Virus record (IMG/VR): IMGVR_UViG_3300016672_000090
Location: 18,739 to 82,738 of that record
DNA length: 64,000 nt
Reading direction: 5' to 3' (one strand)
DNA from: a virus
Taxonomy: Duplodnaviria; Caudoviricetes
Shown: in pieces, positions 1 to 64,000 of the stretch
Numbering within the stretch: the stretch's first letter is position 1
Layout of the letters: the number at the start of each line of letters is the position of its first letter
The notes under the pieces: generated by a model
Told to the model about the DNA's origin: nothing
The model's database searches: none
What the model saw: the letters and a program-made list of their open reading frames with translations, nothing else
Translations under genes and position numbers: made by a program

Positions 1-3
1 CCA

Positions 4-1011
4 TTAGTCCTTGGCTCGCTTGAGCTGGCTCACGAGCTGGGTAGGCAGGCCGCGTAGCGTCAGCGTACCGCCCGCCTCGTCATATTGGATTTTTGACCCA
101 AGCATGTGGGCATCAAAGCTGATTGAAAGGCCGTCAGTGCGCCCAGTGAAGCGACGGAACTGGTTGATCGTGCGTTTATCTGCTGGAATTTCAGCCGACA
201 GGCCGTAGTCCTTGTTGCGAATGTGATCAAAGAACGCACGCGGGTTTTCCTCATCGATCAGGCTTGAAAGCTCTTCAAGGCCCACAGGTTCGCCAATCTT
301 GGTCTGGCTGGTGGCGTAATCGATCAGGGTCTTGGTGCGCTCACGGGCGGATTCTTCGGGCAGATCCTCGCTTTCAACAAAGTCACTGAACGCCTTGAGT
401 AGCGTGCGCGTCTCACCAGCCCCGTCGATACCTTCCTGACACCCAATGAAGTCCCGAAAGTAATCCGTAGCCTTGCGCCCGTTCTTGCCCTTGATGAAGG
501 AAATGTACTGCTTGGATTGCTTGTTGTTCTGCCACTCGGAAATATTGATTCGCGCGGCCAGGTGCAACTTGCTCAGGTCCAGGTGGCGCGACGGGGTAAC
601 GTCCAGGGTATCGGTGACGGTCACGCTATCGCTTTGATGCAGTAGGGCGATGGTCAAGTAATCCGTCATGCCCTGCTGATAGTGCGCAAACAGGACATGG
701 CCACCTACCGAAAGGTTGGATTCTTCCATGAGCCTTGTCAGGTGCTCCACCGCCTCACGGCTGAATGCAGTGAAGTCGTCGGTACCGGCCAGGTACTTGG
801 CCAGCCACCCGCTGAATGGAAATGCGCCAGACTCAGCATGGAAAAAACCCCACGCCTTGCCAGCCTTCGCGTTGTAGCTCTCGTTCAGTTCCCACAGCAG
901 GTTTTCAGTAGCCGACGACTCTGGCAACTCGGTATCGCGGATATGCAAGATCGCTGGGGTGCCGTCTGGCTTCTTGTCGATCTGGTGCATGGTCATGTGG
1001 CGAACTGGCAT
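4..1011 (-). CDS. ndpA: Nucleoid-associated protein NdpA/YejK
   Basis: 335 aa; [13 protein letters not shown]-terminus, LHLAARIN and YFRDFIGC motifs. Confidence 0.88.
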
Positions 1012-1074
1012 GTTGAAGCTCCATTAAACGGCTGGCTATAGGTTGGCCAGCCGTATCGGTTTTAAATATTTGGG

Positions 1075-1941
1075 TTAGGCGCGGGCTGTTTTGGGCTGGG
1101 CACCGGCTTGGCGACGTAGGTACTCGACCGCCATCACTACCGGGAAAATTGCGAACAGCCCGCCGTCGCACATTTCGTCTTTGTATAAACGCATCGAGCA
1201 CTCTTCTAGGTAGCTCCACCCGCCACGCTTTCCGTTGCCTACCTGGAACGCGTAAAAGGACAAGAAGCCGTCTTCGGTTAGGCGGAAATGCGTAATGTGG
1301 CGGGCGCTATCCAGCATCTGCTCAAGTCCCGGCAGGTGAGCCAGGGTCAGCTCTCCCGGAAGTGCTCGATCATCACCAATCAGAATCGGCGGCAAATGGC
1401 CTTGGGTTTCGCATTTCCAGCGAACCCATGTGTACGTTTTGACCGGGCCATTGTCGTTAGGGATATGGGCGCGCAGCTGCTGCTCTCGGCCACTTGGAGC
1501 CCGATGCTTTGGCTGTGTCGTAGCCGGCGGTTTCTTTGGGCGCGGCACCAGCTTTGCGGGGTCAATCGCTGAGGTGGCGGTAACCACCGGTTCAGGCTTT
1601 GGGTTAGGGGTTGGGTCGACCACCGGCGCTGACTCTTGAACCGGCGCTACTGCCTTCACTGGAATAGGCAGCGACTGCGGGCGGGGTTGGGGCTTCAATA
1701 GCTCTGGGCGCTCTTCAAGCTCAAACACGTCAGCCCCATCAGCGCTGTAAACCACTGAGCCAATGGTTCGGCCTAGGTCCTGCTGATCCTCTACCCATTG
1801 AACCAGCGCCAGCCCGCGCGCCAGCAATAGGTTTAGGCTTTTGTGGCCAACTTGGCTCAGCAGCAGGTTCACGCGCTCTTGGCTTGCGTCGGACATGCTG
1901 AACATGATGTCGTGGCGAACTGGTCCGCTTGGCTGGCTCAT
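1075..1941 (-). CDS. Hypothetical protein with Pro-rich linker
   Basis: 288 aa ORF; start overlaps the upstream stop (ATGA). Confidence 0.6.
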   Translation of the reverse strand: MSQPSGPVRHDIMFSMSDASQERVNLLLSQVGHKSLNLLLARGLALVQWVEDQQDLGRTIGSVVYSADGADVFELEERPELLKPQPRPQSLPIPVKAVAPVQESAPVVDPTPNPKPEPVVTATSAIDPAKLVPRPKKPPATTQPKHRAPSGREQQLRAHIPNDNGPVKTYTWVRWKCETQGHLPPILIGDDRALPGELTLAHLPGLEQMLDSARHITHFRLTEDGFLSFYAFQVGNGKRGGWSYLEECSMRLYKDEMCDGGLFAIFPVVMAVEYLRRQAGAQPKTARA

Positions 1942-2288
1942 GATTCACCCTCACGGTATGCAGTCTTGAGGAAGTGATCCACGGCGAACGTCACCGAACC
2001 GATCTCTATGAAGCGCCCTCCTTCCACAATCAAAGGCTGGCAGCGCTTCAACAGGCGCTCAGCATGGCGAAGCCGCTCAGCTGTCTCGGCTGCCTGCCTT
2101 TCCTTCTCTTCGGAAGTGACAGGGAGAGGACGAACATGCTCCGAGTCGCCCCCCTTAAGAATCAGGCGGATCAGATTGCGGCGAGCGCCGGCGTCTGACT
2201 TCAAGCACGGCATTTCTGGGGATAAGGCATTGAGGTCGCTGTAAACACCTTCCAGCAGCTCGCGGGTAATCAGCAGGTAGCTAGCCAT
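1938..2288 (-). CDS. Hypothetical protein
   Basis: GGGAG RBS before ATG 2288 (track starts at 2327). Confidence 0.55.
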   Translation of the reverse strand: MASYLLITRELLEGVYSDLNALSPEMPCLKSDAGARRNLIRLILKGGDSEHVRPLPVTSEEKERQAAETAERLRHAERLLKRCQPLIVEGGRFIEIGSVTFAVDHFLKTAYREGES

Positions 2289-2525
2289 TGGCGCGCTCCC
2301 GGCCTTTGGCCTGCATTGCGTAATCATTCATGGGGTGAATCCTTTTCTCTGGCGGAGTAGAGGCATAATTACACAAAAGCGCTAATGTGTCATTAGTGTT
2401 TTGACGCTATAACGCTTTGTAGTTATCTCCGCGCTGTCTTGGCCTTCGCTGCGCCAACCCTCAAACGAAAACGGCAAAGCGTTTTGGCGCTCTGCCGTTA
2501 AAGAGTCGTTCACCGGTTTGGACAG

Positions 2526-3152
2526 CTAGGGCGCGTTGCTACCGCCGCACTTGGGACAGTCCTGGAAGCGCTGGGCGTCCGAGATAAAAACGCCACAGTG
2601 GTCGCAGCGGTCGCGCTGAGCCCGATACTTTGTGGGCTTGGCCAGCATAATCCCGGTACCGCGCAGTGCTTCCTTGTGCTTTACCTTGCCGCTGGCCACA
2701 ACCTTACGCGCCAGCCCCTCAGCCATTGCCTTGGGGATCGCACGCACACCAGCCCCGCCGGAACTACCAACCGACTGAGCTACCGACCCATCATGCTCAG
2801 CAGCCTCTGTAAGGTCGTCGCTGTGCTTGCCGTCCATGGTCAGCCATACCAGATCGTTACCGTTCCAGGCTCCATCGACATACAGATACACCGGCTCAGT
2901 TCCATCCAACCGCGCATCCACTTTATCCAGCTCCACGTTCTGGCAATCCACCGCCAGTGTGTGACGATCCATCAGGTACGCCAGCGGCCAAGGCAGGTCA
3001 GACTCCCGACTTTCGTTATGGCTGGTCGCCTGCTCTTTGGTGTAGCGCTGAGCCGCGTCCAGGTTCGTCGTGTAACCAGCGGCATGCGATGCCCAAAACA
3101 TCAGGCGGTCACCGGTATTGCTCCGGCTGTCTTGCAATACAAACTCACTCAC
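2526..3152 (-). CDS. Phage hypothetical protein with C-terminal Zn ribbon
   Basis: CDHC...CPKC at C-terminus; coupled to upstream ORF. Confidence 0.7.
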   Translation of the reverse strand: MSEFVLQDSRSNTGDRLMFWASHAAGYTTNLDAAQRYTKEQATSHNESRESDLPWPLAYLMDRHTLAVDCQNVELDKVDARLDGTEPVYLYVDGAWNGNDLVWLTMDGKHSDDLTEAAEHDGSVAQSVGSSGGAGVRAIPKAMAEGLARKVVASGKVKHKEALRGTGIMLAKPTKYRAQRDRCDHCGVFISDAQRFQDCPKCGGSNAP

Positions 3153-3958
3153 AGAAAGCTCCCTTGCGTTCCCATTGGTGCCTGGCCAATCGCGGCCAAT
3201 TGTTCGCCGGCAGTCCCCACTCCATGACTGACCTGGGCCTTGCGCCCAGCTTCCGTCCCATGGAGTGCGTCCAGACCACTGATCTTCATCCTGCGCATGG
3301 ATGCACTCGGTGTCGGACCTTTGCCATCGGTGAGGTTTGAGATATAGGCCTTTATCAGCTCGTCGCTCTTGCTCTTGATCGCTATCAGCGAGCGGGTATT
3401 GCTCTCGCTTTGCTCAGGATCGTCTTCACCCGTAGGCACGAGTGCTTGAAGCTTTTTTTCTACCTGCTGCACCCAGTAGATAGCGAAATGCCCGCCGCGA
3501 GCCTTGGCGCTTACGCCGGTGCTAGGAATCTCTCGGCGGTTGATCGCGCCCACATATGCTTTGCGAGCGGCAACGCATTGGCGGTGCAGGGTGTCATAGG
3601 CGTAGCGCGCTATTTCCGGCGCCGGTGCCACGCCGATGAATACAGCGGTTTCTACGCGACACAGCTTGGTGCTACTCCAGCTAATGCTCGTGAGCGTTTC
3701 ACAGTCGAAAACCATAGCCACTACAGATGAAAGTAAGCGCTCCCACTGTTCACGCTTGGTTTTTTCCTTATCGCTCTTGGACATACCGACATCGCTCAGA
3801 TTCACCTGTGTCTCAGTCAGGCGATACTTGGACATCAGCGCTTGCGCCTGGCGCATCGCAGTAGCTGCCTCGTGTTCGTTGGAGCTGGTCGACAGCGCCA
3901 GGCAGTGCTTGATCTTGCGAATAACGCGCTCAAGCTCGGTTGGATCGATGTCAGACAT
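3149..3958 (-). CDS. DUF2786-like protein
   Basis: VIRKIKHCLALSTSSNEHEAATAMRQAQALMSKY; start MSDID at 3958. Confidence 0.75.
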   Translation of the reverse strand: MSDIDPTELERVIRKIKHCLALSTSSNEHEAATAMRQAQALMSKYRLTETQVNLSDVGMSKSDKEKTKREQWERLLSSVVAMVFDCETLTSISWSSTKLCRVETAVFIGVAPAPEIARYAYDTLHRQCVAARKAYVGAINRREIPSTGVSAKARGGHFAIYWVQQVEKKLQALVPTGEDDPEQSESNTRSLIAIKSKSDELIKAYISNLTDGKGPTPSASMRRMKISGLDALHGTEAGRKAQVSHGVGTAGEQLAAIGQAPMGTQGSFL

Positions 3959-4346
3959 GCTCAGCCCCTTGCGGCAGTAGGTCGTTTGGCACTTCAAAGA
4001 ACTGGAGACGGCCACGGTACGGAATAAACGGAATAGGCTTAGGATCACGCAGCACAAATCCCTTCCGGCCCATGTACCAGGGGGAATCGTGACTGTTCAC
4101 ACTGTCGACCAGCTCTACTGAACCAATGACCCCCATTCGTTCCAGATCCTCGAAACGCGGGACACTCATCACGCCAATGGATCGTGCATAACGATAGGCG
4201 AATGCGTATTCATCCTTTGTCATGCCTTTCGAAGCATGCACCAGGAAGCGCCCCCGGTGCTTTGTGTGCCAGGTGCGGTTTTCGATGTCCTTGCCGCCGT
4301 GGATGATCAGCCAAGCCCAAGGTTGCTTAATGCTGAGGGCTTTCAT
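3951..4346 (-). CDS. ASCH (PUA-like) domain protein
   Basis: MKALSIKQPWAWLI..GGKDIENRTW..HRG.FLVHAS signature. Confidence 0.88.
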   Translation of the reverse strand: MKALSIKQPWAWLIIHGGKDIENRTWHTKHRGRFLVHASKGMTKDEYAFAYRYARSIGVMSVPRFEDLERMGVIGSVELVDSVNSHDSPWYMGRKGFVLRDPKPIPFIPYRGRLQFFEVPNDLLPQGAEHV

Positions 4347-4482
4347 GGCTTCACCCGATCAGCGCTGGGTGTAGGCATGTAGGAACCGCTTGGGCCGCGC
4401 CACACGCCATGTCGATCTACGGTGCAGGTACGCCAACTGCCAGCAACGCCGTACTGGGGAGCAAACCAAACTTGATGAGAAG

Positions 4483-5490
4483 TCATTCCCGCACACCAGC
4501 ACCGGCAGGCTCTGCCTTTGAAGTCAGATAGGCCAGAGCGCTTCGGAACTGATCGACATACTGCTCTTGCGTGCTACCCCAGCAGTTCATCAAACATTCA
4601 TCGTCGGGCTCGCTGCCTGCATCCTCGGGTTCATCACTGGGATCACCCGGCACCATGAAAAACTCGCGCTCGATGGCGTGTAGGTAGTCAGAAAATCGCT
4701 TTATGTTCTTGAAGTTCTCGATAAGAACCGAAACATCGTGGCTGTAGTCCAGGCCGATTACGTCATAAACCCTCTGTAATGCGGCATTGGCGCCGCTGAG
4801 TACCGGGGCTTTACGATAAAGCGGGCCTTGAGCTTCAATCCATTGCTGAACCTCGCCACCTGACCACATTTTTCGCAGCATCGTAGGGAATTGCAGATCT
4901 GCCGGGGCCCCTTGGTTCAAGCTCGTTATCAGCAAGTCTCGCTTAAGTCGAACCTGAGCCACGATGTCGCAAAGACTGGCCTGCTTTGCGGCGCCAGCCT
5001 CACCATTCAGCAGCACGTCCAGTTCACGTACCAGACGGTTATGGTCCATCTGCACGGCGGCTACATCAGACATCACCACCCCTGCCAGCGCAGGCTGCTC
5101 GACTTGCGGCGGCGCTAGATATACCTCGGCGCTACCGTATTCATCACAGAGGTCGTTAGCTTCCGGGATTGCATGCAACATCATCCCCGCAAACTCCATC
5201 TGTGCTATTCCTCCTTCCAGAAGCCATTCCAGGCGTAAGCCTCCATCGCCGTTGTCGCGCGTGACGGCTACCGCCTCAATCGTTACCGGCTCGCCCTGGT
5301 GCTGGGCGGCTGGCAGCTTTCTATCGTCAGGTACTGGCGGGTAGCCAGGGAATGGAACTGGCTTATCGAGAAGGGCGCGTAGCTCAACAAGTGCGGCGTC
5401 TATCTGCGCATCACGTGATTTGCTCAGCTCGCAGGACTGGCGTATTTCCGTCAGCGGCCGCTCAACGCTCAACATCGGTTTATTAGTCAT
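4483..5490 (-). CDS. Mosaic phage early protein (Ead/Ea22-like modules)
   Basis: Start MTNKP overlaps upstream stop; LRKMWSGGEVQQWI and LVRELDVLLNGE blocks recur in phage early proteins. Confidence 0.5.
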   Translation of the reverse strand: MTNKPMLSVERPLTEIRQSCELSKSRDAQIDAALVELRALLDKPVPFPGYPPVPDDRKLPAAQHQGEPVTIEAVAVTRDNGDGGLRLEWLLEGGIAQMEFAGMMLHAIPEANDLCDEYGSAEVYLAPPQVEQPALAGVVMSDVAAVQMDHNRLVRELDVLLNGEAGAAKQASLCDIVAQVRLKRDLLITSLNQGAPADLQFPTMLRKMWSGGEVQQWIEAQGPLYRKAPVLSGANAALQRVYDVIGLDYSHDVSVLIENFKNIKRFSDYLHAIEREFFMVPGDPSDEPEDAGSEPDDECLMNCWGSTQEQYVDQFRSALAYLTSKAEPAGAGVRE

Positions 5491-5861
5491 GGCTTGATTC
5501 CGTAGATGTCTTTGAGGGGTTCGCAGTGCTGGCGGCAAAGCCATACAACGGGATCCAGCTTGTGAAACGGCACCTGAAACCCCGTACCAGCCCGCAACGC
5601 TGACTCGTCGGCCATATCCTTGTAGCGGTGTGTGACCATCGCCCAGCCTGCTAAAAGGGTCTTGCACAGGCTGTCGAAATAGCTGTCCGACACCACTGGT
5701 GCATCGAGCTTGTAGTAGCGAATGCTGTGCTCCAGGTACTCGCCATATACCGCATTGAGCGCCCGGCTTTCGGCGCTGGCGACCGGGGCTACAGCTACCG
5801 ACTTCGGCGCCTTTGCTGGCATAGCAAACATGTCTGGTTGTACTTCGGTGCGGTTACTCAT
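5487..5861 (-). CDS. Stand-alone NAD-ligase subdomain Ia-like protein
   Basis: HSIRYYKLDAPVVSDSYFDSLC resembles LigA H..YY..D.P.ISD..YD.L; no adenylation domain. Confidence 0.6.
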   Translation of the reverse strand: MSNRTEVQPDMFAMPAKAPKSVAVAPVASAESRALNAVYGEYLEHSIRYYKLDAPVVSDSYFDSLCKTLLAGWAMVTHRYKDMADESALRAGTGFQVPFHKLDPVVWLCRQHCEPLKDIYGIKP

Positions 5862-6108
5862 TGCCGGCACCAGACGCTAAGGCGTTATGACGCTTTAGAG
5901 TTTCGGCGCTTTTCGATCTGTGTGCAGCAGCGGCGGCACGCTCACTCATCGACGGAGGGCCGAAAGAAGACGCCAGCTCAGCGGTGCGTACCTGGCGCCG
6001 CCTGCTGCATAGGTCATGATTGCCTTTGCTGCGAGCGTTCCCACACTCATCACACATGGATTTCATGGAGATGTGGCCAAACTGTTTGGGGCCTCGGTGA
6101 ATGCTCAT
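5854..6108 (-). CDS. Small Cys/His-containing hypothetical protein
   Basis: ATGA-coupled ORF; CDEC...HDLC. Confidence 0.45.
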   Translation of the reverse strand: MSIHRGPKQFGHISMKSMCDECGNARSKGNHDLCSRRRQVRTAELASSFGPPSMSERAAAAAHRSKSAETLKRHNALASGAGNE

Positions 6109-6776
6109 GCTGCACACTCCAGCCGTGACGCCACGTTGATAATAGGTAGCCGCTGTGCCGCCTCACGACACAAGCGCATATGTTCGGGTGGATAGCCCCA
6201 AATGTTGCCGCCACCTATCTGGCAATCAATCCCGATATAGGCCGGGTCAATCCGCTCACCACGTATCACGTAGTTGCGCATCTGCAACACCAGATCGCGC
6301 AGCGTGCCTCCATGGCTAAACCCCCTCCATTTACCAACGGCCTTAGCGACGATCATGGTCCCGCTCTCATCATGCAGAACTACACACTGCTCAAAGCTAA
6401 GACGCGCCACGCGGTCATTTTTGCGGGAGTAGAAAAAGCACCGGCCATAGCTGGAAATGACCTCTATCAGCCGGTTGGCATACTCACAGCGCAACATCTT
6501 GGCGAACCGAGTTTTTCCATAATCTACCGCGCCCTCAGCCAGCATGACGGCTACCAGCTTTTCGCACAGCTCTACATGGGCAGCTTCCAGATCACTATTC
6601 CCGGTACTGCTGATAAGCAGTTCGGCAACTGTGCATGTCGGCAAGTGCTTGGCGATTAGGCGCATCTGGTCAGTAGCAGTGCAAAGGCGCGCATCGAACT
6701 CAAAGCGAGGGCTTCCAATCATGGCGCCAGCCCAATCAGGCTTTCCGATGGGCTGAGATAGGGATTTATCAGTCAT
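6105..6776 (-). CDS. Phage hypothetical protein
   Basis: 223 aa ORF in operon context. Confidence 0.65.
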   Translation of the reverse strand: MTDKSLSQPIGKPDWAGAMIGSPRFEFDARLCTATDQMRLIAKHLPTCTVAELLISSTGNSDLEAAHVELCEKLVAVMLAEGAVDYGKTRFAKMLRCEYANRLIEVISSYGRCFFYSRKNDRVARLSFEQCVVLHDESGTMIVAKAVGKWRGFSHGGTLRDLVLQMRNYVIRGERIDPAYIGIDCQIGGGNIWGYPPEHMRLCREAAQRLPIINVASRLECAA

Positions 6777-6777
6777 A

Positions 6778-7134
6778 TCAGTGAACCTCTAGATAGATTG
6801 AGCGCCCCGCATAGGGCTCCAGGCGCTTGGCGATCATTGCGGCTACCTGAACAAGACCAGCACGAGCGCTTACAGGCGCCTTACCAATAACGCTATTCCC
6901 CTCAAGCGATTCGACCAGCAGCGCAATAGTGGTATCGCTTGGGGTGATTGCTTTCCCTGATTGCAGATCCTCAGTCAGGGCGCGGGCGGTATCTGCCCAG
7001 CTTTCCAGATCAAAGTTGGCGGGAGGGTTGAAGTCGTACAGGTCGGCCAGAATTTCAGGGCAGGCTAGAAAGCGCATGCGGTGCGCTAAAAGATCCGCTG
7101 ACATCCGGCTGAACATTAGTGGGAGCGAAGGCAT
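6778..7134 (-). CDS. Hypothetical protein
   Basis: 118 aa, first gene after an AT-rich promoter region; AATCGCCAGAGA leader. Confidence 0.6.
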   Translation of the reverse strand: MPSLPLMFSRMSADLLAHRMRFLACPEILADLYDFNPPANFDLESWADTARALTEDLQSGKAITPSDTTIALLVESLEGNSVIGKAPVSARAGLVQVAAMIAKRLEPYAGRSIYLEVH

Positions 7135-7184
7135 TGGGTTTTTCTCTGGCGATTTGGTGAAGACGCAAGATTATCACCGCGACC

Positions 7185-7226
7185 TGAATTACATAAGCAA
7201 TATATTGAATAAAACTTATGTATTCA
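7185..7226. promoter_or_regulatory. Inverted repeat, putative repressor operator (TGAATTACATAAG / CTTATGTATTCA)
   Basis: Imperfect IR in AT-rich intergenic DNA; related half-sites at 10356, 38804, 58741, 58766. Confidence 0.45.
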
Positions 7227-7300
7227 GTACGGGGATAGAAAACTATCCCCGTACAATACAAATCAAAATCCCGCGAACACAGGGAATGTTTCTTTACCTG

Positions 7301-7741
7301 CTAGGCCAGGCCCGAGTGGCCAAAACCAGCAACTCCGCGATCTGAATCAGTGGTGAACGCTTCCACCTCGACCATTTCAGAGCTGTAAAACGAGGGCGAT
7401 ACACGAGTAATAATCACCAGCTGTGCAATTCTATCCCCCGCCACAAACGATACTGCCTCGTCACCGTGGTTGATCAAGATAACCTTGGCCTCACCTTGGT
7501 AGCCCCCGTCGATCAGCCCGGCCATTGTGTCGATACCGTGCTTTTCCGCGAGCCCACTACGCGGCCAGACTTGTGCGCCCTGTTCAGCCAGGAACTCATA
7601 GGCGAAGCCAGTAGGGATCGTTACGCGCTTTCCAGGCTCCAGCGTCACCGGGATAGTCGTGCGCAGGTCATAACCGAAGTCTCGGGCCTTCGTGCGCTCA
7701 GGGATTGGCAGGCTGTGGGAGCCGATACGCTTAATGTTCAT
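7301..7741 (-). CDS. dut: dUTPase (trimeric)
   Basis: GYDL, PRSG, GLIDGGYQGE, GDRIAQL, RGVAGFGHSG motifs. Confidence 0.96.
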   Translation of the reverse strand: MNIKRIGSHSLPIPERTKARDFGYDLRTTIPVTLEPGKRVTIPTGFAYEFLAEQGAQVWPRSGLAEKHGIDTMAGLIDGGYQGEAKVILINHGDEAVSFVAGDRIAQLVIITRVSPSFYSSEMVEVEAFTTDSDRGVAGFGHSGLA

Positions 7742-7911
7742 TGGTCTGTGCCCTTGTTCGTGTGGCCCGCCCGGTGCGAGCCATTGAGTGGCTTCTGCCC
7801 CTTCGTGAGCGGCCAGAAGATGATTTTTTTACACTCGCTACAGCGCTTTTGGCTGAGCGATTCCAGCTTGATCAGGTTGGTACTTCCACATCGGCAAGTC
7901 TTGGTGCTCAT
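7738..7911 (-). CDS. Small Zn-ribbon protein
   Basis: CRCG...CSEC; overlaps neighbours at both ends. Confidence 0.5.
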   Translation of the reverse strand: MSTKTCRCGSTNLIKLESLSQKRCSECKKIIFWPLTKGQKPLNGSHRAGHTNKGTDQ

Positions 7912-8318
7912 CAGGCCGCATCCTCGCTGTATTGTTTGCTTTCGCGCCACTTGGCCAGCAGCGCATGCACGCCGTCCGGTACAGCACGCCCCGAGGTTTC
8001 AACCATCTGCACGCACATCTCTACCAGCTCAATTTCTCGCCCGTATTCCGCGATAAATATGGATTTGTTGCCGTGTACCGCCAGCATGTCAGGCCGGGGG
8101 CCATACCCTTGCTGGTGGTGGCCAGCACACAGAGGCAGAACATAGAAATGGGCGTGGGGCTTAGTGCGGCCATCACAGTGGTGAATCGAAACGTGGGCCT
8201 GCTCGGAAAAGTCCCGATGGTGTCCGTCCAACATGCAGCAGATGCAGCCGCAAATATCCGCTATGTCGTTGAACCATTGGTTTTGGGCTTTGGTTGGGTT
8301 TTTACCGGAATGGCGCAT
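7911..8318 (-). CDS. ref: Ref-family recombination enhancement HNH nuclease
   Basis: CGCICC...IHHCDGR....H..VLPLCAGHHQ pattern. Confidence 0.75.
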   Translation of the reverse strand: MRHSGKNPTKAQNQWFNDIADICGCICCMLDGHHRDFSEQAHVSIHHCDGRTKPHAHFYVLPLCAGHHQQGYGPRPDMLAVHGNKSIFIAEYGREIELVEMCVQMVETSGRAVPDGVHALLAKWRESKQYSEDAA

Positions 8319-8363
8319 GGTTGTTTTCTCTCTGGCGATTGAGTGTTTGGTATTACGGGTTGA

Positions 8364-9389
8364 TCACTTGGCCGACGCGCTGCGAATCCCTTTAAGGACG
8401 CTCAGGGCTGCGGCGCCAGCAGATGCTGGCGCCGGTACGGATTTTCTGGTTTCGCTTGGCTGTGGCACTGAGGCGCTGGCGCGTTCCGCTTCTCGCACGG
8501 CCTCAGATGCCTTGTCCGCTCGCTTTTTGCTTTGCTGGGAGAGAACTGCCTTCGCCTTGTAGGCTTCGCAGTGCTTCAAAAAGATGGTTACCGGGTGGAA
8601 CTTGTCGACAACGGACAGGGCCTTCTCATGCTTTACGTAGTGAGTCACTGCGGCGGGTGTTGCACCCTGGATTCGAACAACAGCCTTGCCCATAAGCCCG
8701 GCTACGGTGGAGTTGTAGGTGGGCCATTGCTTGTACTGCTCGTGAAAGGCCAAGGCATAAGCCCGCCAGGCAGCAAAGATTGTGCTGCCTGGATTGCTTG
8801 GGTATTCGTTCGGGTAATCAGGGGGCAGTGTCGTGTCGATATCAGCGCCCTGATCCTGCTCCGGTTTTGCTGCCGGGGGGGGAGTGATAGGTTTTAATGC
8901 TTTTTCAGTACTAATTGAACTTTCAGTACTAGTTAAAGCTCCCGGTTTTGCCGTGCCCGGTGGGGCCGTTTCCGGCAAACCCGGAACCGGTGGTGGTGTT
9001 TTTACCGTTTCCGGCAAATCCGTAAACGGTTGGTCTGGTCCGCTAATAAGACTTGCGGTATATGCCGCAGCGGCCTCTAAATCAGGCTCTTCGGATACTT
9101 CATAGCTAACCCCCTTGAACTCGCCGCCTACCCGCTTAAACGCGCTGTAGACGTACCCTGCCATGCGCAGCTCTTTGAGGATCGCGTACACCTTGTCTCG
9201 CCCTGCGGCCTTGCCCAGACAGTTCTTGGTTTGATCTATGAGCCGCTTTACGTTTGCATTCCAGTTGTCTGGCTTTTGCAGCAGGTAGACCAGCAGGCCA
9301 CGTGCCTCCCATGACAACCGATCGTCTTCGATGGTGGCTGTAGGCAAGACGTAATATTGAGTTTTCCGTGCGGCGCGAATGATGCTCAT
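8364..9389 (-). CDS. Phage (lytic) replication initiator, HTH replisome organiser
   Basis: IEDDRLSWEARGLLVYLLQKPDNW N-terminal wHTH; Pro/Thr linker carrying repeats. Confidence 0.8.
   Translation of the reverse strand: MSIIRAARKTQYYVLPTATIEDDRLSWEARGLLVYLLQKPDNWNANVKRLIDQTKNCLGKAAGRDKVYAILKELRMAGYVYSAFKRVGGEFKGVSYEVSEEPDLEAAAAYTASLISGPDQPFTDLPETVKTPPPVPGLPETAPPGTAKPGALTSTESSISTEKALKPITPPPAAKPEQDQGADIDTTLPPDYPNEYPSNPGSTIFAAWRAYALAFHEQYKQWPTYNSTVAGLMGKAVVRIQGATPAAVTHYVKHEKALSVVDKFHPVTIFLKHCEAYKAKAVLSQQSKKRADKASEAVREAERASASVPQPSETRKSVPAPASAGAAALSVLKGIRSASAK
8890..9018. repeat. Putative lytic origin inside the initiator gene
   Basis: CCGTTTCCGGCAAA at 8966 and 9005 next to an AT-rich tract with two TTCAGTACTA copies. 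Confidence 0.4.
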
Positions 9390-9801
9390 CGAGCACCCCC
9401 TAATAATTGGATGCTGATGGCAAGACGAATTTCGGACACAAACGGGCGCTGAGGATCGCAGTCAAAAGACCGGCTCAGCGAAGCTCCGTTAGGGAATTCT
9501 GGAAGGATGCAGAAAAGTTTGCATATCCCGAGCCTGTGATATACTCGGGACGTCAACAAAGTAGATCCCCTTGTCGCCATCTACCGATAGCACAGGGCAA
9601 GCATGGAATGCTTCTGGATTGGTAAGGTTGTTGTTTCATCTGCTACGTCAAAAAGAACCTATTGCCTTGGTCGGGATGCGGTTCTTTTTTTTCGTCTCCT
9701 GTTTGGTGGGAGGTAGGCGGATCACCTCAAAGCGGTGTGCTATATACCATAGCTCTCATCAGACCGTCTAACATTCAAGACTCCCTATACATTTTTGATT
9801 C

Positions 9802-10308
9802 TTATTGCTTTGTCTTCTCCTGGTCCGTCACAGGCCCACTCTTTTTAGGCCGAAGCGCCGCTATTACTTGCTGGTATAGCACTTTCGAAACACCTCGCTG
9901 ACCGCTTGGCGAATCCATGATTTGGGCGATCTTCTTTTTGCTGCGCCCTGCCCATTCTGGATCCAGGTCGTACTTGGCCAGCTTGCGAACCAAACGAGTG
10001 CCCCGCGCCAATGATGCGCGCAACTCACGCTCAGGTAGCGGCTGATCGAAGTAGCCAAACGGGACGCCGATCACGTATTCCAAGCGCCTAGCCAGCTTTT
10101 CGGTAATCCCCGCCCGGCCATTACACGCCACGCTGACCTGATTCGACAAAATGTGCAGCTCCTTCTCTGGCAGGTGCCGGAACAGATCGAGACGCACCCC
10201 CTCGGCTTTAAGGTCGACGTACAAATAAAACCGTCGCTGCCTTTCCTGATAGCTGGCTTGCACGGCCTCTTCGTCAGTGCACGCCCCCTCAAACACTTCC
10301 AAATTCAT
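9802..10308 (-). CDS. Repressor-like HTH protein
   Basis: ITEKLARRLEYVIGVPFGYFD resembles the XRE HTH tail; divergent from ssb across an AT-rich spacer. Confidence 0.55.
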   Translation of the reverse strand: MNLEVFEGACTDEEAVQASYQERQRRFYLYVDLKAEGVRLDLFRHLPEKELHILSNQVSVACNGRAGITEKLARRLEYVIGVPFGYFDQPLPERELRASLARGTRLVRKLAKYDLDPEWAGRSKKKIAQIMDSPSGQRGVSKVLYQQVIAALRPKKSGPVTDQEKTKQ

Positions 10309-10464
10309 TGTCGCTACAGCCTTAATTCTGTTGGGTATGTACAGATACTAAACCATGAATACATAAAAGCGCTGTTTTAAATGCTTATAACCCATTATCG
10401 TATGTCCAGAGCGGTGGGTTTTTCGTACCATCCGTGTATAGGGATTGTTAAGGAGAGGTCTTTT

Positions 10465-11001
10465 ATGGCTCGCGGAGTCAACAAAGTGATACTGGTTGGT
10501 ACGTGCGGGCAAGACCCAGAGGTCCGCTACCTACCCAACGGAAATGCAGTCACCAATCTGAGCCTGGCAACCAGCGAGCAGTGGACCGATAAGCAGACCG
10601 GCCAGAAAGTTGAGAAGACGGAATGGCACCGGGTAAGCATGTTCGGCAAGGTTGCTGAAATCGCCGGTGAGTACCTGCGTAAGGGCTCTCAGGTCTATAT
10701 CGAGGGCAAGCTACAAACCCGCGAGTGGGAGAAGGACGGTATCAAGCGCTACACCACTGAAATCGTCGTGGATATGCAAGGCACCATGCAGCTGCTGGGG
10801 GGCCGTCCACAGGGCGAACAGCAATCCCAGCAACAACAGCGGCCAGAACGCCAACCGCCAGCGCAGCGCCAGCAACAGCCGCAACAGCAACAGCAGAATC
10901 AGCAGCGCGCAGCAGGCCATCAAGGCGGTGCAGGGCCTGACTTTGACTCGTTCGACGACAACATACCATTTGCCCCTGTGCACCACCTGCAAGGCGCCTA
11001 A
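10465..11001 (+). CDS. ssb: Single-stranded DNA-binding protein
   Basis: [12 protein letters not shown]...TEWHRV...FDDNIPF; AGGAGAG RBS; Q-rich linker. Confidence 0.96.
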
Positions 11002-11051
11002 CTCAACGTGGGCCACCTGGCCCGCGCTTACCTTTACATCTAAGGACACTC

Positions 11052-11972
11052 ATGTTTTTCAAGAATCTGCTGGTCTACCGCCTCACCCAGCCTCTAACCG
11101 TTGATGCTGCGGCGCTGCAATTAGCGCTGGCTACCAAACCGGCTCGCGAGCCTGGCTCTCAAGAGCTGGGCACCTACGGGTTTATCGCGCCCTATGGCAA
11201 AGGTGAAGAGGCGCCGCTGGTATACGAGAGCAATGGCTACCTGCTGATTGCTACCCGCAAGGCTAACCGTCAGTTGCCTGGATCTGTGGTGCGTGAAGCT
11301 GTGGCTGCCAAGGTCGAAGTAATCGAGGCCGAGCAGATGCGCAAGGTCTACAAAAAAGAGCGCGACCAGATCAAGGACGAAATCATTCAGGCGCTTTTGC
11401 CGCATGCCTTTGTGCGCAACTCCCGCACCTTCGCCGCAATTGACCTCAAAGCGGGGTTGATTCTCGTCAATACGTCCAGCGCGAATACCGCCGAGGACTT
11501 GCTGTCGACCCTGCGCGAGGTTATCGGCACGCTGCCAGTGCGCCCGCTGGCAGTAAAGGTTGCCCCGAGCGCCAGCATGACGGACTGGGTAAAAACTGAG
11601 AAAGCACCGGAAGGCTTCTTTCTGCTCGACAGCGCTCAACTACGCGATACCCACGAGGACGGCGGGACCATCATCGCGCGCGGGCAGGATCTGACCAGCG
11701 ACGAAATCAAGCTGCACCTGAGCACGGGGAAGGTCATCACCCAGCTGTCCATGGCCTACCAGGACAAGCTGTCATTTGTGCTCAACGACAAGCTGACTAT
11801 CAGCCGCCTGCGCTTTGAAAGCGTCTTGACCGATCAGGCGAACGCGGATGGGGGAGATGAGGCGGACGGCCAGTTTGCATCGAGCTTTGTGCTGATGATG
11901 CTGACCCTGCATGCGTTCTTTGGCGGGCTGGTTGACGCGCTGGGAGGCGAGGAAGTCCCTCAATCGATTTAA
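11052..11972 (+). CDS. rdgC: Recombination-associated protein RdgC
   Basis: [11 protein letters not shown]...[11 protein letters not shown]...DLTSDEI. Confidence 0.95.
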
Positions 11973-12101
11973 CCCAAACAGTAGACGAAAAAAAGCCACG
12001 CAGGCCCTAGAGCTTGCGCGGCTTTTTCCCACTTTAATCGCCAGAGAAAAGTGGCCGCATTATTCAGCGTCCGCACTCGATAAGCAAGGAACCTACCCGC
12101 C

Positions 12102-12365
12102 ATGCGCTTAGTGTTTAACGGTAAACACACCGTAACCCAAGGCAAAGCTCCTAAAAAGCGCCTCAAGTGGACTGGTACAGTCACGGTTAGCGGTCCAACA
12201 GGCGCTGCCATTGAGGTGCCATGGCAAACCCATAACGGCCAACCACTCACCTATGCCGAAGCCAAAGATGCCATTTGGCGGGCCTGCCGCAAGTCCGAAG
12301 AGGCCTATTTTGAGGCCTACAACAGCCAAGCGGATCACGTCACCTTCATGCTCGAATGCCGATGA
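12102..12365 (+). CDS. Hypothetical protein
   Basis: 87 aa, AAGGA RBS, coupled to next ORF. Confidence 0.55.
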   Translation: MRLVFNGKHTVTQGKAPKKRLKWTGTVTVSGPTGAAIEVPWQTHNGQPLTYAEAKDAIWRACRKSEEAYFEAYNSQADHVTFMLECR

Positions 12366-12859
12366 ACTACTTAACCCGCGCTAATGATGGAAGTACCGAT
12401 TTTTCATTAAAAAAAATGGTTTTTTCGACTGAAATTAGCGCCAAAGTTCAAAGCGGGGCGGCGAGCCTGGTTATCGTCCCTGTTGATCCTCAGCCGGTAA
12501 TTAACCATCAGGAACTTGCCGCTGTAGGCCTGAGTATCGACGATGCGCCGGCCCTGATGCGCGCTGTCCGGATCGCTTTTCAAGTCGGGCTTATCGGGCG
12601 TGAAATCGTACCGATCCAAAATGGCCACGCTTTCGAACTGCTGCAAGAGCTGCCACTGCAAAAGCTGGCGCGATTCGGTACCGGGCGCGTCAAAAGCATA
12701 GGCATAACCCGCTTTGCCGATATTTGCATGCACGATTTGATAGCGTGCGGTTATACGACCTTGGTTGAATTCCAAAGCTACTGGGCAAGCTGCCTTCCAA
12801 ATACGCCAGCAGAAACCAACCCGTGGTGCTGGCTAATTCACTTTGAATTCAAGGGGTAA
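12362..12859 (+). CDS. Putative ASCH/PUA-like protein
   Basis: C-terminal F..YW...NPWCWLIHF typical of ASCH-like phage proteins; ATGA coupling. Confidence 0.5.
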   Translation: MNYLTRANDGSTDFSLKKMVFSTEISAKVQSGAASLVIVPVDPQPVINHQELAAVGLSIDDAPALMRAVRIAFQVGLIGREIVPIQNGHAFELLQELPLQKLARFGTGRVKSIGITRFADICMHDLIACGYTTLVEFQSYWASCLPNTPAETNPWCWLIHFEFKG

Positions 12860-12862
12860 CAT

Positions 12863-13192
12863 ATGCTTTCAATTGCCATATTCGCTCTGTGCATTGCACT
12901 GACGTTTGTATACCGGGCGCTCAACCCTGTTCTTCATCAAGAGCCCAAGCTGGCTAAGCGTTTCCGCGTTGGTGTCGGCGCCATCATCATGGGTTTGAGC
13001 GTGACTGTAGGCTACCTATTCCCTGTCGAGATTGGCCGAGCGCTGAATCACCAGCAGCAGTACCAATCTCAGCTCCAGAGTGAAAAAACTGAACGCCGAA
13101 TGGCATCAGAACAGAGGCACGCCGCCCGCATGATTGAGATTTTTGGCAGTTCTGAAAAATACTTAGCATACATTTCAGGCCAAAAACGCTAA
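12863..13192 (+). CDS. Membrane protein
   Basis: Two hydrophobic segments then a coiled tail. Confidence 0.6.
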   Translation: MLSIAIFALCIALTFVYRALNPVLHQEPKLAKRFRVGVGAIIMGLSVTVGYLFPVEIGRALNHQQQYQSQLQSEKTERRMASEQRHAARMIEIFGSSEKYLAYISGQKR

Positions 13193-13523
13193 AAAACGCC
13201 TTTCTGAAACGACCGTTTATCTGAAACGCCCCCTCCCCTCGACATAACCGCACCGCCCTGCACGTCGACCTTTGAAGGTCGTATGTGGGGACGAGTGTGG
13301 GTTTGATCACACCTCAAAACCTCAAAACGCCAGCCCGCCTAGGGTTTACGGCTGTCTGATCGGGGATACCATATCCCCAGTACTTCCGGCACTATCCGCG
13401 CCGTTTTGAGTCCTACACCCAACCAAATTTCAAACTGTCTAGCTCCAAAAGGCCGTGTCTTTCTCTAAATAAGCACTTTTACGGCCTCAATTTACAAATC
13501 GCGCATAAAAGGTAATACACAAT
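13193..13523. other. Candidate attP region
   Basis: 330-bp non-coding DNA upstream of the integrase with short direct repeats (CTGAAAC x2, CTCAAAAC x2), GTGGG arm-like sites and hairpins; core not identified. Confidence 0.35.
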
Positions 13524-14732
13524 ATGGCTCTCACTCAGAAGGCTGTTCAGAACATCACTGTCCCTGCTACATACCAAGATAAGAATGGCTTAGCGTTACG
13601 AGTAACAAAGACCGGCTCTAAATCCTGGATCTTTCGATACCAGAAAGATGGGCGCCGTCACGATGCGGGACTGGGATCGTTCCCGCTCGTGTCGCTGGCG
13701 GATGCTCGCGCCGCCTGCTTAGAAATGCGGGTTCAAATCAACAGCGGAATTGATCCGCTGATTGAAAAACACCAGAAAACTAAGCAAACAATTACGTTTC
13801 AAGATGAAGCTCTTGAAAGGATTGAACGCTACAAACACGACTGGTCGGCAAAGCACGCAGCGCAGTGGTTCAGCTCGCTACGCGACCATGTATTCCCAAA
13901 AATTGGCTTGATGCCGGTAAGCGAAGTAGATACTGACGCGGTTATGTCAGTACTAGAGCCTATTTGGCGTGAATTGCCAGAGTCGGCCAGGCGTGTACGG
14001 AACCGCATAGAGCTGGTGCTCGACTTCGCAAAGACACGCGGTCACCGCACCGGGGATAACCCGGCCCGCTGGCGTGGACATCTGCAAAACATCCTGTCGA
14101 GGACAACGCCAGAAACGACACACCTTGAATCTATGCCCTACTCGCGGCTGCCAGGATTTATGGAGAAATTGGAGGGTGATATCACTCGCCCTGCACGATG
14201 CCTACAATTCGTAATATTGACAGCTTGTCGTAGCGGCGAAGCAATGGGTGCTGAATGGGATGAAATCGACTTTGAAACCAAGACGTGGAACATCCCTGCC
14301 GAACGCATGAAAAACCGGCTGCCCCATCAGATCCCTTTGAGTGATGCGGCAATGAATATCCTAAAGGATGTTCATACACGGGGGAAAAGCCACCTCATTT
14401 TCCCGAACCGCACGCTTAAAGGAATCATGGCAAACAACTCACTGCGGCGCGTCCTGATCCGCTATGGGGAAACTGCTACTCCCCACGGTTTTCGTACCAC
14501 ATTCCGCATGTGGGCGGCTGAGAAAACTAAGTTCCCTGATGAGCTTTGTGAAGTGGCCCTATCGCACTCGGTGGGCAATGCTACTACTCGGGCATACAAC
14601 CGTGGGAACCTGCTAGAGCGCCGGCGTCCAATGATGGAACGTTGGGCAAAGTTCGCTATGGAGCGTGCTACTCCGCCGAAACGAATTGAAAAGCATAAAT
14701 CTCCTGACAATCCGAAGGGCACTCATGAATAA
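13524..14732 (+). CDS. int: Tyrosine integrase, P4/IntA type
   Basis: Arm-binding N-terminus (GLALRVTKTGSKSWIFRY), LTACRSGE, HGFRTTF, LSH, AYNR catalytic motifs. Confidence 0.93.
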   Translation: MALTQKAVQNITVPATYQDKNGLALRVTKTGSKSWIFRYQKDGRRHDAGLGSFPLVSLADARAACLEMRVQINSGIDPLIEKHQKTKQTITFQDEALERIERYKHDWSAKHAAQWFSSLRDHVFPKIGLMPVSEVDTDAVMSVLEPIWRELPESARRVRNRIELVLDFAKTRGHRTGDNPARWRGHLQNILSRTTPETTHLESMPYSRLPGFMEKLEGDITRPARCLQFVILTACRSGEAMGAEWDEIDFETKTWNIPAERMKNRLPHQIPLSDAAMNILKDVHTRGKSHLIFPNRTLKGIMANNSLRRVLIRYGETATPHGFRTTFRMWAAEKTKFPDELCEVALSHSVGNATTRAYNRGNLLERRRPMMERWAKFAMERATPPKRIEKHKSPDNPKGTHE

Positions 14733-14770
14733 AAAAGGCCGGAGGTTTTAATCTCCGACCTCTATTTTTT
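14731..14770. terminator. Bidirectional intrinsic terminator
   Basis: A-tract, GGCCGGAG/CTCCGACC stem, T-tract between convergent genes. Confidence 0.65.
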
Positions 14771-14806
14771 ACCTACATTTCAGGTAGGGAAAATTAGCAT
14801 GGGTGC

Positions 14807-15070
14807 TCATTGGCAGGCTGTAACCGCTGCCAGTAGCTTGATTTCGTAGGCTTGATGCTGGAGACGCTCAGCCAGTAAGGCCCGCACCTTTACCTCAAGA
14901 GGGTCAGTCTTTTTCAAGATGTCGGTTGCGAAGGCAGGCACCTCAACGCTTTTCGTTCGGCATGGGACCAGTACCGGTACTTCGACGCGAACGGTACGGA
15001 CTTCGGGTGGTTGTACGGCGCATCCCGCCAGGGCCAGCAAGGCCAGCCCACCAAAAAGTTGAGCTTTCAT
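14807..15070 (-). CDS. Outer-membrane spanin (Rz1-like lipoprotein)
   Basis: Signal peptide with LAGC lipobox, Pro-rich VEVPVLVPC. Confidence 0.8.
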   Translation of the reverse strand: MKAQLFGGLALLALAGCAVQPPEVRTVRVEVPVLVPCRTKSVEVPAFATDILKKTDPLEVKVRALLAERLQHQAYEIKLLAAVTACQ

Positions 15071-15426
15071 AGACCAAGCTCCAGGTCAATTACAGTCGTG
15101 GCCGCTGCACACTCGTCGCCACCGATCCGCTCAGTCAGTACGCGGATTGCATTGCTTTCATAGGGCTGGGCCTTAGTGCTGGCTTCTTCCTGTGCCTTTT
15201 TTGCGGCTTGCTCGCGGGCATCACCCTGGCGCCTCAGCTCGCCTAGCTGTTGGCCCTGCTCTGTGGTCAGAGCTACACAGCTGTCACGCTCGCCTGTGAC
15301 TGTGGCGAGGCTCCTATTTGCAGTATCGAGTTGAGGCCGGTAGTTACTATTAGACAGCCACATTCCGCCGCCGGCGCCAATGAGCAATAGAAGGACCGCT
15401 ACCAGAATGTTATCCGTGAGGCTCAT
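15067..15426 (-). CDS. Inner-membrane spanin (Rz-like)
   Basis: N-terminal TM helix plus coiled coil, adjacent to the o-spanin. Confidence 0.78.
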   Translation of the reverse strand: MSLTDNILVAVLLLLIGAGGGMWLSNSNYRPQLDTANRSLATVTGERDSCVALTTEQGQQLGELRRQGDAREQAAKKAQEEASTKAQPYESNAIRVLTERIGGDECAAATTVIDLELGL

Positions 15427-15773
15427 AGGCATTCTTCCTTCCAGCACGGTAGATCAACCGTCTGACCGGCCAGCGCATGTGTACAGTCCCCTAGGAACTG
15501 GATGCGCCCACCAGTCACGAACGAATGACAGACCTTCTTTACGTCCTTGGAAGCGTCATCAAACTCACTCGGTTTGTCACTCGGCTCACTCCATGTCACC
15601 AGCACCGAGGGGGTGAAGGTAGGCTTATCAGCATCCCCATCCCAGCCCCATCGTGGTCCGGCGCCAGGCCCGTGATTTATACCGTGGACAGTGGCACAGC
15701 CAGGGCACTCAAAAAACAGACTCCCCTCTGAGCCAGTGGCCAGGACTCGGGATAACCGGCGCCAGCCGCTCAC
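15423..15773 (-). CDS. DUF6527-like Cys/His protein
   Basis: F.CPGC...H...W.WDG...PTFTPSVL...CHSFVTGG.IQFL.DC.H. Confidence 0.65.
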   Translation of the reverse strand: MSGWRRLSRVLATGSEGSLFFECPGCATVHGINHGPGAGPRWGWDGDADKPTFTPSVLVTWSEPSDKPSEFDDASKDVKKVCHSFVTGGRIQFLGDCTHALAGQTVDLPCWKEECL

Positions 15774-16213
15774 GGCACGTCCTTGAAAAAGACATGGTGA
15801 CCGAGTTTAAGCGTCTGCTTTGCCTTCGCCGCCCAAGCTGGTGGCTTCGGCATGGTGGTCGCGTAGTAGTGGGTCGCGCCATTGGTTGGGTCGGGGATTG
15901 AACCATTCACCACTGAGGTGGCCACCGCCAGCGCCTTCTTGTACTCGCCAGCCGGGATAGGCTTCGCACCGCGTAAAAAAGGGGAATTTGGATCGTTGGA
16001 ATTCCAGCAGCTGAACTGCCAAGGCTTTTGGCAGACGCCTGCATAGCCTTCACCCCACCATGACTTGACCTTGCCATCGAACACGCGGTTACGGATGGTC
16101 CAGGCGCACGCTTCCATTCCGGCCTGGCTCTCGCCACGGGCCTCGCCCCAAAGTGTGCGGGCAAGAATATCGATGTCCGCCGCGCTGGCTGAACTTTTCA
16201 GATTAGGCTGCAT
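15770..16213 (-). CDS. Endolysin, SleB/Hydrolase_2 cell wall hydrolase
   Basis: DILARTLWGEARGE, QFSCWN, GATHYY, HVFF. Confidence 0.9.
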   Translation of the reverse strand: MQPNLKSSASAADIDILARTLWGEARGESQAGMEACAWTIRNRVFDGKVKSWWGEGYAGVCQKPWQFSCWNSNDPNSPFLRGAKPIPAGEYKKALAVATSVVNGSIPDPTNGATHYYATTMPKPPAWAAKAKQTLKLGHHVFFKDVP

Positions 16214-16457
16214 CGGGTTCTTCCCCTTGGATGGTCTTGCTGAGGTAGTGAAGGCCGAGGTTTGCGGCCTTGGCGACGGCGGAAAGTACCCCGTAGATAA
16301 CGGGATCAAAAGGCGGGTTGTCGCTATACAGAGCCATAATCCCAACAAGCGAATCGAGCAGCAGGCCCACAGCGACGATTTTTGTGTTGTGCGGCTTTAA
16401 CTTCTTGCGCAGTAAGTCTTTGAGGGCAGCCGGCGCTGAGGCCTTATTTGCGCTCAT
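16203..16457 (-). CDS. Putative holin
   Basis: 84 aa, two TM segments, directly upstream of endolysin. Confidence 0.55.
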   Translation of the reverse strand: MSANKASAPAALKDLLRKKLKPHNTKIVAVGLLLDSLVGIMALYSDNPPFDPVIYGVLSAVAKAANLGLHYLSKTIQGEEPDAA

Positions 16458-16749
16458 TGGTACGATCCTTTTCGAGCTGCTCTACCTTGAATTCAAGGCG
16501 CGAAGTTCGCTTCTCTCCAGATGCCTGCTGGAGTCGGAGTTCGCCCGTATTTACCTCAAGCTGGCGGACATCACGCTGCACAAGGGCCATATCTCGCGAG
16601 CTTTGGTTCACTGTGTTTTGGATATTGTCGAGCTTTGTCGTGATGCTACTGCCAATACCAATCAGCAATGCCCCCGCTGCCGTCTGAATCAATCCAAGCC
16701 CCAGCTTGGCCAGCGGCGTATCCATAAATCGCTGTGCATCAGCGGCCAT
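16444..16749 (-). CDS. Putative holin/antiholin
   Basis: One TM helix plus coiled coil; first gene of the lysis cassette. Confidence 0.5.
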   Translation of the reverse strand: MAADAQRFMDTPLAKLGLGLIQTAAGALLIGIGSSITTKLDNIQNTVNQSSRDMALVQRDVRQLEVNTGELRLQQASGEKRTSRLEFKVEQLEKDRTNERK

Positions 16750-16784
16750 ATCGTTGCCCCATAAACCCATGGTTATTTCCCGAT

Positions 16785-16826
16785 ATTGTCTATGGCTATG
16801 CGCCAGCCTTCCGTGGCTGGTTTGCG
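16785..16826 (-). promoter_or_regulatory. Putative late promoter (lysis)
   Basis: CGCAAACC; GACAAT 30 nt after GCAAA. Confidence 0.7.
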
Positions 16827-16830
16827 CGGT

Positions 16831-17079
16831 TCAGACGCCTTTCTTGGCGATGATTTGCGCCACGTTGCCCAGTGATTTAATGATCGCGTCCAGGCGGTTA
16901 AGCTCGGCTTGGACCACCTTGTTTTCGTTTTCTCGCCCGCTCTTCCAGTTGCTGAAAGGCTTGCTTTCGAACAGCTTGCTTACACGGCTACCGGTGAGTT
17001 TCCCGGCCTGTGCCAAGTCCTGCCCGAAGTACAGCGCCAGCTCAGCACGAACAGCGTTATACGACTCCCATAACTGCAC
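16831..17079 (-). CDS. Hypothetical tail-associated protein
   Basis: 82 aa, GTG start, overlaps upstream ORF by 23 nt. Confidence 0.55.
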   Translation of the reverse strand: MQLWESYNAVRAELALYFGQDLAQAGKLTGSRVSKLFESKPFSNWKSGRENENKVVQAELNRLDAIIKSLGNVAQIIAKKGV

Positions 17080-17821
17080 GCGCCCCGATGCTGATGCAGG
17101 AACGGGAAGGAAAAATGGCCGGTGCTAACTCTGGCTCCCCCTCTGCGCGCACGGAAACAGGGTGGGCCACAACGCCGTGGACGCAGGTAACTGCATGCAC
17201 CAGGTGCGCGCCGCTATCACGGACGCTTTCATAGGCATGGAACAGCTTTACGAACTCGGACGCGGGCAGCTTGCGGTGGTTGGCAATGCGCTTCACAAGC
17301 CACGCCTCATAACTGGCATCGTCGACGTAGGGCTCTGGCTCTTCATTAGCGCCACGCACGCACGCCGCTATGGTTGCGCACCACCAGCTAAAATCGGTCG
17401 GCTTGTAGGTTCCGCCAGCGATCAAGGTTTCGATGATTTCAGCCTGATAGCCCAGCAGCGGCGTATACAGCGCATCGTTACCATCAAAACTGAATGGTAT
17501 GTCGCCCACGTAATCGTGGTCCTGAGCATTGATCAGGAAGTCGCTAAAGTTCCCACCGCCCACGGGGAAGTCCGGGCCGTCATCACGGGTGGCTGCCATG
17601 TAGTTGGCCACCACATAAATTCGCTCATTGATCGACCAGAAGCGTGGATCAGCTACTGCATTGGGACGATCCACCGGCTTACAGACTCGGCGCAGCAGCT
17701 CGCTGACCGTGCGCTGCTCGTAGACAGCCGGGATTTCGCACAGCTTCTCCACGTCCTCAATGAGCATTTCGGACATTTCAACCGATATACGGCGTGTATT
17801 TATGGGGTTGATGTACTTCAT
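17057..17821 (-). CDS. Putative tail assembly/stability protein
   Basis: Start MKYIN coupled to upstream stop; tail operon position. Confidence 0.55.
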   Translation of the reverse strand: MKYINPINTRRISVEMSEMLIEDVEKLCEIPAVYEQRTVSELLRRVCKPVDRPNAVADPRFWSINERIYVVANYMAATRDDGPDFPVGGGNFSDFLINAQDHDYVGDIPFSFDGNDALYTPLLGYQAEIIETLIAGGTYKPTDFSWWCATIAACVRGANEEPEPYVDDASYEAWLVKRIANHRKLPASEFVKLFHAYESVRDSGAHLVHAVTCVHGVVAHPVSVRAEGEPELAPAIFPSRSCISIGARAVMGVV

Positions 17822-18525
17822 AGCGTTCCAAAGGAGTCGTATTGGGTGAATGACAGGTTGAGTGCGGCGAACTCGTCTGTACTGCGCGAAAGATTGACCT
17901 CGCACGACACGGGCAGCAGCACCCAGCTTTTGGAATAACCCCGGCCTTCCTCTACGGCGCCATGGGTCACTGTGATGGTGTTGGCGTATTCAGACGGCAA
18001 GCCAAAGGTGCCGTCTGGATGCGCTGCAAGCATGGCCAGTCGGTCAAACCAAGTTTTGATTTCCCCGCCCACGTCGTAGCAGACGATGCGCAGCTCTATC
18101 GGGTCGGCCCCCGTAGGGGCTTGAGTGAAGCCCGAACCAATTTTTACCGGTTCATACCCAAGCTGGACGCTGTTAAAAGACACCTCTGTAGCCAGCAGAT
18201 TGACGCGGGGAGCCGACAACTTGCCCACCGGATCGACGCCGATATGCCATAGATTCGTGCGCTCACGCCGGACGCTGGATGCCTCTTCGTACATTTGGAG
18301 CTGCTTGGCCCAAGACACCCCAGCCAGGATTGTGTTTCCGCCTTCGGAAAACACACTTGTGCGACCAAAAATTGTATCGAGCAGGCTATTGGCCGCACCG
18401 CTCAGATCGCCGTTCAGCAGGTTGCGCGCTGCGGTTGTGTACTTGAGTACTTGGGTGCTCAAGCCCAGCTTGGGCGTTATGGACTCAATGCCCTGATACG
18501 CCAGCCGCTCAAAGATGTTGGCCAT
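17818..18525 (-). CDS. Putative baseplate/tube-initiator protein
   Basis: 235 aa beta-rich tube-like C-terminus; tail operon. Confidence 0.5.
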   Translation of the reverse strand: MANIFERLAYQGIESITPKLGLSTQVLKYTTAARNLLNGDLSGAANSLLDTIFGRTSVFSEGGNTILAGVSWAKQLQMYEEASSVRRERTNLWHIGVDPVGKLSAPRVNLLATEVSFNSVQLGYEPVKIGSGFTQAPTGADPIELRIVCYDVGGEIKTWFDRLAMLAAHPDGTFGLPSEYANTITVTHGAVEEGRGYSKSWVLLPVSCEVNLSRSTDEFAALNLSFTQYDSFGTL

Positions 18526-18929
18526 TAAATCGACCTCACTTCGTACACAAATGTCAGCTGAGGCAAGCGCAGCTCATAGTCCAAAATCGATTGAACGACC
18601 TCGGACACGGTTCTGCCATAAAGCTCAGCGCCCTGGCTTCGGGAGGCCTCCAGCGCCGTAGAGTTCTCTTTCTCGATGTACAGGAGCCACAAGGGGCGGA
18701 TGATCGCCAGTTCGCTGTGCGTCAGCTCCACATCGATGGGTGCCGGCAAGGTGTCAGCGGTATACAGATCGCTGTGCACGGTATCGAGTGACTGCGAACT
18801 GGTCAGCCGGGCATATCCACAGTATTGGCGCACCGCATCGCGCAGATTGCGGCCTATCTGCTCTTCCGTCAGCACACAGCCAATCGGCAGCTCAGCAATG
18901 TACTGTTCAACTAATTGGCTGACTTTCAT
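18525..18929 (-). CDS. Putative virion morphogenesis protein
   Basis: 134 aa in tail operon. Confidence 0.5.
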   Translation of the reverse strand: MKVSQLVEQYIAELPIGCVLTEEQIGRNLRDAVRQYCGYARLTSSQSLDTVHSDLYTADTLPAPIDVELTHSELAIIRPLWLLYIEKENSTALEASRSQGAELYGRTVSEVVQSILDYELRLPQLTFVYEVRSI

Positions 18930-18931
18930 GG

Positions 18932-19405
18932 TTACTGGTTCGCAAACCAGTGGAACGTCATGGTGCCGGCCAGGATGAATACCTGCATATCGTTTTCCCA
19001 GTCACGATCTGGTGTATCCATCACCAAGATGCACTTTTTCAAGTCCTCTTTTTTGGTGTAGTCATCAGGGCGCCCGGCGTAGACGGTAGCGTTGAACTCG
19101 CCACCCTGAGCGATGATCTGCTTTAGGAACTCGCCAGCTTTGTTCTTGCGGGTTTCGTTGATTTGAATCGGGCCTTCCTGCATGGTCTTGTTTTGGGCAG
19201 CCTGGCCCATTTTTTGGCCAAGTGGCCCCCAATGCTCAATCACACCGCCCGCGGTTGCTACCGGCCAAGGGAATTGCTTGCACAGCAGCATCATGTCTTC
19301 AAAGCCTTCGATCACCATGGTGGCGTCGGCCTGGACTGCCTTAGCGCCCATGTCGTTGACGTTTTGAAACGTGCGGCTCAATACCGACATACTGGAAACG
19401 GTCAT
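18932..19405 (-). CDS. Tail tube protein (P1 Tub/BplB-like)
   Basis: 157 aa; IEHWGPLGQKMGQ...IQINET resembles P1 tube-family proteins. Confidence 0.7.
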   Translation of the reverse strand: MTVSSMSVLSRTFQNVNDMGAKAVQADATMVIEGFEDMMLLCKQFPWPVATAGGVIEHWGPLGQKMGQAAQNKTMQEGPIQINETRKNKAGEFLKQIIAQGGEFNATVYAGRPDDYTKKEDLKKCILVMDTPDRDWENDMQVFILAGTMTFHWFANQ

Positions 19406-19440
19406 AAATCACCCTTTGTAAAATTGGTTCACTCCGGGCA

Positions 19441-19482
19441 ATCGTCACATGTAAAAAACCCCGCCAAATGACAGGGTTTGCA
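19441..19482 (-). promoter_or_regulatory. Putative late promoter (tail tube)
   Basis: TGCAAACC; GACGAT 30 nt after GCAAA. Confidence 0.7.
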
Positions 19483-19498
19483 GGGTTTTTCTGGGAAG

Positions 19499-20683
19499 TT
19501 AGCGACCAAAGAAGCGCTTGATATCCGGGCGGTCGAGCGCGGTAAGCGTGGCCATGGAAACCTGTACTGGCAGATCCGTGAAATAGCCGTTGATGTCCTT
19601 CGGAGCATCGAGCGGGAAACTTACGCTTTCGATCACCATGGGCGACCATGTGCGGCCAGCGTAGGTAAACCCCAGCATTTTTGGGGCAAATGACGGAAAC
19701 AGGGCCTTGATAAACGAATCCACATCTTTCGTGGTGCCTATCACCTCCGAAAGAATCCCATCCGCTGCTAGCTCTTGTGGAAACACCCACTCCAGCAAGC
19801 GCGTCAATGGAGCCTCCACCTCAGCCAGCGCATCGTTTACAGCCCGAAAATGCAGCGTGAAGTTCACCTTTACTGGCGGCATCCCCGAAAACACCTGGCG
19901 GCTGTTGAGCTTGGTGATACCTGTGCGCCCTTCAAGGTCACGCATGACGCTCTTGAGCTTGTCTGAGCCCGCATTGAGCGTATCGGCTATGACGCCATCC
20001 TTGAATGGGGAAATGGCCTGTAGCGCATTGAGAACCGGCACCAATGACCCAGACTGCAACATGCCGGCCAGCGCTGGGGCCTTAGTCTCTGGTCCAGTGC
20101 TCTCAAAGGGTGATACCCAGTTTTGCTGGGATTCAAACGAGCCTTCTTTTATCGCCGCATAGATCCCGACGAACTCATTTTTAAGATCGGCCACCCCTTT
20201 GGAGTTACAGACAAATAGGCGAGCCAACAGCAAGGGTGATAAGCGGCCCCACTCGCCGCCAAGGTCAGAGCTGAGCGTCTTGAGTCCTGGAATGTACTCA
20301 CCCACGCCCCCCATGATGTTGCCAACTAACGCTTCGGGATCAGCGTTGGTGACGCCATCCACTAGCCCCATCACTTTTTCAGAGACTTGGCCGACTACCT
20401 GGCCTACGGTCGTTTTACCCGCCCAAAGATCAGCCACCGTGCCGGATACGGTGCTGACTGCCCCTGTCAGCGCCTCGCGGTTAGCCGATCCACCCACAAA
20501 GCCGTCAAGCGTAGACACGCCAACCTTGTAGATGCCAGAAGCGGCGCCAGCGGCGCCGTTCTCTACGAATTTGGTGGCTGACCCTAGTAGCTTGTTTGAA
20601 GTACTCGCAGATACCGGGGCGGTAACGCCCTGGATGCTGGCAGATACGGTTTTACCCAAGCTATCAACGCTAAAGTCAGCCAT
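19499..20683 (-). CDS. Putative tail/baseplate morphogenesis protein
   Basis: Gly/Val/Ser-rich N-terminus; NW.SPFE...QVFSGMPP C-terminal domain. Confidence 0.5.
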   Translation of the reverse strand: MADFSVDSLGKTVSASIQGVTAPVSASTSNKLLGSATKFVENGAAGAASGIYKVGVSTLDGFVGGSANREALTGAVSTVSGTVADLWAGKTTVGQVVGQVSEKVMGLVDGVTNADPEALVGNIMGGVGEYIPGLKTLSSDLGGEWGRLSPLLLARLFVCNSKGVADLKNEFVGIYAAIKEGSFESQQNWVSPFESTGPETKAPALAGMLQSGSLVPVLNALQAISPFKDGVIADTLNAGSDKLKSVMRDLEGRTGITKLNSRQVFSGMPPVKVNFTLHFRAVNDALAEVEAPLTRLLEWVFPQELAADGILSEVIGTTKDVDSFIKALFPSFAPKMLGFTYAGRTWSPMVIESVSFPLDAPKDINGYFTDLPVQVSMATLTALDRPDIKRFFGR

Positions 20684-20686
20684 TTT

Positions 20687-21418
20687 TTACTTACCCAAAA
20701 GTCGGGTGCGCATGCGCATGGACTTGGCACGCTTCATTTTTGCGGCGCCAGAGAATGCGCGGCGCTGCATCTTGCGCACGGCACCCTTCTGCGCAGCAGT
20801 CAGGCGGACACGACCGCTGATGCGCTTCTTGATGCGAACCTTCTTGCCACCACGAATAGCGACGACCTTTTTGTAAACGGCATCGAGCATTTCGTCGTCT
20901 TCGCCGCTGACGAACTTGTCAGCGTCATCGAGCATTGCGTCCTCGCCCTGCGGCAGCTTGTCCAGCAGCGCATCATGAATGCGAGCGGCCACGTCATTTT
21001 CAAACGATGGGTCATCGGCCAGCAACGAATCGATGTCGGCGGCGTCGATACCCTTGCCTTCCAGGTAATCGCCTACCTGCTCAGCCAGCATCGCCGCGTA
21101 TTCCGCCTCATCGTCGGTCAAGTCGTCATCACCGTCGGAGGCGGTACCCACGATCAGTGCATAAAGACGGTCGCCAAAGCCTTCGCTTTCTTCCAGTTCC
21201 GACTCAGCCCATTCCTGAACGATGCTCACGGCATCCTGGCGCATTTCTTCGGTATGCAGCACAGGCGGGGCATTCTCAGGCTTTAGCGCGTCGAGCATGG
21301 ACGCTGCAAGGTTCGACAGTTCCAGGTTTGGCACTTGGGCAGGTGGTGCTGGCACCGCCGCGTAGGCTTGGTTGATCGCAGCACCGTGAACAAGTACGCG
21401 TTGCAGTAGCATTTCCAT
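20687..21418 (-). CDS. Putative prohead core/scaffold-like protein
   Basis: Very acidic body, strongly basic tail, four (M/L)LD motifs. Confidence 0.45.
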   Translation of the reverse strand: MEMLLQRVLVHGAAINQAYAAVPAPPAQVPNLELSNLAASMLDALKPENAPPVLHTEEMRQDAVSIVQEWAESELEESEGFGDRLYALIVGTASDGDDDLTDDEAEYAAMLAEQVGDYLEGKGIDAADIDSLLADDPSFENDVAARIHDALLDKLPQGEDAMLDDADKFVSGEDDEMLDAVYKKVVAIRGGKKVRIKKRISGRVRLTAAQKGAVRKMQRRAFSGAAKMKRAKSMRMRTRLLGK

Positions 21419-21428
21419 AGATTTCCCC

Positions 21429-23063
21429 TTATGGCCGCACGACAGACTGCTGATTAACGATGATACGAGCCGTACCGTCGTAGCAGATTGACGTGTCGAT
21501 GTTCATTTTTTCGAATGGCTGATTTTCATTCGCCTGGATGGTGGCCGAGTAGCAAGCCCCGCCGAGTTCGTCACTCGTTTGCAGCCAGTTCGCCGATTGC
21601 AGCGCCGGCAGGAAGCGCTCAAGAAACTTGGTAGTTTTCTCGATAGCCTTGGCCATAGGGTTCTGCAATGCTTCTTGAGCGACCGATGCAATGGTGTCGT
21701 CGACGTAGGTGGCCATTTCAACAACGGCGATCAACTTGGTAGCGCCTTCGGTGCGGGCGCCGGTCAAAGAATCGATCCAGGCATATTTGCCACCGCTGGC
21801 GTAATCCTTGAACAGCACCGGGTTGATGCGCGACACAGCCAATTCTTCCAGCTCGGTTTCTTCGTCCGGCTCGTAGGTCTGCACCATTTTGGTACGGTTA
21901 ACGGCATAGTCACTGCCAGCGATCACGACGTTACGCGGGGCGATGCCCTTGGCGTTCATCTGGGCGTTTCGGGCACAGCGCAGACCGATGTTAAGGCCTG
22001 AGGTGCCAATGAAAGCGATGCCGCCAACCGCCGGGTTCGCGGCCTTGATTGGAGCCCAATAGCACTGGCTGTACATGCTGTCAGTGGCGCCACCTACAGA
22101 GTCGTAGAAGGTAATGGCAGCGGCTGGCGTGAAGCGACCCGCGATATCCCAAACCACTTGCTTGTTAATCAGCTTGCCAAGCTCCAGCAGGCGAGAAATA
22201 AGAGCCACGTTCTCGGTACCGCCACCGCCGATGTAAGTAAAGGTCGGCTTGGAGCGCTTGATTCGATCAACCGCCGCGTCCATATCTTCGGTGGTGTACA
22301 GCGTCGCGCCTTCGGTGAAGGGGATAAGAGGCGCCGATGCATAGGCGTCTTTGTTGTCCTTCTTGCCGTAGAACACGCAAGTAATCGGTACCGAAGCATC
22401 GGCAGCGACATCGACCACTTCCAGCAGGTCGGTGTACTGCTCAACGATATCGCCGATGAAAAAGCTCTGACCAAACTCATCGAGCGCAGCCGGATCGAGC
22501 GAGCCCTTGTATGGGCCAAGTACGATTTCGTTGGTAGTTACGTCGCGCAATTGCAGCGTGATGATTTTGGAAGCGGCAGGGGCGCCAGCTTCATCGGTGG
22601 CAGCGTCCGCGTGAATCTCAGCCTTAACGCCTTCCGAGAAACACTCCAGGTGCTTGATGGCGATCAGGTAGCCGCCCGTGGCCCCCGTAGCTTCTTCAAC
22701 CAGTGCCCAGCTCGGTGTTTCAGCCGAAACCGAGGCAGTAGCCACCATCAGCTTGTTGGTAGCGGAAGCACTTACCAGGCGGGATACGATGGCCTGCACC
22801 GCGCCGCTTTTCAGCGCTTCATAGACATGCACGTAGGGCTCACCCAGCGCGCTGACCGACAGAGACTGTGCGGCACCCAGAGTGCGCTTGATCTTGTTGC
22901 GCGATACGGCAAATGCCTTGTCGATACGACCACGAGCAAACCGGCCAGTAATGGCCATGTTATGCGCGACGGTGCTGGTGCTCGGCATTTCCGACATGTC
23001 ATTGAGGTAGTTGAGCTGTACGCCCGAACGCTTATCAATGGTGCGAGAAAAAGGCTGACCCAT
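21429..23063 (-). CDS. Tail sheath protein
   Basis: 544 aa; ITGRFARGRIDK N-terminus, L...RINPV sheath motif. Confidence 0.8.
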   Translation of the reverse strand: MGQPFSRTIDKRSGVQLNYLNDMSEMPSTSTVAHNMAITGRFARGRIDKAFAVSRNKIKRTLGAAQSLSVSALGEPYVHVYEALKSGAVQAIVSRLVSASATNKLMVATASVSAETPSWALVEEATGATGGYLIAIKHLECFSEGVKAEIHADAATDEAGAPAASKIITLQLRDVTTNEIVLGPYKGSLDPAALDEFGQSFFIGDIVEQYTDLLEVVDVAADASVPITCVFYGKKDNKDAYASAPLIPFTEGATLYTTEDMDAAVDRIKRSKPTFTYIGGGGTENVALISRLLELGKLINKQVVWDIAGRFTPAAAITFYDSVGGATDSMYSQCYWAPIKAANPAVGGIAFIGTSGLNIGLRCARNAQMNAKGIAPRNVVIAGSDYAVNRTKMVQTYEPDEETELEELAVSRINPVLFKDYASGGKYAWIDSLTGARTEGATKLIAVVEMATYVDDTIASVAQEALQNPMAKAIEKTTKFLERFLPALQSANWLQTSDELGGACYSATIQANENQPFEKMNIDTSICYDGTARIIVNQQSVVRP

Positions 23064-23462
23064 TTAGATTGCCTCCTTAGCGGCTGGCTTTGCGGCCTTG
23101 CCAGCGGCAGGCACTGGAGCTACTGCCGGGACTGTGGTTTCTTCCAGCGCTGGCGCCAAGGCCTCTACCGCTGGAACTTCTGCTGGCGTCAGCACGGCAA
23201 AGTCTTCGGCTTCATTGCCGGCATGGCGCGCCAGCTCAGCGAGGTCAGTTACCAACAGCCAGGCCTGGTCGAAGCTCTTAACCTTCACCTGGACCTTCAC
23301 ATTTGGTTCAATCGGGGTGTTGATGCCCGAGGACGGGACCACCAACGGTTTTTTGTTCTTGTGCGTCAACGACGCCCAGAACGGCAAGACCTGGCCTTCC
23401 ACCAGCGCCTGAGCAAGAGGGCGCGGGGCACTGCCAGCTTTTTGATCAATTTTTACGGTCAT
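23064..23462 (-). CDS. Hypothetical virion protein
   Basis: 132 aa between capsid and sheath; Ala/Pro tail. Confidence 0.55.
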   Translation of the reverse strand: MTVKIDQKAGSAPRPLAQALVEGQVLPFWASLTHKNKKPLVVPSSGINTPIEPNVKVQVKVKSFDQAWLLVTDLAELARHAGNEAEDFAVLTPAEVPAVEALAPALEETTVPAVAPVPAAGKAAKPAAKEAI

Positions 23463-24129
23463 ATTTCACCTGCAAACCTTTGAGGTTGTCCCACTTGTGC
23501 GCCCTTGCACTGCTGGTCAGCGCTTTGGCGAGTTTGGCGAACTGATCCGCTGTAACCTCGACCTCGGCCTTGGCGTAGGGGTCCAAGAAAATCTGGGCGC
23601 CAGCTACCGGGATGCGGCTTCGGGTGTGGTTTTCGAGAACAATCGTTGCCGGGAACTCGCTAATTTCAGGAAGCGCCCACACGGTCAAAGTTACGGCACA
23701 GTCAGCGGCTTTTTCGGCGCCGGTTTGCGCGGTTTCCAGGCTCTCAGTACGGGCTTGGTCGTAGGCATGGGCCTCGCCTTCAAGAAAAGCCATTTGCTCA
23801 GCCAGAAGGTTGGCAGCTTCGGTGCGCCTGGCGTCCTCAGCCAAGGCTTCTTCCTCAAGCAGGGTCATTTTCAGCGCCAGCAACCGCGCAGCTTCGGTAC
23901 GCTCGGCGTCCTCAACTCGTGCTTCGCCTTCCAGAAGGGCCATTTCTCGTAGCGCTTTATCCTCTGCGCTTTCGTCTTCACTTCCAGCGCTATCGGGTGC
24001 ATTACCAGCGGGCGCACCAACGCCCGGTGAGGTCGCGGATTGCTCCACGCCTCCCGGAGTTGTGGGGGCCGCTGCGGATTTAGCGGCAGCAGGCTTTTTG
24101 CCCGCTGCTGGAGTGCTTTTCGCAGCCAT
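23446..24129 (-). CDS. Hypothetical virion protein with three 25-aa repeats
   Basis: MALLEGEA / MTLLEEEA / MAFLEGEA at a 75-bp period. Confidence 0.6.
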   Translation of the reverse strand: MAAKSTPAAGKKPAAAKSAAAPTTPGGVEQSATSPGVGAPAGNAPDSAGSEDESAEDKALREMALLEGEARVEDAERTEAARLLALKMTLLEEEALAEDARRTEAANLLAEQMAFLEGEAHAYDQARTESLETAQTGAEKAADCAVTLTVWALPEISEFPATIVLENHTRSRIPVAGAQIFLDPYAKAEVEVTADQFAKLAKALTSSARAHKWDNLKGLQVKYDRKN

Positions 24130-24140
24130 GACAGCCCCCT

Positions 24141-25823
24141 TTAGCCCAGTGCGTACACGTTTTTGATGGTGATCAGCGCGCAACCCATTGCGGATTGCAT
24201 GTGCGGGTTCACTTCGGTCAGCTGGCGGGAGAACAGCGCCGCGCCGGTTTTCAGATCCGAGTTCACCGCCAGCGGGATCAAGGTCGGGGATACCGCGTCA
24301 GAGAAGACAATCGGGTTACGCGCAACCTGAGGGGAACGACCGACACACAGGATTTCGATATCTACGTCGGTTTCTTGAACGACATACGGGGTGTAGATAA
24401 CGTCGTACTTGTTCTTGTAGCGGCCCACACGCCAGATACCAGCCTTTGCATCCACACCCGACGCAACAAAGTCAGTGCTATCCATGGAAAGGAACTGAGA
24501 CATACCGTGAGCGCCCACGTACATGAAGCTCAAACCGAATTCCATGGTCTGGTTGGCCACTTCCTGGTCAACAGCAGCAACGAACGAGCCGAAGTCGCGC
24601 CAGCCTTGAGCACGGGTTTTCTGCAACAGCTGCTCGGCGGCGTTGAAGTCGTATTCGCGATTGGTGTTCTTGGCCAGCTTGCGAATTTTTTTCAGCGCGG
24701 AGATATAGCGCTCATTCGCCATCTGAGTGCGCGCGGCCTGGACAGCGATGGTCAGGCGATCCGCACCCAATTCAGACTGAGCGGAACTGCGCGAATCAGG
24801 GGTAGCCTGCATGATCACGCGGCTAGGCGCGCAGTACAGGGAAAAGCTCTGCGCGACGGTACCGATGTTCGGCGCCAGTTCAGGCTTGCGCTCGAAGTCG
24901 ATAAAGCCTTGTGCTTCCACGTCGACATCAGCGGCCAGGGCCGGGTTGAACGTCAGGGTACCGACGCCGGTATCCACGTTAACGCTACCGTTAATAACGT
25001 GGTTCTGAGTACCGACCTTCACTTGACCGGAAATCAACGAGGTGACTGTGCCGGAGTTATTGGCCTGCTCGAAAGCAACCGGGAAGCCGTTAACGACAAT
25101 CGATGTACGGTTGCGGATCAGCGGGACAGTGCCGCCGCCAGCGATGCCAGCAGTAACCGCGAAGGTGCCACCAGTACGAGCAACGTCAACGGTAACGGGC
25201 ACAACTCGTTCGGAGCGAGTGTATTCACGACCGCCAGCAGTACCGTCGATGATATCGCCAGCGTTGTATGCGCCGAATGTAGAACCCGTGATCGAGGTAA
25301 TGATTGCCAGCTTCGACTCGTTAGAGCTGAGGTCAGATGGCAGATACGCGCCGAACGGAATTGCTTCGCTCAGACCACCGGTGATTGCCACAGCAATACG
25401 GTTCGGCTGGTGCGACAGGGTTGCCGATGCGTTGTTGGTACTGATGCTGTCCAGGGTAGTGCCATGCGGCAGAACGTGGGCGCTCTTACCGTCAGCAACG
25501 TTTTCAGCCTGAGAGAGGACTGCATCGATCAAGTCAGCGGACGGCGAAAAGCCATGCTTGCGTTGGAAAGTCGCGATACCGTCCAGCATCGAAGTGATAG
25601 CCAGGGCGCGGTTATCGTCACCATCGATTTTGTCCAGCAGGCGAGCAGCTCGCGCCGGCAGCAGGGTACCAGCGTTGGCCACGGCGTTTTTCACCACGTC
25701 CTGAGCCGATGCGCTCATGCTATCGAGCATATTGCCATTGCCACGCGCGGCGCTTACCAGCGTACCAACCTTGGCAGCAACCTCACCCAAACCGGAATCG
25801 GGCGCGTAAATATTCTTCGGCAT
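24141..25823 (-). CDS. Major capsid protein (P1 gp23-like)
   Basis: 560 aa, highly biased codons, GAGG RBS, N-terminal MLDS propeptide motifs. Confidence 0.8.
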   Translation of the reverse strand: MPKNIYAPDSGLGEVAAKVGTLVSAARGNGNMLDSMSASAQDVVKNAVANAGTLLPARAARLLDKIDGDDNRALAITSMLDGIATFQRKHGFSPSADLIDAVLSQAENVADGKSAHVLPHGTTLDSISTNNASATLSHQPNRIAVAITGGLSEAIPFGAYLPSDLSSNESKLAIITSITGSTFGAYNAGDIIDGTAGGREYTRSERVVPVTVDVARTGGTFAVTAGIAGGGTVPLIRNRTSIVVNGFPVAFEQANNSGTVTSLISGQVKVGTQNHVINGSVNVDTGVGTLTFNPALAADVDVEAQGFIDFERKPELAPNIGTVAQSFSLYCAPSRVIMQATPDSRSSAQSELGADRLTIAVQAARTQMANERYISALKKIRKLAKNTNREYDFNAAEQLLQKTRAQGWRDFGSFVAAVDQEVANQTMEFGLSFMYVGAHGMSQFLSMDSTDFVASGVDAKAGIWRVGRYKNKYDVIYTPYVVQETDVDIEILCVGRSPQVARNPIVFSDAVSPTLIPLAVNSDLKTGAALFSRQLTEVNPHMQSAMGCALITIKNVYALG

Positions 25824-25876
25824 GTGTAACCTCATTTCTGATAATTGCGGGCTGCGCCCGAGTCGTTTCAGAAATG

Positions 25877-25918
25877 ATGGTAAGAGCGAAAAACCCCCGT
25901 TTTTGGCGGGGGTTTGCA
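25877..25918 (-). promoter_or_regulatory. Putative late promoter (capsid)
   Basis: TGCAAACC; TACCAT 30 nt after GCAAA. Confidence 0.75.
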
Positions 25919-25939
25919 CGGTTTTCGCTGATTTTTAGG

Positions 25940-28900
25940 CTACTTCTTGATGATGATCATCCGGGCATTTGCCCCGGTTTGAGCCAAAAGGTCTTTATCC
26001 TTGAAAGTTCCGCCTTCCAGCTTCTCAATCGTGGCTTTGTGAGTGTCCAGCCACGCCCGGAACGCAACGGCCTTCTGGTCGGTACCGAAGAAAACACCCT
26101 CCCCGGCAATCGCCACCAGACGCCCACCACTGGCGAGCATTCCGAATGCCCGCATGATGTGGCTCGCGTCTTTGCGCGCGGAAAATGGAGGATTCATCAG
26201 AATGGCCTGATACGGTTGTTCGGGTGTGAAACCTTCAAAATCGTGGTCTACGACGGTGTACCCCTTGGCCGTCAATATGTCCCTTAATTGGCTGGAAATT
26301 TCGATAACGTCCACCTCACCACCGGCAGACTTTGCGGCGTCCGCTAGATTCCCGTTGCCGGCGCTGGGCTCAAGTACTCGTGTGCCTTTGGTGATGCCTG
26401 CCAGGCTCGCCATGCGGTGCGCCACGTTCAAAGGCGTTGGGAAAAAGTCGATCCCAACCTTCTGGCCAATAATTGCCCGCTCAGCTTTTTTGACTGCGCT
26501 CTCTTCGGTCTTTGCGACCATCATGGGCAACAGCTCGCGAGCGGCTTCACGCAAGGTTGAGGCGTCTGTGATCCCCATCCGGGATAGTCGCTCCAGACGG
26601 GCTATGCTCTCCATAGGGTCTTGAAGCACATGGGAATCCCTAGTCCCCTTGAGCAAGGCGCTTGCCCGGCGGGTAATAGCAGCATCCTCTGTGTTCATCG
26701 TGAACTGTTCAGCCCTGGCCCCCATTTTGTTAAGAGCGGCCATAAGGCGCATGTTTCCGTCAGGGCTGTGCTTTCCAATGGCCTTGGCAGCATCACGAAA
26801 GCGACTGGCCCACGTCACTTGGCTGGGCATGGTGATGTTTTTGAGGTCGTTGTCATCGAACGGACGGCCTTTGCGCTTTAACTGATCGCTATAGCTCAGG
26901 CGCCTATCCGTTTCGTACTGAGCCAGGCGCAGGGCTCTTTGCAACTCTTCCAGTTGCGCCCGACTGCTGAGCTTGGTCAGTAGTCCGCCGGCGCCGACTT
27001 CGATGGCATCGGCGATGTTATTGAGGGTCTGACCGTCTGCCTTGTTGGCGGATGCCTTGGCAATAGCGCTCGCGGCCATACCGGCACGCCTGGCGGTGTT
27101 TGTGGTGCGATCCTGACTCATGCCAGCATCGCCACTCTCAACGGCCTTGTTCGCTACTGTGCGCAGCTTCTCGACCTGACTACCCAGCGCTTTTTGGCGG
27201 CGCTCTTCGGCCAGACGCTCAGCATTGGCTGCCTTTTCGACTTCCTGCTCAGGAGAAAGCACCACCGGCGCCGGCGCGGCCTGAATATGCGCCGTGGCGC
27301 CGTCCAGGTGTTCCTCACGAATGAAGTAACCGCCATTCATGCGCCAGGTGTAGGCGTCAATGGCTTTAGCTTCGGCAAAAGCCAAATCAGTGCGGACGAT
27401 CCCGCGCAACACCTTGCCGCGCTTGGTGGTGTACTCAATGATTTCGTGCTGTGCGGCAGGCGGTTCAGGATCTTGGTCAGCATCCGTCGGAACGATCTTT
27501 TCCCCGTTCAAGATCCAGCGGCGCCCGGCGTTGTATTCGCGGGCATGCGCTCTCACCGTCGCAGGCCCGGTTTTTCCGTAGGCGTGAACAATGGCAGCGC
27601 GCTTGCTATCGTCCATCACCATCAAACCGTCTTGCAGTACCAGGAACTCGCGACGGGAGCCGTAAACCGGTATGGCGCCAACTTCGGGTGGTTCAGCTAG
27701 GACGTTCGGACTGATGAACTGCGTCCCGGTGCCCGTGATGGCGGGCTTGGAGGCTGGCGGCTCAACTGGTACCGGCTCAGCTTCTTGGCGGGCCTTGATA
27801 TAGATTCCCAGCTCCAGGCGGTGCTGGCCCATCTGGCGGGCGCCTTCGTTAGCCACAGCGGGACCAGTGCGCCGGCCGCCACCATTCATTTCGCGGTCGC
27901 TTTGCGAACTGCGGATTTCCCCGCCCATGCCCTCATAGACCGCTTCCAATTCGGCCACGGACTTGTCACCGTACTGACGGGCCATGCGCGCCATGATGTC
28001 GGCGTCTGACTCTGCCCCCGCTTTCACCCGCTCAATCAAATAATCGCGGTTCTGCTTGAGCGCCTGAATGGCCTGCGGGCGGTCATAGGTGCCTTTCTCC
28101 AGGCGGCGGGCGATGTCTTTGGTGGCATGGCTGAGGCCGCGATAGAAGTCCTTGGCTACAGCCAGCAACTTGGCCTGTAGCTGCTCATCATTCGCACCTT
28201 CAATCGTTGAGTCTGGTGTTTCAGCGGTAATTACCAGTGGCTCGACGTTTTTTGGCTCCGCTGGCGCCCTGGCTGCCTTCACCCGCTCAGATAGATACTC
28301 GTCCGCCCACTGGCGCACGTAGGCAACGTATTCGTCTTTGTTGGCCGATACAGGGGCTTTGGTGAGGCGCGTAAACTCGCCAGCCCGAATTCCAGCCCAA
28401 CCCAAGAACCCGGCATTGCTACCGCTGGTTGGCAGTTCTTCCAGGGTGTCCAGGTAGGCTTGATAAATTGGGTTTTCAGACGTGCCGGCGCCGATAGTCT
28501 TTTCAAATTCCTCGCGCTTTAGATGATCCTGCAAGGCGAGCACCCGCGCCAACTCTTCGGCCTGCACCTTGGCCAGCGCCTCAGCCGCCTCCTTTTCCCG
28601 CAGTGGGGCAGCAGCCTTATCGATATCGGCGGCTTCGTTGTCTGCCTTGCGTTGCGCAATGGCTGCTTGCTCTTCCTGATACGCCTCGATGTCAGCAGGC
28701 GTCGCATCCTCACCAAAAACGGCGCGGAATTTCTCGGGGCCCCATTCTTGCGCCATCAGGCTTTTCAGCTCTGGCAGATCGCGAGCAATCCCCGAGATAT
28801 CGCCCTTGAACGCTACAGACACACCGTCGGGATCTGCATAGGTGTAGAGCACAGCGCCAGACGATAGGATTTCTTGCGTGGTAGGCAGTACCTGAGCTGC

Positions 28901-29416
28901 CCGCGCCTGAGCCTTAGTGAATAGAAGCCCGGCGGGCGTCATCGTGTACTTGGCCTGATCCAGGTAGGCCGTAACATAGGCCGCCAGCGCAAGCGAGTTG
29001 CCGGTAACGAGAACCCCGCCGTTTTTCTGGGCAACTTTCCCCGTAACCATCTGGCGCAAGAGATTGGCGGGCGATGCTTGCCGGCGGCGCTGTGGTCGGC
29101 GAATAGGTCCACCCAGCAGGCCGCGCAGCTCTAAACCTCGGGCACTGGCGCGAACCTGCTCAATAGGGCTGAGCTTTCCGGCTTCCAGGTTGGCGCGCAC
29201 AGTCAGAAGCTCGGCGCTAAAGCGCATTACCTCTAAAGCGTTATAGAGCTTTGGCGTTGTTTCTTGGATGGCATCCAGCAGCGCGGCATGCAGATCGATT
29301 GATTCGACCGTGGCACGTGCCTGCTCGATAGGATTAAGGCTGCCCGATAATAGCGGCGCATGTAGCTGTAACAGCTTGGCGGCGCTCCGGGCTTGTTCGA
29401 TAGCATGGGAGGGCAT
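25940..29416 (-). CDS. Polyvalent virion protein with C-terminal N6-adenine DNA methyltransferase (DarB-like role)
   Basis: FFPTP, LEPSAGNG (motif I), ILMNPPF (motif IV); three N-terminal IEQxR repeats. Confidence 0.78.
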   Translation of the reverse strand: MPSHAIEQARSAAKLLQLHAPLLSGSLNPIEQARATVESIDLHAALLDAIQETTPKLYNALEVMRFSAELLTVRANLEAGKLSPIEQVRASARGLELRGLLGGPIRRPQRRRQASPANLLRQMVTGKVAQKNGGVLVTGNSLALAAYVTAYLDQAKYTMTPAGLLFTKAQARAAQVLPTTQEILSSGAVLYTYADPDGVSVAFKGDISGIARDLPELKSLMAQEWGPEKFRAVFGEDATPADIEAYQEEQAAIAQRKADNEAADIDKAAAPLREKEAAEALAKVQAEELARVLALQDHLKREEFEKTIGAGTSENPIYQAYLDTLEELPTSGSNAGFLGWAGIRAGEFTRLTKAPVSANKDEYVAYVRQWADEYLSERVKAARAPAEPKNVEPLVITAETPDSTIEGANDEQLQAKLLAVAKDFYRGLSHATKDIARRLEKGTYDRPQAIQALKQNRDYLIERVKAGAESDADIMARMARQYGDKSVAELEAVYEGMGGEIRSSQSDREMNGGGRRTGPAVANEGARQMGQHRLELGIYIKARQEAEPVPVEPPASKPAITGTGTQFISPNVLAEPPEVGAIPVYGSRREFLVLQDGLMVMDDSKRAAIVHAYGKTGPATVRAHAREYNAGRRWILNGEKIVPTDADQDPEPPAAQHEIIEYTTKRGKVLRGIVRTDLAFAEAKAIDAYTWRMNGGYFIREEHLDGATAHIQAAPAPVVLSPEQEVEKAANAERLAEERRQKALGSQVEKLRTVANKAVESGDAGMSQDRTTNTARRAGMAASAIAKASANKADGQTLNNIADAIEVGAGGLLTKLSSRAQLEELQRALRLAQYETDRRLSYSDQLKRKGRPFDDNDLKNITMPSQVTWASRFRDAAKAIGKHSPDGNMRLMAALNKMGARAEQFTMNTEDAAITRRASALLKGTRDSHVLQDPMESIARLERLSRMGITDASTLREAARELLPMMVAKTEESAVKKAERAIIGQKVGIDFFPTPLNVAHRMASLAGITKGTRVLEPSAGNGNLADAAKSAGGEVDVIEISSQLRDILTAKGYTVVDHDFEGFTPEQPYQAILMNPPFSARKDASHIMRAFGMLASGGRLVAIAGEGVFFGTDQKAVAFRAWLDTHKATIEKLEGGTFKDKDLLAQTGANARMIIIKK

Positions 29417-29450
29417 AAATACGGGCCTACATAGTGGTATGCAAGCCCAT

Positions 29451-29492
29451 ATTTTGAGGCGCGGTAATTACCCTGGTCGGGGGCAGTTTGCG
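29451..29492 (-). promoter_or_regulatory. Putative late promoter (MTase protein)
   Basis: CGCAAACT; CAAAAT 30 nt after GCAAA. Confidence 0.65.
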
Positions 29493-29670
29493 CCATAGCT
29501 GTAGACAATGGTCGTCATGCAACCCATCCAAAACTGATGTGACTAATGATCCAAATCAGACCCTCGATCACAGCCCAGCCACTAACGGCGCAGATCACGC
29601 AGATCATAATGAAGGCGCCTTGCATATCAGATATCGGGCCCATGGCTCTTATCCTCGTCAGTGTCGCGGA

Positions 29671-30399
29671 TTAATTGGCGGAGTTTTGCTCAGCAACCGG
29701 GCGCTCGATGAACACATAACTGGCCATGAACAGTTCCAACGACAACAACTCAGTGGTGGTCGTGTTCGGGCTACGAATCTGAACATCGATACCGCGCAGA
29801 CAAGTCCAGTCGGAGACATCGAGCGAATCAAGAATCCACTTACGGCGCTTGTGCGGGAGAGTGATTCGCGGGTTGTCCTGGAATACGTCACCCAGCTTCC
29901 AGTTGATCGGCTTCGCCATATCTAGGTGGGACACATCCACTACGCGCGCCTCTGGGAGCGCCAAAGATTCCTCTAAGACGCGGATAAGGCGCTCTGTAGC
30001 TTCTGGATCTTCGGAGGCGGCTGCAACATCGGGATTGAGCGGCGGCTCAGTTGGCAGGTAATTGGCGAACGGGATTGCTTCGCCCTGACCTATTGGGAGG
30101 TTGAGAGCGGGCGCCAGTTCAGCATCAGGGTCGGCAGTTGGCGCACTAACCGACAGTAGCGGCGCCAGGGAAGGACACTCCAGCAGATCCGCAAACGTCT
30201 TGTACAAGCCTTGCGCGGGCTCAATCGGCACGCAGACATAACCCAACTCGGCCAGGCTATTGTTCAGCTCGCCCAGCAGCTTGGGGATAGAGCCAGCGCC
30301 GACGATCAGCACCCGTTGAGCTTCGATAACGGATGCCTTCGCCTGCGCCAGCTCGCGCATTACAAGTTCACTACCACGCACCGCTAATACTTCGCTCAT
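29671..30399 (-). CDS. Hypothetical protein
   Basis: 242 aa ORF with its own upstream promoter motif. Confidence 0.6.
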   Translation of the reverse strand: MSEVLAVRGSELVMRELAQAKASVIEAQRVLIVGAGSIPKLLGELNNSLAELGYVCVPIEPAQGLYKTFADLLECPSLAPLLSVSAPTADPDAELAPALNLPIGQGEAIPFANYLPTEPPLNPDVAAASEDPEATERLIRVLEESLALPEARVVDVSHLDMAKPINWKLGDVFQDNPRITLPHKRRKWILDSLDVSDWTCLRGIDVQIRSPNTTTTELLSLELFMASYVFIERPVAEQNSAN

Positions 30400-30443
30400 G
30401 CCCTACGCCTTATATTCGGTCGGCCCGAATGGCCGTAGGGCTA

Positions 30444-30486
30444 ACTCTAAAGCACTAAAACGTATTAACTCTTTAGTGGCTTTGCA
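30444..30486 (-). promoter_or_regulatory. Putative late promoter overlapped by TAACTCT(A/T)(A/T)AG boxes
   Basis: TGCAAAGC; TAGAGT 31 nt after GCAAA; boxes at 30442 and 30466. Confidence 0.5.
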
Positions 30487-30492
30487 CTGTTT

Positions 30493-30948
30493 CTAGTGAG
30501 TGGGAGAGGGATTCATAGCGAGTGCGTGCGCCAGCTTTCTCGCCGCTCCTACCTCAGCCCGCATGCCCTCCAAATCGACAAGGCTTTGATATGCCCGCTC
30601 GCTTGTCTCGGGTGTTGAGTACGCGACCAGAAAGCTATTGATCAGACTTTTGAGAAGGCCAGCCGTATCGTGATTTTTGATGATCGACATAACGGTGAGC
30701 TGCTCAAGGACTACCGCAGGTGTTTGGTTGAAAAAATCGACTCCTAGACGGTCAGCTATATCGGCAAGGCATAAGCCAATCTGCTGGCGGGCCTCGGCTG
30801 GATTCAGGCGGATGCGCTGGCCATCTTCCAACTTACCGGCGCCCCCAAGACGGCGCCCGGCCATTGAACCGTACGGGGTGTGATCCAGTTCGCTCAACTT
30901 GGCCTCAACGGCCTGAGCGATGTCAGTAGCTTTGTCAGTGCTCATCAT
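30493..30948 (-). CDS. Hypothetical protein
   Basis: 151 aa, 2 nt after the upstream stop. Confidence 0.65.
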   Translation of the reverse strand: MMSTDKATDIAQAVEAKLSELDHTPYGSMAGRRLGGAGKLEDGQRIRLNPAEARQQIGLCLADIADRLGVDFFNQTPAVVLEQLTVMSIIKNHDTAGLLKSLINSFLVAYSTPETSERAYQSLVDLEGMRAEVGAARKLAHALAMNPSPTH

Positions 30949-30950
30949 GA

Positions 30951-31433
30951 TTAAGCGGCCTTCTTATTGTCGCGGCGAATGGAGCTTGGGCGCGTAGAAA
31001 CATCGCCGTTTTTGGTCAGTGTGGTTTGATGCGCCTCGACCTTTACCCGGATCGCTTCAAGCTCGTGCGGGGTATGCGCCAGCTCTACAACCCCTTGGGC
31101 GCCTACCGCAAAGGAGATATCACCGGCACCACGCCGCTTACCATGCAGGCGAACGTACTGAACTGTTCCCACGCTCACCTCAACCCGCAGCACGGGAGTA
31201 GCGACTTTCACGCCTCCCACGGGAAACCACACCACATCACCCACAACAATATCGGCGGCAGACTTCTCAGTTAGGGTTTTCATAAACGCGCGCGCAGCTT
31301 GGCCGCGCCGTGTAAGGAACGATCCATTGCCATCGCAGCGAGGACATTCAACAAGGGCACGCATTCCGGTACCGGCGCATTGACTGCACGGACCTGATTC
31401 GAATCGTGGTGCCTGTAATAGGGCCTTTTTCAT
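30951..31433 (-). CDS. Zn-finger (CxxCxGxG-type) hypothetical protein
   Basis: CSQCAGTG...CPRCDGNG; AATCGCCAGAGA leader. Confidence 0.65.
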   Translation of the reverse strand: MKKALLQAPRFESGPCSQCAGTGMRALVECPRCDGNGSFLTRRGQAARAFMKTLTEKSAADIVVGDVVWFPVGGVKVATPVLRVEVSVGTVQYVRLHGKRRGAGDISFAVGAQGVVELAHTPHELEAIRVKVEAHQTTLTKNGDVSTRPSSIRRDNKKAA

Positions 31434-31470
31434 ATCGGTTTATCTCTGGCGATTTTAGTTATTTATGGGG

Positions 31471-31662
31471 TTAGCAGTCGTCGCACATAAAGCGCAACTC
31501 CTTGTAGCAGCGGGGGTCAAGCCCGTGCTTGCCGCAATTCATGGTGCAGGTCTTGGTTTTCGGATCGAACTTGGCCAGGGCAGCCGGGGCAGCTCGCTCC
31601 CACACAAACGCCTGCTCGGGTGCTGGATGGACGGGACGGGGCTTTCGGGCCTTTAAAGCCAT
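31471..31662 (-). CDS. Small Cys-rich hypothetical protein
   Basis: CTMNC...C...C..C; GGAGG RBS. Confidence 0.55.
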   Translation of the reverse strand: MALKARKPRPVHPAPEQAFVWERAAPAALAKFDPKTKTCTMNCGKHGLDPRCYKELRFMCDDC

Positions 31663-31664
31663 AG

Positions 31665-31913
31665 CTATGCACCTCCACTGTCTAGATATGCGCCGTAATG
31701 CTTCACGGAATCAGTTCCTTCATGGTCAGTGTTGTTGCGCTCCAGAATCGCCTCACAGGCCGAACTTTTGCGAATTTCGTCTTTTAGGGAAGCGTCTACC
31801 ACGGTGAAATGCAGATTTCCGTCAATACCGACTAGCACCAGCCCCGCGCGCTTGATGCGCAGTAGTGCAGCCTCAAGCTGCTTTATGGCTTCCAACTGGT
31901 TCTTTTTCATCAT
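31665..31913 (-). CDS. Hypothetical protein
   Basis: 82 aa, coupled ORF. Confidence 0.6.
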   Translation of the reverse strand: MMKKNQLEAIKQLEAALLRIKRAGLVLVGIDGNLHFTVVDASLKDEIRKSSACEAILERNNTDHEGTDSVKHYGAYLDSGGA

Positions 31914-32305
31914 TTACCACCTGGTGGGAGGTCGGTCGTCGACAGCACGTCCCCCAACCACTTCGTTATACGTCCCTGCTCATCTGCGGTTGCCCGATGC
32001 ATGAAAGCACGCACCTCATCGGCAGCCATCTGGACGGCTTCCAGCTTCGTCGCGGCAAACTTCCCCCACTTAGCCAGAGCCTTGTAGCCTTGGCCTGATC
32101 CGTTACGCGAATCCAGGCATGCCGACCATAGCCATTGCTCGCAGTGCGGCACGACCTCGATGCGTACCAGCGGCAACGAGCCCATGGTGCCACCAGCGGA
32201 GCCGTGCGCCCACTTATGGGGCCGCATCAGGTCTAGCGTCATGCTTTGGCCTGAACAGACGGGAGGTGGTGCAGAAAACATATCAAGCTGAATGCCGGGG
32301 GTCAT
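31910..32305 (-). CDS. Hypothetical protein
   Basis: 131 aa, ATGA-coupled to aca1. Confidence 0.6.
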   Translation of the reverse strand: MTPGIQLDMFSAPPPVCSGQSMTLDLMRPHKWAHGSAGGTMGSLPLVRIEVVPHCEQWLWSACLDSRNGSGQGYKALAKWGKFAATKLEAVQMAADEVRAFMHRATADEQGRITKWLGDVLSTTDLPPGGK

Positions 32306-32550
32306 GGATCAACCTTGGCAATGCAAGCCGCCAACTGCTCAAGCGTGTACTGGACGGTGTAGGGAGCAGGCCGAAAAGTGTCCTCGTTCAGGCTCAGGTA
32401 GTAGCGCATAACACGCTCACTCAACCCCAAGGCCTGCGCCACATCAGCCTGACTCATGCCGCATGCCGACACGAGACTGCGCATGTAGGCAGCCTCAGGG
32501 TTGTGCAGGGAAACGTCTGGCTTGGCGCCATGCAGACTTTTGAAATCCAT
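32302..32550 (-). CDS. aca1: Anti-CRISPR-associated HTH regulator Aca1
   Basis: PDVSLHNP..AY.R.L....G.SQ...A..LGLSERVMRYYLS....RPAPYTVQY.LE.LA closely matches the recalled JBD30 Aca1 sequence. Confidence 0.9.
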   Translation of the reverse strand: MDFKSLHGAKPDVSLHNPEAAYMRSLVSACGMSQADVAQALGLSERVMRYYLSLNEDTFRPAPYTVQYTLEQLAACIAKVDP

Positions 32551-32567
32551 AATCGAACCTCTGGTTA

Positions 32568-32593
32568 ATAGAAAACCCCCAATAAAGGGGGTT
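32568..32593 (-). terminator. Terminator-like hairpin upstream of aca1
   Basis: AACCCCC/GGGGGTT stem followed by a T-run on the minus strand. Confidence 0.5.
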
Positions 32594-32610
32594 GCACGTT
32601 CGGCCACCAG

Positions 32611-32862
32611 CTACGCGGCTTCGCTTTCGTCTGCAACAGCGGTGCAGTGCTCAAGGCAGACACAACCGCTCTTGCCTTCAAGCCAGATCACAGCAGAGTG
32701 CCCGCTGAGCACCTGAGCGGCGCTGTTCGACTTGCCACGGAAGGTTTCACCCTCGCCCACAATCTCTTCAAACGATACGGTGGTGCCTTCCGGGTGCTTG
32801 GCGTTCCAGTTGTCGCACTGCTTTTGAAGCTGGGCAGCGGTCGGGCGTTTTGGTGCTGGCAT
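32611..32862 (-). CDS. Candidate anti-CRISPR / anti-defence protein (83 aa)
   Basis: Immediately upstream of aca1; AGGAG RBS. Confidence 0.55.
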   Translation of the reverse strand: MPAPKRPTAAQLQKQCDNWNAKHPEGTTVSFEEIVGEGETFRGKSNSAAQVLSGHSAVIWLEGKSGCVCLEHCTAVADESEAA

Positions 32863-32994
32863 CAGTGAATCTCCTATGGGTTGTACGCACTTGGCCCGCG
32901 CATGGCGGGCCTTAATGTCAATTCCTGTGATGCTCTATACAAGCCGTTTCGCTTTCAAACACCTGCTCAGCGCCAGCCAGGTTAAGCGGAATGT

Positions 32995-33459
32995 TCAGGC
33001 GGTTACGATGATCGGAGCGCCAACGAGCTTGCTTCGATAGTTCTGATTTACAAATTTGCCAGCCTTGTGGGTGTCGACAGCCTTTTGAGCGTCCGCCGCC
33101 AGCCAGTGCGCCGACAGCACGCTCAGCTTGCCCGCTGCGTCATAGCCGACGACTACAGCCATGTACTGGTTGGAAGTACCTCGACTAGCTGTGTCGCCGT
33201 TCGCGAGGGTTACGGTCAGCTTCTTTGCAGTGCGGGTTACTACTGGGACGGACAGATCCGCTTCAAGAGTCCACTCAGCGCGCAAGCCACGCTTATCTGC
33301 TTCGACCTGGAATGCCGGCAGCATTTCGGCGGGCATGCTCTTGCCCAGGGTTTCGATGCGACAGATGCAATCAAGCAAGGTGAGGTCATTCAAAGCGGCG
33401 AAGTACTGGGTGACGTAGGCGGCGCCTATCAGTTGGTCCAGATTCATTGTCTTGGTCAT
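32995..33459 (-). CDS. Candidate anti-CRISPR / anti-defence protein (154 aa)
   Basis: First gene behind an Aca1-type operator-promoter; GGAG RBS. Confidence 0.6.
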   Translation of the reverse strand: MTKTMNLDQLIGAAYVTQYFAALNDLTLLDCICRIETLGKSMPAEMLPAFQVEADKRGLRAEWTLEADLSVPVVTRTAKKLTVTLANGDTASRGTSNQYMAVVVGYDAAGKLSVLSAHWLAADAQKAVDTHKAGKFVNQNYRSKLVGAPIIVTA

Positions 33460-33508
33460 GGCTCAGTGCTCCGCTGCTGTAGGGTGCCGCTGGCTGCGGC
33501 TTGGCGTC

Positions 33509-33537
33509 ACTATAGGCACGACGTGCCTATAGGTCAA
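33509..33537 (-). promoter_or_regulatory. Sigma70 promoter with Aca1-type operator
   Basis: TTGACC-N17-TATAGT; 23-bp palindrome CTATAGGCACG-A-CGTGCCTATAG (33510-33532) covers the spacer. Confidence 0.85.
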
Positions 33538-33605
33538 TAACTCTTTAGCGCTTTAACTCTTTAGAGCAATAACTATATAACGCTAATCCGCTATCGAGCG
33601 CCAAC

Positions 33606-33629
33606 AAAAAGCCCGCACGCGGCGGGCTT
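33606..33629 (-). terminator. Intrinsic terminator after the darA-like gene
   Basis: GCCCGC/GCGGGC stem plus T-tract. Confidence 0.7.
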
Positions 33630-33658
33630 CCTGTTGCTATGGGTCATTAGAGGCCAGG

Positions 33659-36600
33659 CTAGAACGCGCTAGCCGTAGCCTTAAGCGCATAGTCCCGGAA
33701 TGCATCTGAGGCTTCGATAAACAGCTCGCTCAACTTGTCTTCGCCATAGGCCGCATAGATGCGCTCAAGCTCCTTAAGCACATCGCTGGCGCTGCCTAAG
33801 TCGGTAGTGCCGCCAATGATGTCGTCGAGGTAGGACTTTGCCTGTTGTACGGCTTCGTCTTCGTCCGGCTCTTCTGGTGGCGCTGATTGAGGGGGTTGGC
33901 TGAACATGTCGGCCTGATCAATGGCGAATAACCCCTCGCCATACTCCTGCTCAAGTTTTCGGTTAGCGGCGCTCACAATGTCTGTGAAGCTGGCCGGCTC
34001 ATCACCAAACAGGCCAGCGGTCTGCTTGCGGATATTCTCGCTTTCCACGAACTGGGCCATGGCCTTGAATGCGGTGCTCATGCGCTTGGCGCTGCGGTTG
34101 TTGGCGCTGATGAATACCGCCATAGCTGCGATAGCCGGGTCAGTGCCGCCGAACATGTCACCCTGGCGTAGGAACTCGTCCAAGCCCATGCCAGCCTCTT
34201 TTGCCTGGCGCAGCACATTGGTAGCGCCAATGATGGCGTTTACCGCTTCTTGGTTAAGCGACAGCTCCAGGGAGTCGGTGACCTGCTCGCCAGCTTTTTC
34301 GGCGCCGATCCGGTCCTGTTCCTTGGCGCGCATGAAGTCTGGGGCGGCGCTGTTCAATGCTGAGACGATATTTGCAATCTCAGGCTTGGCCTGATCCGCC
34401 GTCATTTCAAGCAAACGGTCATCGGAGTAGGCGCCAGCAAACAGTGCGGCCTGTAGGCGACTGATCAGGCCAGACGTTGGCTTGCCGTCAGTGGTCAAGT
34501 ACTGCGCCGCCTCGGCATCGCCCAGCGATTGCAGGAAGGCAGCCACAAAGTCACGGTTTGCGGCGCTGTTGAGGTCGCCGTCGGTGAGCTTGGCCAGCAT
34601 GGCGGTGTCCAGGCGCTTGGCATCACTGCGGGCCTTCTCGGTAGCAGTCATCGCCAGCTTGTCGTCTTGGTTCGACTCCACAGCGAACTCCACGCGATTC
34701 ACTTCTGTTTTCCGCACCCGCACCAGCACCGGCGCCTTCATACGTTGGATCTTGGCCGGGTCGACGGCGAAGTACTCCGCGTTTTCCAGAAGCCACTCCC
34801 GGTATTCGTCGGCCTGGCCAATACGGTAGGCCTCACGGATCGCCATGGCGCGACCGTTGCCCGATTCGACCACACGGTCAGCACCAACGATAGGGGCGCC
34901 GCTGTCGGCACGCTGGGTGCGGCCAAGGCTGTCCGGGTCAAGGTTGCGTGCGGTTTTCTGCACCCATGCCTGTGACGTGGTACGCGCTCGGTCACGCGGC
35001 TGAATTTCAGGCGGGTATTCCGGGTTTACGGTGCCGTCAGTCTCGTGGCTGATGATCAGGTTCTTCGCCTCGATCACCTTGAAACCGGTCACGACCTTGG
35101 TGCCCTTGGCAGTTTTTACGGTGTTGTCGCGGCCTTCGGCTTCAATGGTGCCAGTGTCTTCGTTGGTGTCAGGCTCTACGGCGGGTACCGCTACGGGCTC
35201 GGGGGGCATTTCAACCACAGCGGAGGCCTGATCAGCTCGCCACTTCTCAATAAACAGCAGCGCGGTACCGAGGGCTGTACCCACGGCAGACTCAATGCCA
35301 TTTTCTAAAGTGCTCGACCCCATGCTTTCCTGGCCGTTAACGCCAGGCTTGAGGATGTAGGCAGTCAACATGCTCCCGCCAGCAGTTGGGCGCAGTCGAA
35401 TGCCGTAACCGTCTGCGGCAATAGCTGTAAAGCCGTCCGGATCGATGTCGCTAACGAACTCGGCAGGCACCAGGCGCCGCGCTACCTCATTGAGGGTTTC
35501 GGCTTTTGGCTCCGGTACAACTTCCGGTTCGACTGCGGCACGCATATCGGCAATATTATCGGCGCCCGAGGCAATGACACGCTCGGCAATGGCAACGCCC
35601 TCGGCTTTGCTTGCAGCGGTTGCCAAGTGGGTACTGGCCCAGCTCACGCCCCATTCACCGGTGTCTACATACTTCGTCTTGGCGACAGTCACCGGCCCGG
35701 CGGGGCCTTGAAGAATTACCGGCGACTCATCTACAGCGGACGCGGCGGATGGATCGACAACGCCTGACAGGTCGACGACTTCACCCACACGCGCCTCATA
35801 GTCGTCAGTGTTGAGTAACTTCGTCATGTACTGCTTGCCGTCTTTGTCGAAGTAAACGTTTTCAGAGCCCACACTGATTACGGTGGCCATCCCTAGCGCG
35901 GCTACTTCGGCGTAGTCCTCAAGGATGCTGCTGGACACACTCACAGCGGGCACCGATTCCGGCTCTACGACTACAGGTGGTTGCACTGGCTCGACAACTG
36001 GCGTCGCCTTCTTCTGCTCAAGCTGGGCGGTCAAATCGAGGATCTGCGCGTCCAGGCTGGCCAACTGCCCGGTTTTTGCTTCTACAAGCGCCTTTTGCTC
36101 ATCGAGCGCGGCAGTGCTGGCGGCTTTGTTCTCGTTCGCCTTGATGAACTTCGCGCTGTTCTTCTGAATCAGCGCCATGATGCGGCGTGCCACGATACGC
36201 GGGTTGATGTCCTGGCCACGCTCAGGCGCCACCACGGCGGTGATGTCCTTCTTGTTCTGTACCCACTTCCAGCTGATCAGTTCGTCGGATGGCGTCAGCT
36301 TGTTGGGCGTGCTGTCTGGGTTGTGGAAGAACACGCTAACGCTCTGGCCATCGTCCATGCCAAATAACATGGCCACCTGAGTGGTGCCCTTGCTCTTGAA
36401 TGGCTTGCTCACTTCGACGGTGAGGGCTTTCACGTCACTGCTTGCCGCCTGCATCACACGCAGGAGCTGGCCAGCCTTGCGTTCGAACTGCTTGTACTCG
36501 ATCACCATGGCGTCGAGCATTTCCCCGCTTTCGCCCAGGTGCTCGGTGATATCGGTCATGGTGGCGCTATCCATCAGCAGGCCGCTAGGATCTGCTCGGC

Positions 36601-37240
36601 GCATTTCATACAGCACCGCGCCCACGGTTTCGCCCACCGGGAGGTTATCGGCGCCCCAGCGCGTCAGTACATCAGTCATGCTCAAAGCCTCATCTTTTGG
36701 AATATTTGGTAAGTCAGGGGATAGGGGCTTGTTTAGATCCCCGTGCCTGAGCCAGTACTTGAACTGCTTGATGGTGCAGGCCGCGACACTGCCAAGGCCG
36801 GACCAGCCCTTTTCGTAGGAATTCATGTAGGCGGTGCAGGCCTGTACCTGATCGGTGAAGCCAAGCATTACCTTATGCTCGTCGAATACCGGCTCATCGA
36901 ATGAGCGGTCGACCTTCTTCACCTGATTGATCACGTACACGCACAGGCTCTCGGGCGCCGGGCCTACAAACACGTCCACAGCGTCCCCGTCTGCACCCTT
37001 GGTCCCGTTCACATAGCCGTAGTGCGCCATACAGGTGATTGACCATGGTTTGCCGTCTTGCTTGCCACGGCGCGACTGGAACATAGGGGTTTCGATGGTG
37101 ATCCGCAGGCCATGCATGCGAAAGCTGCCCTTGGCGTAGTTCCCGGCGCGGATCTGTGCGGGTGTGGGCTCTGCGCGAGAACCCATCCCGAAAGCGCCAG
37201 CATGGGCGGCGCTTTGGAGTTTGCTAAAAAGGTCGGACAT
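33659..37240 (-). CDS. darA: DarA-like polyvalent virion protein (PPase-like + DarA_N + DdrB-type ParB-like domains)
   Basis: YGYVNGTKGADGDAVDVFVG (PPase-like), FGMDDGQSVSVFFHNPD (DarA_N), QPRDR...GAPIVG..VESGNGR (ParB-like). Confidence 0.72.
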   Translation of the reverse strand: MSDLFSKLQSAAHAGAFGMGSRAEPTPAQIRAGNYAKGSFRMHGLRITIETPMFQSRRGKQDGKPWSITCMAHYGYVNGTKGADGDAVDVFVGPAPESLCVYVINQVKKVDRSFDEPVFDEHKVMLGFTDQVQACTAYMNSYEKGWSGLGSVAACTIKQFKYWLRHGDLNKPLSPDLPNIPKDEALSMTDVLTRWGADNLPVGETVGAVLYEMRRADPSGLLMDSATMTDITEHLGESGEMLDAMVIEYKQFERKAGQLLRVMQAASSDVKALTVEVSKPFKSKGTTQVAMLFGMDDGQSVSVFFHNPDSTPNKLTPSDELISWKWVQNKKDITAVVAPERGQDINPRIVARRIMALIQKNSAKFIKANENKAASTAALDEQKALVEAKTGQLASLDAQILDLTAQLEQKKATPVVEPVQPPVVVEPESVPAVSVSSSILEDYAEVAALGMATVISVGSENVYFDKDGKQYMTKLLNTDDYEARVGEVVDLSGVVDPSAASAVDESPVILQGPAGPVTVAKTKYVDTGEWGVSWASTHLATAASKAEGVAIAERVIASGADNIADMRAAVEPEVVPEPKAETLNEVARRLVPAEFVSDIDPDGFTAIAADGYGIRLRPTAGGSMLTAYILKPGVNGQESMGSSTLENGIESAVGTALGTALLFIEKWRADQASAVVEMPPEPVAVPAVEPDTNEDTGTIEAEGRDNTVKTAKGTKVVTGFKVIEAKNLIISHETDGTVNPEYPPEIQPRDRARTTSQAWVQKTARNLDPDSLGRTQRADSGAPIVGADRVVESGNGRAMAIREAYRIGQADEYREWLLENAEYFAVDPAKIQRMKAPVLVRVRKTEVNRVEFAVESNQDDKLAMTATEKARSDAKRLDTAMLAKLTDGDLNSAANRDFVAAFLQSLGDAEAAQYLTTDGKPTSGLISRLQAALFAGAYSDDRLLEMTADQAKPEIANIVSALNSAAPDFMRAKEQDRIGAEKAGEQVTDSLELSLNQEAVNAIIGATNVLRQAKEAGMGLDEFLRQGDMFGGTDPAIAAMAVFISANNRSAKRMSTAFKAMAQFVESENIRKQTAGLFGDEPASFTDIVSAANRKLEQEYGEGLFAIDQADMFSQPPQSAPPEEPDEDEAVQQAKSYLDDIIGGTTDLGSASDVLKELERIYAAYGEDKLSELFIEASDAFRDYALKATASAF

Positions 37241-37264
37241 AGAAGCGGCTCCCTGAAAGTAGCC

Positions 37265-37306
37265 ACGATACCGCCCGTTGCCCCCGCTCCCGGCTGACGG
37301 TTTGCG
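37265..37306 (-). promoter_or_regulatory. Putative late promoter (darA-like)
   Basis: CGCAAACC; TATCGT 30 nt after GCAAA. Confidence 0.7.
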
Positions 37307-37321
37307 CCAAATCGCAGGCAC

Positions 37322-37348
37322 AAAAAAGGGCGCCGCATGGGCACCCTT
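37322..37348 (-). terminator. Terminator of the par operon
   Basis: AAGGG..CCCTT stem plus T6 on the minus strand. Confidence 0.55.
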
Positions 37349-37366
37349 AGGGATGAAGCTACCACC

Positions 37367-37615
37367 TTAGAATTCAGGCGTTGGTGCATTGTCGATCAGC
37401 TGCCCAATGACTTCGGACACAGTGCAACGGTTCTTAACGGCGATGAGTCGCAGTTTCTGATCCTGCTCCGCTGTGATGTAGGAGTTAAGACGCTCTTTGG
37501 CTCCCAGCTTGATTACTTTCGGCCTTTGGCTCGGACGGCCCGCCTCGATAGTATCGGCTGGTTTCACATCAGAGGGCGCACGTGCCGCGCGCGGCTTAAT
37601 GGTTAAATCACTCAT
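37367..37615 (-). CDS. Ribbon-helix-helix partition protein (ParG-like)
   Basis: Flexible N-tail then RLNSYIT...KLRLIA...TVSEVIGQLID; follows parA. Confidence 0.75.
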   Translation of the reverse strand: MSDLTIKPRAARAPSDVKPADTIEAGRPSQRPKVIKLGAKERLNSYITAEQDQKLRLIAVKNRCTVSEVIGQLIDNAPTPEF

Positions 37616-37677
37616 GGCTTACCTTTAGCGTTAAGACGTTTTCAGCATGATAGTGCATGTAACGCTTTAGCGTCTAA

Positions 37678-38319
37678 TCACGATGAGAGGAACGCCAGCA
37701 CTTCGTTTTTTAACGCACACAGCTCATGAGCCGCAAGACCGCCTGGCCGGGTATCCAGAGGGGTACGCCCGGATGCTTGGGCTCTCGGATGGTCTTGGCG
37801 CTGCACCATACGGGTCTTAAACACCGGGAAACCGTAACCCGTAAGGGTCTTGGATATTTCCTTGCTGAGCTTCGTATTCCCGATGACGCGAGATACGACA
37901 AATGCCACTTTAACCGGCGCTTCGCCTGCGGCTACCTGATCGTCTTGATGATCTTTAATCATGTTCACCATTTCGCTTGTTGCCCATACGTCTAAGGGCG
38001 ACGGCTGTACGGGGATCAGAATCAGGTCCGCAACCTTGATCGTCTTCAAGGCTAGATCCGCAGCCTTCGCAGTGCCGTCGAGAATGACGAAATCATTTTT
38101 CAGCTTTGGTATTTCACGCTCAAGCGCTAGGCGCTCAATCACGTACACCTGCATAGGCTGTTCTTTATTCGCCTCTGCCCAGTCAAGCAAGCTGCCCTGC
38201 GGATCAGAATCAACTAGCACCACATCATGCCCGTCAAGGCTTAGCGCCCGCCCTAGACCTGTACAGGTTGTTGTCTTGGCCGATCCGCCTTTCTGATTCA
38301 TCACCGCAATAACTGTCAT
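37678..38319 (-). CDS. parA: ParA Walker-type partition ATPase (type Ib)
   Basis: MTVIAVMNQKGGSAKTT, LVDSDPQGS, VILDG, IPVQPSPLD. Confidence 0.93.
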   Translation of the reverse strand: MTVIAVMNQKGGSAKTTTCTGLGRALSLDGHDVVLVDSDPQGSLLDWAEANKEQPMQVYVIERLALEREIPKLKNDFVILDGTAKAADLALKTIKVADLILIPVQPSPLDVWATSEMVNMIKDHQDDQVAAGEAPVKVAFVVSRVIGNTKLSKEISKTLTGYGFPVFKTRMVQRQDHPRAQASGRTPLDTRPGGLAAHELCALKNEVLAFLSS

Positions 38320-38352
38320 GCCCTGCGCTCCACCCAATTGATTATGGGCGGA

Positions 38353-38418
38353 TTCTAGCGTTATTACACTATAACGCAATAGGGCTGTTGCTCTATGGCG
38401 CCTTAGCGCTAAGGCGCC
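38353..38418. promoter_or_regulatory. Centromere/operator-like boxes and 22-bp palindrome upstream of parA
   Basis: TAACGC boxes at 38353-63 and 38372-82; perfect palindrome GGCGCCTTAGCGCTAAGGCGCC 38397-38418. Confidence 0.55.
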
Positions 38419-38491
38419 TATGCTTGCTTGGGGCGTAAAAAAGCCCCGACTGGCGGGGCGCTTTGTATAGCAATTGCTGATCCTGGAACCC

Positions 38492-38713
38492 TTAATTAGA
38501 CGCCAGCACCTGTACCGGCTCAGGACAACTAACCCGTGGGTCTTTGGGCCAAACCCCCTCACTGATCATCTTGCAGGTCCACTCATGATCCGCTACAGCC
38601 TGATCGTAATCGCTACCACCTAACCCGGCTACCAATAGCAGATAGAGAGCTGCCATGAGCAAACCCCCTAACCACATACCTATGCGGACCAACTTAAGCT
38701 GTTGTGCATTCAT
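38492..38713 (-). CDS. Small membrane protein
   Basis: N-terminal TM helix, two periplasmic-type Cys. Confidence 0.55.
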   Translation of the reverse strand: MNAQQLKLVRIGMWLGGLLMAALYLLLVAGLGGSDYDQAVADHEWTCKMISEGVWPKDPRVSCPEPVQVLASN

Positions 38714-38826
38714 CGCTCTATTCCTTTTCGAGTCAGTCATAACCTTTGACGAAAAGAACATTATCATTTGATTGTTTAAACAGCAAGCGATGCAACCTCC
38801 AAATTATGTATTTATGAGGATTTACC

Positions 38827-39309
38827 ATGTCAGAAGCACCGGCTGGAATGAAAATAATGGCATCCATAGGCGGGTTTGGCCCAGCAGGATCTATGCCTGT
38901 GACGCTCATGGCGTTCAAATCAAACGCACTCGGCACCATGACGGTTTTGAATCAAATTACGTATAGGGAGTTTCCAGACGAAGGTTTTGCGTTCGTAACC
39001 AACCTTCGGCTGAAAAACTACGATTGCCTGTTCAAAGAGGAACATTTGGCCGCTGCGATCACGGCGTACAAGGAAGCAGAAGGCATGGGCACCATTTTGC
39101 TGGCGGATGATGTCGCCAAGTGGCGCCCACGGATCGAGTCGGACGGCGTGGATACACAGGGGCAGAAGTATCGACTGCACGGCGATATCGGTAATGCTGA
39201 GGTGGCAGTGCTGGCGCTGGCGCACTTCATGTCACGCCAGCGCGGTATCGAGTCACTGACACAGATGAGTGACGATATCGCCCGCCTGTATCAAATCACC
39301 TCGATCTAG
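38827..39309 (+). CDS. Hypothetical protein (lone plus-strand gene)
   Basis: GAGGA RBS, 160 aa, AT-rich upstream region. Confidence 0.6.
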   Translation: MSEAPAGMKIMASIGGFGPAGSMPVTLMAFKSNALGTMTVLNQITYREFPDEGFAFVTNLRLKNYDCLFKEEHLAAAITAYKEAEGMGTILLADDVAKWRPRIESDGVDTQGQKYRLHGDIGNAEVAVLALAHFMSRQRGIESLTQMSDDIARLYQITSI

Positions 39310-40667
39310 TCACCAGCGGCGAATGGCTCGCCATAGGCATCAAAACCAGCGTCCTCCAGGGCGCTACGGCCCTTGTCGGTCAGCATGTAAAGCCCCTCAG
39401 CTGTATTGACCATCCCCAGAGCCAGCAATTGCGCCAGCGCATCCTGGTCCTTGATATCTGTCACGTCTGCCGCTGAAACAATGGCGATGTTCACCAGCTC
39501 AGATAGGCCAGAATCACCGAAGTCAGGGCTCACGCTATCGAGCATGGCAATAGCGGTGGTAAAGGATTTGGCCAGGCTGCGCTCAAGTGCTGCCTGATCC
39601 AAATTACCTTCGGCCTCATTGATCGGGGCATTCGTCTCTACAACGCTCAGCGCTTGTCTGAGCTGCTCGATAGCGCCAGCGGTGGCCAAGCTATCCATCA
39701 TCGTCGGATCAGCCAGGACAATCTCACGCGCAGCCACATAGGCGTCGGACATGATCAGCTCTGCGCCTTGCAGTTGCTCGACTGAATCCAGCAACGCGGC
39801 AGCAGCTAAGGTTTCGGCGCCTGGCGCGTTAGGAACAGCGCCAGCAATAAGAGCCCAAGCTGGGGGCAGTTCGCCATGCTCGTCGGTCGGTACAAGCTCA
39901 AACTGGTCGCGGTTGTAAAACAATCCATCTGCCCACTTCTTAGGGAAGCCATTCGGCTGCTTACCACCTATGCTGTCCAGCAGCGCAGCAGCGAGTGTCT
40001 GGCCTTCTGCGGTAAGCCAGTTTGCCCCATCATCGCGAGCCACAAGATTTGCTTTTAGCAGTTCGTCACGGCCCTGCTTGCTGATCAAGTCACCGTCCTC
40101 GACTGCACCAGCCTGCAACTGCACCAACACTTCTTTTGCGGCATCGTTCAGCTCAGCGGCGGGCGGCAAACTATCGACCATGATGCCAAGCTGCTGCTGT
40201 AAGTCCGCGACTGTAGCCTGGTGCTCAGCAATCTGAGCATCGAGCTGTGCAGCACGCTCGGCATAGACCGTTATCTGTTTTGGCGCCGGCGTGCTCATGC
40301 CCTTGGGTAAAGCAATGGCCTTCCGTGCCTGCGCTTTCTGGAATGCCCCCTGCGTTTTTTCCAGCAGCGCGGCAATTTCCGCCACAGCCTTGTCAGAGTC
40401 GGTCTGGTTCTTGAGTGGTTGCACAGAGCCGTTAAGCAGCACCTGAAAGATATCGCCGGTCGTATTCACGCGCAGCACCACCAGTTGGCCACTGGCTACG
40501 GTCAAAGAAGCCTCGCGGTAAGTAATGCCAGAAGTCCGGCGCGCAGTGGCATTGAACTCAGATGAAACCACGGGCTGACCCGCACGAATCATGAGTGTAC
40601 TGACCTTCTTAAGCGCCTTGGCAGCCGACTGGGCATTGGTGAAATCGAGCTTATTCGTTGCTGGCAT
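39306..40667 (-). CDS. Hdf/DarA_N-domain virion protein
   Basis: RRTSGITYREASL...SGQ.V.LRV..TGDIFQVLLNG resembles DarA_N/Hdf; five hydrophobic-DS motifs. Confidence 0.65.
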   Translation of the reverse strand: MPATNKLDFTNAQSAAKALKKVSTLMIRAGQPVVSSEFNATARRTSGITYREASLTVASGQLVVLRVNTTGDIFQVLLNGSVQPLKNQTDSDKAVAEIAALLEKTQGAFQKAQARKAIALPKGMSTPAPKQITVYAERAAQLDAQIAEHQATVADLQQQLGIMVDSLPPAAELNDAAKEVLVQLQAGAVEDGDLISKQGRDELLKANLVARDDGANWLTAEGQTLAAALLDSIGGKQPNGFPKKWADGLFYNRDQFELVPTDEHGELPPAWALIAGAVPNAPGAETLAAAALLDSVEQLQGAELIMSDAYVAAREIVLADPTMMDSLATAGAIEQLRQALSVVETNAPINEAEGNLDQAALERSLAKSFTTAIAMLDSVSPDFGDSGLSELVNIAIVSAADVTDIKDQDALAQLLALGMVNTAEGLYMLTDKGRSALEDAGFDAYGEPFAAGD

Positions 40668-40699
40668 GACTGCCCCCATGGATTGGATAACTGAGGGAT

Positions 40700-40741
40700 A
40701 TTGTGAGGGCTGGAAGTTGCCGGGCACTGGTGTGCTTTGCG
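40700..40741 (-). promoter_or_regulatory. Putative late promoter (Hdf-like)
   Basis: CGCAAAGC; CACAAT 30 nt after GCAAA. Confidence 0.7.
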
Positions 40742-40795
40742 CTGGAAATTGTAAAAGCCTTAATTAAGTGTAAAGCAACTCCATACACAAACTGC

Positions 40796-40824
40796 TTGCA
40801 TAGCGTAAAGCCTGTCTTTACATT
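40796..40824 (+). promoter_or_regulatory. higA promoter with palindromic operator
   Basis: TTGCAT-N17-TACATT; GTAAAG-N5-CTTTAC at 40805-40821. Confidence 0.55.
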
Positions 40825-40861
40825 ACGTGCCAGCTAACGACATTCGAAAGGAGAGCGGGAC

Positions 40862-41146
40862 ATGACCATTAACAATCCTCCCCATCCGGGCGAGGCGCTG
40901 CGTGAAGACGTGCTGCCAGAAATTAAAATGACTGTTACCGCACTGGCTAAACACCTCGGCTATTCCAGGGTGCAACTGTCAAATGTGCTGCACTGCCGCG
41001 CCTCGATTAGCGCGGACTTAGCTTGGCGCTTGGAGCTGTCTGGACTGGGCAAGGCGCATATGTGGCTTGCTCGACAGTCAGCCTATGACCTATGGCAGGC
41101 TCAGCACAAAGATGTACCGACGATCACCCGATTGCATGCGGCATAG
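40862..41146 (+). CDS. higA: HigA-family antitoxin (no adjacent toxin)
   Basis: PPHPGE.LRE...ALAKHLG.SRVQLS...ISAD.A.RL...W...Q..YDLW. Confidence 0.88.
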   Translation: MTINNPPHPGEALREDVLPEIKMTVTALAKHLGYSRVQLSNVLHCRASISADLAWRLELSGLGKAHMWLARQSAYDLWQAQHKDVPTITRLHAA

Positions 41147-41176
41147 CACTGGTATGGGCATACCACGGGGGAAAAG

Positions 41177-41499
41177 TTATCCCTCTGTAAGTTTAAAAGT
41201 TTTAAACAGTTTTATATCTATGTTTTGGCCATTGTGGATAAGTGCTACAGCCCGCGTCCCACATGGGTGGGACCACCATAATAACCCTGTGGATGGGTGG
41301 GTGAATTACAAAACCCGGTGGGTGAATTACAAAGAAAGGTGGGTGAATTACAGGCTTTGGTGGGTGAATTACAAGAAAACCGAGGTTAGGTGGGTGAATT
41401 ACAAGAAAACGATCCAAACCCGCGCTCTTTTCGACTTGAAGAGCACGCCAGACAAGGCTTATAGGGTTTTCTTTGACGAAATTTTGTAATTCACCCACC
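41177..41499. repeat. Plasmid replication origin: DnaA box, AT-rich tract, iterons
   Basis: GGTGGGTGAATTACA at 41296, 41317, 41338, 41359 (21-bp period) and 41389, inverted at 41485; TGTGGATAA DnaA box 41233-41241. Confidence 0.9.
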
Positions 41500-41543
41500 C
41501 GCGTACTGTTCACTTTTTACTTACCGCAGCATCGGGAGCGATC

Positions 41544-42572
41544 ATGCCAGTCAACAAGAGCCCAGCGGGACTTGCCAATCAACACAATCGGCGCCTTGAT
41601 GCCATCAAGAGCCGAAAGAAGCCAGATCGACAGGGCGACCTCCTAGGTGGCACAGAGCCGCAACCGAGTACGGCAAAAGCCCCCAAGGCCAAGCCGGCAT
41701 TAAAAACCAAAAAAGCCACAAGCAAGGAACCGCAGCAGCCTGATTTTTTCGTTCCGATGATCTACGACATTGGTACCCGCGATATCCGCAGCCTTATGGA
41801 TGTCGCTCCATTTCGCCTATCGAAAACCAAAAAACGCGAGAACGATGTTATTCGTTACGAACTGCCTGATGGCGAGGTTATCGTTTCTTCTGGCGTCTAC
41901 GGCATGGCTTCGGTGTTTGATTATGACCTGGTGCTGATGGCGACCTCTCACCTGACCGAAGCGATGAACCGCTTTCGAAAGGGAGACGGGGAAAAGCCAA
42001 TGCAAGTGTTTCGCCCGCACATAGGCGACGTGATCAAATTCACCAAAAAAACCGAAGGGGGCAATCAGCGCGCTGCTGTTGTTGGAGCCCTTGAGCGCCT
42101 GAGCACCACGCACGTCAAGATTCAGCGCAGTCGGATGATCAAAGACCGGATGGTTATCACTGACGAAGGCGAGAACCTGATAGGCCCTTATCGCACCCTG
42201 GCGAATGCCAAAAACGGCAATATCGAATACATCGAGTTCAAGGTAGCGGACTGGCTCTACAAGGAAATTACCGGGAGCGTGCAACCAGACATCCTTGCGG
42301 TACACCCGGATTACTTTGAGAGCGAATCGGGCTACATTCGGTTTATCTACCGGCTGGCGCGAAAGGCCGCTGGAAAGGATATGGCCACTTGGGGATTCGA
42401 TCTGATCTACCAGCGCAGCGGGAGCGATACCACGTTCAAGGAGTTCTCCAGGAGCCTGCGCAAGGTGATCAAAGAGAATGACGTACCGGAATATGATCTA
42501 TCCGAAGAGGCTGGCCAGCGCGGACCACAGCTGCGCATGGTTTATCGTAAGTCTCTTGATTACCTGAAATAA
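41544..42572 (+). CDS. repA: Plasmid replication initiator (RPA/RepA family)
   Basis: DFFVP, APFRLSK, G.AS..D.DL, YRLARKAAG; immediately downstream of iterons. Confidence 0.85.
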   Translation: MPVNKSPAGLANQHNRRLDAIKSRKKPDRQGDLLGGTEPQPSTAKAPKAKPALKTKKATSKEPQQPDFFVPMIYDIGTRDIRSLMDVAPFRLSKTKKRENDVIRYELPDGEVIVSSGVYGMASVFDYDLVLMATSHLTEAMNRFRKGDGEKPMQVFRPHIGDVIKFTKKTEGGNQRAAVVGALERLSTTHVKIQRSRMIKDRMVITDEGENLIGPYRTLANAKNGNIEYIEFKVADWLYKEITGSVQPDILAVHPDYFESESGYIRFIYRLARKAAGKDMATWGFDLIYQRSGSDTTFKEFSRSLRKVIKENDVPEYDLSEEAGQRGPQLRMVYRKSLDYLK

Positions 42573-42640
42573 CGGCTTACAAGGATGTTCTCTATCTCAC
42601 AGGGATGAACAGGGGTGTGTTCATATGGACGAACGAACCC

Positions 42641-43201
42641 CTACGATGGAATTGGCGGGCTTGTCTTTCCGTTCATGCTATCCGTGTGCGGATGTTGCTG
42701 AACGCTCACGCCATCACTGGTCATATCGCCGCCGGTCTGCGTTACAGCGCCCTTAATTGTTACCGCCCCTTCAATCGCTACAGCGGCTTTGACGCTCAAT
42801 GCGGCAGCTATCTCTGCGATTGACTCGGGAGTCAGCACAAGGGACGTACCACCTACGATCAGGGCGATTTTAGCGCCAGCATTGATCGTGAATTCCTCGT
42901 CGGCGTTGATTTCAAAGTTGTCATGGTTCCAGCGGCGCACACCCACCACGTTTCCCGAGTTTGGGTTGCGAAAACCTGTGATGAGTGGCCGGCGCGGATC
43001 ACCTGCAATGAACTCAATCCACACCCCGCGCCCCTCGACCAAACGAATCTCAGTGTTGCGCGAGTCATCACCAAGCGGGTACTCGATTTCAGCGATAGGC
43101 AGCTCACTGGCGCCATCGGTGAATGGCGGTATCTCTACGCGCACCTCTCGACGGTCACGGTCCACTAGGCGAATGAAACCGGGGTGCTTGTTACTGGGCA
43201 T
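42641..43201 (-). CDS. Baseplate central spike (gpV-like)
   Basis: OB-fold N-terminus, beta-helix, C-terminal HPH apex. Confidence 0.8.
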   Translation of the reverse strand: MPSNKHPGFIRLVDRDRREVRVEIPPFTDGASELPIAEIEYPLGDDSRNTEIRLVEGRGVWIEFIAGDPRRPLITGFRNPNSGNVVGVRRWNHDNFEINADEEFTINAGAKIALIVGGTSLVLTPESIAEIAAALSVKAAVAIEGAVTIKGAVTQTGGDMTSDGVSVQQHPHTDSMNGKTSPPIPS

Positions 43202-44090
43202 TGACGAGTTTCCCTAGCCATAGGCGGCTGCGGCTTTCCTGCGCCCCCTCGTTGTTTTCGAAGGCATGAGCGGCGGTAATAACCACAAGGTTCTCCCCGC
43301 CAACTCGCAGAACGTGACCAGCCTGGATCTGCTGGCATATTGTGCTATCCACGGTCTTGCTACGCACAAGCACACAACTTGCGTTCCTGAGCTGGCGCTG
43401 ATCCGCTCGGGGTATGAACGAAACGCGTCGAGCCTGGCCCATTTGCCCACGGATGATCGCAGCGTTGTCGTCTACAGAGTAATAAGACGGGATGTCCAGG
43501 AGTTGCAGAAACTCGCTTTCGATCTTGGCGCTACTGTCCACCTGGCCGATATCCGCTATGGGCGCCTGCTTGGCCATGTCGACCAAACGCATGGCCATGA
43601 TTCGGCCTTCCCTCAGCACCAGCGCCGCACCTTCCTCCTGTAGCGTCTGAGCCAGCGAGTAACTGGGCTCTCGACCTTTGAAACAGGTAAAACGCGGTAC
43701 AGCGAAGTCGCTGCCCACCGGCATGAAGGCACCGCAAGAGCGATATATTGCCCCAAGGGTTGTATCGGTCAGAACTACAGCGCTATTGAGTGGGCGGGCA
43801 ACAGAGGCGCAGCGGTGCAGCAATGCGGTCACTTTCATGGCCTGCTGCTGATCCTTTCCCTGTACCTGGCCAAGTGGCTGAGCGCGGTCAGTCTTGACGA
43901 TTTCAAACTGTAAGTTCTCGCGGCCAGACCATATCGAGGCCCCTACCTTGAGTTTCTCTTGCACGCCATCGATCAGCTTCACCGTGAACTCAACTGAGCG
44001 CGGAACAGGCGTTAAGTCAGAGCGGCCAATCCACTTGAGCACCACGTCAGTGGGAAGCATATCGCCCCCCTCACGCAGATAGACGTTCAC
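43191..44090 (-). CDS. Baseplate hub protein
   Basis: 299 aa directly upstream of the spike gene. Confidence 0.6.
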   Translation of the reverse strand: MNVYLREGGDMLPTDVVLKWIGRSDLTPVPRSVEFTVKLIDGVQEKLKVGASIWSGRENLQFEIVKTDRAQPLGQVQGKDQQQAMKVTALLHRCASVARPLNSAVVLTDTTLGAIYRSCGAFMPVGSDFAVPRFTCFKGREPSYSLAQTLQEEGAALVLREGRIMAMRLVDMAKQAPIADIGQVDSSAKIESEFLQLLDIPSYYSVDDNAAIIRGQMGQARRVSFIPRADQRQLRNASCVLVRSKTVDSTICQQIQAGHVLRVGGENLVVITAAHAFENNEGAQESRSRLWLGKLVNAQ

Positions 44091-44869
44091 CGTCCAGGGC
44101 CTACAACTTGCCCAACCGGGGTAGTCGCTTTTGTACCCAAAAGGCTGGTAGACGTACGGTCTAACGATTGAATGCTTGGGTAGCCTGGAGGAACCTTGTT
44201 TGATCCGTCATTAGGGGCGCCAGCGGCTGGCGCATCGAAGAACGGAATCGAACACTTGATTGTCAGGTCCGCTACCAGAATCTTGATGTTCTTAATGCCT
44301 TCCGGCTTGACCTCCATCCAGTCAATACGCACAGACTCCAGCGTCTGCGGCATAGGCACCTTGTACTGACCGAACTGGTAGATCGCATCGAAATAGCGGT
44401 TAGACGGTTCTTTGATGAAGGATGACAGCTGTGCGGCCAAGCTCTGGGCTGATCCACCCTCGCTGGCGATGATCACTATCTGTAGGCGACGATCTAGCAT
44501 GACGTGCTTGTAGCCGTACCATGATCCAGCTTCCTCAATCTGCTGCATGGTGCGGCCAATGTGGTCACCGCCCCAATCTGCTCCAGTACCAGCCACGCTT
44601 TCATCCATGGCGAAGAGCAGCACCGGGAACAGCGTTGTTTTACCGTCCTCTCCGTTCTTGTTCTTCTGATACGCCGCAAGCATGGCCTCTGCATCGTCCA
44701 CCATGCGCGAAGACGCAACCTTAACCGCCTCACTGAACGGCTTGGCCATGAAAGACTGCACAGCTTTGGTGTCTGCGTAGTCCTCGTAAAGCCCACCACG
44801 CCAGCGCTGCAAGTACTGGGCAAAACCTTCCTTGATCTGGTCAAAACTGCCATTCAAAGGCTTGTTCAT
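44087..44869 (-). CDS. Putative tail completion protein
   Basis: 260 aa, position in tail/baseplate block. Confidence 0.5.
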   Translation of the reverse strand: MNKPLNGSFDQIKEGFAQYLQRWRGGLYEDYADTKAVQSFMAKPFSEAVKVASSRMVDDAEAMLAAYQKNKNGEDGKTTLFPVLLFAMDESVAGTGADWGGDHIGRTMQQIEEAGSWYGYKHVMLDRRLQIVIIASEGGSAQSLAAQLSSFIKEPSNRYFDAIYQFGQYKVPMPQTLESVRIDWMEVKPEGIKNIKILVADLTIKCSIPFFDAPAAGAPNDGSNKVPPGYPSIQSLDRTSTSLLGTKATTPVGQVVGPGR

Positions 44870-44923
44870 AAAGCACCTCGACACTTCGCCCGGCGTACCC
44901 GGACAAAGTATCCCTATACATAT

Positions 44924-45406
44924 TTAGGCCAAATTTAAGAGCGACAAGGGTTTGCCAGCCGTCACCGTTGGGGCCGGGAGCATCCAAAGGTGCTGCGGCG
45001 TGACGCGCCCTGTAATTTCAGGACGGATCAGCGGCGAGCCACCTTTCGCAAACGCCCACGCGACAAACTCTGAACAGAAGAATCGGGCCTTGCTGTCGAA
45101 GCGTTCGGAGTGAATCAAGATCCCGAACAGGGCCAGGTAATCATAGCCAGCCCCCACCATGCTCAAGGCTGCCTGTTTGACCGCCTGCGCATCCGAACAA
45201 GGGATATTGACCATGGCTGCGTAGCTGGACTTCTCCAGACGTTCCTTAAGCGGCGTAATGCTTACACCGCCAAGCATGTTGGCGCCTATTACCTGATCAT
45301 CGATCACAATTTCAACGTGACTGAATGCGGACCAGGTAACGCCCCGGATAAGCAAACTGCCGATCATGCGCCGGCGGGTGAATAGGATCTTTACCGATTG
45401 CATCAT
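44924..45406 (-). CDS. Permuted papain-like (YiiX/YaeF-type) amidase
   Basis: FSHVEIV (His) precedes YDY...FFCSEFVAWAF (Cys). Confidence 0.75.
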   Translation of the reverse strand: MMQSVKILFTRRRMIGSLLIRGVTWSAFSHVEIVIDDQVIGANMLGGVSITPLKERLEKSSYAAMVNIPCSDAQAVKQAALSMVGAGYDYLALFGILIHSERFDSKARFFCSEFVAWAFAKGGSPLIRPEITGRVTPQHLWMLPAPTVTAGKPLSLLNLA

Positions 45407-46221
45407 GGGGTGACTTCCTCAGCGGGCTCAGGCTCTACAGGAGGGATTATCTCAGGCTCTAAGACCGGGGTTGATGCCCACTCTGCATAGGATTTAGGCC
45501 AGCCGGTGGTGTAGTCGTAAGCAGCAGGATCAGTTGCGGTTCGCATGGCGGCATTATGCTGCTCGGCCAAGGCAAAGAGCGCTATGTCAGAGCGTGTTAT
45601 CGCCGCCACCACGTCGAAGGCAAGCTGGGCAGTTACCGGCAAGAAAGCACCGTCAAGCATTTTCCAAACAATAGCCTGACCTTCGCTGTCGATTAGAGCG
45701 TCCGCCATGGAGCGCCCAGCTCCCAGCGCATCGCGGGCATTGTCTTTTAGGCCCAGCCACTGGCTACGGCTGAACACATCAGAATGGACCCACTGAGAAC
45801 CGACCATGATTCCCGCGACAGAACGCCGGTCGCGCTCATCTTTGATAAGGGCCCAAGATCCAGCCTCATTTTTAGCACGAAGCTCGGCCACCAACTGAGG
45901 GCTGACTTGCCACTGCCCGCTAATCCAGGCGTGTACTGACGAGGGAGGCGGATAAGGCGTGAAGTAGGACGGTAGACTCCCCAGATCCTTGAAGTCATGG
46001 GGCTCACCGGTTTCCGTGCTGTAGACCGTACCTCGATTATCGGCCAGCTCAACCGGAGAGCCATGGACCAGCGCCCACACAAAACCATCTGACGGGGTTG
46101 CAAGCTCTTCCACCAAAGAGATAGCGTTATCAGGCATCTGCACACCGATACCAGGCACTACAGGCAGAGCAACCGGGCCGAAAAGAACGCCAGCCAGATC
46201 GAACAAATAAATTACAGACAT
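45403..46221 (-). CDS. Tail fibre assembly protein (DUF4376-like C-terminus)
   Basis: DNRGTVYST.TG...LG, W..IK.ERDRR...G; follows the fibres. Confidence 0.72.
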   Translation of the reverse strand: MSVIYLFDLAGVLFGPVALPVVPGIGVQMPDNAISLVEELATPSDGFVWALVHGSPVELADNRGTVYSTETGEPHDFKDLGSLPSYFTPYPPPSSVHAWISGQWQVSPQLVAELRAKNEAGSWALIKDERDRRSVAGIMVGSQWVHSDVFSRSQWLGLKDNARDALGAGRSMADALIDSEGQAIVWKMLDGAFLPVTAQLAFDVVAAITRSDIALFALAEQHNAAMRTATDPAAYDYTTGWPKSYAEWASTPVLEPEIIPPVEPEPAEEVTP

Positions 46222-46228
46222 AGACACC

Positions 46229-47077
46229 TCAGATAACCTTGATTCGACCGGGGTAGGCAATGTTTCGAGCGCGCGTTTCAGTAGATTTTTTACCGGTGAG
46301 CATCCCGCCAGTTGATAAGCCATAGACAGGGGCTGGGATTCCGCCACCATCTAAAGTGTTGTTGCCCCCAGTACCAGCACTCGACCCGTGCGTATGGTCT
46401 TCGGTCGAAAAGTCCTGCCAGCTACCAGCTACGCGCCCCGCATCTACTCCAGCGCGCCCCTCACTGAGAACCCGCATGTGCTCCCCGCGCGCCTCTGGAC
46501 ACCTTAGCGTCGAAAATCCATCGCCATCAGTCCAGCACCCTTCTAATCCTGCGCGCAGTACTTCGGTTGTAAGCATCCCGGAGGCTTGCGCGTGATCCCA
46601 TAACCATGGCCAATCACCACGGTTACAGAAGAGCCCATTGTGACCAGCCCAGCCGCCCGGCTGAAACGCTGTTGTAGTTTCAAGTACAGGGCGGCCAAGG
46701 GGCGTAGTGTCCAAGCGATGCAGTACGCGCCATTTGCCATTGCCATCGCTTCGCAAGTGCCAGAAGTCGCCGGCGCCCATCAGGACAAAGAACGGATAGC
46801 CCTCGGCGCGCAAGTGAGTATGAAACTGTATCTTTTCACCGCTAGACGCTTGAACCACCAGACGGTTGCCGCTGTTGTCGACGCGCTGCACCCGGACATC
46901 CATTGAACGGTTTGCAGGTGGCAACGTGATCTGAAAACCGGCGGCTGTAGCATCCAGCAGAAGAAAGCCCGTCTCAGCGCTGGTGAGTACCTTGGTGGCG
47001 GTGATCGGGGCGTTGTTCATCCCGCGCATGGCGAGCATGCCGCTTTCGATATCGGCTATATCATCGGCACGACTCAT
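46229..47077 (-). CDS. Short second tail fibre protein
   Basis: FHTHLRAEGYPFFVLMG.GD.WHLRSDG, WPWLWDHAQ.SG, collar-type RGE..R. Confidence 0.7.
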   Translation of the reverse strand: MSRADDIADIESGMLAMRGMNNAPITATKVLTSAETGFLLLDATAAGFQITLPPANRSMDVRVQRVDNSGNRLVVQASSGEKIQFHTHLRAEGYPFFVLMGAGDFWHLRSDGNGKWRVLHRLDTTPLGRPVLETTTAFQPGGWAGHNGLFCNRGDWPWLWDHAQASGMLTTEVLRAGLEGCWTDGDGFSTLRCPEARGEHMRVLSEGRAGVDAGRVAGSWQDFSTEDHTHGSSAGTGGNNTLDGGGIPAPVYGLSTGGMLTGKKSTETRARNIAYPGRIKVI

Positions 47078-47117
47078 TGGTAAGCTCCATTGGGTTCAAA
47101 ACGATTGAATGGGCGCA

Positions 47118-49001
47118 TTAGCGAAATTCCGTCCAGGAACTAATGGTGTAACTACCAGCCGGGACTCTATAGGTAGAGCCAGGAGGGACAACGGTAGACA
47201 CCGCGATAACAAATCCAGAAGTAGGGAACGAAGAGCCGACGATGGTTACAGGACCAACAATTATCCTGGCTGTCTGATTGACTGCCGAAGTAAGCAGTAC
47301 CACGCTGACAAAAATAGGACGCCCAGTATTGTTTGTATAAGGGTCATTTATGGCGCGAGAGGCTGTAACATCGGTTGGCGTTTTAAATAAATTAGCAAGG
47401 GTATTGTTCAGCTGCGTTACTTGCGCGCTGAGAGCAGCGATATCAATCACACCTTGGTTTACAGGGGCGTTCCATGCCTTGATACACCACATAACCGACA
47501 AGTTTCGCGGGCGAGAAGATCCGGTAATAGAGTTAGTCCCTAGCGGGGCTGCTGAGGAAGGGACTCCAGATTCTTCAACGCCTGGATAAAGGGCAGATGA
47601 AACTCCATCCGCACCAAAGGCAGATATAACGTCGGCCGTAGCATTAGACGCTCTAGGCGCCTGGACCCCTGCACCGTTAATTGATGCGTCATAGCTAACT
47701 AGCGTTCCCTTTTGCCATGTTCCCATCGCCCGCCCAGCATCTACGCCGCGCCCATGGTCCCATCCACGAAAGAACTCACCTCGTGACTCAGGAAGAGTAT
47801 TGCCACCGAGATAGACCGCAAGGTCTGGATAGACCGCTGCGTTGAAATCACTGCCGTCAACCTCAAGGAATCCGGGCGGGACGACACCGCGCGGGAATGG
47901 AAGCATGCCCCCCACCGGAAGCGCGCCCGCAGTAGCCAGCAGCGCATTTATTTCTGCTTTGGTATAGGCGTCCGCAACCTTGAACGACTTGAACGCCAGT
48001 ATTTCAATATTGTCGCCCAGATTGCAGGGTATGGCTGTGCTGACCTTAGAGCCGTCGGCTGCTGACGTGAAATCACGAATTTCACGCCCGTTACGCAAAA
48101 CAATTACGCTTCCAGGTACGTGTGCCGCGATGAAATCAGACTGAGCAATCCCGGCTACGAACGAAAATCGCTCAAACGCCTTACCGCTGCCTACACCACC
48201 TCCAAGCTGGAAGTAGGCGCCGTCATAGTTTAGATCGTAAAGACCGCCGGCTTTGATATCGCCGGGCTCCAGATCAACCAAACCAGAATCCCCGGCGCGC
48301 TTCACAGTCGTGACACCGATGGCTTCTATATCAACCGTTACCGATGTCGTGTTGGCGCTTGTCGCAAGAAACTGAAAGCGCTGAAACTGATCGTATGTCG
48401 TCAGTACCGACTCAGCAGCGTCCAGTTCAAGTACCAGGGCGTTGGCTGTGCTTCCGACGGAGTGCTTTAACCCCATCAGCGGGCCGCTGTCACTCGCCAC
48501 GCTCTTCCGCAGAAGATACTGAGGGTGAGCATGCTCAAAGCTCTCATGCTCGCCTAGGGCTGCCAGCGCTACGCTTTCACCTGGACTGATTTCAATGTTG
48601 ATACTGCCGGCTGGCACCTGAGCTAATTTCAGATCGCTGAATAGCACGTATGCAACGCCATCGGTCTTGTAAGAAGCGATTTCACCACTAGCCTTAGACC
48701 ATATAAACGCCAAGACATCGCCTGCCCACCATGCAATCTCACCGATTGCCACCTGGCCAACGTTTTCTTTCCACACACTGACGGTACGCAATTGGTATGG
48801 CGTTGGACGCCCACCGCCAGCAAGAAGAATCTTGCTCCCTACCGGATCAGCCAATGCCACCTCATCACCCGTGGGGTCGTAGTGGCCTCGTCCGTAAGAG
48901 GTGTGCGTGAGCTTTAGTTCAACCCCGGTACTGGAAGCGATGAACGCGGCAGCCTGACCTGCCAGCGTTAGCTTTGGATTGATAATTACAGGATTCGCCA
49001 T
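47118..49001 (-). CDS. Main tail fibre protein with collar domain
   Basis: H...AHPQY, P.G..P.GFL.VDG, RGEFFRGWDHGRGVD.GR, RPRN. Confidence 0.85.
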   Translation of the reverse strand: MANPVIINPKLTLAGQAAAFIASSTGVELKLTHTSYGRGHYDPTGDEVALADPVGSKILLAGGGRPTPYQLRTVSVWKENVGQVAIGEIAWWAGDVLAFIWSKASGEIASYKTDGVAYVLFSDLKLAQVPAGSINIEISPGESVALAALGEHESFEHAHPQYLLRKSVASDSGPLMGLKHSVGSTANALVLELDAAESVLTTYDQFQRFQFLATSANTTSVTVDIEAIGVTTVKRAGDSGLVDLEPGDIKAGGLYDLNYDGAYFQLGGGVGSGKAFERFSFVAGIAQSDFIAAHVPGSVIVLRNGREIRDFTSAADGSKVSTAIPCNLGDNIEILAFKSFKVADAYTKAEINALLATAGALPVGGMLPFPRGVVPPGFLEVDGSDFNAAVYPDLAVYLGGNTLPESRGEFFRGWDHGRGVDAGRAMGTWQKGTLVSYDASINGAGVQAPRASNATADVISAFGADGVSSALYPGVEESGVPSSAAPLGTNSITGSSRPRNLSVMWCIKAWNAPVNQGVIDIAALSAQVTQLNNTLANLFKTPTDVTASRAINDPYTNNTGRPIFVSVVLLTSAVNQTARIIVGPVTIVGSSFPTSGFVIAVSTVVPPGSTYRVPAGSYTISSWTEFR

Positions 49002-49028
49002 ACAGCCCCCATGAGTTAGTTAGGGCGA

Positions 49029-49070
49029 ATGCTACTTCCCAAAAAACAATCTAAACCGGGGGGCTTTGCA
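49029..49070 (-). promoter_or_regulatory. Putative late promoter (tail fibres)
   Basis: TGCAAAGC; TAGCAT 30 nt after GCAAA. Confidence 0.72.
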
Positions 49071-49074
49071 TACA

Positions 49075-49764
49075 TCATGAGCGCCGAATGAACGTGATAA
49101 CGGTAGATCCGTTAAACACCACGTCAGATCCGTTAAACACCACAAACTTATCGTCTGCCAAAACTTCCACATCACCCATCGACCGCACAATCTGCACGCT
49201 GCTGGCGATGAGCGCGAGATTCCATGTGACGATTGATTGCTTGGCGGCGCGCAGTTCAAGAACGAACCGCGCAGCTAGGGCAGTTTTAGCGGCCTTAAGG
49301 ATTCGCTCGGGAACAATCTCCGTTTCGATATCCACTCGTAGGCGACTGGTAAGGAAATAATCCGCTACGTCTTCGCCAGCCGCTAATATTTCGCCTTCGG
49401 TCATTACGTCGACCGGATACTCCCCGGCTTTCTTGCACCAGAGCTGATCTATCGTGAACACAGGCCCAAACAGGGAACTTAGGTATGACCTAAGGAATGC
49501 AGTCCCTCGTTGCGGATTACGAAAGCGCCAGGCATGGAATAGATGGCGTATCTGCTCCTTCGTGGTAGTGCGCAGGACGGCCAACCCATCCCCTGACAGA
49601 CTACGTTCCACCAGAGAGTCAGGCCCTATATGAGGCATGCCGTATAGCCCGACCTCGGTTACTTGATCGTCTATTTTTGCCTTGTACAGGCTGAGGAACA
49701 GCGCCTTGAATTCACTCTCAACGGCATCGTACTCGGCACTACGAACAAGCGGCGTCAGCTCCAT
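49075..49764 (-). CDS. Baseplate wedge protein
   Basis: RGTAFLRSYL; between the J-like and fibre genes. Confidence 0.6.
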   Translation of the reverse strand: MELTPLVRSAEYDAVESEFKALFLSLYKAKIDDQVTEVGLYGMPHIGPDSLVERSLSGDGLAVLRTTTKEQIRHLFHAWRFRNPQRGTAFLRSYLSSLFGPVFTIDQLWCKKAGEYPVDVMTEGEILAAGEDVADYFLTSRLRVDIETEIVPERILKAAKTALAARFVLELRAAKQSIVTWNLALIASSVQIVRSMGDVEVLADDKFVVFNGSDVVFNGSTVITFIRRS

Positions 49765-49765
49765 G

Positions 49766-51160
49766 TCAGTCCGCCTCTTGCACGTTTGTGACTAGGCTCT
49801 CATCGGTGATATACCGGTAGTGCTCTGGAAGCACTACGCCCGGATCGCCAACACTGTCGACGACCATATTCCCAAGCCGGGCGGATAGCGCCACCACATT
49901 GTTTTCTTTCATAAGCGCGTAGATATCCTTCTCAAGGATCTGAGCCTCGCCACGCTTTGCCCAGGCAGACTCGCGCCCGTATCGATTGAGCAGGAGCGTG
50001 CGCACCTGCTGCATAACTGCGCCAGAGTCGTAGACTGTAGGGATGGTGAGTGTCACTACCAAGGGGACTACAAGATCGACAACCGGGACGTACTTTATTT
50101 TGTAGCTGTCGTCGGCTCGCTGGATCACTGCCTTGATTTGCGACTCAAGAACCGCTTGCGTCGTACCGATCTTGCGGGCCGCGACAAACAAGGTGTTGAT
50201 ATTGTCCAGGCTGGCGCCACGCACAGCTTCTTCCTTGGATTCGTTCCAGATGCTGAGAAACGTCACAGGGCTGATAGCTTTACGGACCACAAAATCGAAG
50301 TTTGAGCCAAATACGGCGCTGTCATCGTAAATGCCGGGGTAGGAACACACCTCTCGCATTGTGCTGATGTCCATAGGGTCAGCACCCAATTGGCTGATCT
50401 CTGACAGCTCCATGGCTAGCAGTGCGTCAGCGGCGCCGCCGGTGTATTCAAAATAGAATTTAAGGCCGATAGAGAGCGCTACCGCTCCCTCCGTGTCCTG
50501 CACCGTGACATTGATGTTTTGCCCAACTTCGGGCTGGTAACCAGAAAGCCCCGCGATTCCGAATTGAAGGCTTAGCTCGCTCACCTCGTTGGATTTTATG
50601 TTGTAAACCCGATCACCATCCGCGATGTTTGCGAAGTTCGTGGAGTACTCAAACGTATCGACCAGCACAGCGGCGATAAATCCAATCTCTGGCGCGCTCA
50701 GGGGAATCGTATAGAACGGGATGAATACCCCCACCTGGTGCGTGAAGGTGCGGGAACTTACTTGCTTGGCCGTCATGTACCCTACTGCGCCAGCATCAAG
50801 GTTCACGCCAGCAGTCACCAGCCAATAGCGCCCAGAGGCGTCTTGAATCGATCTGCCAGCCAGTACCTGCACAGCCACCATGGACCCATTTGTCACCTTG
50901 ATGGTCGCAATGGATGGCGTACCAAAGGGCAGAATCCCCTTCACTGCCGCATCACTGCGTACTGTCACGTCGCGGGCCTTGGTGAACGGCTCCCCGGCGG
51001 TCACCTCCACCTGATTGCTCACATCCGCCAGCATGGCTGCCATTGAGGCGAGCCCCTGCGTGATCAGCGGATCACCAATCTGGTACCGCATCGCGATAGT
51101 CGGGAAGCTGGCGATTTCATTGACCGCGCTTTGAATGAACTCGTCTTTAGTAACTGCCAC
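49766..51160 (-). CDS. Baseplate J-like protein (P1 BplA-like)
   Basis: 464 aa; A.D..V..DAA.KGILP; baseplate operon. Confidence 0.65.
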   Translation of the reverse strand: MAVTKDEFIQSAVNEIASFPTIAMRYQIGDPLITQGLASMAAMLADVSNQVEVTAGEPFTKARDVTVRSDAAVKGILPFGTPSIATIKVTNGSMVAVQVLAGRSIQDASGRYWLVTAGVNLDAGAVGYMTAKQVSSRTFTHQVGVFIPFYTIPLSAPEIGFIAAVLVDTFEYSTNFANIADGDRVYNIKSNEVSELSLQFGIAGLSGYQPEVGQNINVTVQDTEGAVALSIGLKFYFEYTGGAADALLAMELSEISQLGADPMDISTMREVCSYPGIYDDSAVFGSNFDFVVRKAISPVTFLSIWNESKEEAVRGASLDNINTLFVAARKIGTTQAVLESQIKAVIQRADDSYKIKYVPVVDLVVPLVVTLTIPTVYDSGAVMQQVRTLLLNRYGRESAWAKRGEAQILEKDIYALMKENNVVALSARLGNMVVDSVGDPGVVLPEHYRYITDESLVTNVQEAD

Positions 51161-51467
51161 GTTGCACGGCTCCCAGATCGGAAAGACTCACATAGGAGCC
51201 ATTGATTTCGATAAAAATGGTTTTTCGGTCTAGCCCGTCGCCGGACGCGCGCATGTTGATCGTGCCCGGCGGAAGCTCGGCAATCACGGGAATGTCCTCG
51301 CGCATCTTGGCCAGGTAGGCATCAGCAATAGGCGAGCTGAGTGGCTTCTGTAGCAAGTCATCTGTAGGCGCGCCGTAGGTCGAACCGTAGTAAGCGTTTG
51401 GCTTGGTACCGACCCAATGAGCAATCATGCGAAACAGCAGGTCCGTATTGAGCGTGTCGTCAGCCAT
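51147..51467 (-). CDS. Baseplate wedge gp25-like protein
   Basis: HWVGTKPNAYYGS.YG...LL.KPL, 106 aa. Confidence 0.55.
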   Translation of the reverse strand: MADDTLNTDLLFRMIAHWVGTKPNAYYGSTYGAPTDDLLQKPLSSPIADAYLAKMREDIPVIAELPPGTINMRASGDGLDRKTIFIEINGSYVSLSDLGAVQRGSY

Positions 51468-51495
51468 AAGGCACCGGTAGCGGTTTATTGATTGC

Positions 51496-51537
51496 ATGAT
51501 GGCAAACAAAAACCGCCCTATTGCGGGGCGGTTTGCA
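51496..51537 (-). promoter_or_regulatory. Putative late promoter (baseplate)
   Basis: TGCAAACC; CATCAT 30 nt after GCAAA. Confidence 0.7.
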
Positions 51538-51553
51538 GTAATCGGGCGGCCTG

Positions 51554-53896
51554 TTAGTTCATCCCTATGCCGCCGCTTGAGACATGAGCAATCTGCCTGT
51601 CCTCAAGGTTCTGGCTGAGCGGTACCGACATTTGAATTGCCTGATTGCTGGGCGCTTTGCTGGGCGACATCTGTGGTTTTTCGACCACGGGCATGGCTGG
51701 GAATTTGACCAGCGATGCGTCTGGGGCAGGAGCTGCATAGCTTGGCGCGACCATGGTGCTGGCGCTAACCGGCTTGATAGACGCCATGCTCATGGCTGGT
51801 ATAGCCGGGGCCATTACGCCAACCGGCTGAGCACTTGATAGGCCAGGCGCCACAGAGGGACTTGGACCTACCGGCATAATGCCTACGGGCGGACTACCCC
51901 TGACTGCTGACATGGTACTGGCCAGCGCCGCATTGGCCGCGTACGGGGCTTGCACCTTGCCCTGATCGGCGCGCCGGGTGGGTGTCAGGTCGCCAGCCTT
52001 TGCCTGAGCCAGATAACCGTCATATTTAGCCTGTACGTCGCCTAGGCCATTGGTGCCGCCATTTGTGAGCTTGCGGGCGCGTACTTGGTCGCCAGCCATA
52101 GCGGCTTTATCGGCGCCTGAACTCTTCCAATGCTGTACAGCTATCTGTGCGGAGTACTTCGGATCCATTGCTAGTTCCGGGTTGTTCTCCAGGTCGATGC
52201 CCAGCGCTTTCCCCATGGCTGCGTACTGAGCCTTGCCAGTCAACTGTATAGCCCCACGCCCACGGTACTTGTACCCATCGCCATCCGCATTGTTCCCCAT
52301 GCGGTTGCCATAGACCTTGTTGGCAATAGCTTCCGGGTTGTTGGCATCAGCACGGGCTGCCTCTGGGGTGCTGTAGTACTTGGGGAACACTTCCTGTAGT
52401 CGCTTGGCGCTGTAGTTTAGATTTTCTTCATTTTTGGTGAATCCGCCACTTTCGTGGTCGACGTTGGCCATGAGCATAGCTTTCGACTTCTGGTCAGTAA
52501 TACCGCCAGCGTCCATAGCCTTGATCAGTTCGGCCTTGCGCCCATCAGATCCATCAGCGCCAAGGCGCCCGCCTGATATTTTGTAGGCCGAATTTTGCGC
52601 TGAATCCTTGGCTGACGCGGCCTTGCTGCTAACAAAGTCTTTGCTGCTCTGTACCTTGTCGCTAATGGTGTCCTTGATGCCCAGCACGACATCTGCGACC
52701 TTGCGGAAAGTCTCTTTTATGCTGTCGGTCATTCCGGTTAGGAGTTTGACGGCGGTTGTCACCATGCCGCCCCATGCCTTGGTAATCGATGTGAGGTCGA
52801 CGGTAGAGAGCCAATTCCCGACCATCCCTCCTAGTTGGTCACCAATCACCGCGCCAGCTATGGCGCCAGCAGGACCGCCAAGCATCCCTAGCACACCACC
52901 AACTAGACCTCCGACGCCGCCGCCTATGTTTTCATAGCGCTTTGTCTTGTTCTCTTGAGGCGTCAGGTTCGGATCATCACCGGCCATTAAGTCACTGGCC
53001 AGCAGCCCCCCACCAATCAGCGCCCCAATGAAAGGGATCTTTTTTAGAATCCCCTTGAGAAGCCCACCGCCAGCCCCGCCAGCACCAGCCCCGAATAACG
53101 AGCCAAGCCCTTTAACAAGCCCAGTAATCCCCGTCAGCGCTCCCAGTGCCTTAATCGGCGCCATGATCATGCCGAGCATAGATAGCAAGGCCGTCATGAT
53201 CAGGCCCATACCACCACCGCCCCCACCACCTGGCGCTCTTAGGGCGTTCCAGATGCGGCGGTACCAGCTTACATTCTCACGCTGGTTTTTCTGTTCAGGC
53301 CGTCGACCAATTCCGAACATTCGCCCCATGGGCCTGAGGACACCCATAATTGGCTGGAAAATGCCGCCAATCTCTTTTACTGCCTGGACAGTTGGATCGA
53401 TACCATCAGCCCCAGACGCCAAGGCCCCAGCCGCACCTTTCAAGCTCGCGGCAGCATCCCCCATAGCCTCGGTAGCGCGATTGCTGGATCCGGGCCGTGA
53501 TGGACTGTTATCAGGGGGCGCGTCATCTTGGCCAGGCGGCACAGGGTTGCGTGGGCGCCATCGTCCGCTCTCATCACGGCCACGGTCTGGACTTGGCGGA
53601 CCAGCGGGCGCAGGCGCTGGAGGTATCGGCGCCGGACCGGGCGGTCTAGGCGCAGGACTTGGGGGCGGCATGGGTGGCGCTGGCCTAGGCCGTGGCGCTG
53701 GTCCTGGCGGCGGTTGCGGGGCGGGAGGACGAGGGGGGTTAGATAATGCGTTGGCAATCGACGATAGTTGCGAAAGGGTTGCAGCCGTGTCCCGCTGAAT
53801 TGCCTTAAGCACCTCAATTTCTCGGCCTATCTGGTCGAGAGTTTCCTTCATCGTCGCCCTTAGGAAACCATCCGAGTCGGAAGGAAGGATACTCAT
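51554..53896 (-). CDS. Tape measure protein with GH19 lysozyme/chitinase-like domain
   Basis: Gly-rich hydrophobic segments; DHESGGF..EENLNYS, YRGRGAIQLTG; poly-Pro insert. Confidence 0.78.
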   Translation of the reverse strand: MSILPSDSDGFLRATMKETLDQIGREIEVLKAIQRDTAATLSQLSSIANALSNPPRPPAPQPPPGPAPRPRPAPPMPPPSPAPRPPGPAPIPPAPAPAGPPSPDRGRDESGRWRPRNPVPPGQDDAPPDNSPSRPGSSNRATEAMGDAAASLKGAAGALASGADGIDPTVQAVKEIGGIFQPIMGVLRPMGRMFGIGRRPEQKNQRENVSWYRRIWNALRAPGGGGGGGMGLIMTALLSMLGMIMAPIKALGALTGITGLVKGLGSLFGAGAGGAGGGLLKGILKKIPFIGALIGGGLLASDLMAGDDPNLTPQENKTKRYENIGGGVGGLVGGVLGMLGGPAGAIAGAVIGDQLGGMVGNWLSTVDLTSITKAWGGMVTTAVKLLTGMTDSIKETFRKVADVVLGIKDTISDKVQSSKDFVSSKAASAKDSAQNSAYKISGGRLGADGSDGRKAELIKAMDAGGITDQKSKAMLMANVDHESGGFTKNEENLNYSAKRLQEVFPKYYSTPEAARADANNPEAIANKVYGNRMGNNADGDGYKYRGRGAIQLTGKAQYAAMGKALGIDLENNPELAMDPKYSAQIAVQHWKSSGADKAAMAGDQVRARKLTNGGTNGLGDVQAKYDGYLAQAKAGDLTPTRRADQGKVQAPYAANAALASTMSAVRGSPPVGIMPVGPSPSVAPGLSSAQPVGVMAPAIPAMSMASIKPVSASTMVAPSYAAPAPDASLVKFPAMPVVEKPQMSPSKAPSNQAIQMSVPLSQNLEDRQIAHVSSGGIGMN

Positions 53897-54799
53897 CTAG
53901 AGCCCCCCGATGACTTGACGCACAAGGTCGATGCTTTTGGCCAGGACGCCGGACTTCTTAGCTGCCTCAACTTCCTCAGGTGCAGGCTCAAGGTCTGGCA
54001 GCTTTGCATTCATGAATCGATCAGCGCTGTCGAGCATATCCGCCGCACGGCTTGGCATGAACTCGGAGCCACGTTGAAGCGTGGAAGGGCTGGCGCTGTC
54101 GAGCATGGCGCCATTGCCATCCTTGAGCCGTTGCATCAGTCGGGCATTCAAGTCGATAAGGTCGTCGTTCTCTTTGCACTGGCGTAGATACGCTTCACTG
54201 ATACCGGCTGCCTGAGCATCGCTCTCAGCAATGATCGCGTCCAAGCTATCCATCAGGGCCGAACACTCGCCAGCGAAGCCCAGCGACTCAATGGCGCCCG
54301 GCGCGACGCCATCTAGCATCGCGTCATAGCCCTTGTTGGTGTTGTAGTTCGGCGTTCTGACGAAATCCATCCCGTGAAAGGTTTTTGGCGTACGCTTGCC
54401 GTTCTCTTCGGGAGCATGAAACACCGAACTGAACCCATAGGCCTTGCTGTCGTACAAGCGACCAGCGATGCGGCCTGGCGCATTGCTCAAAAACTCCTGC
54501 TCGTGCTCTATGGTGCCGTCAGGCATGCACTTGATGTAGATCGTGCGCACACTGGGCTCAAGCACCACCACCTTTCCGCCCTCGGTAACCGAGTCAGGCA
54601 CGTGTAAGCCGTATTTTTCTCTGAATGTGTGGCCTACGTAGCCGTATACGTCCCCTTGGCGCACCAGCTCCTGTACCGCCTGGCCATTGATCAAGCGCAT
54701 GGCGGCAGCAATGTCCACGTCGCGGTGCTGACCATTAAAGTCGCGGCCTCGATCATTCAAGTTGTAACTGATAACCCCTGTGCGCTTACGCATGATCAT
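53897..54799 (-). CDS. Prohead protease (P1 Pro-like)
   Basis: GDVYGYVGH and FHGMDFVRTPNY match recalled P1 Pro blocks; follows portal. Confidence 0.72.
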   Translation of the reverse strand: MIMRKRTGVISYNLNDRGRDFNGQHRDVDIAAAMRLINGQAVQELVRQGDVYGYVGHTFREKYGLHVPDSVTEGGKVVVLEPSVRTIYIKCMPDGTIEHEQEFLSNAPGRIAGRLYDSKAYGFSSVFHAPEENGKRTPKTFHGMDFVRTPNYNTNKGYDAMLDGVAPGAIESLGFAGECSALMDSLDAIIAESDAQAAGISEAYLRQCKENDDLIDLNARLMQRLKDGNGAMLDSASPSTLQRGSEFMPSRAADMLDSADRFMNAKLPDLEPAPEEVEAAKKSGVLAKSIDLVRQVIGGL

Positions 54800-56382
54800 T
54801 CCTCACCCTGTTCTGTCGTGCTGTTCGGTAGTAGTTGCGGTTCGTTGTCACCACCGAAGCCGCCGCCCATGTCAGGCGCTGGCGGTTTTGCTTCCTTGAT
54901 CCCTTTGGCGAAAATCTTGGCTTTGTCGGTATCGACTTCCATCATCGTGGCCATGAACTGCTCCATCATTGATTCAGGCAGGCCCATGGTGCGCATGAGG
55001 TCCATACCCTGGAGCAGCATCACGCCGCCACTGATTGCACGCTCTCGGCTGGCCTGCTTCTCTGCCTCAAGGGCTGCGATTGATCCGAAGAAGTTCACGT
55101 CATAAGGGCGCTCGTCGTCTGACCAGCACCGGCCATGTTTAGCCAGCATGTGGCGATCGATCGTGTCGTTAACCGTCTGCATGAAAGATGAACGGATGAT
55201 CCGGGAGCGCTCAGCTGCTTGGCTGCTGGTACGGTTAAACCCGCCCTCACCAAGCCCGCCTGCCATTTGGTCAGCAAAGCCAACCATTGATAGGTCAATG
55301 CCCAGCGTGCCCGCCAGCTTGCGGGCGCAAAACATCACGTCTTCGATGTTGGCGCCGGCACCGGAATTGGAGCCGCCCTGAAAGGAGCTGATTTGTGTCA
55401 GCTGTTTTTCGTTGTGAATCGGCATGATGTGGAAGTTACGCGACGTGGCGTATGTGCCTGTACGCACCGCTTCATCGGCCCGTGTCTTCATGCTGAGCAG
55501 CATCTTTTCCAGCGAATCCATGAAGTTCTTTTTCTGCTGCTCCGTCATGTCCGCCAGGTTGGCGCCAATCATCGTTTCGTCAATCGAACCTGTGATGCGC
55601 TGGCCAATCATTCCGCGTATGGCGGATATAAGGTTGTCGTAGTCGACCTCTGCCGCTTCCAGGAACGAGCCGCCAACCAGCGCCGGCAACGGCCTTATAT
55701 CGCGGGGTTCCTTAGCTTCAAGGTTGATCTTTTGGGCATTCTCTATGGCGCGCATCTGAGGCAGATACACCATGCGCGGCATCCGCATACGCACCATGTC
55801 CAGGTGATTGAAGCGGCTTTGCAGCTTCGACCCTAGACTGACGATATAGCCCACCGTCTGGCCTAGCTCTTCATAAGCCTGCACCAGCGGCGAGAATGGT
55901 TGCTCGCTATCGAAGGCAAACATGCCCTCGCCCTTTTTGGTGTACAGCCTGGCGTAGGCGTCACCGAAGGCGCAGGCGTTAAAACACATGCCGTGGGCGT
56001 GCTTATTGAGGGTCTTGGCGATAAATTGCAGCTCGTCGACCGCCTTCTTATCAGCCGCCGAGGCGTTAGGCTTTGCCTCAATGAAGATCGTTTCGCCGGT
56101 CGTCTCGTGACCACCCAGCGCCATCTGTACGTGCAACCGCAGGATCGTGCTTATAAGCCCGTCCTGAATCATGTAGTGCCACTTCTGATAGATCGCAGAG
56201 CGTGACCGGGCCGGACGGTCACTCGCCCCCAGCAGCATTTCAATGCCGACGTAATCAGCATCGAACGTGCTTATTCCCTCCATCCGGTTTTCGGGCGCCT
56301 TGCTTACCTCGCCCAGCAAAAGCTGTGTGGTGCTTGCAAGCGACCCCCACAGGCTTTTCTTCGCTTTCTTAACGTCGGCCAT
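54796..56382 (-). CDS. Portal protein (P1 Prt-like)
   Basis: 528 aa; LGIDLSMVGFADQM.GGLGEGGF; head operon. Confidence 0.75.
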   Translation of the reverse strand: MADVKKAKKSLWGSLASTTQLLLGEVSKAPENRMEGISTFDADYVGIEMLLGASDRPARSRSAIYQKWHYMIQDGLISTILRLHVQMALGGHETTGETIFIEAKPNASAADKKAVDELQFIAKTLNKHAHGMCFNACAFGDAYARLYTKKGEGMFAFDSEQPFSPLVQAYEELGQTVGYIVSLGSKLQSRFNHLDMVRMRMPRMVYLPQMRAIENAQKINLEAKEPRDIRPLPALVGGSFLEAAEVDYDNLISAIRGMIGQRITGSIDETMIGANLADMTEQQKKNFMDSLEKMLLSMKTRADEAVRTGTYATSRNFHIMPIHNEKQLTQISSFQGGSNSGAGANIEDVMFCARKLAGTLGIDLSMVGFADQMAGGLGEGGFNRTSSQAAERSRIIRSSFMQTVNDTIDRHMLAKHGRCWSDDERPYDVNFFGSIAALEAEKQASRERAISGGVMLLQGMDLMRTMGLPESMMEQFMATMMEVDTDKAKIFAKGIKEAKPPAPDMGGGFGGDNEPQLLPNSTTEQGEE

Positions 56383-56413
56383 TGTCTGTACGCATTAGTC
56401 CCATTTACGGGTC

Positions 56414-56455
56414 AGCGTACAGACGGTTTTTAGCCATTCTGGGCAGGGGTTTGCA
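56414..56455 (-). promoter_or_regulatory. Putative late promoter (portal)
   Basis: TGCAAACC; TACGCT 30 nt after GCAAA. Confidence 0.72.
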
Positions 56456-56469
56456 GCTCGCAGAGGGGG

Positions 56470-56973
56470 CTACAGCTTCCCGGTAACATCCTCGTCGGGG
56501 CGAGGGTTAACCAAGTACTTGCGGGTGTACGGGTGGATATTCACGTTGCCGGTAACGTCTACGATTTCATAATTGATAATCAGGCCGCCACCCATCAGCA
56601 AAGCCACCAGCATGCGCTTGCCTGGCTGAACGTAACCCGGCTTGTCCGGATCAATGACGGGCTCGATAGAAGCCTCTGTCACGCCCTCGGGATAGTTCAG
56701 CCGCCCACCATCGTCGGACGTGTTACCCAGTGGTGCGGCGAAGCCCTGAGCGAAGTGAATACGGGCGTCACAGGCATAAACCCACGAATAGTTCACCTCG
56801 TCCTCATCGTTCATCACGCCAGCGCCACCCATGGTCGGAGAGCCGTCATAGCTGTAACTGTCTGACTCACGGTCCACACGCTTGGAGAACAGCACGCAGT
56901 CGATAGCGTTAGGCTCTCGCAGCGTGCGCTGGCGGTTGGCCCGGTTGATTGCGATTGCGACGTTGTTGAGCAT
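56470..56973 (-). CDS. Putative head completion/neck protein
   Basis: 167 aa beta-rich; position upstream of portal. Confidence 0.5.
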   Translation of the reverse strand: MLNNVAIAINRANRQRTLREPNAIDCVLFSKRVDRESDSYSYDGSPTMGGAGVMNDEDEVNYSWVYACDARIHFAQGFAAPLGNTSDDGGRLNYPEGVTEASIEPVIDPDKPGYVQPGKRMLVALLMGGGLIINYEIVDVTGNVNIHPYTRKYLVNPRPDEDVTGKL

Positions 56974-56976
56974 GTC

Positions 56977-58050
56977 TTAACCCTGTGCGTTGTCGGCGGC
57001 GGTGATAGCGATCCGCGCGGCGTTTTCGGAATAGCCCAGCTTCATCATGGTCTTGATCTTTTCGTCCATAGGCACAGGCTTATTGACCTTCGTGGCGTGG
57101 GTGCGGCGCAGCTCATCGTTAGCCGCCTTGACCTTCGCCGCCTCCACGGCCTTGCGCTGCTGTGCTGGCTGGGCGGCACGTTCGGCGCGCTTCTCTTCTG
57201 AGGTCTTGATAGTGCGGTCACGTTTGCGAGCGCTGGCGGCCTTGTCGATGAACGCCTGCTGTTCCTTGACGGTCATAACACGCTGCTTACCACTCAGCGT
57301 CTTGCGCCCGTGCTCGATCATGCGTAGAGCGAAGTGGTTGAACGTGGCGCCGTGGCTAATGGCGCCCATCACCTTTAGGACGTGCTTGCAGGCCACGCCA
57401 CGCAGCGCCGGGTTGCGGATCTTGGGGAACCCGTCCTCAGACCGCCCATAGTTGAAGTTGGCAGCGCTGGCGATGAAGCGTAGAAAAAACGTGTGGTGCT
57501 TGCAGTCGCAGTCAAAACGAACCTTCCCGCGCCCCAGCAACTTGGCCGCATCAGCAGCAGAACCGCCGCCGGACACTGCCAGGTCATAACTGAGGAACTG
57601 CACCATGACATGGTGGCGGGCCACGTTTGAGTTAGGGCCTGAGTTGGTCTGAAAGTGAACTACGCCTGCACGGTTACCGACTGGCATTACCGTATGGATC
57701 TGTGCGTTAGACCGCTCACGGTCAGCAGTGAGCGAGTAATCTATTACCCGTCTAACCAGTATCCCGCCAGATGCCTGCTTGCTGTGCTGGCCATGCACAC
57801 GCTGAATGTCCTTTACCGCCGCCCTGAACGCCAGAATATCGTCATGCCCCAGCAGTCGAGGCTTACCGTCAATTGTGGTGAATAGCGCCCGCTTGGGATC
57901 GTAAAGCCCGCCTAGGTCATCAGCAGACAGGATCTTGGCGTTATCCCCTAGTCGGCGTTGTAGATCGAACTCAAACGCCTCTCTGGCCTGCTTAGCCGAC
58001 TTGCGGGCGTCCTGCACAATGTCCGAACGGTTCTGGTCCTTGGCAGCCAT
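56977..58050 (-). CDS. SWIM-type Zn-finger morphogenesis protein
   Basis: CDC...(x~33)...CKH pattern, basic C-terminus. Confidence 0.55.
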   Translation of the reverse strand: MAAKDQNRSDIVQDARKSAKQAREAFEFDLQRRLGDNAKILSADDLGGLYDPKRALFTTIDGKPRLLGHDDILAFRAAVKDIQRVHGQHSKQASGGILVRRVIDYSLTADRERSNAQIHTVMPVGNRAGVVHFQTNSGPNSNVARHHVMVQFLSYDLAVSGGGSAADAAKLLGRGKVRFDCDCKHHTFFLRFIASAANFNYGRSEDGFPKIRNPALRGVACKHVLKVMGAISHGATFNHFALRMIEHGRKTLSGKQRVMTVKEQQAFIDKAASARKRDRTIKTSEEKRAERAAQPAQQRKAVEAAKVKAANDELRRTHATKVNKPVPMDEKIKTMMKLGYSENAARIAITAADNAQG

Positions 58051-58346
58051 CAGCGAACCGACCTAACAGCCGTAGTGATACCGCACTTCTCTTTGAGATA
58101 GCGCAGATACGCAATCGTAGGCAGTACCAGGTCTTGCTCTTTGAGTTCGGCGTCGACATTTGGTAGACCAGCAGCCGCGAGGATCACGCGTGTCTCTGTA
58201 GCGTCTCCCAGCGCCCGCCGTGCTACTGCCGACAGGTTGTATCGCTCACTTGGCAGCGTGCGGACAACTTGGCAGTTTGCGGAATAGGTCGGCTCAGTGG
58301 TGGCAAACCTGCGCACCTCTCGATAAAACCGTGACTCTTCGATCAT
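58050..58346 (-). CDS. Small baseplate (LysM/gpX-like) protein
   Basis: ER.NLSAVARRALGD....VILAAAGL. Confidence 0.55.
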   Translation of the reverse strand: MIEESRFYREVRRFATTEPTYSANCQVVRTLPSERYNLSAVARRALGDATETRVILAAAGLPNVDAELKEQDLVLPTIAYLRYLKEKCGITTAVRSVR

Positions 58347-58376
58347 GTCCATTCCCCCCATAGATAGCCAGGAGGT

Positions 58377-58418
58377 AGTTTCACATGCCGGGGGGATGGG
58401 ACTGGCCGGCGCTTTGCA
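58377..58418 (-). promoter_or_regulatory. Putative late promoter
   Basis: TGCAAAGC; GAAACT 30 nt after GCAAA. Confidence 0.62.
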
Positions 58419-58504
58419 CGCCAAGCTCAGGGGGGGAGGAAGTCTAGTTTTCAAGGGGTAGATTTAGACTTGATGTCCAACCAATTTAGACAAGCCGCTG
58501 GCGC

Positions 58505-58729
58505 TTACTCCGTCATTAGCTGGTGACGCAACGCCTTTGCCTCACGCGCCAGCAGCTTGGAGTACTCAGCAGCCTCAACACTCTTTACCTCAAGGGCAAC
58601 CATAACTGCTGGCAGCTGCTTCTCTGGCACATACCGACCCCAGCCGTAAACGGTTTGGAAGGCTAAACCTAGCGCCTGCGCAACGGCCTTTTTATTGCCG
58701 AGGAGCTCAACCAATCGTGCTACTTCCAT
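58505..58729 (-). CDS. Cro-like HTH regulator
   Basis: LGNKKAVAQALGLAFQTVYGW...VP. Confidence 0.75.
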   Translation of the reverse strand: MEVARLVELLGNKKAVAQALGLAFQTVYGWGRYVPEKQLPAVMVALEVKSVEAAEYSKLLAREAKALRHQLMTE

Positions 58730-58832
58730 AAATTCCTACCTGAATTAATAAGCTGGTAATTATAATATTTATTCAGCATAACAGAAGCGCAAGGCAATCC
58801 GCGTCGACGCGCATTGAATATAGATCCAAAGT

Positions 58833-58866
58833 AAAAAAGCCCGCTCGATAGTCTCGATACGGGCTT
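58833..58866 (-). terminator. Intrinsic terminator
   Basis: AAGCCCG/CGGGCTT stem plus T6. Confidence 0.7.
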
Positions 58867-58868
58867 AA

Positions 58869-59020
58869 TGGGTGAGAGCGCCAGGGAATAACCCTGTCCT
58901 TGCTGAACTACCGACAGCTATAACCGGGCCGCCGGGCCGTGCGCTAGGCGGCGTCTCTAAGGATAATCGCGACCCCTAGTGTTTGTGCGCTGGAACTATT
59001 TTGTAGTGAGATTTGAACTC
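58869..59020 (-). ncRNA. Putative structured tRNA-like RNA (152 nt)
   Basis: GAGAGCG/CGCTCTC closing stem ending ACCCA, internal hairpins incl. TGAG-TTCAAAT-CTCA and CAGGG-TTATT-CCCTG, followed by a terminator. Confidence 0.45.
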
Positions 59021-59091
59021 ATTCGCTCTCTTGAAAGCTGTGTGAAAGCTACTGATTAAAGCCTATCACAGGCTGGACACCCGTACGCAGA

Positions 59092-59904
59092 TCAGCTCCA
59101 CAGACCCTGTTGCACGCCCCACTCACCGCGCAAGTACTCCAAGTTCTGCTGGATTTCAGCTTCACTCAGTACGCGATTGAAGTAAGCAACAAGCATGACG
59201 GTGGATTGGCCGGTGAAGCTATAAGGCGAAGCGCCAATTCTCAACGGTGGGCCGAAGGCCGCTGGGGGGCGCGAGAAGGTTGGCGCTCCAGATGCGTAGG
59301 CCTGCTTCAGCAACGTAGCGCCTGGTGTCGGGAGCATGCCCACCATATGGCGATCAGGTGCCCCAGTGAACGTACCAAAGATTGCCATCGGAGCCGCTGG
59401 TGGCAGCGATACGTTCAAATAAGCCGCTGGCGAACCTTGGGGAGTAACGCCATCACCCGGACAACTGGCTGCTGCGCCTACCACCTGACCGGCACCACTG
59501 AAGTTGGTGCCACACCACAGAACGTCGCCGTTACCGCTTCCGCTTGCCGGAGCGTTATAGCCGGATACGACTGGGATCGAAGCGCCAAAGTTGGCTGGGG
59601 CACTTTGTGGTTTTGCGATTGCTAGGATTGTCCCTTGCGGGCGGGCCTGCATGTTCATGCTGTAGTAGTTGCTGTGATCACAAACCGCGCCATTTTCCAG
59701 CAATGCTGGGGAGCCCACTTTAATCAGTGGGGCGCCGCCAGAAACAAAGTTCTGGATTTCGCGGCCACCCGAATCACGCAGGTAGTAGAGGCCCAGCAGC
59801 CCAGCAGTAACTGGCAAACGCGGAGTGACGTCCAAGAACGATTTAAGCGTTGGGTAGCCAGTACCTGGAAGGGTCACGCCGGTGAGTCGAAGAACGTTGC
59901 TCAT
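59092..59904 (-). CDS. ConA/LamG-like beta-sandwich protein
   Basis: Gly/Pro/Ala beta-rich; ends VAYFNRVLSEAEI typical of LamG-like domains. Confidence 0.55.
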   Translation of the reverse strand: MSNVLRLTGVTLPGTGYPTLKSFLDVTPRLPVTAGLLGLYYLRDSGGREIQNFVSGGAPLIKVGSPALLENGAVCDHSNYYSMNMQARPQGTILAIAKPQSAPANFGASIPVVSGYNAPASGSGNGDVLWCGTNFSGAGQVVGAAASCPGDGVTPQGSPAAYLNVSLPPAAPMAIFGTFTGAPDRHMVGMLPTPGATLLKQAYASGAPTFSRPPAAFGPPLRIGASPYSFTGQSTVMLVAYFNRVLSEAEIQQNLEYLRGEWGVQQGLWS

Positions 59905-59913
59905 AGAGTCGCC

Positions 59914-61473
59914 TTATTTCAGTAGGTAGTTATAAATATGGCGGCAAAGGATTTCGGCGCCGTAAACATTCAGGTGCAAGTCGTCCATCCACAGGCCAAG
60001 CCCGTTGGACTTTGCGAACAACGGAAAGATGGAGTGGATGTCAGCAAACTCGCAGCCCGTAGCACGGGCAATTTGCTGTCCAAGGTCACGAAAGGTAGTC
60101 AGGGGTTCGGCGGCCACACCGTTGCTGTCAGGGGGCGCGATAATGATGATGCCCACGTCCGGACGGCCTTCGCGATGCTTGGCGATCATGCCTGTCAGCC
60201 CGTCGATATACCCCTGCACATCACCAGCGCGATAATCATTGGTTCCCAGGCTGATAATCAGCAGGTCGGCTTCGAGATCGGACGCGTAATCCGCGATATA
60301 GGGCAGCATCTTTACCGCGTACCCGCCGCGCAATCCGCCGCGCCCACACTTCAAAACCTCAAAGCCAGAGACATCGCGCGTGGCGTAGAACCCGTACAAC
60401 GTGACGGTGCTGGCATTACCGGTCGTATCGATTTGCAGTTCATGGGCTGCATCAGGCAAGCCCTCGACAACGATCTTTTCCCGTGCACCCAAAACGCCTG
60501 AAGGGGCCGTGGCCCAGTCCCCGCCGTCAACCCGATAACGGAAAATGCCTGGCCCGCCCCGGTAGTAGATGACAATTTTGGTAGCGGTCAGGTTGCTGAT
60601 TTTTACGGTCGCGTTTGACAGGTTCGTGGTGATCGATCCACCGTCGAATGCACAGCCATATTCGGGCGGTAACGGCGTGGCACTGGCGTCGTACAAGGTC
60701 CACCCCGTACGCGAAGCGGTCACCCCGTTGGTCATGCGATTCAGCAAGGCGCTAATCCAGCCATAGCCCGCCCGGCCATAATCCAGCGCCAGCAAATCAC
60801 CCATTTTGTTGGGAATGGTGTCCAGGTCACTCCAAGAGTCACCGGCAAACATCACTTTCAACTTTGCGGAAGCGCCATTTTTCAAAAGCGCGCACTTGGC
60901 TTTGTAAAGCCAAAGTGATTTGCCTGTGGTTGTAAGTAGCTGGTTAAGATCAACAGGGAGATTGGCAATACTCGCTTCGACAATCGCCTTAACTGCCGCT
61001 GTCAAACTTGGACCAAGGCCCACGGCCTCCAACATGCCTTTATCTAACCAGATGGCAACCTTGTCGCCATGATCCATTAAAACTGGTACGCGTGATGGGT
61101 CATATGGCTGGAAGACCTCAAGGCCAAGTGCCTTACGAAGAACTGGCCCCAGCCCCAGAGCATCCAACATGCCTTTATCTAACCAGATGGCAACCTTGTC
61201 GCCATGATCCATCAGAAAAGGAACAAAGGAATCGTCCTGAAGTTTGACAGGCAACAAGCCAATGTCCGCTAAAATAGTAGGGCCGAGCCCCATCGCATCA
61301 AACTTGCTGTCATCAAACCAAGCGGGAACATTGCCTACTTCGTCAACAACGAACGGCACCATTTTGCTGTTCACAATGACGCGCAGTATTTTTTCAGCAA
61401 GCGCAGCATTCAACTCAGGCAGGTGAGCAACCTCAAGGATTTTAAGTGCAGCTGATAGCTCTACAGTCTCCAT
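59914..61473 (-). CDS. SGNH/GDSL hydrolase with N-terminal repeats
   Basis: AGDSWS, LGTND, D.LH blocks; three ~45-aa repeats. Confidence 0.82.
   Translation of the reverse strand: METVELSAALKILEVAHLPELNAALAEKILRVIVNSKMVPFVVDEVGNVPAWFDDSKFDAMGLGPTILADIGLLPVKLQDDSFVPFLMDHGDKVAIWLDKGMLDALGLGPVLRKALGLEVFQPYDPSRVPVLMDHGDKVAIWLDKGMLEAVGLGPSLTAAVKAIVEASIANLPVDLNQLLTTTGKSLWLYKAKCALLKNGASAKLKVMFAGDSWSDLDTIPNKMGDLLALDYGRAGYGWISALLNRMTNGVTASRTGWTLYDASATPLPPEYGCAFDGGSITTNLSNATVKISNLTATKIVIYYRGGPGIFRYRVDGGDWATAPSGVLGAREKIVVEGLPDAAHELQIDTTGNASTVTLYGFYATRDVSGFEVLKCGRGGLRGGYAVKMLPYIADYASDLEADLLIISLGTNDYRAGDVQGYIDGLTGMIAKHREGRPDVGIIIIAPPDSNGVAAEPLTTFRDLGQQIARATGCEFADIHSIFPLFAKSNGLGLWMDDLHLNVYGAEILCRHIYNYLLK
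61028..61212. repeat. 50-bp exact direct repeat (135-bp period) within the SGNH gene
   Basis: 61028-61077 equals 61163-61212; encodes MDHGDKVAIWLDKGML. Confidence 0.9.
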
Positions 61474-61476
61474 TAT

Positions 61477-61641
61477 TTAGCCCCTTCTTCTGACGACCCG
61501 CACGCCGTTAAATTCAACAAAACTTCCATTCGAAACAACCACCTTTGAATGAATCAAAAATCCAATATTTTTTGGACCGCTTACCGAATTAGTAGCCACA
61601 CGCAAACAGACCGAACGTAAAATCGGGAGCAATACGCCCAT
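61477..61641 (-). CDS. 54-aa ORF not in the ORF track
   Basis: MGVLLP...VVSNGSFVEFNGVRVVRRRG*; fills the gap between coupled genes. Confidence 0.5.
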   Translation of the reverse strand: MGVLLPILRSVCLRVATNSVSGPKNIGFLIHSKVVVSNGSFVEFNGVRVVRRRG

Positions 61642-61644
61642 GCG

Positions 61645-61932
61645 TCAACCCAAGTCCGCAAAGACACCAAAGGGTGCGCCCTTGTATTCAGGTCTACTTA
61701 CGATGAAAGTACCGGGACCTAACAGAGCTGTAGAGCGTGAGGCTTGATATAGGCGCCCTACTATGTTTCTGGCGCCGGGTGTGGCTTGCTTGATTTCAAA
61801 CTGCACACCGACCGGCGCCGACTCATCCGAGGCGGAATAGATACCAACCATGGCCACAGCTCCAGCAGAAACCACAATCTCACTCGATATGGCTGCTATA
61901 TTGCCTGGCGCTAATATTGATACTGCTGTCAT
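61645..61932 (-). CDS. Small beta-rich virion protein
   Basis: GGAGG RBS, first gene after a late promoter. Confidence 0.55.
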   Translation of the reverse strand: MTAVSILAPGNIAAISSEIVVSAGAVAMVGIYSASDESAPVGVQFEIKQATPGARNIVGRLYQASRSTALLGPGTFIVSRPEYKGAPFGVFADLG

Positions 61933-61967
61933 GCCATGCCTCCAAGCCAGCCACTTTATAAGCCCCC

Positions 61968-62009
61968 ATCTTATGGCGCCGAAAAGCACTTAAAAGCTCA
62001 TGGTTTGCA
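61968..62009 (-). promoter_or_regulatory. Putative late promoter (SGNH module)
   Basis: TGCAAACC; TAAGAT 30 nt after GCAAA. Confidence 0.72.
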
Positions 62010-62033
62010 CGATTTCAGCAACTTATAGCCAAC

Positions 62034-62058
62034 AAAAAACCCGCCATTTAGGCGGGCT
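62034..62058 (-). terminator. Intrinsic terminator
   Basis: CCCGCC/GGCGGG stem plus T-tract. Confidence 0.7.
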
Positions 62059-62075
62059 TCATGAGAGCTTCTTGA

Positions 62076-62558
62076 TTACTCCCCTGGATCATCCTCAGAT
62101 TCTTCACTAACACTCAGTTCAAGCGGAAACTTGCTGAACATCGAACTAATCACGATCAGCGCAGCGCGCATGCCTTTGGAAAATTCTGCGCTTATTGCCA
62201 CTGGTGCGGTGCCAACACCAAATACCAGTTCTTTGCCTGGCGTAGCGTGCTTAAGGAGCAGCTCTACTTGCGCCATACGGTTCTCGTGCCATTTGGCAAG
62301 GAAGCGCACGCCTTCGACCGACTCAGGCATGTGCACCGCGCACTTGATCAGCGCTTCAAACTCTTGCGTGGCCAGCTCGTAATCGTCTTTAGCGTCATCC
62401 GTCACGAACGGGTGATCAATCCTGCTGAATTGCTCTGCCAATGCCTGCTGGCGACCCATCACTTCGGAAATTATCCGCTCACGGGCTTCATCTGGGGTTT
62501 CTGGCGGATCACCGGCGATAAGGCTGGAAAGGTCGGGGGTTTCGTTCTCGTGGTTCAT
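62076..62558 (-). CDS. Hypothetical acidic protein
   Basis: 160 aa, ATGA-coupled. Confidence 0.6.
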   Translation of the reverse strand: MNHENETPDLSSLIAGDPPETPDEARERIISEVMGRQQALAEQFSRIDHPFVTDDAKDDYELATQEFEALIKCAVHMPESVEGVRFLAKWHENRMAQVELLLKHATPGKELVFGVGTAPVAISAEFSKGMRAALIVISSMFSKFPLELSVSEESEDDPGE

Positions 62559-62938
62559 TCTGGCGATTCCGGTGGGTAGGTTGGGGCTTTTTTGCGGCGG
62601 TGGTTGTGCTCGATCAGCTCAACTATCGTTTTGACGCAATTCCTGCGCGCCAGCGTGTAGTTGCCCACAGTAGTAACCACTGTGATTGCGATGTTGCTTC
62701 CGGTCCTGGTACGAATGATTTCGGTAATGTGAGTGCGCTTGACCAGTACTCCACGATTCAAGCGAACTAGATCAGGCAGAGCCGCCTCGATAATTTTTAG
62801 TGTCATGCCGTCTGACAGCAACCACTCACAACCATCAGGCGTTATGCCCATCACATACTTATTGTCGGCCTTGAATGCCGCGAAGGTGCGGGCGTTCTTG
62901 CAATGAAATTGCGTTCCCCGGTACGCCTTCAAAATCAT
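62555..62938 (-). CDS. Stand-alone LytTR DNA-binding protein
   Basis: FKADNKYV...TLK.IE..L.DLVRLNRG.LV...I.EI. Confidence 0.7.
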   Translation of the reverse strand: MILKAYRGTQFHCKNARTFAAFKADNKYVMGITPDGCEWLLSDGMTLKIIEAALPDLVRLNRGVLVKRTHITEIIRTRTGSNIAITVVTTVGNYTLARRNCVKTIVELIEHNHRRKKAPTYPPESPE

Positions 62939-63061
62939 TGACTTATATCCTTGTTTTTCTGTTTGCTTGGATTAGGGGGCGGACAAATAAAAACATCCCT
63001 ATACATTCATCCGGCGAAGTAAACCGATATTTTGATTAAGAATATCGAGCTATTTATTCTG

Positions 63062-63511
63062 TTAAGCGGAGCGAATCCGGGCGGCTTTCGCTATGTCCGC
63101 GTCTATGGTTGCATCCCAGTGCTCTGGCTTCACGTTCATGTCCAGGCGCTCGATAAGGCCGCCAGCTTCCCATGTATCTTTGAGGTGCTCGTAACGAACT
63201 GAATTCAGCTTAGTCAACGCCAGCTCTTCGCGCGCCCTGGCCAAGTCATATTCCAGGTAGGACACGAACTCGTGAGCGCCAGCAAGACGATCTATCTTGT
63301 CGCACGCCTCAGAATCAGCGCAAAGGAGATTACGCAGTTCATCCACGCGCCAATAGCTGCTGTAATCGCCTGATTCGCCGTTTGGAGAGCTGCCTAGCAG
63401 TCGATCAATGCCATCCTCTGGACAGATGCGAGCGAGGATCGAAACAGCCTCAGCGCGGCCTTGTGCACGGGCACGCCGGATAACTGCCTGGATTGATTTA
63501 CTCTTTTTCAT
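63062..63511 (-). CDS. Hypothetical protein
   Basis: 149 aa ORF. Confidence 0.55.
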   Translation of the reverse strand: MKKSKSIQAVIRRARAQGRAEAVSILARICPEDGIDRLLGSSPNGESGDYSSYWRVDELRNLLCADSEACDKIDRLAGAHEFVSYLEYDLARAREELALTKLNSVRYEHLKDTWEAGGLIERLDMNVKPEHWDATIDADIAKAARIRSA

Positions 63512-63677
63512 TGGGCGCCTCTTTGAATACGATCTTGGTCTTTGTCATGCGGACGAATACAGCGTTAGGCCCAGCCAACGCACCCAACTCCTTCATGTAC
63601 TCGGCTACGCGCGATACTGTCATGCTGGTAAATGCTGCACCGTGAAGCTGGAACTCAATTTCAGCCTCCTGCTTCAT
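63498..63677 (-). CDS. 59-aa ORF not in the ORF track
   Basis: MKQEAEIEF...KEAPNEKE*; overlaps both neighbours. Confidence 0.45.
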   Translation of the reverse strand: MKQEAEIEFQLHGAAFTSMTVSRVAEYMKELGALAGPNAVFVRMTKTKIVFKEAPNEKE

Positions 63678-64000
63678 GGCGCTGCATTCCCGCAGATCCG
63701 CGCCAGCTCAGCGTCTGGTATCAGCGTATGCGCCTCGATAGCTCCAGATAGGTGCGCCAACAATGATTCGGCATCAGTGATCACCATGCTGCGTTCGCTT
63801 TGGTTCTCGTCGTGGTTGTGCTCGTTATCCACTAGGTACTGGAGCAGGAACGCCAACGCACTGGCCTGTGTCTCGGCAGTAGCGCGCATTTCAGCCGGAG
63901 TTTTACCCTCTACCCGCTGTAGGGTGACAACGAGCCGCCCTAGGTCCGGGTGCTTGGTGCTGTTAAAGCGCAGCTCCAGGTAGTTGATAGCCGGGCTCTC
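63674..64000 (-). CDS. Hypothetical protein, 5'-truncated by the window edge
   Basis: Frame stays open from 64000 (ESPAINYLELRF...GKTPAEM). Confidence 0.55.
   Translation of the reverse strand, partial: ESPAINYLELRFNSTKHPDLGRLVVTLQRVEGKTPAEMRATAETQASALAFLLQYLVDNEHNHDENQSERSMVITDAESLLAHLSGAIEAHTLIPDAELARICGNAAP

Follow-up and report, generated by a model that had tools for sequence, protein, structure and literature searches.

A GCAAA box at fixed distance from a −10 hexamer as the probable late promoter of a P1-like Pseudomonas phage-plasmid and its relatives

Which signal starts transcription of the virion and lysis operons of this phage, and which protein reads it? The initial annotation of the window (the whole stretch of DNA that was analysed, 64,000 nt) had proposed a twelve-copy late promoter, in which an 8-mer, YGCAAASY, stands at a fixed distance from a −10 hexamer and a phage activator binds near −45. 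As judged from sequence, this family of boxes and −10 hexamers is very probably the late-gene promoter of a P1-like Pseudomonas phage-plasmid and its relatives, served by a phage activator other than that of P1. We also have good confidence in the fuller explanation, in which σ70 late promoters carry an activator near −45 and nested terminators, and stand at the end of a cascade whose most likely activator is a LytTR-fold protein.

A box and a −10 hexamer separated by 30 nt

All 12 GCAAA sites of the initial annotation were recovered on the minus strand where they had been placed, with every hexamer as listed (Table 1). The spacer from GCAAA to the hexamer is 30 nt in 11 of them and 31 nt in one (GCAAA at 30481). 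Twelve is an undercount: the listed sites are real, and a further spacer-30 site lies in the window and three lie outside it. Two spacer-30 sites fall within coding sequence, where protein constraint may be the cause of their conservation. It is uncertain whether the additional site in the window is an internal promoter or a coding coincidence.

Table 1. Predicted late promoters, further spacer-30 sites and features of the LytTR operon (window positions unless marked genome)
Feature	Coordinates	Strand	Box	Spacer (nt)	Hexamer	Genes behind the site; remarks
Predicted late promoter	61968..62009	−	TGCAAACC	30	TAAGAT	Operon 61645-61932, 59914-61473 (tail protein), 59092-59904
Predicted late promoter	58377..58418	−	TGCAAAGC	30	GAAACT	Baseplate-wedge operon 58050-58357, 56977-58050, 56470-56973; TGn extended −10
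Predicted late promoter	56414..56455	−	TGCAAACC	30	TACGCT	Portal operon 54796-56382, 53897-54799, 51554-53896
Predicted late promoter	51496..51537	−	TGCAAACC	30	CATCAT	Baseplate operon 51147-51461, 49766-51160, 49075-49764; spacer contains intrinsic terminator, box AAA part of its stem
Predicted late promoter	49029..49070	−	TGCAAAGC	30	TAGCAT	Tail-fibre gene 47118-49001
Predicted late promoter	40700..40741	−	CGCAAAGC	30	CACAAT	Hdf-like gene 39306-40670 (phrog_1620)
Predicted late promoter	37265..37306	−	CGCAAACC	30	TATCGT	InPase-DarA_N-ddrB/ParB fusion gene 33659-37240
Variant site	30444..30486	−	TGCAAAGC	31	TAGAGT	242-aa gene 29671-30399
Predicted late promoter	29451..29492	−	CGCAAACT	30	CAAAAT	1158-aa gene 25940-29416
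Predicted late promoter	25877..25918	−	TGCAAACC	30	TACCAT	Operon of capsid-like (phrog_1014), tail sheath and PmgG-like genes; spacer with terminator
Additional site	23688..23729	−		30		Within ORF 23446-24183; kept in three genomes
Predicted late promoter	19441..19482	−	TGCAAACC	30	GACGAT	Tail-tube operon (18932-19405 and downstream); TGn extended −10; spacer holds terminator, with compensatory changes in relatives
Predicted late promoter	16785..16826	−	CGCAAACC	30	GACAAT	Lysis operon 16444-16770, cell-wall hydrolase 15770-16348
Extra site outside window	genome 4078			30		Before large terminase
Extra site outside window	genome 8219			30		Inside HTH_3 gene
Extra site outside window	genome 9795			30		Before Holliday-junction resolvase
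Stand-alone LytTR-fold protein	62555..62938	−				127 aa; leading candidate activator
Partner gene	62076..62558	−				160 aa; same operon as LytTR gene, co-conserved
Box ahead of LytTR operon	62995..63005	−	TGTATAGGGAT			Belongs to another class of promoter/operator, variable between genomes and distinct from GCAAA

YGCAAASY alone is not over-represented (32 matches versus 29.2 ± 5.1 in shuffles), and coding DNA accounts for 20 of the 32. Because the 8-mer occurs at chance frequency, we rejected it as a stand-alone motif, and support for the family rests on the bipartite geometry. Specifically, YGCAAASY-N29-ANNNT has 12 matches, all on the minus (gene) strand, versus 1.49 ± 1.29 in dinucleotide shuffles, none of 100 of which attains 12. 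Genome-wide, A at position 2 and T at position 6 of the hexamer are found behind 14 of 33 minus-strand 8-mers at a spacer of exactly 30, behind just 0–4 at the other spacers from 24 to 37, and behind none of the ten plus-strand 8-mers at spacer 30. All 5-mers were also scanned against spacers of 10–44, with hexamers limited to non-coding DNA. GCAAA/30 ranks first (12 versus a mean of 0.94, Poisson p 4e-10), being the top combination in G000, G001 and G002 and the second in a plasmid of Pseudomonas atacamensis SM1 (NZ_CP070504.1). Chance as the origin of the motif is ruled out by the shuffles together with the spacer control.

A(−11) and T(−7) are the key bases of the σ70 −10 element. Numbered from the predicted start site, these are the two invariant bases of the hexamer; at its free positions T is most frequent at −12 (17 of 35 sites) and A at −8 (21 of 35), so the sequence has the form of a σ70 −10 element, with a TGn extension in a subset of sites. 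The initial annotation had noted the lack of a −35 consensus, and this was borne out: positions −36 to −30 of the aligned sites hold no information, no hexamer resembling TTGACA was recognised 16–18 nt upstream of the −10, and a consensus scan for canonical σ70 promoters calls none of the sites. Host σ70 RNA polymerase would read the hexamer as its −10 element, with A(−11) and T(−7) invariant, T preferred to G or C at −12, and A at −8. Two other promoter readings were rejected. For σ54 (GG 12 nt upstream of GC) the position is not conserved. For an ECF-type promoter (AAAC as −35) the presumed −10 is nothing but the terminator G/T-run, which half of the sites contain, and the genome encodes no ECF σ.

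The conserved upstream element, YGCAAASC, occupies −48 to −41, with its strong part centred at about −44.5, and its G and C are invariant in all 35 sites. A weak tandem copy of the box lies 9 bp upstream in six of the 35; neither a dyad nor a paired-repeat site was found. We propose that a phage activator binds an asymmetric (aaaCCnY)GCAAASC site at about −54/−48 to −41 and recruits or remodels polymerase, and that the 30-nt spacer is invariant because the box needs a fixed face and a fixed distance.

Conservation, placement and nested terminators

A megablast search of a public phage collection gave no match, and a portal-protein search of genome contigs found nothing; a search of a plasmid collection gave one partial match, to the P. 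atacamensis plasmid. The same box at 30-nt spacing recurs in complete relatives, with 15 and 16 copies in a pair of IMG/VR genomes and 12 in the plasmid. In an unbiased MAFFT alignment of ten regions upstream of the portal gene, TGCAAA and TACGCTG are invariant, while the two positions after TGCAAA vary (G/C at the first; C, with one G, at the second). The spacer in this alignment has diverged in sequence at a constant length of 30 nt, and a 12-nt indel stands immediately upstream of the box. Other orthologous promoters also keep box, hexamer and spacing while the spacer sequence drifts; for example, the sites orthologous to the baseplate-wedge promoter differ in spacer sequence at the same 30 nt. 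In a more distant relative, G005, whose portal is 40% identical, a GGAAA box seems to be used at the same 30-nt spacing.

A reader supplied by the host, either through an UP-like contact with the α subunit of RNA polymerase or as a Pseudomonas regulator, would make these promoters constitutive or host-controlled. The box contains an A-tract and lies at the location of proximal UP subsites (about −46 to −38). UP elements are A/T-rich and degenerate, however, whereas the G and C of the box never vary, and the motif is limited to late-type genes. The apparent GGAAA at the same place in a related phage suggests a phage-specific reader that co-evolves with its box. We therefore regard a host reader as improbable.

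Nearly all operons for virion, cargo and lysis functions begin with such a site. The hexamers stand 14–41 nt before the start codons of genes for portal, tail tube, tail fibre, baseplate, capsid-like, lysis, Hdf-like, DarA-like, resolvase and large terminase proteins. The early/replication block (window 1-16000; NA37, dUTPase, Ref, SSB, RdgC and integrase) holds no sites. This placement, together with the conservation, the P1 control and the absence of Lpa (both below), supports the proposal of a late class with an activator near −45, distinct from the Lpa/−22 system of P1. Neither Pfam nor PHROGs recovered the SGNH and MTase labels given earlier to proteins of the window. At the place in the P. 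atacamensis plasmid homologous to the promoter of the 1158-aa gene, the site precedes an LPD1-domain gene and a SAM methyltransferase gene.

In about half of the cases the spacer contains the intrinsic terminator that closes the operon before it. Folding reaches z < −1.5 at 16 of the 35 sites; there the AAA of the box and a T-run further downstream pair to give a strong, GC-rich hairpin, and the stems show compensatory changes between relatives. These hairpins would also suit an element acting at the level of RNA or termination, in which GCAAA is the A-tract of a bidirectional terminator or a processing or antitermination signal, and the hexamer is incidental or a σ-dependent pause. Yet about half of the sites lack a hairpin and T-run and still keep box, hexamer and 30-nt distance, and some terminators have no GCAAA, such as those behind the LytTR operon and ahead of terL. 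The GC of the box never has a counterpart downstream: the mirror position shows no G, and there is no inverted copy. The hexamer, with its A and T fixed at a distance of four bases and its preference for T at −12 and A at −8, bears the signature of a σ70 −10 element. Rfam and tRNA scans found nothing, no Rfam family matching the element. An RNA-level origin of the family is accordingly highly improbable. Under the late-promoter explanation, the spacer of about half of the promoters would also hold the preceding operon's terminator, with the box AAA as the base of the stem. We propose that such nesting would insulate the late operon from read-through, so that transcription restarts only with the activator.

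Candidate activators

Genes for known types of activator were sought. A tblastn search found no Lpa, and phrog_1704 has no match in the genome or in five relatives; the Mor/C family (PF08765) and σ region 2 (PF04542) are absent from the genome, and neither a σ gene nor an Ogr/Delta gene was found in it. PF08281 matches in one place only, ORF 32302-32607, over 26 residues of HTH type and with a score below cut-off. Activators of the Lpa, Mor/C, Ogr and σ region 2 types were rejected, their genes not being found. The Cro-like 74-aa protein (58505), a candidate of the initial annotation, was also dropped; it is an unlikely activator because it is missing from the plasmid that retains the motif.

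The leading candidate is a stand-alone 127-aa protein with neither a receiver domain nor a membrane partner. It scores 21.3 bits with Pfam LytTR, slightly under the cut-off, and was modelled with AF2 at a pLDDT of 87.4. The best Foldseek matches of the model are the LytTR domains of 3d6w, AgrA and ComE (TM 0.55–0.72), so model comparison confirms the predicted fold as LytTR, that of a DNA-binding protein. A LytTR-like gene is present in every GCAAA-type genome examined, including members at about 30–37% identity. The first late promoter comes immediately downstream of its operon, directly after the operon's terminator.

A different box, TGTATAGGGAT, would drive the LytTR operon; an HTH_3 repressor-like gene and an SSB gene are preceded by it too. 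This TGTAYRGGGAT box of the LytTR promoter changes between genomes like an immunity operator, whereas GCAAA is invariant. In the cascade that we propose, an immunity-controlled early promoter would supply the activator, and the activator would switch on about 15 late promoters. We infer that the LytTR-fold protein is the most likely candidate for this role. A LytTR protein as a phage late activator was not found reported in the literature.

The family resemblance is incomplete. The sites of LytTR regulators are asymmetric, about 9 bp long and placed immediately before the −35 position, and they come as two 9-bp direct repeats 12 bp apart (PMC6193735); a separation of 11–13 bp was taken as the criterion here. 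Like the sites of the LytTR-family activators AgrA, ComE and HdrR/BrsR, the box is asymmetric and accompanied by a gene for a LytTR-fold protein; unlike them, it is single, with a second copy at −21/−22 in only 0–2 of the 35 sites. G005 has no detectable LytTR-like gene, though it apparently keeps the geometry with GGAAA; the PF04397 search of relatives has low sensitivity, failing to detect even the genuine homologue that the P. atacamensis plasmid encodes. Weak tblastn matches of remote LytTR-like proteins in G005 lie inside the DnaB helicase gene and were dismissed as noise.

The motif co-occurs with LytTR, HTH_3, HTH_31 and several small unknown proteins, and co-occurrence does not separate them. 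The activator may instead be the XRE-family HTH_3 regulator (genome 8070-8825) or another small conserved phage protein, which we consider possible but rather unlikely. The HTH_3 gene lies outside the window, ahead of the small terminase gene; its synteny with terS parallels that of lpa with pacA in P1. It has a syntenic homologue in G005 (29% identity, E 7e-12), the relative in which the LytTR-like gene is not seen and GGAAA + N30 seems to be kept; the single box, moreover, fits the two-repeat rule of LytTR proteins poorly. XRE-type HTH proteins, however, usually bind palindromic sites in dimeric form, and this box is asymmetric and lacks a dyad partner. The box before the HTH_3 gene itself varies by genome, being TGTACGGGGATA in the P. 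atacamensis plasmid instead of TGTATAGGGAT; because it is variable like an immunity operator, HTH_3 looks like the repressor for this box type, not like the reader of GCAAA. The HTH_31 gene stands behind a GCAAA promoter in the plasmid and would thus itself be late.

With the LytTR-fold protein as the late activator, the proposals can be joined into one reading: it would act through a single asymmetric box at −45, not paired repeats, in a P1-style cascade rebuilt from non-homologous parts, with terminators nested in promoters, the box doubling as an A-tract, and GGAAA as a co-evolved variant. We regard this joint reading as plausible but tentative.

Comparison with known late promoters and significance

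The late promoters of P2, 186 and P4 (Ogr, B, Delta) serve multiple late operons; as here, each has a −10 and, further upstream, a site for its activator, but lacks a −35. The activator site in those phages is TGT-N12-ACA near −55; it occurs in none of our 35 sites.

The genome resembles P1 in its virion, cargo and packaging genes, which are P1-type (PacB-like terminase, 35% identical; PmgG-like; Hdf-like; DarA_N/ddrB; Ref). It also resembles P1 (Lpa, 11 promoters) in having many scattered late promoters with a −10 and no −35, and in a predicted need for a phage factor. In P1 the activator gene is under an immunity-type operator (P1 record; PMC10695390), and the cascade proposed here would be P1-like, but from parts not homologous to C1 and Lpa. 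The P1 element, by contrast, is 9 bp long, lies at −22 and adjoins the −10 (LPpac, LPhot annotation), whereas the present box stands at about −45, separated from its hexamer by 30 nt, and a homologue of Lpa was not found. Positions −25 to −14 of the sites show only terminator T-runs and no common 9-mer. In the P1 genome, used as a control, the pattern has 3+1 matches versus 2+1 for the reversed pattern, with no enrichment of GCAAA-N30.

The late and middle promoters of Mu, activated by C and Mor, have a recognisable −10 but lack a typical −35; the activator binds at a site whose centre is −43.5 and which overlaps the −35 region (PMC2582627). The box described here replaces the −35 at a nearly identical position (about −44.5). 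In Mu, however, 16-bp imperfect dyads are bound by a dimer, whereas the present box is asymmetric with no dyad partner and no Mor/C gene accompanies it; Mu has four late promoters versus about 15 here.

The motif allows late operons to be told from early ones by sequence alone in an uncultured group of Pseudomonas phage-plasmids, whose members were found in wastewater, food and freshwater metagenomes and in isolates; lysogens include P. atacamensis SM1 and Pseudomonas sp. PAMC 29040. Public RNA-type runs contain the phage as assembled contigs, a form that carries neither 5′ ends nor strand nor level. It also marks cargo genes as predicted to be co-expressed with the virion, namely those for the DarA-like protein, the Hdf-like protein and a large protein whose plasmid counterpart adjoins the methyltransferase gene. 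A conserved P1-type structural module can, it appears, run under a different regulatory module. A compact pair of promoter and activator, strictly spaced and carrying its own terminators, may offer an orthogonal switch in Pseudomonas. If the LytTR-fold protein is the activator, both its role and its way of binding DNA would be new to the LytTR family.

A bipartite motif in a Pseudomonas phage-plasmid

The virus record is 82,738 bp long, with an estimated completeness of 96%; the window spans its bases 18739–82738, and nearly all genes lie on the minus strand. The gene set contains P1-type virion, cargo and packaging genes (portal, tail sheath, tail tube, baseplate, PmgG-like, Hdf-like, an InPase-DarA_N-ddrB/ParB fusion, a Ref-like nuclease and a large terminase with 35% identity to P1 PacB), and the remaining genes include ParA, an integrase, SSB, RdgC and the nucleoid protein NA37. 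Because Pseudomonas isolates hold close homologues and an 81-kb Pseudomonas atacamensis plasmid in synteny with it encodes RepA and MipZ/ParA, the element is a Pseudomonas phage-plasmid. The large terminase aligns to PacB as two blocks with about 240 residues between them, and the homologue on the plasmid carries a Hint-domain annotation.

All 12 GCAAA boxes (core of YGCAAASY) and all 12 −10-like hexamers (fixed A2 and T6) of the initial annotation were recovered, and the fixed distance stands, with a spacer of 30 nt at 11 sites and 31 nt at one (30481). The 8-mer alone occurs at chance level (32 versus 29.2 ± 5.1) and is enriched only as a pair with the hexamer. Specifically, YGCAAASY-N29-ANNNT has 12 matches, all on the minus strand, versus 1.49 ± 1.29 in shuffles. 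Genome-wide, A2 and T6 are present at spacer 30 in 14 of 33 minus-strand 8-mers (0–4 at any other spacer) and in none of 10 plus-strand 8-mers. GCAAA at spacer 30 also ranks first (12 versus a mean of 0.94) in an unbiased scan of every 5-mer with every spacer from 10 to 44, in which hexamers were counted in non-coding DNA only. The motif is real, highly non-random, and strand- and position-specific. The annotated total of twelve is too low, as extra sites exist (see table).

One extra site, inside the gene of an HTH_3 regulator, persists in each of the four GCAAA-type genomes although the protein diverges. It lies 560–730 nt from the downstream small terminase gene, and the gap of about 600 nt contains no convincing ORF, Rfam family or tRNA.

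Sites precede the portal, baseplate-wedge, baseplate, tail-fibre, capsid-like/sheath, tail-tube and lysis operons, as well as the Hdf-like, DarA-like, 1158-aa and 242-aa genes and, outside the window, the resolvase and large terminase genes. The early/replication block (window 1–16000) contains none, consistent with the proposed association with late genes. One structural operon, with its downstream part, sits instead behind another box, TGTATAGGGAT.

The motif is best read as a predicted activator-dependent σ70 late promoter. The closest known system in logic is the Lpa-dependent promoters of P1 and the closest in position is the Mu C/Mor sites, but it belongs to neither family. As previously noted, annotated P1 late promoters differ in carrying a 9-bp element at −22 (PMC10695390), and the P1 genome, used as a negative control, shows no enrichment of the pattern (3+1 matches versus 2+1 for the reversed pattern).

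Coordinates of the features (window coordinates unless marked genome, which refers to the whole virus record)
Feature	Position	Strand	Context
Extra GCAAA site	23688–23729		inside an ORF
Extra GCAAA site	genome 9795		before Holliday-junction resolvase
Extra GCAAA site	genome 4078		before large terminase
Extra GCAAA site	genome 8219 (8179–8223), outside window		GCAAA-N30-GAGCAT within 3' end of HTH_3 regulator gene
TGTATAGGGAT box	62995–63005, 44910–44920, 9781–9791	minus
TGTATAGGGAT box	10435–10445	plus
TGTATAGGGAT box	genome 8872–8882, outside window	minus
Structural operon	44087–44884		behind TGTATAGGGAT
LytTR-like gene	62555–62938	minus
Large terminase gene	genome 1700–4012, outside window
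Portal inverted repeat	56380–56425	minus
Large-terminase hairpin	genome 4008–4043, outside window
Contig breaks	51508–51560, 56402–56455		loose ends at 51560 and 56455
GGAAA sites, distant relative G005 (L031–L034)	62694, 26921, 22557, 15354, 12365, 1358		ahead of capsid-like and other operons

Anatomy and conservation of the site

The anatomy was defined from 35 intergenic sites in three complete genomes. With the hexamer set as −12 to −7, the full box reads aaaCCnYGCAAASC and spans roughly −54 to −41. Positions −36 to −30 are not conserved in these sites, in line with the reported absence of a −35 consensus. Among the free hexamer positions, T is preferred at −12 and A is preferred at −8; TGn stands directly upstream in a subset of sites, and the start codon follows 14–41 nt after the hexamer. 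The box is a single asymmetric element: among the 35 sites, a second copy 21–22 nt upstream is found at only 0–2, a tandem copy 9 nt upstream at six, and an inverted copy or TGT-N12-ACA at none.

In 16 of the 35 sites, the spacer contains a strong GC-rich hairpin and a T-run, with which AAA of the box pairs. The operon before the site ends at this hairpin, its intrinsic terminator, and the stem shows compensatory changes across relatives. The other half of the sites has no hairpin and still retains box, hexamer and distance, and some terminators occur without GCAAA; thus promoter motif and terminator are separable.

Two hairpins overlap predicted promoters. The portal hexamer lies within a conserved inverted repeat (TGTACGC ... 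GCGTACA), the second arm of which directly precedes the start codon. The hairpin could form in read-through transcripts only, not in RNA begun at this promoter, and may serve to block translation of such read-through RNA. At the large-terminase promoter, the predicted start falls within the 5' arm of a terminator hairpin (aagggccg...cggccctttt), which would stop upstream-derived transcripts and could not form in RNA from the predicted promoter. The phage is present in assembled contigs of public wastewater, food and freshwater runs. In wastewater runs, contigs of related strains break or change to unrelated sequence at promoter/terminator gaps, suggesting that the junctions of mosaic modules fall at these intergenic elements.

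Fifteen IMG/VR loci were retrieved with the portal protein. Those at 67–92% portal identity contain GCAAA-N30-NANNNT at orthologous intergenic places. Sites at spacer 30 number 15 in the complete relative G001 (0–6 at other spacers), 16 in the complete relative G002 (0–3) and 12 in the P. atacamensis plasmid (at most 4). Regions upstream of the portal gene in 10 genomes, selected from gene location without regard to the motif, were aligned with MAFFT. TGCAAA and TACGCTG are invariant, the two positions after TGCAAA vary slightly (G/C, then C with one G), a 12-nt indel is immediately upstream of the box, and the spacer diverges in sequence yet keeps a length of 30 nt. This pattern matches the footprint that would be expected from a two-part promoter under distance constraint. 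The exact spacing is conserved across a family of Pseudomonas phage-plasmids.

Candidate readers and a diverged form of the box

No gene for Lpa, Mor/C, Ogr or σ region 2 was found in the genome. Candidate readers are a 127-aa LytTR-like protein, a 74-aa Cro-like protein, a 90-aa HTH_31 protein of the packaging operon and the 251-aa HTH_3 protein encoded upstream of the small terminase. The Cro-like protein, proposed earlier as a candidate activator, is an unlikely reader, as its gene is missing from the P. atacamensis plasmid, which retains the motif. In the same plasmid, the HTH_31 gene itself stands behind a GCAAA promoter.

The predicted model of the LytTR-like protein (pLDDT 87) best matches the LytTR domains of 3d6w, AgrA and ComE, confirming the fold at the level of the model. 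The family is restricted to this phage lineage, and the genomes of its homologues, down to about 30–37% identity, all retain GCAAA-N30. Its operon adjoins the first late promoter on the upstream side, is preceded by TGTATAGGGAT and ends in its own terminator. LytTR proteins normally require two repeats 12 bp apart (PMC6193735); this layout is absent at GCAAA sites, which counts against the LytTR-like protein, as does the lack of a detectable gene for it in G005, a 67-kb distant relative. An HTH_3 homologue (29% identity) does occur in G005, a point in favour of HTH_3 as the reader. We tentatively assign the GCAAA box to the LytTR-like protein, at slightly under even chances; HTH_3 or another phage protein is a less likely reader, and a host factor a very improbable one.

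No heptamer core in the genome is more enriched in non-coding DNA than that of TGTATAGGGAT (TGTATAG is non-coding in 7/8). The box stands before the LytTR operon, the HTH_3 and SSB genes, a baseplate-V-type operon and others, and occupies the same places in three GCAAA-type genomes (G000, G001 and G002). In the P. atacamensis plasmid, TGTACGGGGATA stands at those places, once as an inverted pair. The box looks like an immunity operator or early-promoter element. Because it varies between genomes as immunity operators do and precedes the HTH_3 gene itself, HTH_3 looks like its repressor and the LytTR gene like one of the targets, an arrangement resembling that of P1, where C1 targets lpa.

GCAAA-N30 is missing from relatives at only 40% portal identity, in which CCGGAAA-N30-TACAGT or CACAAT is found upstream of the portal gene (L014/L015). 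In G005, GGAAA at spacer 30 tops the unbiased non-coding scan (6 versus 0.71; p about 1e-4 among many tests, weak alone). The GGAAA version is credible because of its identical spacer, one-letter difference and orthologous place, and CCGGAAA-N30-NANNNT probably replaces GCAAA-N30-NANNNT in distant relatives, as judged from sequence comparison. This suggests that the geometry is old and common to both groups, and that the reader co-evolves with the box.

What the first reader, a model, noticed from the sequence alone, without database searches (positions are those of the whole stretch)
32302..33537. Aca1-controlled operon with two uncharacterised anti-CRISPR candidates
Seen: a near-consensus sigma70 promoter (TTGACC-N17-TATAGT, minus strand) whose spacer is covered by a 23-bp palindrome with core AGGCAC-N3-GTGCCT; a 5'UTR hairpin (GCCGC-AGCCA-GCGGC, 33486-33500); ORFs of 154 and 83 aa; then an 82-aa HTH protein. 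Established (recalled): the HTH is near-identical in motif to Aca1 of Pseudomonas phage JBD30. Aca1 represses acr promoters through AGGCAC...GTGCCT inverted repeats between -35 and -10, and Aca2 also binds 5'UTR stem-loops. Inference: the two ORFs, which match no Acr I can recall, are new anti-CRISPR or other anti-defence proteins.
Basis: partly seen in the sequence, partly recalled or inferred. Interest (0 to 1): 0.92.

Follow-up and report, generated by a model that had tools for sequence, protein, structure and literature searches.

The report
Aca1-regulated operon with unknown cargo
A P1-like Pseudomonas phage-plasmid carries a strong promoter locked by an Aca1-type repressor site that drives two small proteins of no known family; they are reasonable but untested candidates for inhibitors of bacterial immunity, and such loci are already known by the hundred.

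Summary
The sequence features are all real. A 10/12 sigma-70 promoter (33537-33509, minus strand) has a 23-bp palindrome in its spacer. The palindrome's half-sites are identical to JBD30 operator IR2 (TAGGCAC-N3-GTGCCTA). The 82-aa HTH is an Aca1 homologue: 55% identity, PDB E 4e-18, and all base-contacting residues kept. The regulatory reading is therefore well supported by homology.

The cargo reading is not shown. ORF1 (154 aa) folds confidently into two domains, matches no family or fold, and is very rare. It occurs next to aca1 only at this one syntenic locus. ORF2 (83 aa, helix plus small beta-barrel) is common on Pseudomonas plasmids and F116-like phages that show no aca1 in the contexts inspected. 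In F116 it is fused to a CsrA domain, which suggests a role outside CRISPR.

The element is a P1-like phage-plasmid. The operon lies between two Dar-type polyvalent genes, and relatives swap cargo cassettes here, so an anti-defence role is plausible. My estimates:
- Anti-defence of some kind: about 0.55.
- Anti-CRISPR specifically: about 0.35.

The 5'UTR hairpin sits where Aca1's published RNA motif lies but lacks its two-tier stem. First-stage readers of this scan had already noted this stretch, its flanking genes and the dispersed boxes.

The parts
33604..33629 (-). Intrinsic terminator (AAGCCCGC-loop-GCGGGCTT followed by TTTGTT) of the upstream 1220-aa InPase-DarA_N-ddrB/ParB polyvalent gene. 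It marks the 5' boundary of the operon.
   Evidence: Read directly.
33538..33564 (-). Two CTAAAGAGTTA boxes (33554-33564 and 33538-33548) directly abutting the -35. They are candidate sites for a second regulator.
   Evidence: 5 copies in the window against 0.41 expected, and 0 of 100 shuffles reach 5. Other copies lie at 30466, 37660 and 29233.
33509..33537 (-). Sigma-70 promoter TTGACC-N17-TATAGT.
   Evidence: 10 of 12. The promoter is conserved in relatives L001, L002, L008, L010, L040 and L064.
33510..33532 (-). Aca1 operator: 23-bp palindrome CTATAGGCAC-GTC-GTGCCTATAG. Its half-sites are identical to JBD30 IR2.
   Evidence: IR2 is 5'-ATTAGGCACAATGTGCCTAAT-3' with half-site GGCAC (PMC8633003). 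The JBD30 sequence was read.
33486..33500 (-). 5'UTR hairpin GCCGC-AGCCA-GCGGC. It starts 12 nt after the operator and about 8 nt after the -10, so just downstream of where the transcript should start, and ends 26 nt before the ATG.
   Evidence: It has the same offset, the same GCC/GGC lower stem and a similar 3' flank as the JBD30 Aca1 RNA motif (PMC13551039). It is not found by covariance model R1.
32995..33459 (-). ORF1 (P0001, 154 aa). It has an acidic 3-helix N-domain (7-63), a linker (64-72) and a basic alpha/beta C-domain (73-153, pI 10).
   Evidence: (pLDDT 93.9).
32893..32911 (-). Intercistronic hairpin GGCCCGC-CATGC-GCGGGCC after ORF1. It has no T tract.
32611..32862 (-). ORF2 (P0002, 83 aa, pI 5.2). 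It has an N-terminal helix plus a small beta-barrel. It belongs to PHROG 9165.
32574..32593 (-). Terminator-like hairpin AACCCCC-TTTATT-GGGGGTT followed by TTCTATT, between ORF2 and aca1. It is probably a leaky attenuator.
   Evidence: The same hairpin follows ORF2 homologues in L001, L002, L008, L040 and L064.
32302..32550 (-). aca1 homologue (P0003, 82 aa).
   Evidence: Residues equivalent to JBD30 R22, S31, Q32, S42, R44, V45, R47, Y48, Y49 and R59 are kept. R33 is replaced by A.
31910..32305 (-). 131-aa ORF (P0004). Its start overlaps the aca1 stop (ATGA), so the operon continues past aca1.
   Evidence: No family was found. Homologues occur in L008 and L009.

Best explanation
This is the head of an Aca1-autorepressed operon in a roughly 83-kb P1-like Pseudomonas phage-plasmid. 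It is a variable cassette array of small accessory genes lying between two Dar-type polyvalent (anti-restriction-like) genes.

Proposed mechanism:
1. On entry, the near-consensus sigma-70 promoter fires and produces ORF1 and ORF2 at a high level.
2. The hairpin before aca1 lets through only part of the transcripts. Aca1 and the translationally coupled genes behind it therefore accumulate more slowly.
3. An Aca1 dimer then binds the palindrome in the promoter spacer and shuts the promoter.
4. The CTAAAGAGTTA boxes at the -35 may add control by a second element-encoded regulator.

ORF1 and ORF2 are most likely counter-defence or host-takeover proteins whose targets are unknown.

Basis of each step:
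- Shown by homology: the identity of Aca1, its operator, and the operator's position in the promoter.
- Inferred: repression itself, attenuation at the hairpin, and any function of the cargo.
For: Regulator and operator:
- Aca1 homology: PDB E 4e-18 and 55% identity to JBD30 Aca1. The residues shown by mutagenesis to be needed for IR2 binding (R44, R47, R59, Y48) are conserved (against PMC8633003).
- The operator half-sites are identical to IR2 and lie in the promoter spacer.
- The promoter, operator and aca1 are conserved in six related loci while the genes between them vary. Arrays seen are P0001 / Zn-ribbon / P0002 / 56-aa or 230-aa cassettes, and L064 and L040 start with unrelated 138-aa and 297-aa genes.

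Element and neighbourhood:
- It is a P1-like phage-plasmid: tail sheath, PmgG-like protein, portal, baseplate, ParA and DarA_N. The record is an 82.7-kb virus record.
- The flanking genes are an InPase-DarA_N-ddrB/ParB protein and a polyvalent protein that matches methyltransferase PHROGs and whose relatives carry an LPD1 domain.
- A homologue of the P0001 C-domain sits in an operon directly behind a DarA_N protein on another element, L069.

Other:
- Both cargo proteins are real proteins. P0001 has pLDDT 93.9 and P0002 has 72 homologues.
- Published base rate: many Aca-regulated genes are acr or other anti-defence genes (PMC13551039).
Against: - There is no functional data of any kind.
- No known Acr or anti-defence family was found anywhere in the array or in its relatives.
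- P0002 is mostly found away from aca genes and is fused to CsrA in F116.
- P0001's linkage to aca1 comes from one syntenic locus only. Its separate domains occur in phage accessory regions without aca1.
- aca1 is not the terminal gene, unlike classic acr-aca1 operons.
- The hairpin before aca1 might be a full terminator, in which case aca1 would need a promoter that I did not find.
- The host is an environmental Pseudomonas. From general knowledge, not tested here, CRISPR-Cas is uncommon in such species.
Confidence: 0.6

Rival explanations
1. One reading: at least one of ORF1 and ORF2 is a true anti-CRISPR protein that blocks a Pseudomonas type I CRISPR-Cas effector or Cas3. ORF1, at the first position, is the better candidate.
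For: - The genes sit at the canonical position between an Aca1-controlled promoter and aca1. In the Mu-like JBD30-type loci retrieved with the same operator, this slot holds AcrIF1-type genes.
- The cassettes vary between relatives, as in acr loci.
- P0001 has a narrow distribution and modular domains, which is typical of arms-race proteins.
Against: - There is no similarity to any Acr in Pfam or the PDB, and none to the AcrIE8/AcrIF15-24 sets.
- A weak structural row to a type I-C entry (8g9s_A, Z 3.9, rank 38) is within noise.
- P0002 is widespread without aca.
- Aca-regulated operons also hold many non-Acr genes (PMC13551039).
- The neighbourhood is anti-restriction (Dar-like), not CRISPR-specific.
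Confidence: 0.35
2. ORF2 is not an immune inhibitor. It is a post-transcriptional or host-takeover module, for example acting with or on the Rsm/CsrA, Hfq or Rho RNA machinery, and is carried here as a general early gene of Pseudomonas mobile elements.
For: - The ORF2 family is homologous to the C-terminal domain of F116 gp24 (hhalign 97%, E 4e-11). The N-terminal 51 residues of gp24 are a CsrA domain (Pfam E 5e-22).
- The predicted fold is a helix plus a small beta-barrel. Its weak best matches are Hfq/Sm-like, Tudor and the Rho inhibitor YaeO.
- It is present in early or leading regions of 150 plasmid and 38 phage records, with no aca in the contexts inspected.
- It also occurs as an N-terminal module on diverse longer proteins.
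Against: - All fold matches have E above 0.1, so the fold assignment is weak.
- A fusion partner does not by itself define a function.
- The complex prediction of ORF2 with an RsmA dimer could not be collected.
- Within this phage-plasmid clade ORF2 stays inside the Aca1-controlled array.
Confidence: 0.25
3. The cargo genes serve establishment or maintenance of the phage-plasmid rather than counter-defence. Possible roles are a nucleic-acid-binding protein working with the Dar/virion proteins, or lysogeny and partition control. Aca1 is then simply the local repressor of a strong early promoter.
For: - The basic C-domain of P0001 (pI 10) suggests nucleic-acid binding.
- The operon sits next to parA and an RHH gene and shares CTAAAGAGTTA boxes with them.
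- aca1 is followed by five more coupled genes of unknown function.
- Per PMC8633003, some bacterial Aca1 homologues are not in acr-aca1 operons.
Against: - Essential maintenance genes would not be swapped between close relatives as these cassettes are.
- P0001 is absent from relatives L064 and L040, and P0002 from L010.
Confidence: 0.15

Closest known systems
acrIF1-aca1 operon of Pseudomonas phage JBD30 (Aca1 with IR1/IR2 operators)
   Same: - Homologous repressor (55% identity) with all base-contact residues kept.
- Identical operator half-sites TAGGCAC/GTGCCTA with a 3-bp spacer, lying in the promoter spacer.
- Small cargo genes upstream of aca1.
- Homologous 5'UTR layout: the hairpin starts at the same offset and the two leaders share the GGCGCC..AAC flank.
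   Different: - There is only one operator and no IR1.
- The host element is a P1-like phage-plasmid, not a Mu-like phage.
- The cargo has no known Acr.
- aca1 is followed by further coupled genes.
- A terminator-like hairpin precedes aca1.
- R33 is replaced by Ala.
- Extra CTAAAGAGTTA boxes lie at the -35.
Aca1 5'UTR RNA motif (Feussner et al., NAR 2026, PMC13551039)
   Same: A hairpin just downstream of where the transcript should start, ending about 20-26 nt before the first start codon. It has a GCC/GGC lower stem.
   Different: - The published motif has a 3-bp lower stem, up to two unpaired bases and a covarying 3-bp upper stem. Here there is a single 5-bp stem (4 bp in relatives).
- A covariance model built from JBD30-type motifs does not find it.
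Phage P1 Dar anti-restriction system and polyvalent proteins (DarA_N, ddrB-ParB and LPD domains)
   Same: The operon is embedded between DarA_N/ddrB-ParB and MTase-type polyvalent genes. A P0001 C-domain homologue follows a DarA_N gene on another element (L069).
   Different: - The cargo proteins share no detectable homology with Dar proteins.
- They are driven by a sigma-70/Aca1 promoter. Earlier first-stage notes, which I did not check, place late promoters on the flanking Dar-type genes.
F116 gp24 'regulatory protein' (PHROG 5527): a CsrA domain plus a C-terminal domain
   Same: The C-terminal domain is homologous to ORF2 (hhalign probability 97%).
   Different: ORF2 stands alone, lacks the CsrA domain, and sits under Aca1 control.

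Membership tests
Aca1 (anti-CRISPR-associated HTH repressor) | Sequence homology to JBD30 Aca1 | tested here: met
   phmmer against the PDB: 7vjn, 7c0g and 7fa3 at E 4e-18 to 9e-18. BLASTP: 55% identity over 65 aa, E 1e-24. Pfam has no Aca1 model, and JBD30 Aca1 itself gives only weak HTH hits.
Aca1 (anti-CRISPR-associated HTH repressor) | DNA-contacting residues (R44, V45, R47, Y48, R59; backbone contacts R22, S31, Q32, R33, S42, Y49) | tested here: met
   The alignment, read against PMC8633003, shows all residues conserved except R33, which is replaced by A. R33 makes a phosphate contact only.
Aca1 (anti-CRISPR-associated HTH repressor) | Cognate inverted repeat GGCAC-N3-GTGCC overlapping its own operon's promoter | tested here: met
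   The site is unique in the 82.7-kb record and lies between the -35 and -10.
Aca1 (anti-CRISPR-associated HTH repressor) | Binds the operator and represses the promoter | not testable with these tools
   This needs an EMSA or ITC and a reporter assay.
acr-aca operon (contains a validated anti-CRISPR gene) | At least one gene homologous to a known Acr | tested here: not met
   - Pfam gives no hit for P0001, P0002, P0004 or 10 cargo proteins of relatives. AcrIF1 serves as a positive control at E 2e-57.
- PDB sequence search gives nothing.
- Signature motifs are absent from the supplementary files of PMC7648647, described as including AcrIE8/AcrIF15-24 homologue sequences.
- dbAPIS and Anti-CRISPRdb were not available.
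Anti-CRISPR protein (ORF1, ORF2) | Inhibits a CRISPR-Cas system | not testable with these tools
   This needs plaque or transformation assays.
Anti-CRISPR protein (ORF1, ORF2) | Homologues recurrently linked to aca genes in independent contexts | tested here: not met
   - ORF1 is linked to aca1 only at the same syntenic locus. Homologues of its separate domains elsewhere lack aca1.
- ORF2: the plasmid and F116 contexts inspected hold no Aca1 homologue and no Aca1 operator.
Aca1 5'UTR RNA motif | Hairpin just downstream of the predicted transcription start, ending about 20 nt before the start codon | tested here: met
   The hairpin spans 33500-33486. It starts 12 nt after the operator, as in JBD30, and ends 26 nt before the ATG.
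Aca1 5'UTR RNA motif | Two-tier stem: conserved 3-bp lower stem and covarying 3-bp upper stem | tested here: inconclusive
   The GCC/GGC lower stem is present but the upper stem is reduced to 1-2 bp. Model R1 gives no hit at E up to 10, but R1 rests on only 9 near-identical sequences.
P1-like phage-plasmid | Myovirus structural genes together with plasmid partition genes and Dar-type genes | tested here: met
   PHROGs for tail sheath, PmgG-like protein, portal and baseplate. ParA, DarA_N, ddrB-ParB and InPase. The record is an 82.7-kb virus record, 96% complete.

The most novel reading that the evidence does not exclude
ORF1 founds a new two-domain counter-defence family. An invariant acidic 3-helix N-domain would act as an adaptor and is recombined with exchangeable effector domains; here the effector is a basic alpha/beta domain that also occurs alone or behind DarA_N genes. 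The Aca1-controlled array would be a hairpin-delimited cassette system. Each cargo gene carries its own 3' stem-loop, with covarying stems, a conserved TTAATT-type loop and a conserved junction. These hairpins would both grade expression along the operon and act as exchange points for shuffling anti-defence genes between phage-plasmids.
Probability: 0.25. Interest if true: 0.7.

Novelty: new member of a known kind. Interest (0 to 1): 0.45.

Why it matters
If either cargo protein inhibits CRISPR-Cas or another defence, it would add a new inhibitor family from a little-studied class of element, P1-like phage-plasmids of environmental Pseudomonas. It would also show that Aca1 control extends into Dar-type anti-restriction islands.

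The locus is a compact, directly testable case:
- one promoter,
- one operator,
- two short genes.

The modular build of ORF1 and the hairpin-delimited cassettes could show how such arrays are assembled. If the cargo proves inactive against defences, the CsrA link of ORF2 points instead to manipulation of host RNA regulation by mobile elements.

Tried and rejected
DNA and protein similarity searches:
- DNA similarity to deposited plasmids and phages: none.
- tblastn of ORF1 against plasmids: none.
- ORF1 in 185,579 species genomes: none.
- Peptide-motif search of the paper library found no paper.

Fold searches for ORF1:
- Foldseek against the PDB gave nothing at E <= 0.001.
- VIA-align wide gave a best row of Sda (Z 5.7, 42 residues) and other helical bundles, all within noise. 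The C-domain was barely tested because the N-domain fills the list.
- BFVD gave only uncharacterised ~80-aa phage proteins.
- The ESM Atlas gave no usable hit.

Fold search for ORF2: Foldseek against the PDB gave only weak rows (Sm, Tudor, SH3, YaeO), all with E above 0.1.

Library checks:
- NCBIfam is not a valid Acr test, because it does not recognise AcrIF1.
- PADLOC: none.
- Rfam: nothing relevant.

Rejected leads:
- My by-eye match between the C-terminal tail of P0132 and the tail of the 1220-aa polyvalent protein was not supported by BLASTP.
- Covariance model R1 of the JBD30-type RNA motif does not hit the window hairpin.
- The stability of the 5'UTR is not above shuffles.

Tests without a usable result:
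- Sequencing runs: the stretch occurs in freshwater, wastewater, soil and plant metagenomes.
- I did not test ORF1 or ORF2 against Cas proteins in silico. The host's Cas proteins are unknown and only one complex job was available.
Full report
**What is in the sequence**

All features below are on the minus strand, in this order:
- The 1220-aa gene at 33659-37321 ends in a strong hairpin with a T tract (about 33629-33604).
- Two CTAAAGAGTTA boxes follow at 33564-33554 and 33548-33538.
- The promoter is TTGACC (33537-33532), 17 nt, TATAGT (33514-33509). It scores 10 of 12 and is the best of two promoter-like sites in 5.5 kb.
- The spacer is filled by the perfect palindrome CTATAGGCAC-GTC-GTGCCTATAG (33532-33510).
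- The exact 17-bp form TAGGCAC-N3-GTGCCTA occurs once in the whole 82.7-kb record and never in the reversed control.
- The leader holds GCCGC-AGCCA-GCGGC (33500-33486), then a GGAG Shine-Dalgarno and the ATG of ORF1.
- ORF1 (154 aa, 32995-33459), ORF2 (83 aa, 32611-32862) and the HTH gene (82 aa, 32302-32550) each have a good Shine-Dalgarno.

Two things were missed. A terminator-like hairpin (AACCCCC-TTTATT-GGGGGTT followed by TTCTATT, 32593-32574) lies between ORF2 and the HTH gene. The HTH stop also overlaps the start of a 131-aa ORF, so the operon runs on.

**The regulator**
- The HTH protein matches the three solved Aca1 entries at E 4e-18 to 9e-18. It is 55% identical to JBD30 Aca1.
- Liu et al. 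(PMC8633003) give the JBD30 operator IR2 as ATTAGGCACAATGTGCCTAAT with half-site GGCAC. They show that R44A, R47A and R59A abolish binding and that Y48A weakens it.
- All of these residues, and also V45, R22, S31, Q32, S42 and Y49, are kept here. Only R33, a phosphate contact, is Ala.
- The window's half-sites TAGGCAC/GTGCCTA are identical to IR2, and the 3-bp spacing is the same.
- I read JBD30 itself. There IR2 also sits just before the -10.
- Membership in Aca1 is met on every feature that can be tested in silico. Binding and repression remain inferred.

**The leader hairpin**
- Feussner et al. (NAR 2026, PMC13551039) report that Aca1 binds an RNA hairpin directly after the transcription start of 207 acr-aca1 operons. 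The hairpin has a conserved 3-bp lower stem, up to two unpaired bases and a covarying 3-bp upper stem. It ends about 20 nt before the start codon. The K_D for the JBD30 leader is about 61 nM.
- I retrieved 54 viral loci with the operator, of which about 23 also have an Aca1 homologue, and aligned 19 distinct leaders.
- In JBD30-type leaders the motif is GCC-A-GCC-ACAAC-GGC-GA-GGC. One compensatory change in the upper stem is visible, in L057.
- The window hairpin begins at exactly the same offset, 12 nt after GTGCCTA. It shares the GCC/GGC pairs. In the relatives it also shares the 3' flank GGCGCC..AAC with JBD30.
- It is nevertheless a single 5-bp stem (4 bp in relatives) and shows no covariation.
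- Its leader is no more stable than shuffles.
- A covariance model built from nine JBD30-type motifs finds JBD30 at E 4e-8 but does not find the window hairpin or those of its relatives.
- I call it a positional and partial sequence homologue whose function is open.

**The element**
- The window is part of an 82.7-kb IMG/VR record judged 96% complete.
- PHROG hits identify a tail sheath, a PmgG-like head protein, portal, baseplate, tail fibres and an integrase.
- Pfam identifies ParA and two DarA_N proteins. One of these is the 1220-aa InPase-DarA_N-ddrB/ParB protein just upstream of the operon.
- The 1158-aa protein downstream matches methyltransferase-type polyvalent PHROGs, and its relatives carry LPD1.
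- This is a P1-like phage-plasmid, and the operon lies inside its Dar-type island.
- A near-identical copy of ORF1 is recorded in Pseudomonas sp. PAMC 29040.

**ORF1**
- No hit in Pfam, NCBIfam, PHROG, PADLOC or PDB sequences.
- The word-index search found 15 proteins.
- A profile search of 1.84 billion representatives found only 26 clusters.
- There are none in 185,579 species genomes.
- The AlphaFold model is confident, with pLDDT 93.9. It shows a 3-helix N-domain (7-63), a low-confidence linker and an alpha/beta C-domain (73-153).
- The N-domain is acidic and nearly invariant. The C-domain is basic, with pI 10.
- The two domains occur separately and in other combinations. The N-domain is found alone or with other C-termini. 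The C-domain is found alone (80-110 aa) or behind other N-termini.
- No solved or viral predicted structure matches beyond noise.
- Full-length homologues always sit at the same place: just after the polyvalent gene, behind the same promoter and operator, and upstream of aca1.
- That is one locus inherited by descent, not repeated independent association.
- Elsewhere, one C-domain homologue (P0132) sits in an operon right behind a DarA_N protein near ParA. Other domain homologues lie in early or accessory regions of phages without aca1.

**ORF2**
- It matches PHROG 9165 (E 3e-13) and the C-terminal half of PHROG 5527.
- It has 72 homologues in the large protein set.
- tblastn finds it on 150 plasmid records, of which 137 are Pseudomonas, and 38 Pseudomonas phage records.
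- In the contexts inspected it lies in early or leading-type regions. These are after parAB and before an MvaT gene on pPA15W-NR, near repA on an 81-kb P. atacamensis plasmid, and in the early region next to the repressor gene in F116. None of them has an Aca1 homologue or an Aca1 operator.
- The model (pLDDT 76) is a helix plus a small beta-barrel. Its best matches are weak: Hfq/Sm-like, Tudor and YaeO.
- F116 gp24 is a CsrA domain (Pfam E 5e-22) followed by an ORF2-like domain (hhalign 97%, E 4e-11).
- The domain also heads several longer proteins. One of these is fused to the 230-aa cassette that is its neighbour in L002.
- This pattern fits a promiscuous module of mobile-element early genes, possibly tied to RNA regulation. 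It does not fit a dedicated Acr well.

**The array in relatives**

Six related loci keep the promoter, operator, leader and aca1 but differ in cargo:

| Locus | Cargo between the promoter and aca1 |
|---|---|
| L001 | ORF1, 97-aa Zn-ribbon, ORF2, 56 aa |
| L002 | ORF1, 97-aa Zn-ribbon, ORF2, 230 aa |
| L008 | ORF1 N-domain with another C-terminus, a 93-aa gene, ORF2, a 60-aa gene |
| L010 | ORF1, Zn-ribbon, a Cys-rich ORF; no ORF2 |
| L064 | unrelated 138-aa gene, Zn-ribbon, ORF2 |
| L040 | unrelated 297-aa gene, several small genes, a second Aca1-type promoter, more genes, ORF2-like |

None of ten cargo proteins tested has a Pfam or NCBIfam family apart from a weak DUF7167 hit.

Every cargo cassette is followed by a perfect 5-8-bp GC hairpin. 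Stems covary, for example GCCGC/GCGGC, GCCTC/GAGGC and CCCCC/GGGGG. The loop is usually TTAATT-like, and the junction up to the next Shine-Dalgarno is conserved. After aca1 the genes overlap and no such hairpins occur.

I read these hairpins as leaky attenuators or RNA-stability elements that grade expression. They may also be the junctions at which cassettes are exchanged. This reading is inference.

**Second layer of control**

CTAAAGAGTTA occurs five times in the window against 0.41 expected. Two copies touch the -35 of this promoter. The others lie between parA and a small RHH gene (37660), before the next operon (30466), and at 29233. A second regulator encoded by the element probably acts here as well. 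A first-stage note had flagged the same boxes.

**Verdict**

The regulatory half of the finding is sound and matches a known system closely. The cargo half is a legitimate lead, not a result.
- In its favour are the canonical position, the cassette variability, the Dar-type neighbourhood and the published base rates.
- Against it are the lack of any homology to known inhibitors, the single-locus linkage of ORF1, and the wide aca-free distribution and CsrA fusion of ORF2.

My estimates:
- The Aca1 circuit works as described: about 0.85.
- The cargo is counter-defence of some kind: about 0.55.
- At least one ORF is an anti-CRISPR: about 0.35.

Feussner et al. already report some 450 genes under predicted Aca1/Aca2 control in RefSeq and IMG/VR, with fewer than half annotated. 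This locus is therefore a new member of a known kind. It is made somewhat more interesting by its phage-plasmid setting, the modular ORF1 and the hairpin-delimited cassettes.

Noticed in passing
window 32893-32911 and 32574-32593; L001:6482-6499, 6828-6847, 7145-7163; L008:5825-5844, 6130-6149; L010:6013-6032; L040 and L064 likewise: Every cargo cassette between the Aca1 promoter and aca1 ends with a perfect 5-8-bp GC hairpin. Stems covary between cassettes, the loop is usually TTAATT-like, and the junction that follows (TGCCAGTACC..AGGAG) is conserved. After the first cassette, GCCCGGA-GCGA-TCCGGGC is kept whatever the gene. No such hairpins occur after aca1. They may be attenuators, RNA stabilisers or cassette-exchange junctions.
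   Followed up: partly
window 33538-33548, 33554-33564, 30466-30476, 37660-37670 (minus strand), 29233-29243 (plus strand): A dispersed CTAAAG(A/C)GTTA box occurs 5 times against 0.41 expected. Two copies abut the -35 of the Aca1 promoter, and others lie beside parA and the small RHH gene (37365-37614) and before the next operon. It is a candidate site for a ParG-like RHH protein or a prophage repressor. The first ten bases of ATTGCTCTAAAGAGTT resemble, from memory, the P1 C1 operator consensus.
   Followed up: partly
L006:3209-3580 (phage F116 gene 24) and L006:2962-3174 (gene 25): F116 gp24, annotated 'regulatory protein', is a CsrA/RsmA domain (1-51) fused to an ORF2-like domain (60-123). 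The neighbouring gp25 is a stand-alone ORF2-like protein.
   Followed up: partly
L040:7806-7850 and about 9640-9690: A related 85.8-kb phage-plasmid carries two tandem promoters with Aca1-type operators in one array. The second was inferred from the read-through translation and differs slightly from the first. This fits the reported multi-operon control by Aca proteins.
   Followed up: no
P0154 (424 aa, from an 82.8-kb contig); compare L002:6878-7882: In one relative the ORF2-like gene is fused in frame with the 230-aa cassette that follows it in L002, plus a further C-terminal part. This hints that the two cassettes work together.
   Followed up: no
L069:4850-6747: On an unrelated ParA-bearing element, a DarA_N protein (295 aa), an 87-aa ORF and P0132 form an overlapping three-gene operon. 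P0132 (248 aa) carries an ORF1 C-domain in its middle. PBECR2 and UmuDC genes lie nearby.
   Followed up: partly
window 30493-32305, minus strand: Downstream of aca1, five ORFs (131, 82, 63, 160 and 151 aa) are overlapping or nearly abutting. The 160-aa one has CxxC pairs with a weak Anti-TRAP/DnaJ zinc-finger match. It and the 151-aa one are conserved in relatives L001, L002 and L064, unlike the cargo upstream of aca1.
   Followed up: no
ORF2 alignment A2 (columns for H55, H72, C73, plus C16 and C67 in most): Nearly invariant His and Cys residues in the ORF2 family could form a metal site. They are replaced in the three most distant members.
   Followed up: no

Follow-up and report, generated by a model that had tools for sequence, protein, structure and literature searches.

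The non-coding gap at the end of the tail-accessory operon of this virus, in which a first-pass annotation had placed a tRNA-like cloverleaf, holds, within the span of that cloverleaf, a shorter but genuine conserved element that resembles an RNA and has as yet no class, as judged by comparison of its sequence with that of a distantly related phage. This core of 106 nt, situated where the operon ends, probably represents a small structured RNA. Our preferred reading, to which we give somewhat less than even confidence, is that it may form a conserved structured RNA element in the 3′ UTR of the late mRNA transcribed from the accessory tail cassette. Because the distant relative has kept both of the inner hairpins and the three blocks of sequence, a structured, probably regulatory RNA, as had been proposed, is still the best account of the region, but not in the form of a tRNA mimic.

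The window, that is, the whole stretch of 64,000 nt analysed, comes from an 82.7-kb IMG/VR virus record with an estimated completeness of 96%. The tail and portal genes of this phage resemble P1 gp25 and related proteins, and its nearest annotated relatives are Pseudomonas phage-plasmids of 81-95 kb. The gap is 362 bp long and lies between a 270-aa gene and a Cro-like gene, with the following features around and within it:

59914-61473, minus strand: 519-aa SGNH/GDSL esterase gene, in the same cassette as the 270-aa gene (Pfam PF13472, E = 2e-11)
59092-59904, minus strand: 270-aa gene, the terminal gene of the accessory cassette (from the ORF list; PHROG phrog_4390)
58866-58833, minus strand: intrinsic terminator, AAGCCCG...CGGGC followed by T6
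58730-58817, minus strand: promoter and leader region of the Cro-like/baseplate/portal operon
58505-58729, minus strand: Cro-like gene, heading the baseplate/gp25-like/portal operon

No Pfam match was obtained for the 270-aa protein, whose homologues fall into 15 clusters at 54-97% identity. The terminator was missed by the consensus scan because of a direct repeat in its loop, TATCGAG-AC-TATCGAG (58833-58860), an uncommon feature in such a loop. At 58760-58795, upstream of the Cro-like gene, the sequence TATGCTGAATAAAT-N3-TATAA is conserved with relatives (L061:3645-3680) and probably serves the baseplate/portal operon as a late-type promoter.

A single homologous locus was found for this region of the window, in L013, a contig of a P1-like phage with a portal 50% identical to that of the window, where a gap of 288 bp follows a 270-aa gene (78% identical to its window counterpart). 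The match over the core was detected by nhmmer (E = 0.005) and by R1, a covariance model built on a single sequence (25.8 bits, E = 6e-4). Local alignment of one gap against the other gave a score of 40, compared to 20.8±2.7 for dinucleotide shuffles, none of which (0/1000) reached 40, a distance of 7 sd. DNA homology of the cassette with L013 spans window positions 60957 to 59117; at the third codon positions of the 270-aa gene the two phages are 41-45% identical, nearby neutral sites being saturated. The conserved parts are:

59003-58898, minus strand: conserved 106-nt core, with its counterpart at L013:3356-3461
58993-58986, minus strand: block A, CCAGCGCA, 8/8 bases identical, predicted to be single-stranded
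58979-58957, minus strand: hairpin H1, CTAGGGG-loop-TCCTTAG, with TCGCAGG-loop-CCTGCGA at the same place in L013
58952-58928, minus strand: hairpin H2, GCCGCC-loop-GGCGGC, with CGAGAG-TAGCG-CTCTCG in L013
58928-58908, minus strand: block C, CCCGGTTATAGCTGTCGGTAG (CCCGGTnAnAGCTGTCGnTAG; as RNA, CCCGGUnAnAGCUGUCGnUAG), 18/21 bases identical in L013

In H1, five of the seven pairs are changed on both sides, and all seven are paired in both sequences. The claim of column-wise covariation in H1 is weakened because an alternative local alignment sets the CTAGG of the H1 stem in the window opposite a CTAGG in the H1 loop of L013. The 5′ strand of H2 is at the same place in both phages and differs at five of six stem positions, and both sequences pair, but H2 could not be scored column by column because the loops differ in length (13 nt in the window, 5 nt in L013). 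The H2 loop of the window opens with TAGCGC (the UAGCGC block), a conserved block whose first five bases, TAGCG, start the loop in both phages. What holds robustly is that a strong hairpin is found at each of two places in both sequences. The evidence for compensation comes from n=2 sequences, the only two that carry the element. The conservation and covariation that had been asked of the cloverleaf was thus found in part: the two inner hairpins and the three blocks are kept in L013 with compensatory stem changes, whereas the outer stem, the T-loop hairpin, the CAGGG hairpin and the tail are missing there. Conservation of the sequence and of the hairpins is in this respect a direct observation.

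The minimum-energy fold of the segment between blocks A and C has the same layout in both phages, namely 6 nt, a hairpin, 4 nt and a hairpin, the 4-nt linker between H1 and H2 ending in AC. This segment folds with z = -1.83 in the window and z = -2.34 in L013. For the window, the value of -1.83 on the sense strand of the cassette compares to -0.17 on the antisense strand, and H1 of the window folds on the sense strand only, because of two G-U pairs. In the consensus fold of the two sequences, neither block A nor block C is paired, and no closing helix for the core was supported by both phages.

The strand and the link to the cassette are observed equally directly, as in both phages the core lies 3′ of the SGNH-esterase/270-aa cassette and 5′ of an intrinsic terminator (3465-3497 in L013), and the two terminators point the same way. 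A consensus scan detected no promoter on the cassette strand between the stop codon and the core. A coding reading was considered and rejected: a frame that runs open through L013 has 'PAH.H' in common with the window, but it lacks a start codon and is interrupted by a TAG in the window. More generally, no ORF with a start codon was shared over the core, and its translated frames gave no Pfam or PHROG match. A site of inversion or recombination was likewise rejected, there being no second copy of the core in the genome. Separately, 3′ of the terminator both phages carry the 9-mer ACTTTGGAT (window 58831-58823; L013:3565-3573), at differing distances from the terminator; this sharing is marginal, with about 0.04 occurrences estimated by chance.

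The first-pass annotation had described a longer object on the same strand, a cloverleaf of 152 nt with an acceptor-like stem, and all the hairpins that it listed are indeed present on the minus strand. The features proposed beyond those of the core are:

59030-59024, minus strand: GAGAGCG, 5′ strand of the proposed acceptor stem, in the window only and without an L013 counterpart
59021-59007, minus strand: TGAG-TTCAAAT-CTCA hairpin with a T-loop-like loop, in the window only and missing from the L013 gap
58896-58882, minus strand: CAGGG-TTATT-CCCTG hairpin, in the window only and not in L013
58880-58874, minus strand: CGCTCTC, 3′ strand of the proposed acceptor stem, not conserved
58873-58869, minus strand: ACCCA tail, not conserved

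Both strands of the stem GAGAGCG/CGCTCTC exist, with CGCTCTC at 58880-58874 as described, but GAGAGCG had been placed 10 bases off, at 59020-59014 instead of 59030-59024. With the corrected position, the distance covered from stem to tail becomes 162 nt instead of 152 nt. A perfect 7-bp long-range stem is to be expected by chance in this gap, with a mean of 1.2 per gap shuffle and at least one in 59% of the shuffles. Since the closing stem matches the chance expectation and is missing in the only relative, the tRNA-like cloverleaf fails. The whole 162 nt fold with z = -2.07 (5/200 shuffles fold as well), and the inner 120-nt part of the window has a fold no more stable than those of its shuffles (z = +0.2). 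The CAGGG hairpin, which had been likened to a T-arm, does not bear out the comparison either, as this arm beside the 3′ strand has a 5-nt loop, TTATT, and is not found in L013. The TTCAAAT hairpin sits at the position of a D-arm, the order of the arms does not fit a cloverleaf, and the tail reads ACCCA and not NCCA. On the two sequences available, the conserved element includes neither the outer acceptor stem nor the T-loop hairpin nor the ACCCA tail, all three being decoration specific to the window.

Searches for known RNA families pointed in the same direction. ARAGORN detected 0 tRNA or tmRNA genes in the window, and Rfam at the gathering score gave nothing across its whole length, so that the suggested check against families such as c4, tmRNA and Y RNA returned no family match in the window. 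At E <= 10 over 58600-59300, no tRNA (RF00005), tmRNA, C4 or Y RNA was found, and the two weak matches obtained in the region were driven by the terminator alone; the Rfam models of known riboswitches and cis-regulatory leaders, run on both homologues, also gave only weak, terminator-driven matches. The C4 model (RF01695) had no match at E <= 1 in the whole 82.7-kb genome, and a Ro60/TROVE gene (PF05731) was absent from the phage genome, with positive results in control genomes. When antisense targets were sought for the hairpin loops, complementary matches in the phage genome stayed at chance level, and no match of at least 12 nt to the core was found elsewhere in that genome. The proposal of an antisense immunity RNA is consequently left with no above-chance target for the hairpin loops in the phage genome and no C4 match. 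As the features behind the RNase P-processed, tRNA-like reading (acceptor-like stem, ACCCA, T-loop hairpin and CAGGG hairpin) are absent from L013 and not beyond chance, this reading is not to be carried forward.

The cloverleaf had also been connected with a leader motif, to two halves of which the 6-mers GCGAUU and CUGGCG are complementary. The motif, AAUCGCCAG (AATCGCCAG), is itself well represented, with 6 exact copies in the window compared to an estimated expectation of about 0.5. The AATCGCCAG copies are located at:

7146-7154, minus strand
8332-8340, minus strand
12036-12044, plus strand
31446-31454, minus strand
51108-51116, minus strand
62560-62568, minus strand

Five of these six fall in leaders, with 0-20 nt between them and a start codon, and mostly as AATCGCCAGAGA(A/G)AAA, and in the relative L061 the motif precedes the homologous 160-aa gene as ggAATCGCCAGatg (L061:3111-3123). 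AATCGCCAG therefore looks like a recurrent 5′-leader or transcription-start motif of this phage group. Both 6-mers are present in the gap as reported, but their link to AAUCGCCAG was treated as chance because they are about 80 nt apart, match over at most 6 bp each, and are both missing from the L013 gap.

The cassette that precedes the core is not a fixed part of this phage group. The closest relatives of the window phage have portals 81-92% identical to its own, and the blastn homology of L046, L061, L062, L064, L089 and L090 begins at window 58787-58817, where the Cro-like operon has its promoter region. On the upstream side of this boundary, the closest relatives carry a 160-aa gene, and directly after it come a terminator and the Cro-like operon. 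Because homology in them starts only at about 58790-58817, the window carries an insert of about 3.3 kb, defined by comparison of window 59092-62075 with L061:3121-3700, which contains the esterase and 270-aa genes together with small ORFs and the region examined here. Unrelated phages with lysis genes downstream have a 270-aa protein that is 97% identical, and so the cassette is swapped between phage types. In the contigs with 270-aa homologues, L013 excepted, similarity to the window stops exactly at the stop codon, and nearly all of these contigs have a terminator within about 70 bp on the 3′ side and then lysis or other genes. In one prophage (L098, 3805-4280), the cassette stands at the prophage end, adjoining a tRNA-Pro(GGG) gene / attachment site. 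Three GCAGTGCCAAA repeats that resemble integrase arm sites lie there between the cassette and tRNA-Pro(GGG), and the host genes MerR, ihfA-like and pheT lie beyond it.

The element itself is rare. With nhmmer, blastn and the R1 covariance model, it was not found in 50 portal-anchored loci of related phages or in 15 whole related virus records; a 16.9-bit match in L094 was judged to be chance. It was not found in 3 Pseudomonas phage-plasmids either. Searched by blastn against phage and plasmid collections, the window region gave no match and the L013 gap matched only through its terminator. Exact and degenerate patterns run over IMG/VR and GTDB (185,579 species, one genome each) returned only matches in coding sequences, judged to be chance, and searches anchored on the 270-aa and 519-aa proteins in IMG/VR and the genome collection yielded nothing. 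Among loci of 270-aa homologues in metagenome assemblies, the element was again not found, L013 apart. Its absence from the closest relatives and from all other copies of the cassette means that the element is dispensable.

Read from 5′ to 3′, the preferred structured RNA would consist of block A (CCAGCGCA), H1, the 4-nt linker ending in AC, H2 with a loop that starts UAGCG, block C (CCCGGUnAnAGCUGUCGnUAG) and the terminator. It would be co-transcribed with the cassette, because no promoter was found between the stop codon and the core, and the transcript would end at the terminator. In this arrangement, the two hairpins would hold the invariant single-stranded blocks as sequence-specific recognition sites, either for a target RNA, by base pairing, or for a protein, much as in a 3′-UTR-derived small RNA. 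As invariant single-stranded blocks suggest sequence-specific recognition, a 3′-UTR-derived regulator or protein site is likelier than mere protection from exonucleases, and any target would be in the host, because the phage genome has none above chance. Transcription, any processing and the function of the core are in this account what we infer.

A bolder form of the same reading would make the two cores the first two members of a new phage RNA class, a two-hairpin scaffold presenting CCAGCGCA and CCCGGUnAnAGCUGUCGnUAG that travels with a receptor-modifying tail cassette between P1-like Pseudomonas-type phage-plasmids and acts in trans on a host RNA or protein, as a 3′-UTR-derived regulator or as a decoy; taken as a whole, we consider this proposal unlikely. 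Should the core work as an RNA, a mobile tail-accessory cassette of phage-plasmids, a group for which no regulatory RNA besides C4 turned up in the analysis, would carry it as a non-coding passenger, and it would also offer a defined object of 106 nt for testing. The main value of the analysis at present is a negative one, in that the tRNA-mimic/RNase P reading is not supported.

Four other explanations were weighed against the structured RNA. In the first, the core would be a purely cis-acting module of the 3′ end, with no target in trans, the hairpins and the terminator shielding the cassette mRNA from 3′ exonucleases or tuning termination and read-through towards the late operon that comes next. 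Its position directly before an intrinsic terminator in both phages, with late structural genes next, fits such a role, and so does the GCCCG of block C, which in both sequences is a repeat of the terminator's own 5′ strand and could compete for its 3′ strand, CGGGC. Nevertheless, the GCCCG/CGGGC match amounts to 5 bp of a very common terminator sequence, hairpins that act as stabilisers need no invariant single-stranded blocks of 8 nt and 21 nt, and a separate promoter, conserved in relatives without the element, serves the next operon. We hold this module to be an improbable explanation of the core.

The probability of a relic or module boundary at the DNA level is also low. Here, the core would have no RNA function and would derive from decayed pieces of tRNA genes or of an att site that moved with the cassette, or would be a linker for the recombinational exchange of tail modules. 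The cassette is mobile, as seen from the 97%-identical 270-aa protein in unrelated phages and from the end of homology at its stop codon, and in prophage L098 it adjoins the tRNA-Pro attachment site. Moreover, the window has CTAGGGGTCG (10 nt) in common with the tRNA-Pro of L098 (p ~0.04), and block C is similar to the acceptor strand of a tRNA joined to the beginning of its D-arm. The similarity to tRNA-Pro is however missing in L013 (p = 0.34), the region has no match to the tRNA model at E <= 10, and the genome holds no second copy that could serve as a recombination partner. A neutral relic would also not keep its blocks invariant amid compensated turnover of the stems and saturation of the synonymous sites.

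That the core has no function whatever, being residual spacer similarity combined with ordinary GC-rich hairpins, is highly unlikely. Only two sequences carry the element, all close relatives dispense with it and the window core folds no better than shuffles, as such an explanation would have it; against it, the alignment score is 7 sd above shuffles while nearby neutral sites are saturated, and the same two-hairpin layout is found in both sequences. Barely credible is the cloverleaf of about 160 nt, processed by RNase P like P1 C4 and P4 CI into an immunity antisense RNA or tRNA decoy, since its 7-bp stem, ACCCA tail and TTCAAAT-loop hairpin, although they exist in the window and the whole 162 nt folds with z = -2.07, comprise a stem expected by chance and are all absent from L013, its T-loop-like hairpin stands at the D-arm position, its 3′-side arm has a 5-nt loop, its end is ACCCA and not NCCA, its hairpin loops have no complementary site above chance, and ARAGORN, Rfam (no tRNA, tmRNA, C4 or Y RNA even at E <= 10) and the search for a TROVE/Ro60 gene were negative.

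Compared to known systems, the region has in common with tRNA, tmRNA and YrlA the features of the window that drew attention to it, a T-loop-like TTCAAAT loop, a 7-bp terminal stem and a C-rich 3′ tail. Unlike in those RNAs, however, these features are not conserved, the order of the arms misfits, none of the three RNAs is detected in the window by ARAGORN or Rfam, and a Ro60 gene is lacking.

C4 owes its specificity to its hairpin loops, which differ from one heteroimmune phage to another. The core is like P1 C4/P4 CI (RF01695) in being a small phage RNA with two internal hairpins between conserved flanks, in a phage-plasmid of the P1 type. It differs from them in several respects: neither the core region nor the genome matches the C4 model, the closing acceptor-like stem of the window is not conserved, the core has no complementary target in cis, and it lies at the 3′ end of a tail-accessory operon and not upstream of an operon of the icd/ant type. 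Two reviews (PMC4919922, PMC11143913) count C4 among the substrates of RNase P.

The put antitermination RNA of HK022 also has similarities with the core, which would likewise be a phage RNA of similar size with two stem-loops; the core, just upstream of a terminator, would in this comparison act in cis on the transcribing polymerase. The put RNA is located just downstream of early promoters and has its conserved residues in stems and bulges, whereas those of the core are in the flanks and the operon downstream of it has its own promoter.

Small RNAs derived from 3′ UTRs are found in enterobacteria, CpxQ, SroC and DapZ being examples. Although the core differs from these in being phage-borne and extremely rare (two sequences), it resembles them in its position between a stop codon and the mRNA's own terminator, without a promoter of its own in the consensus scan, and in its conserved single-stranded stretches, which are candidate seeds.
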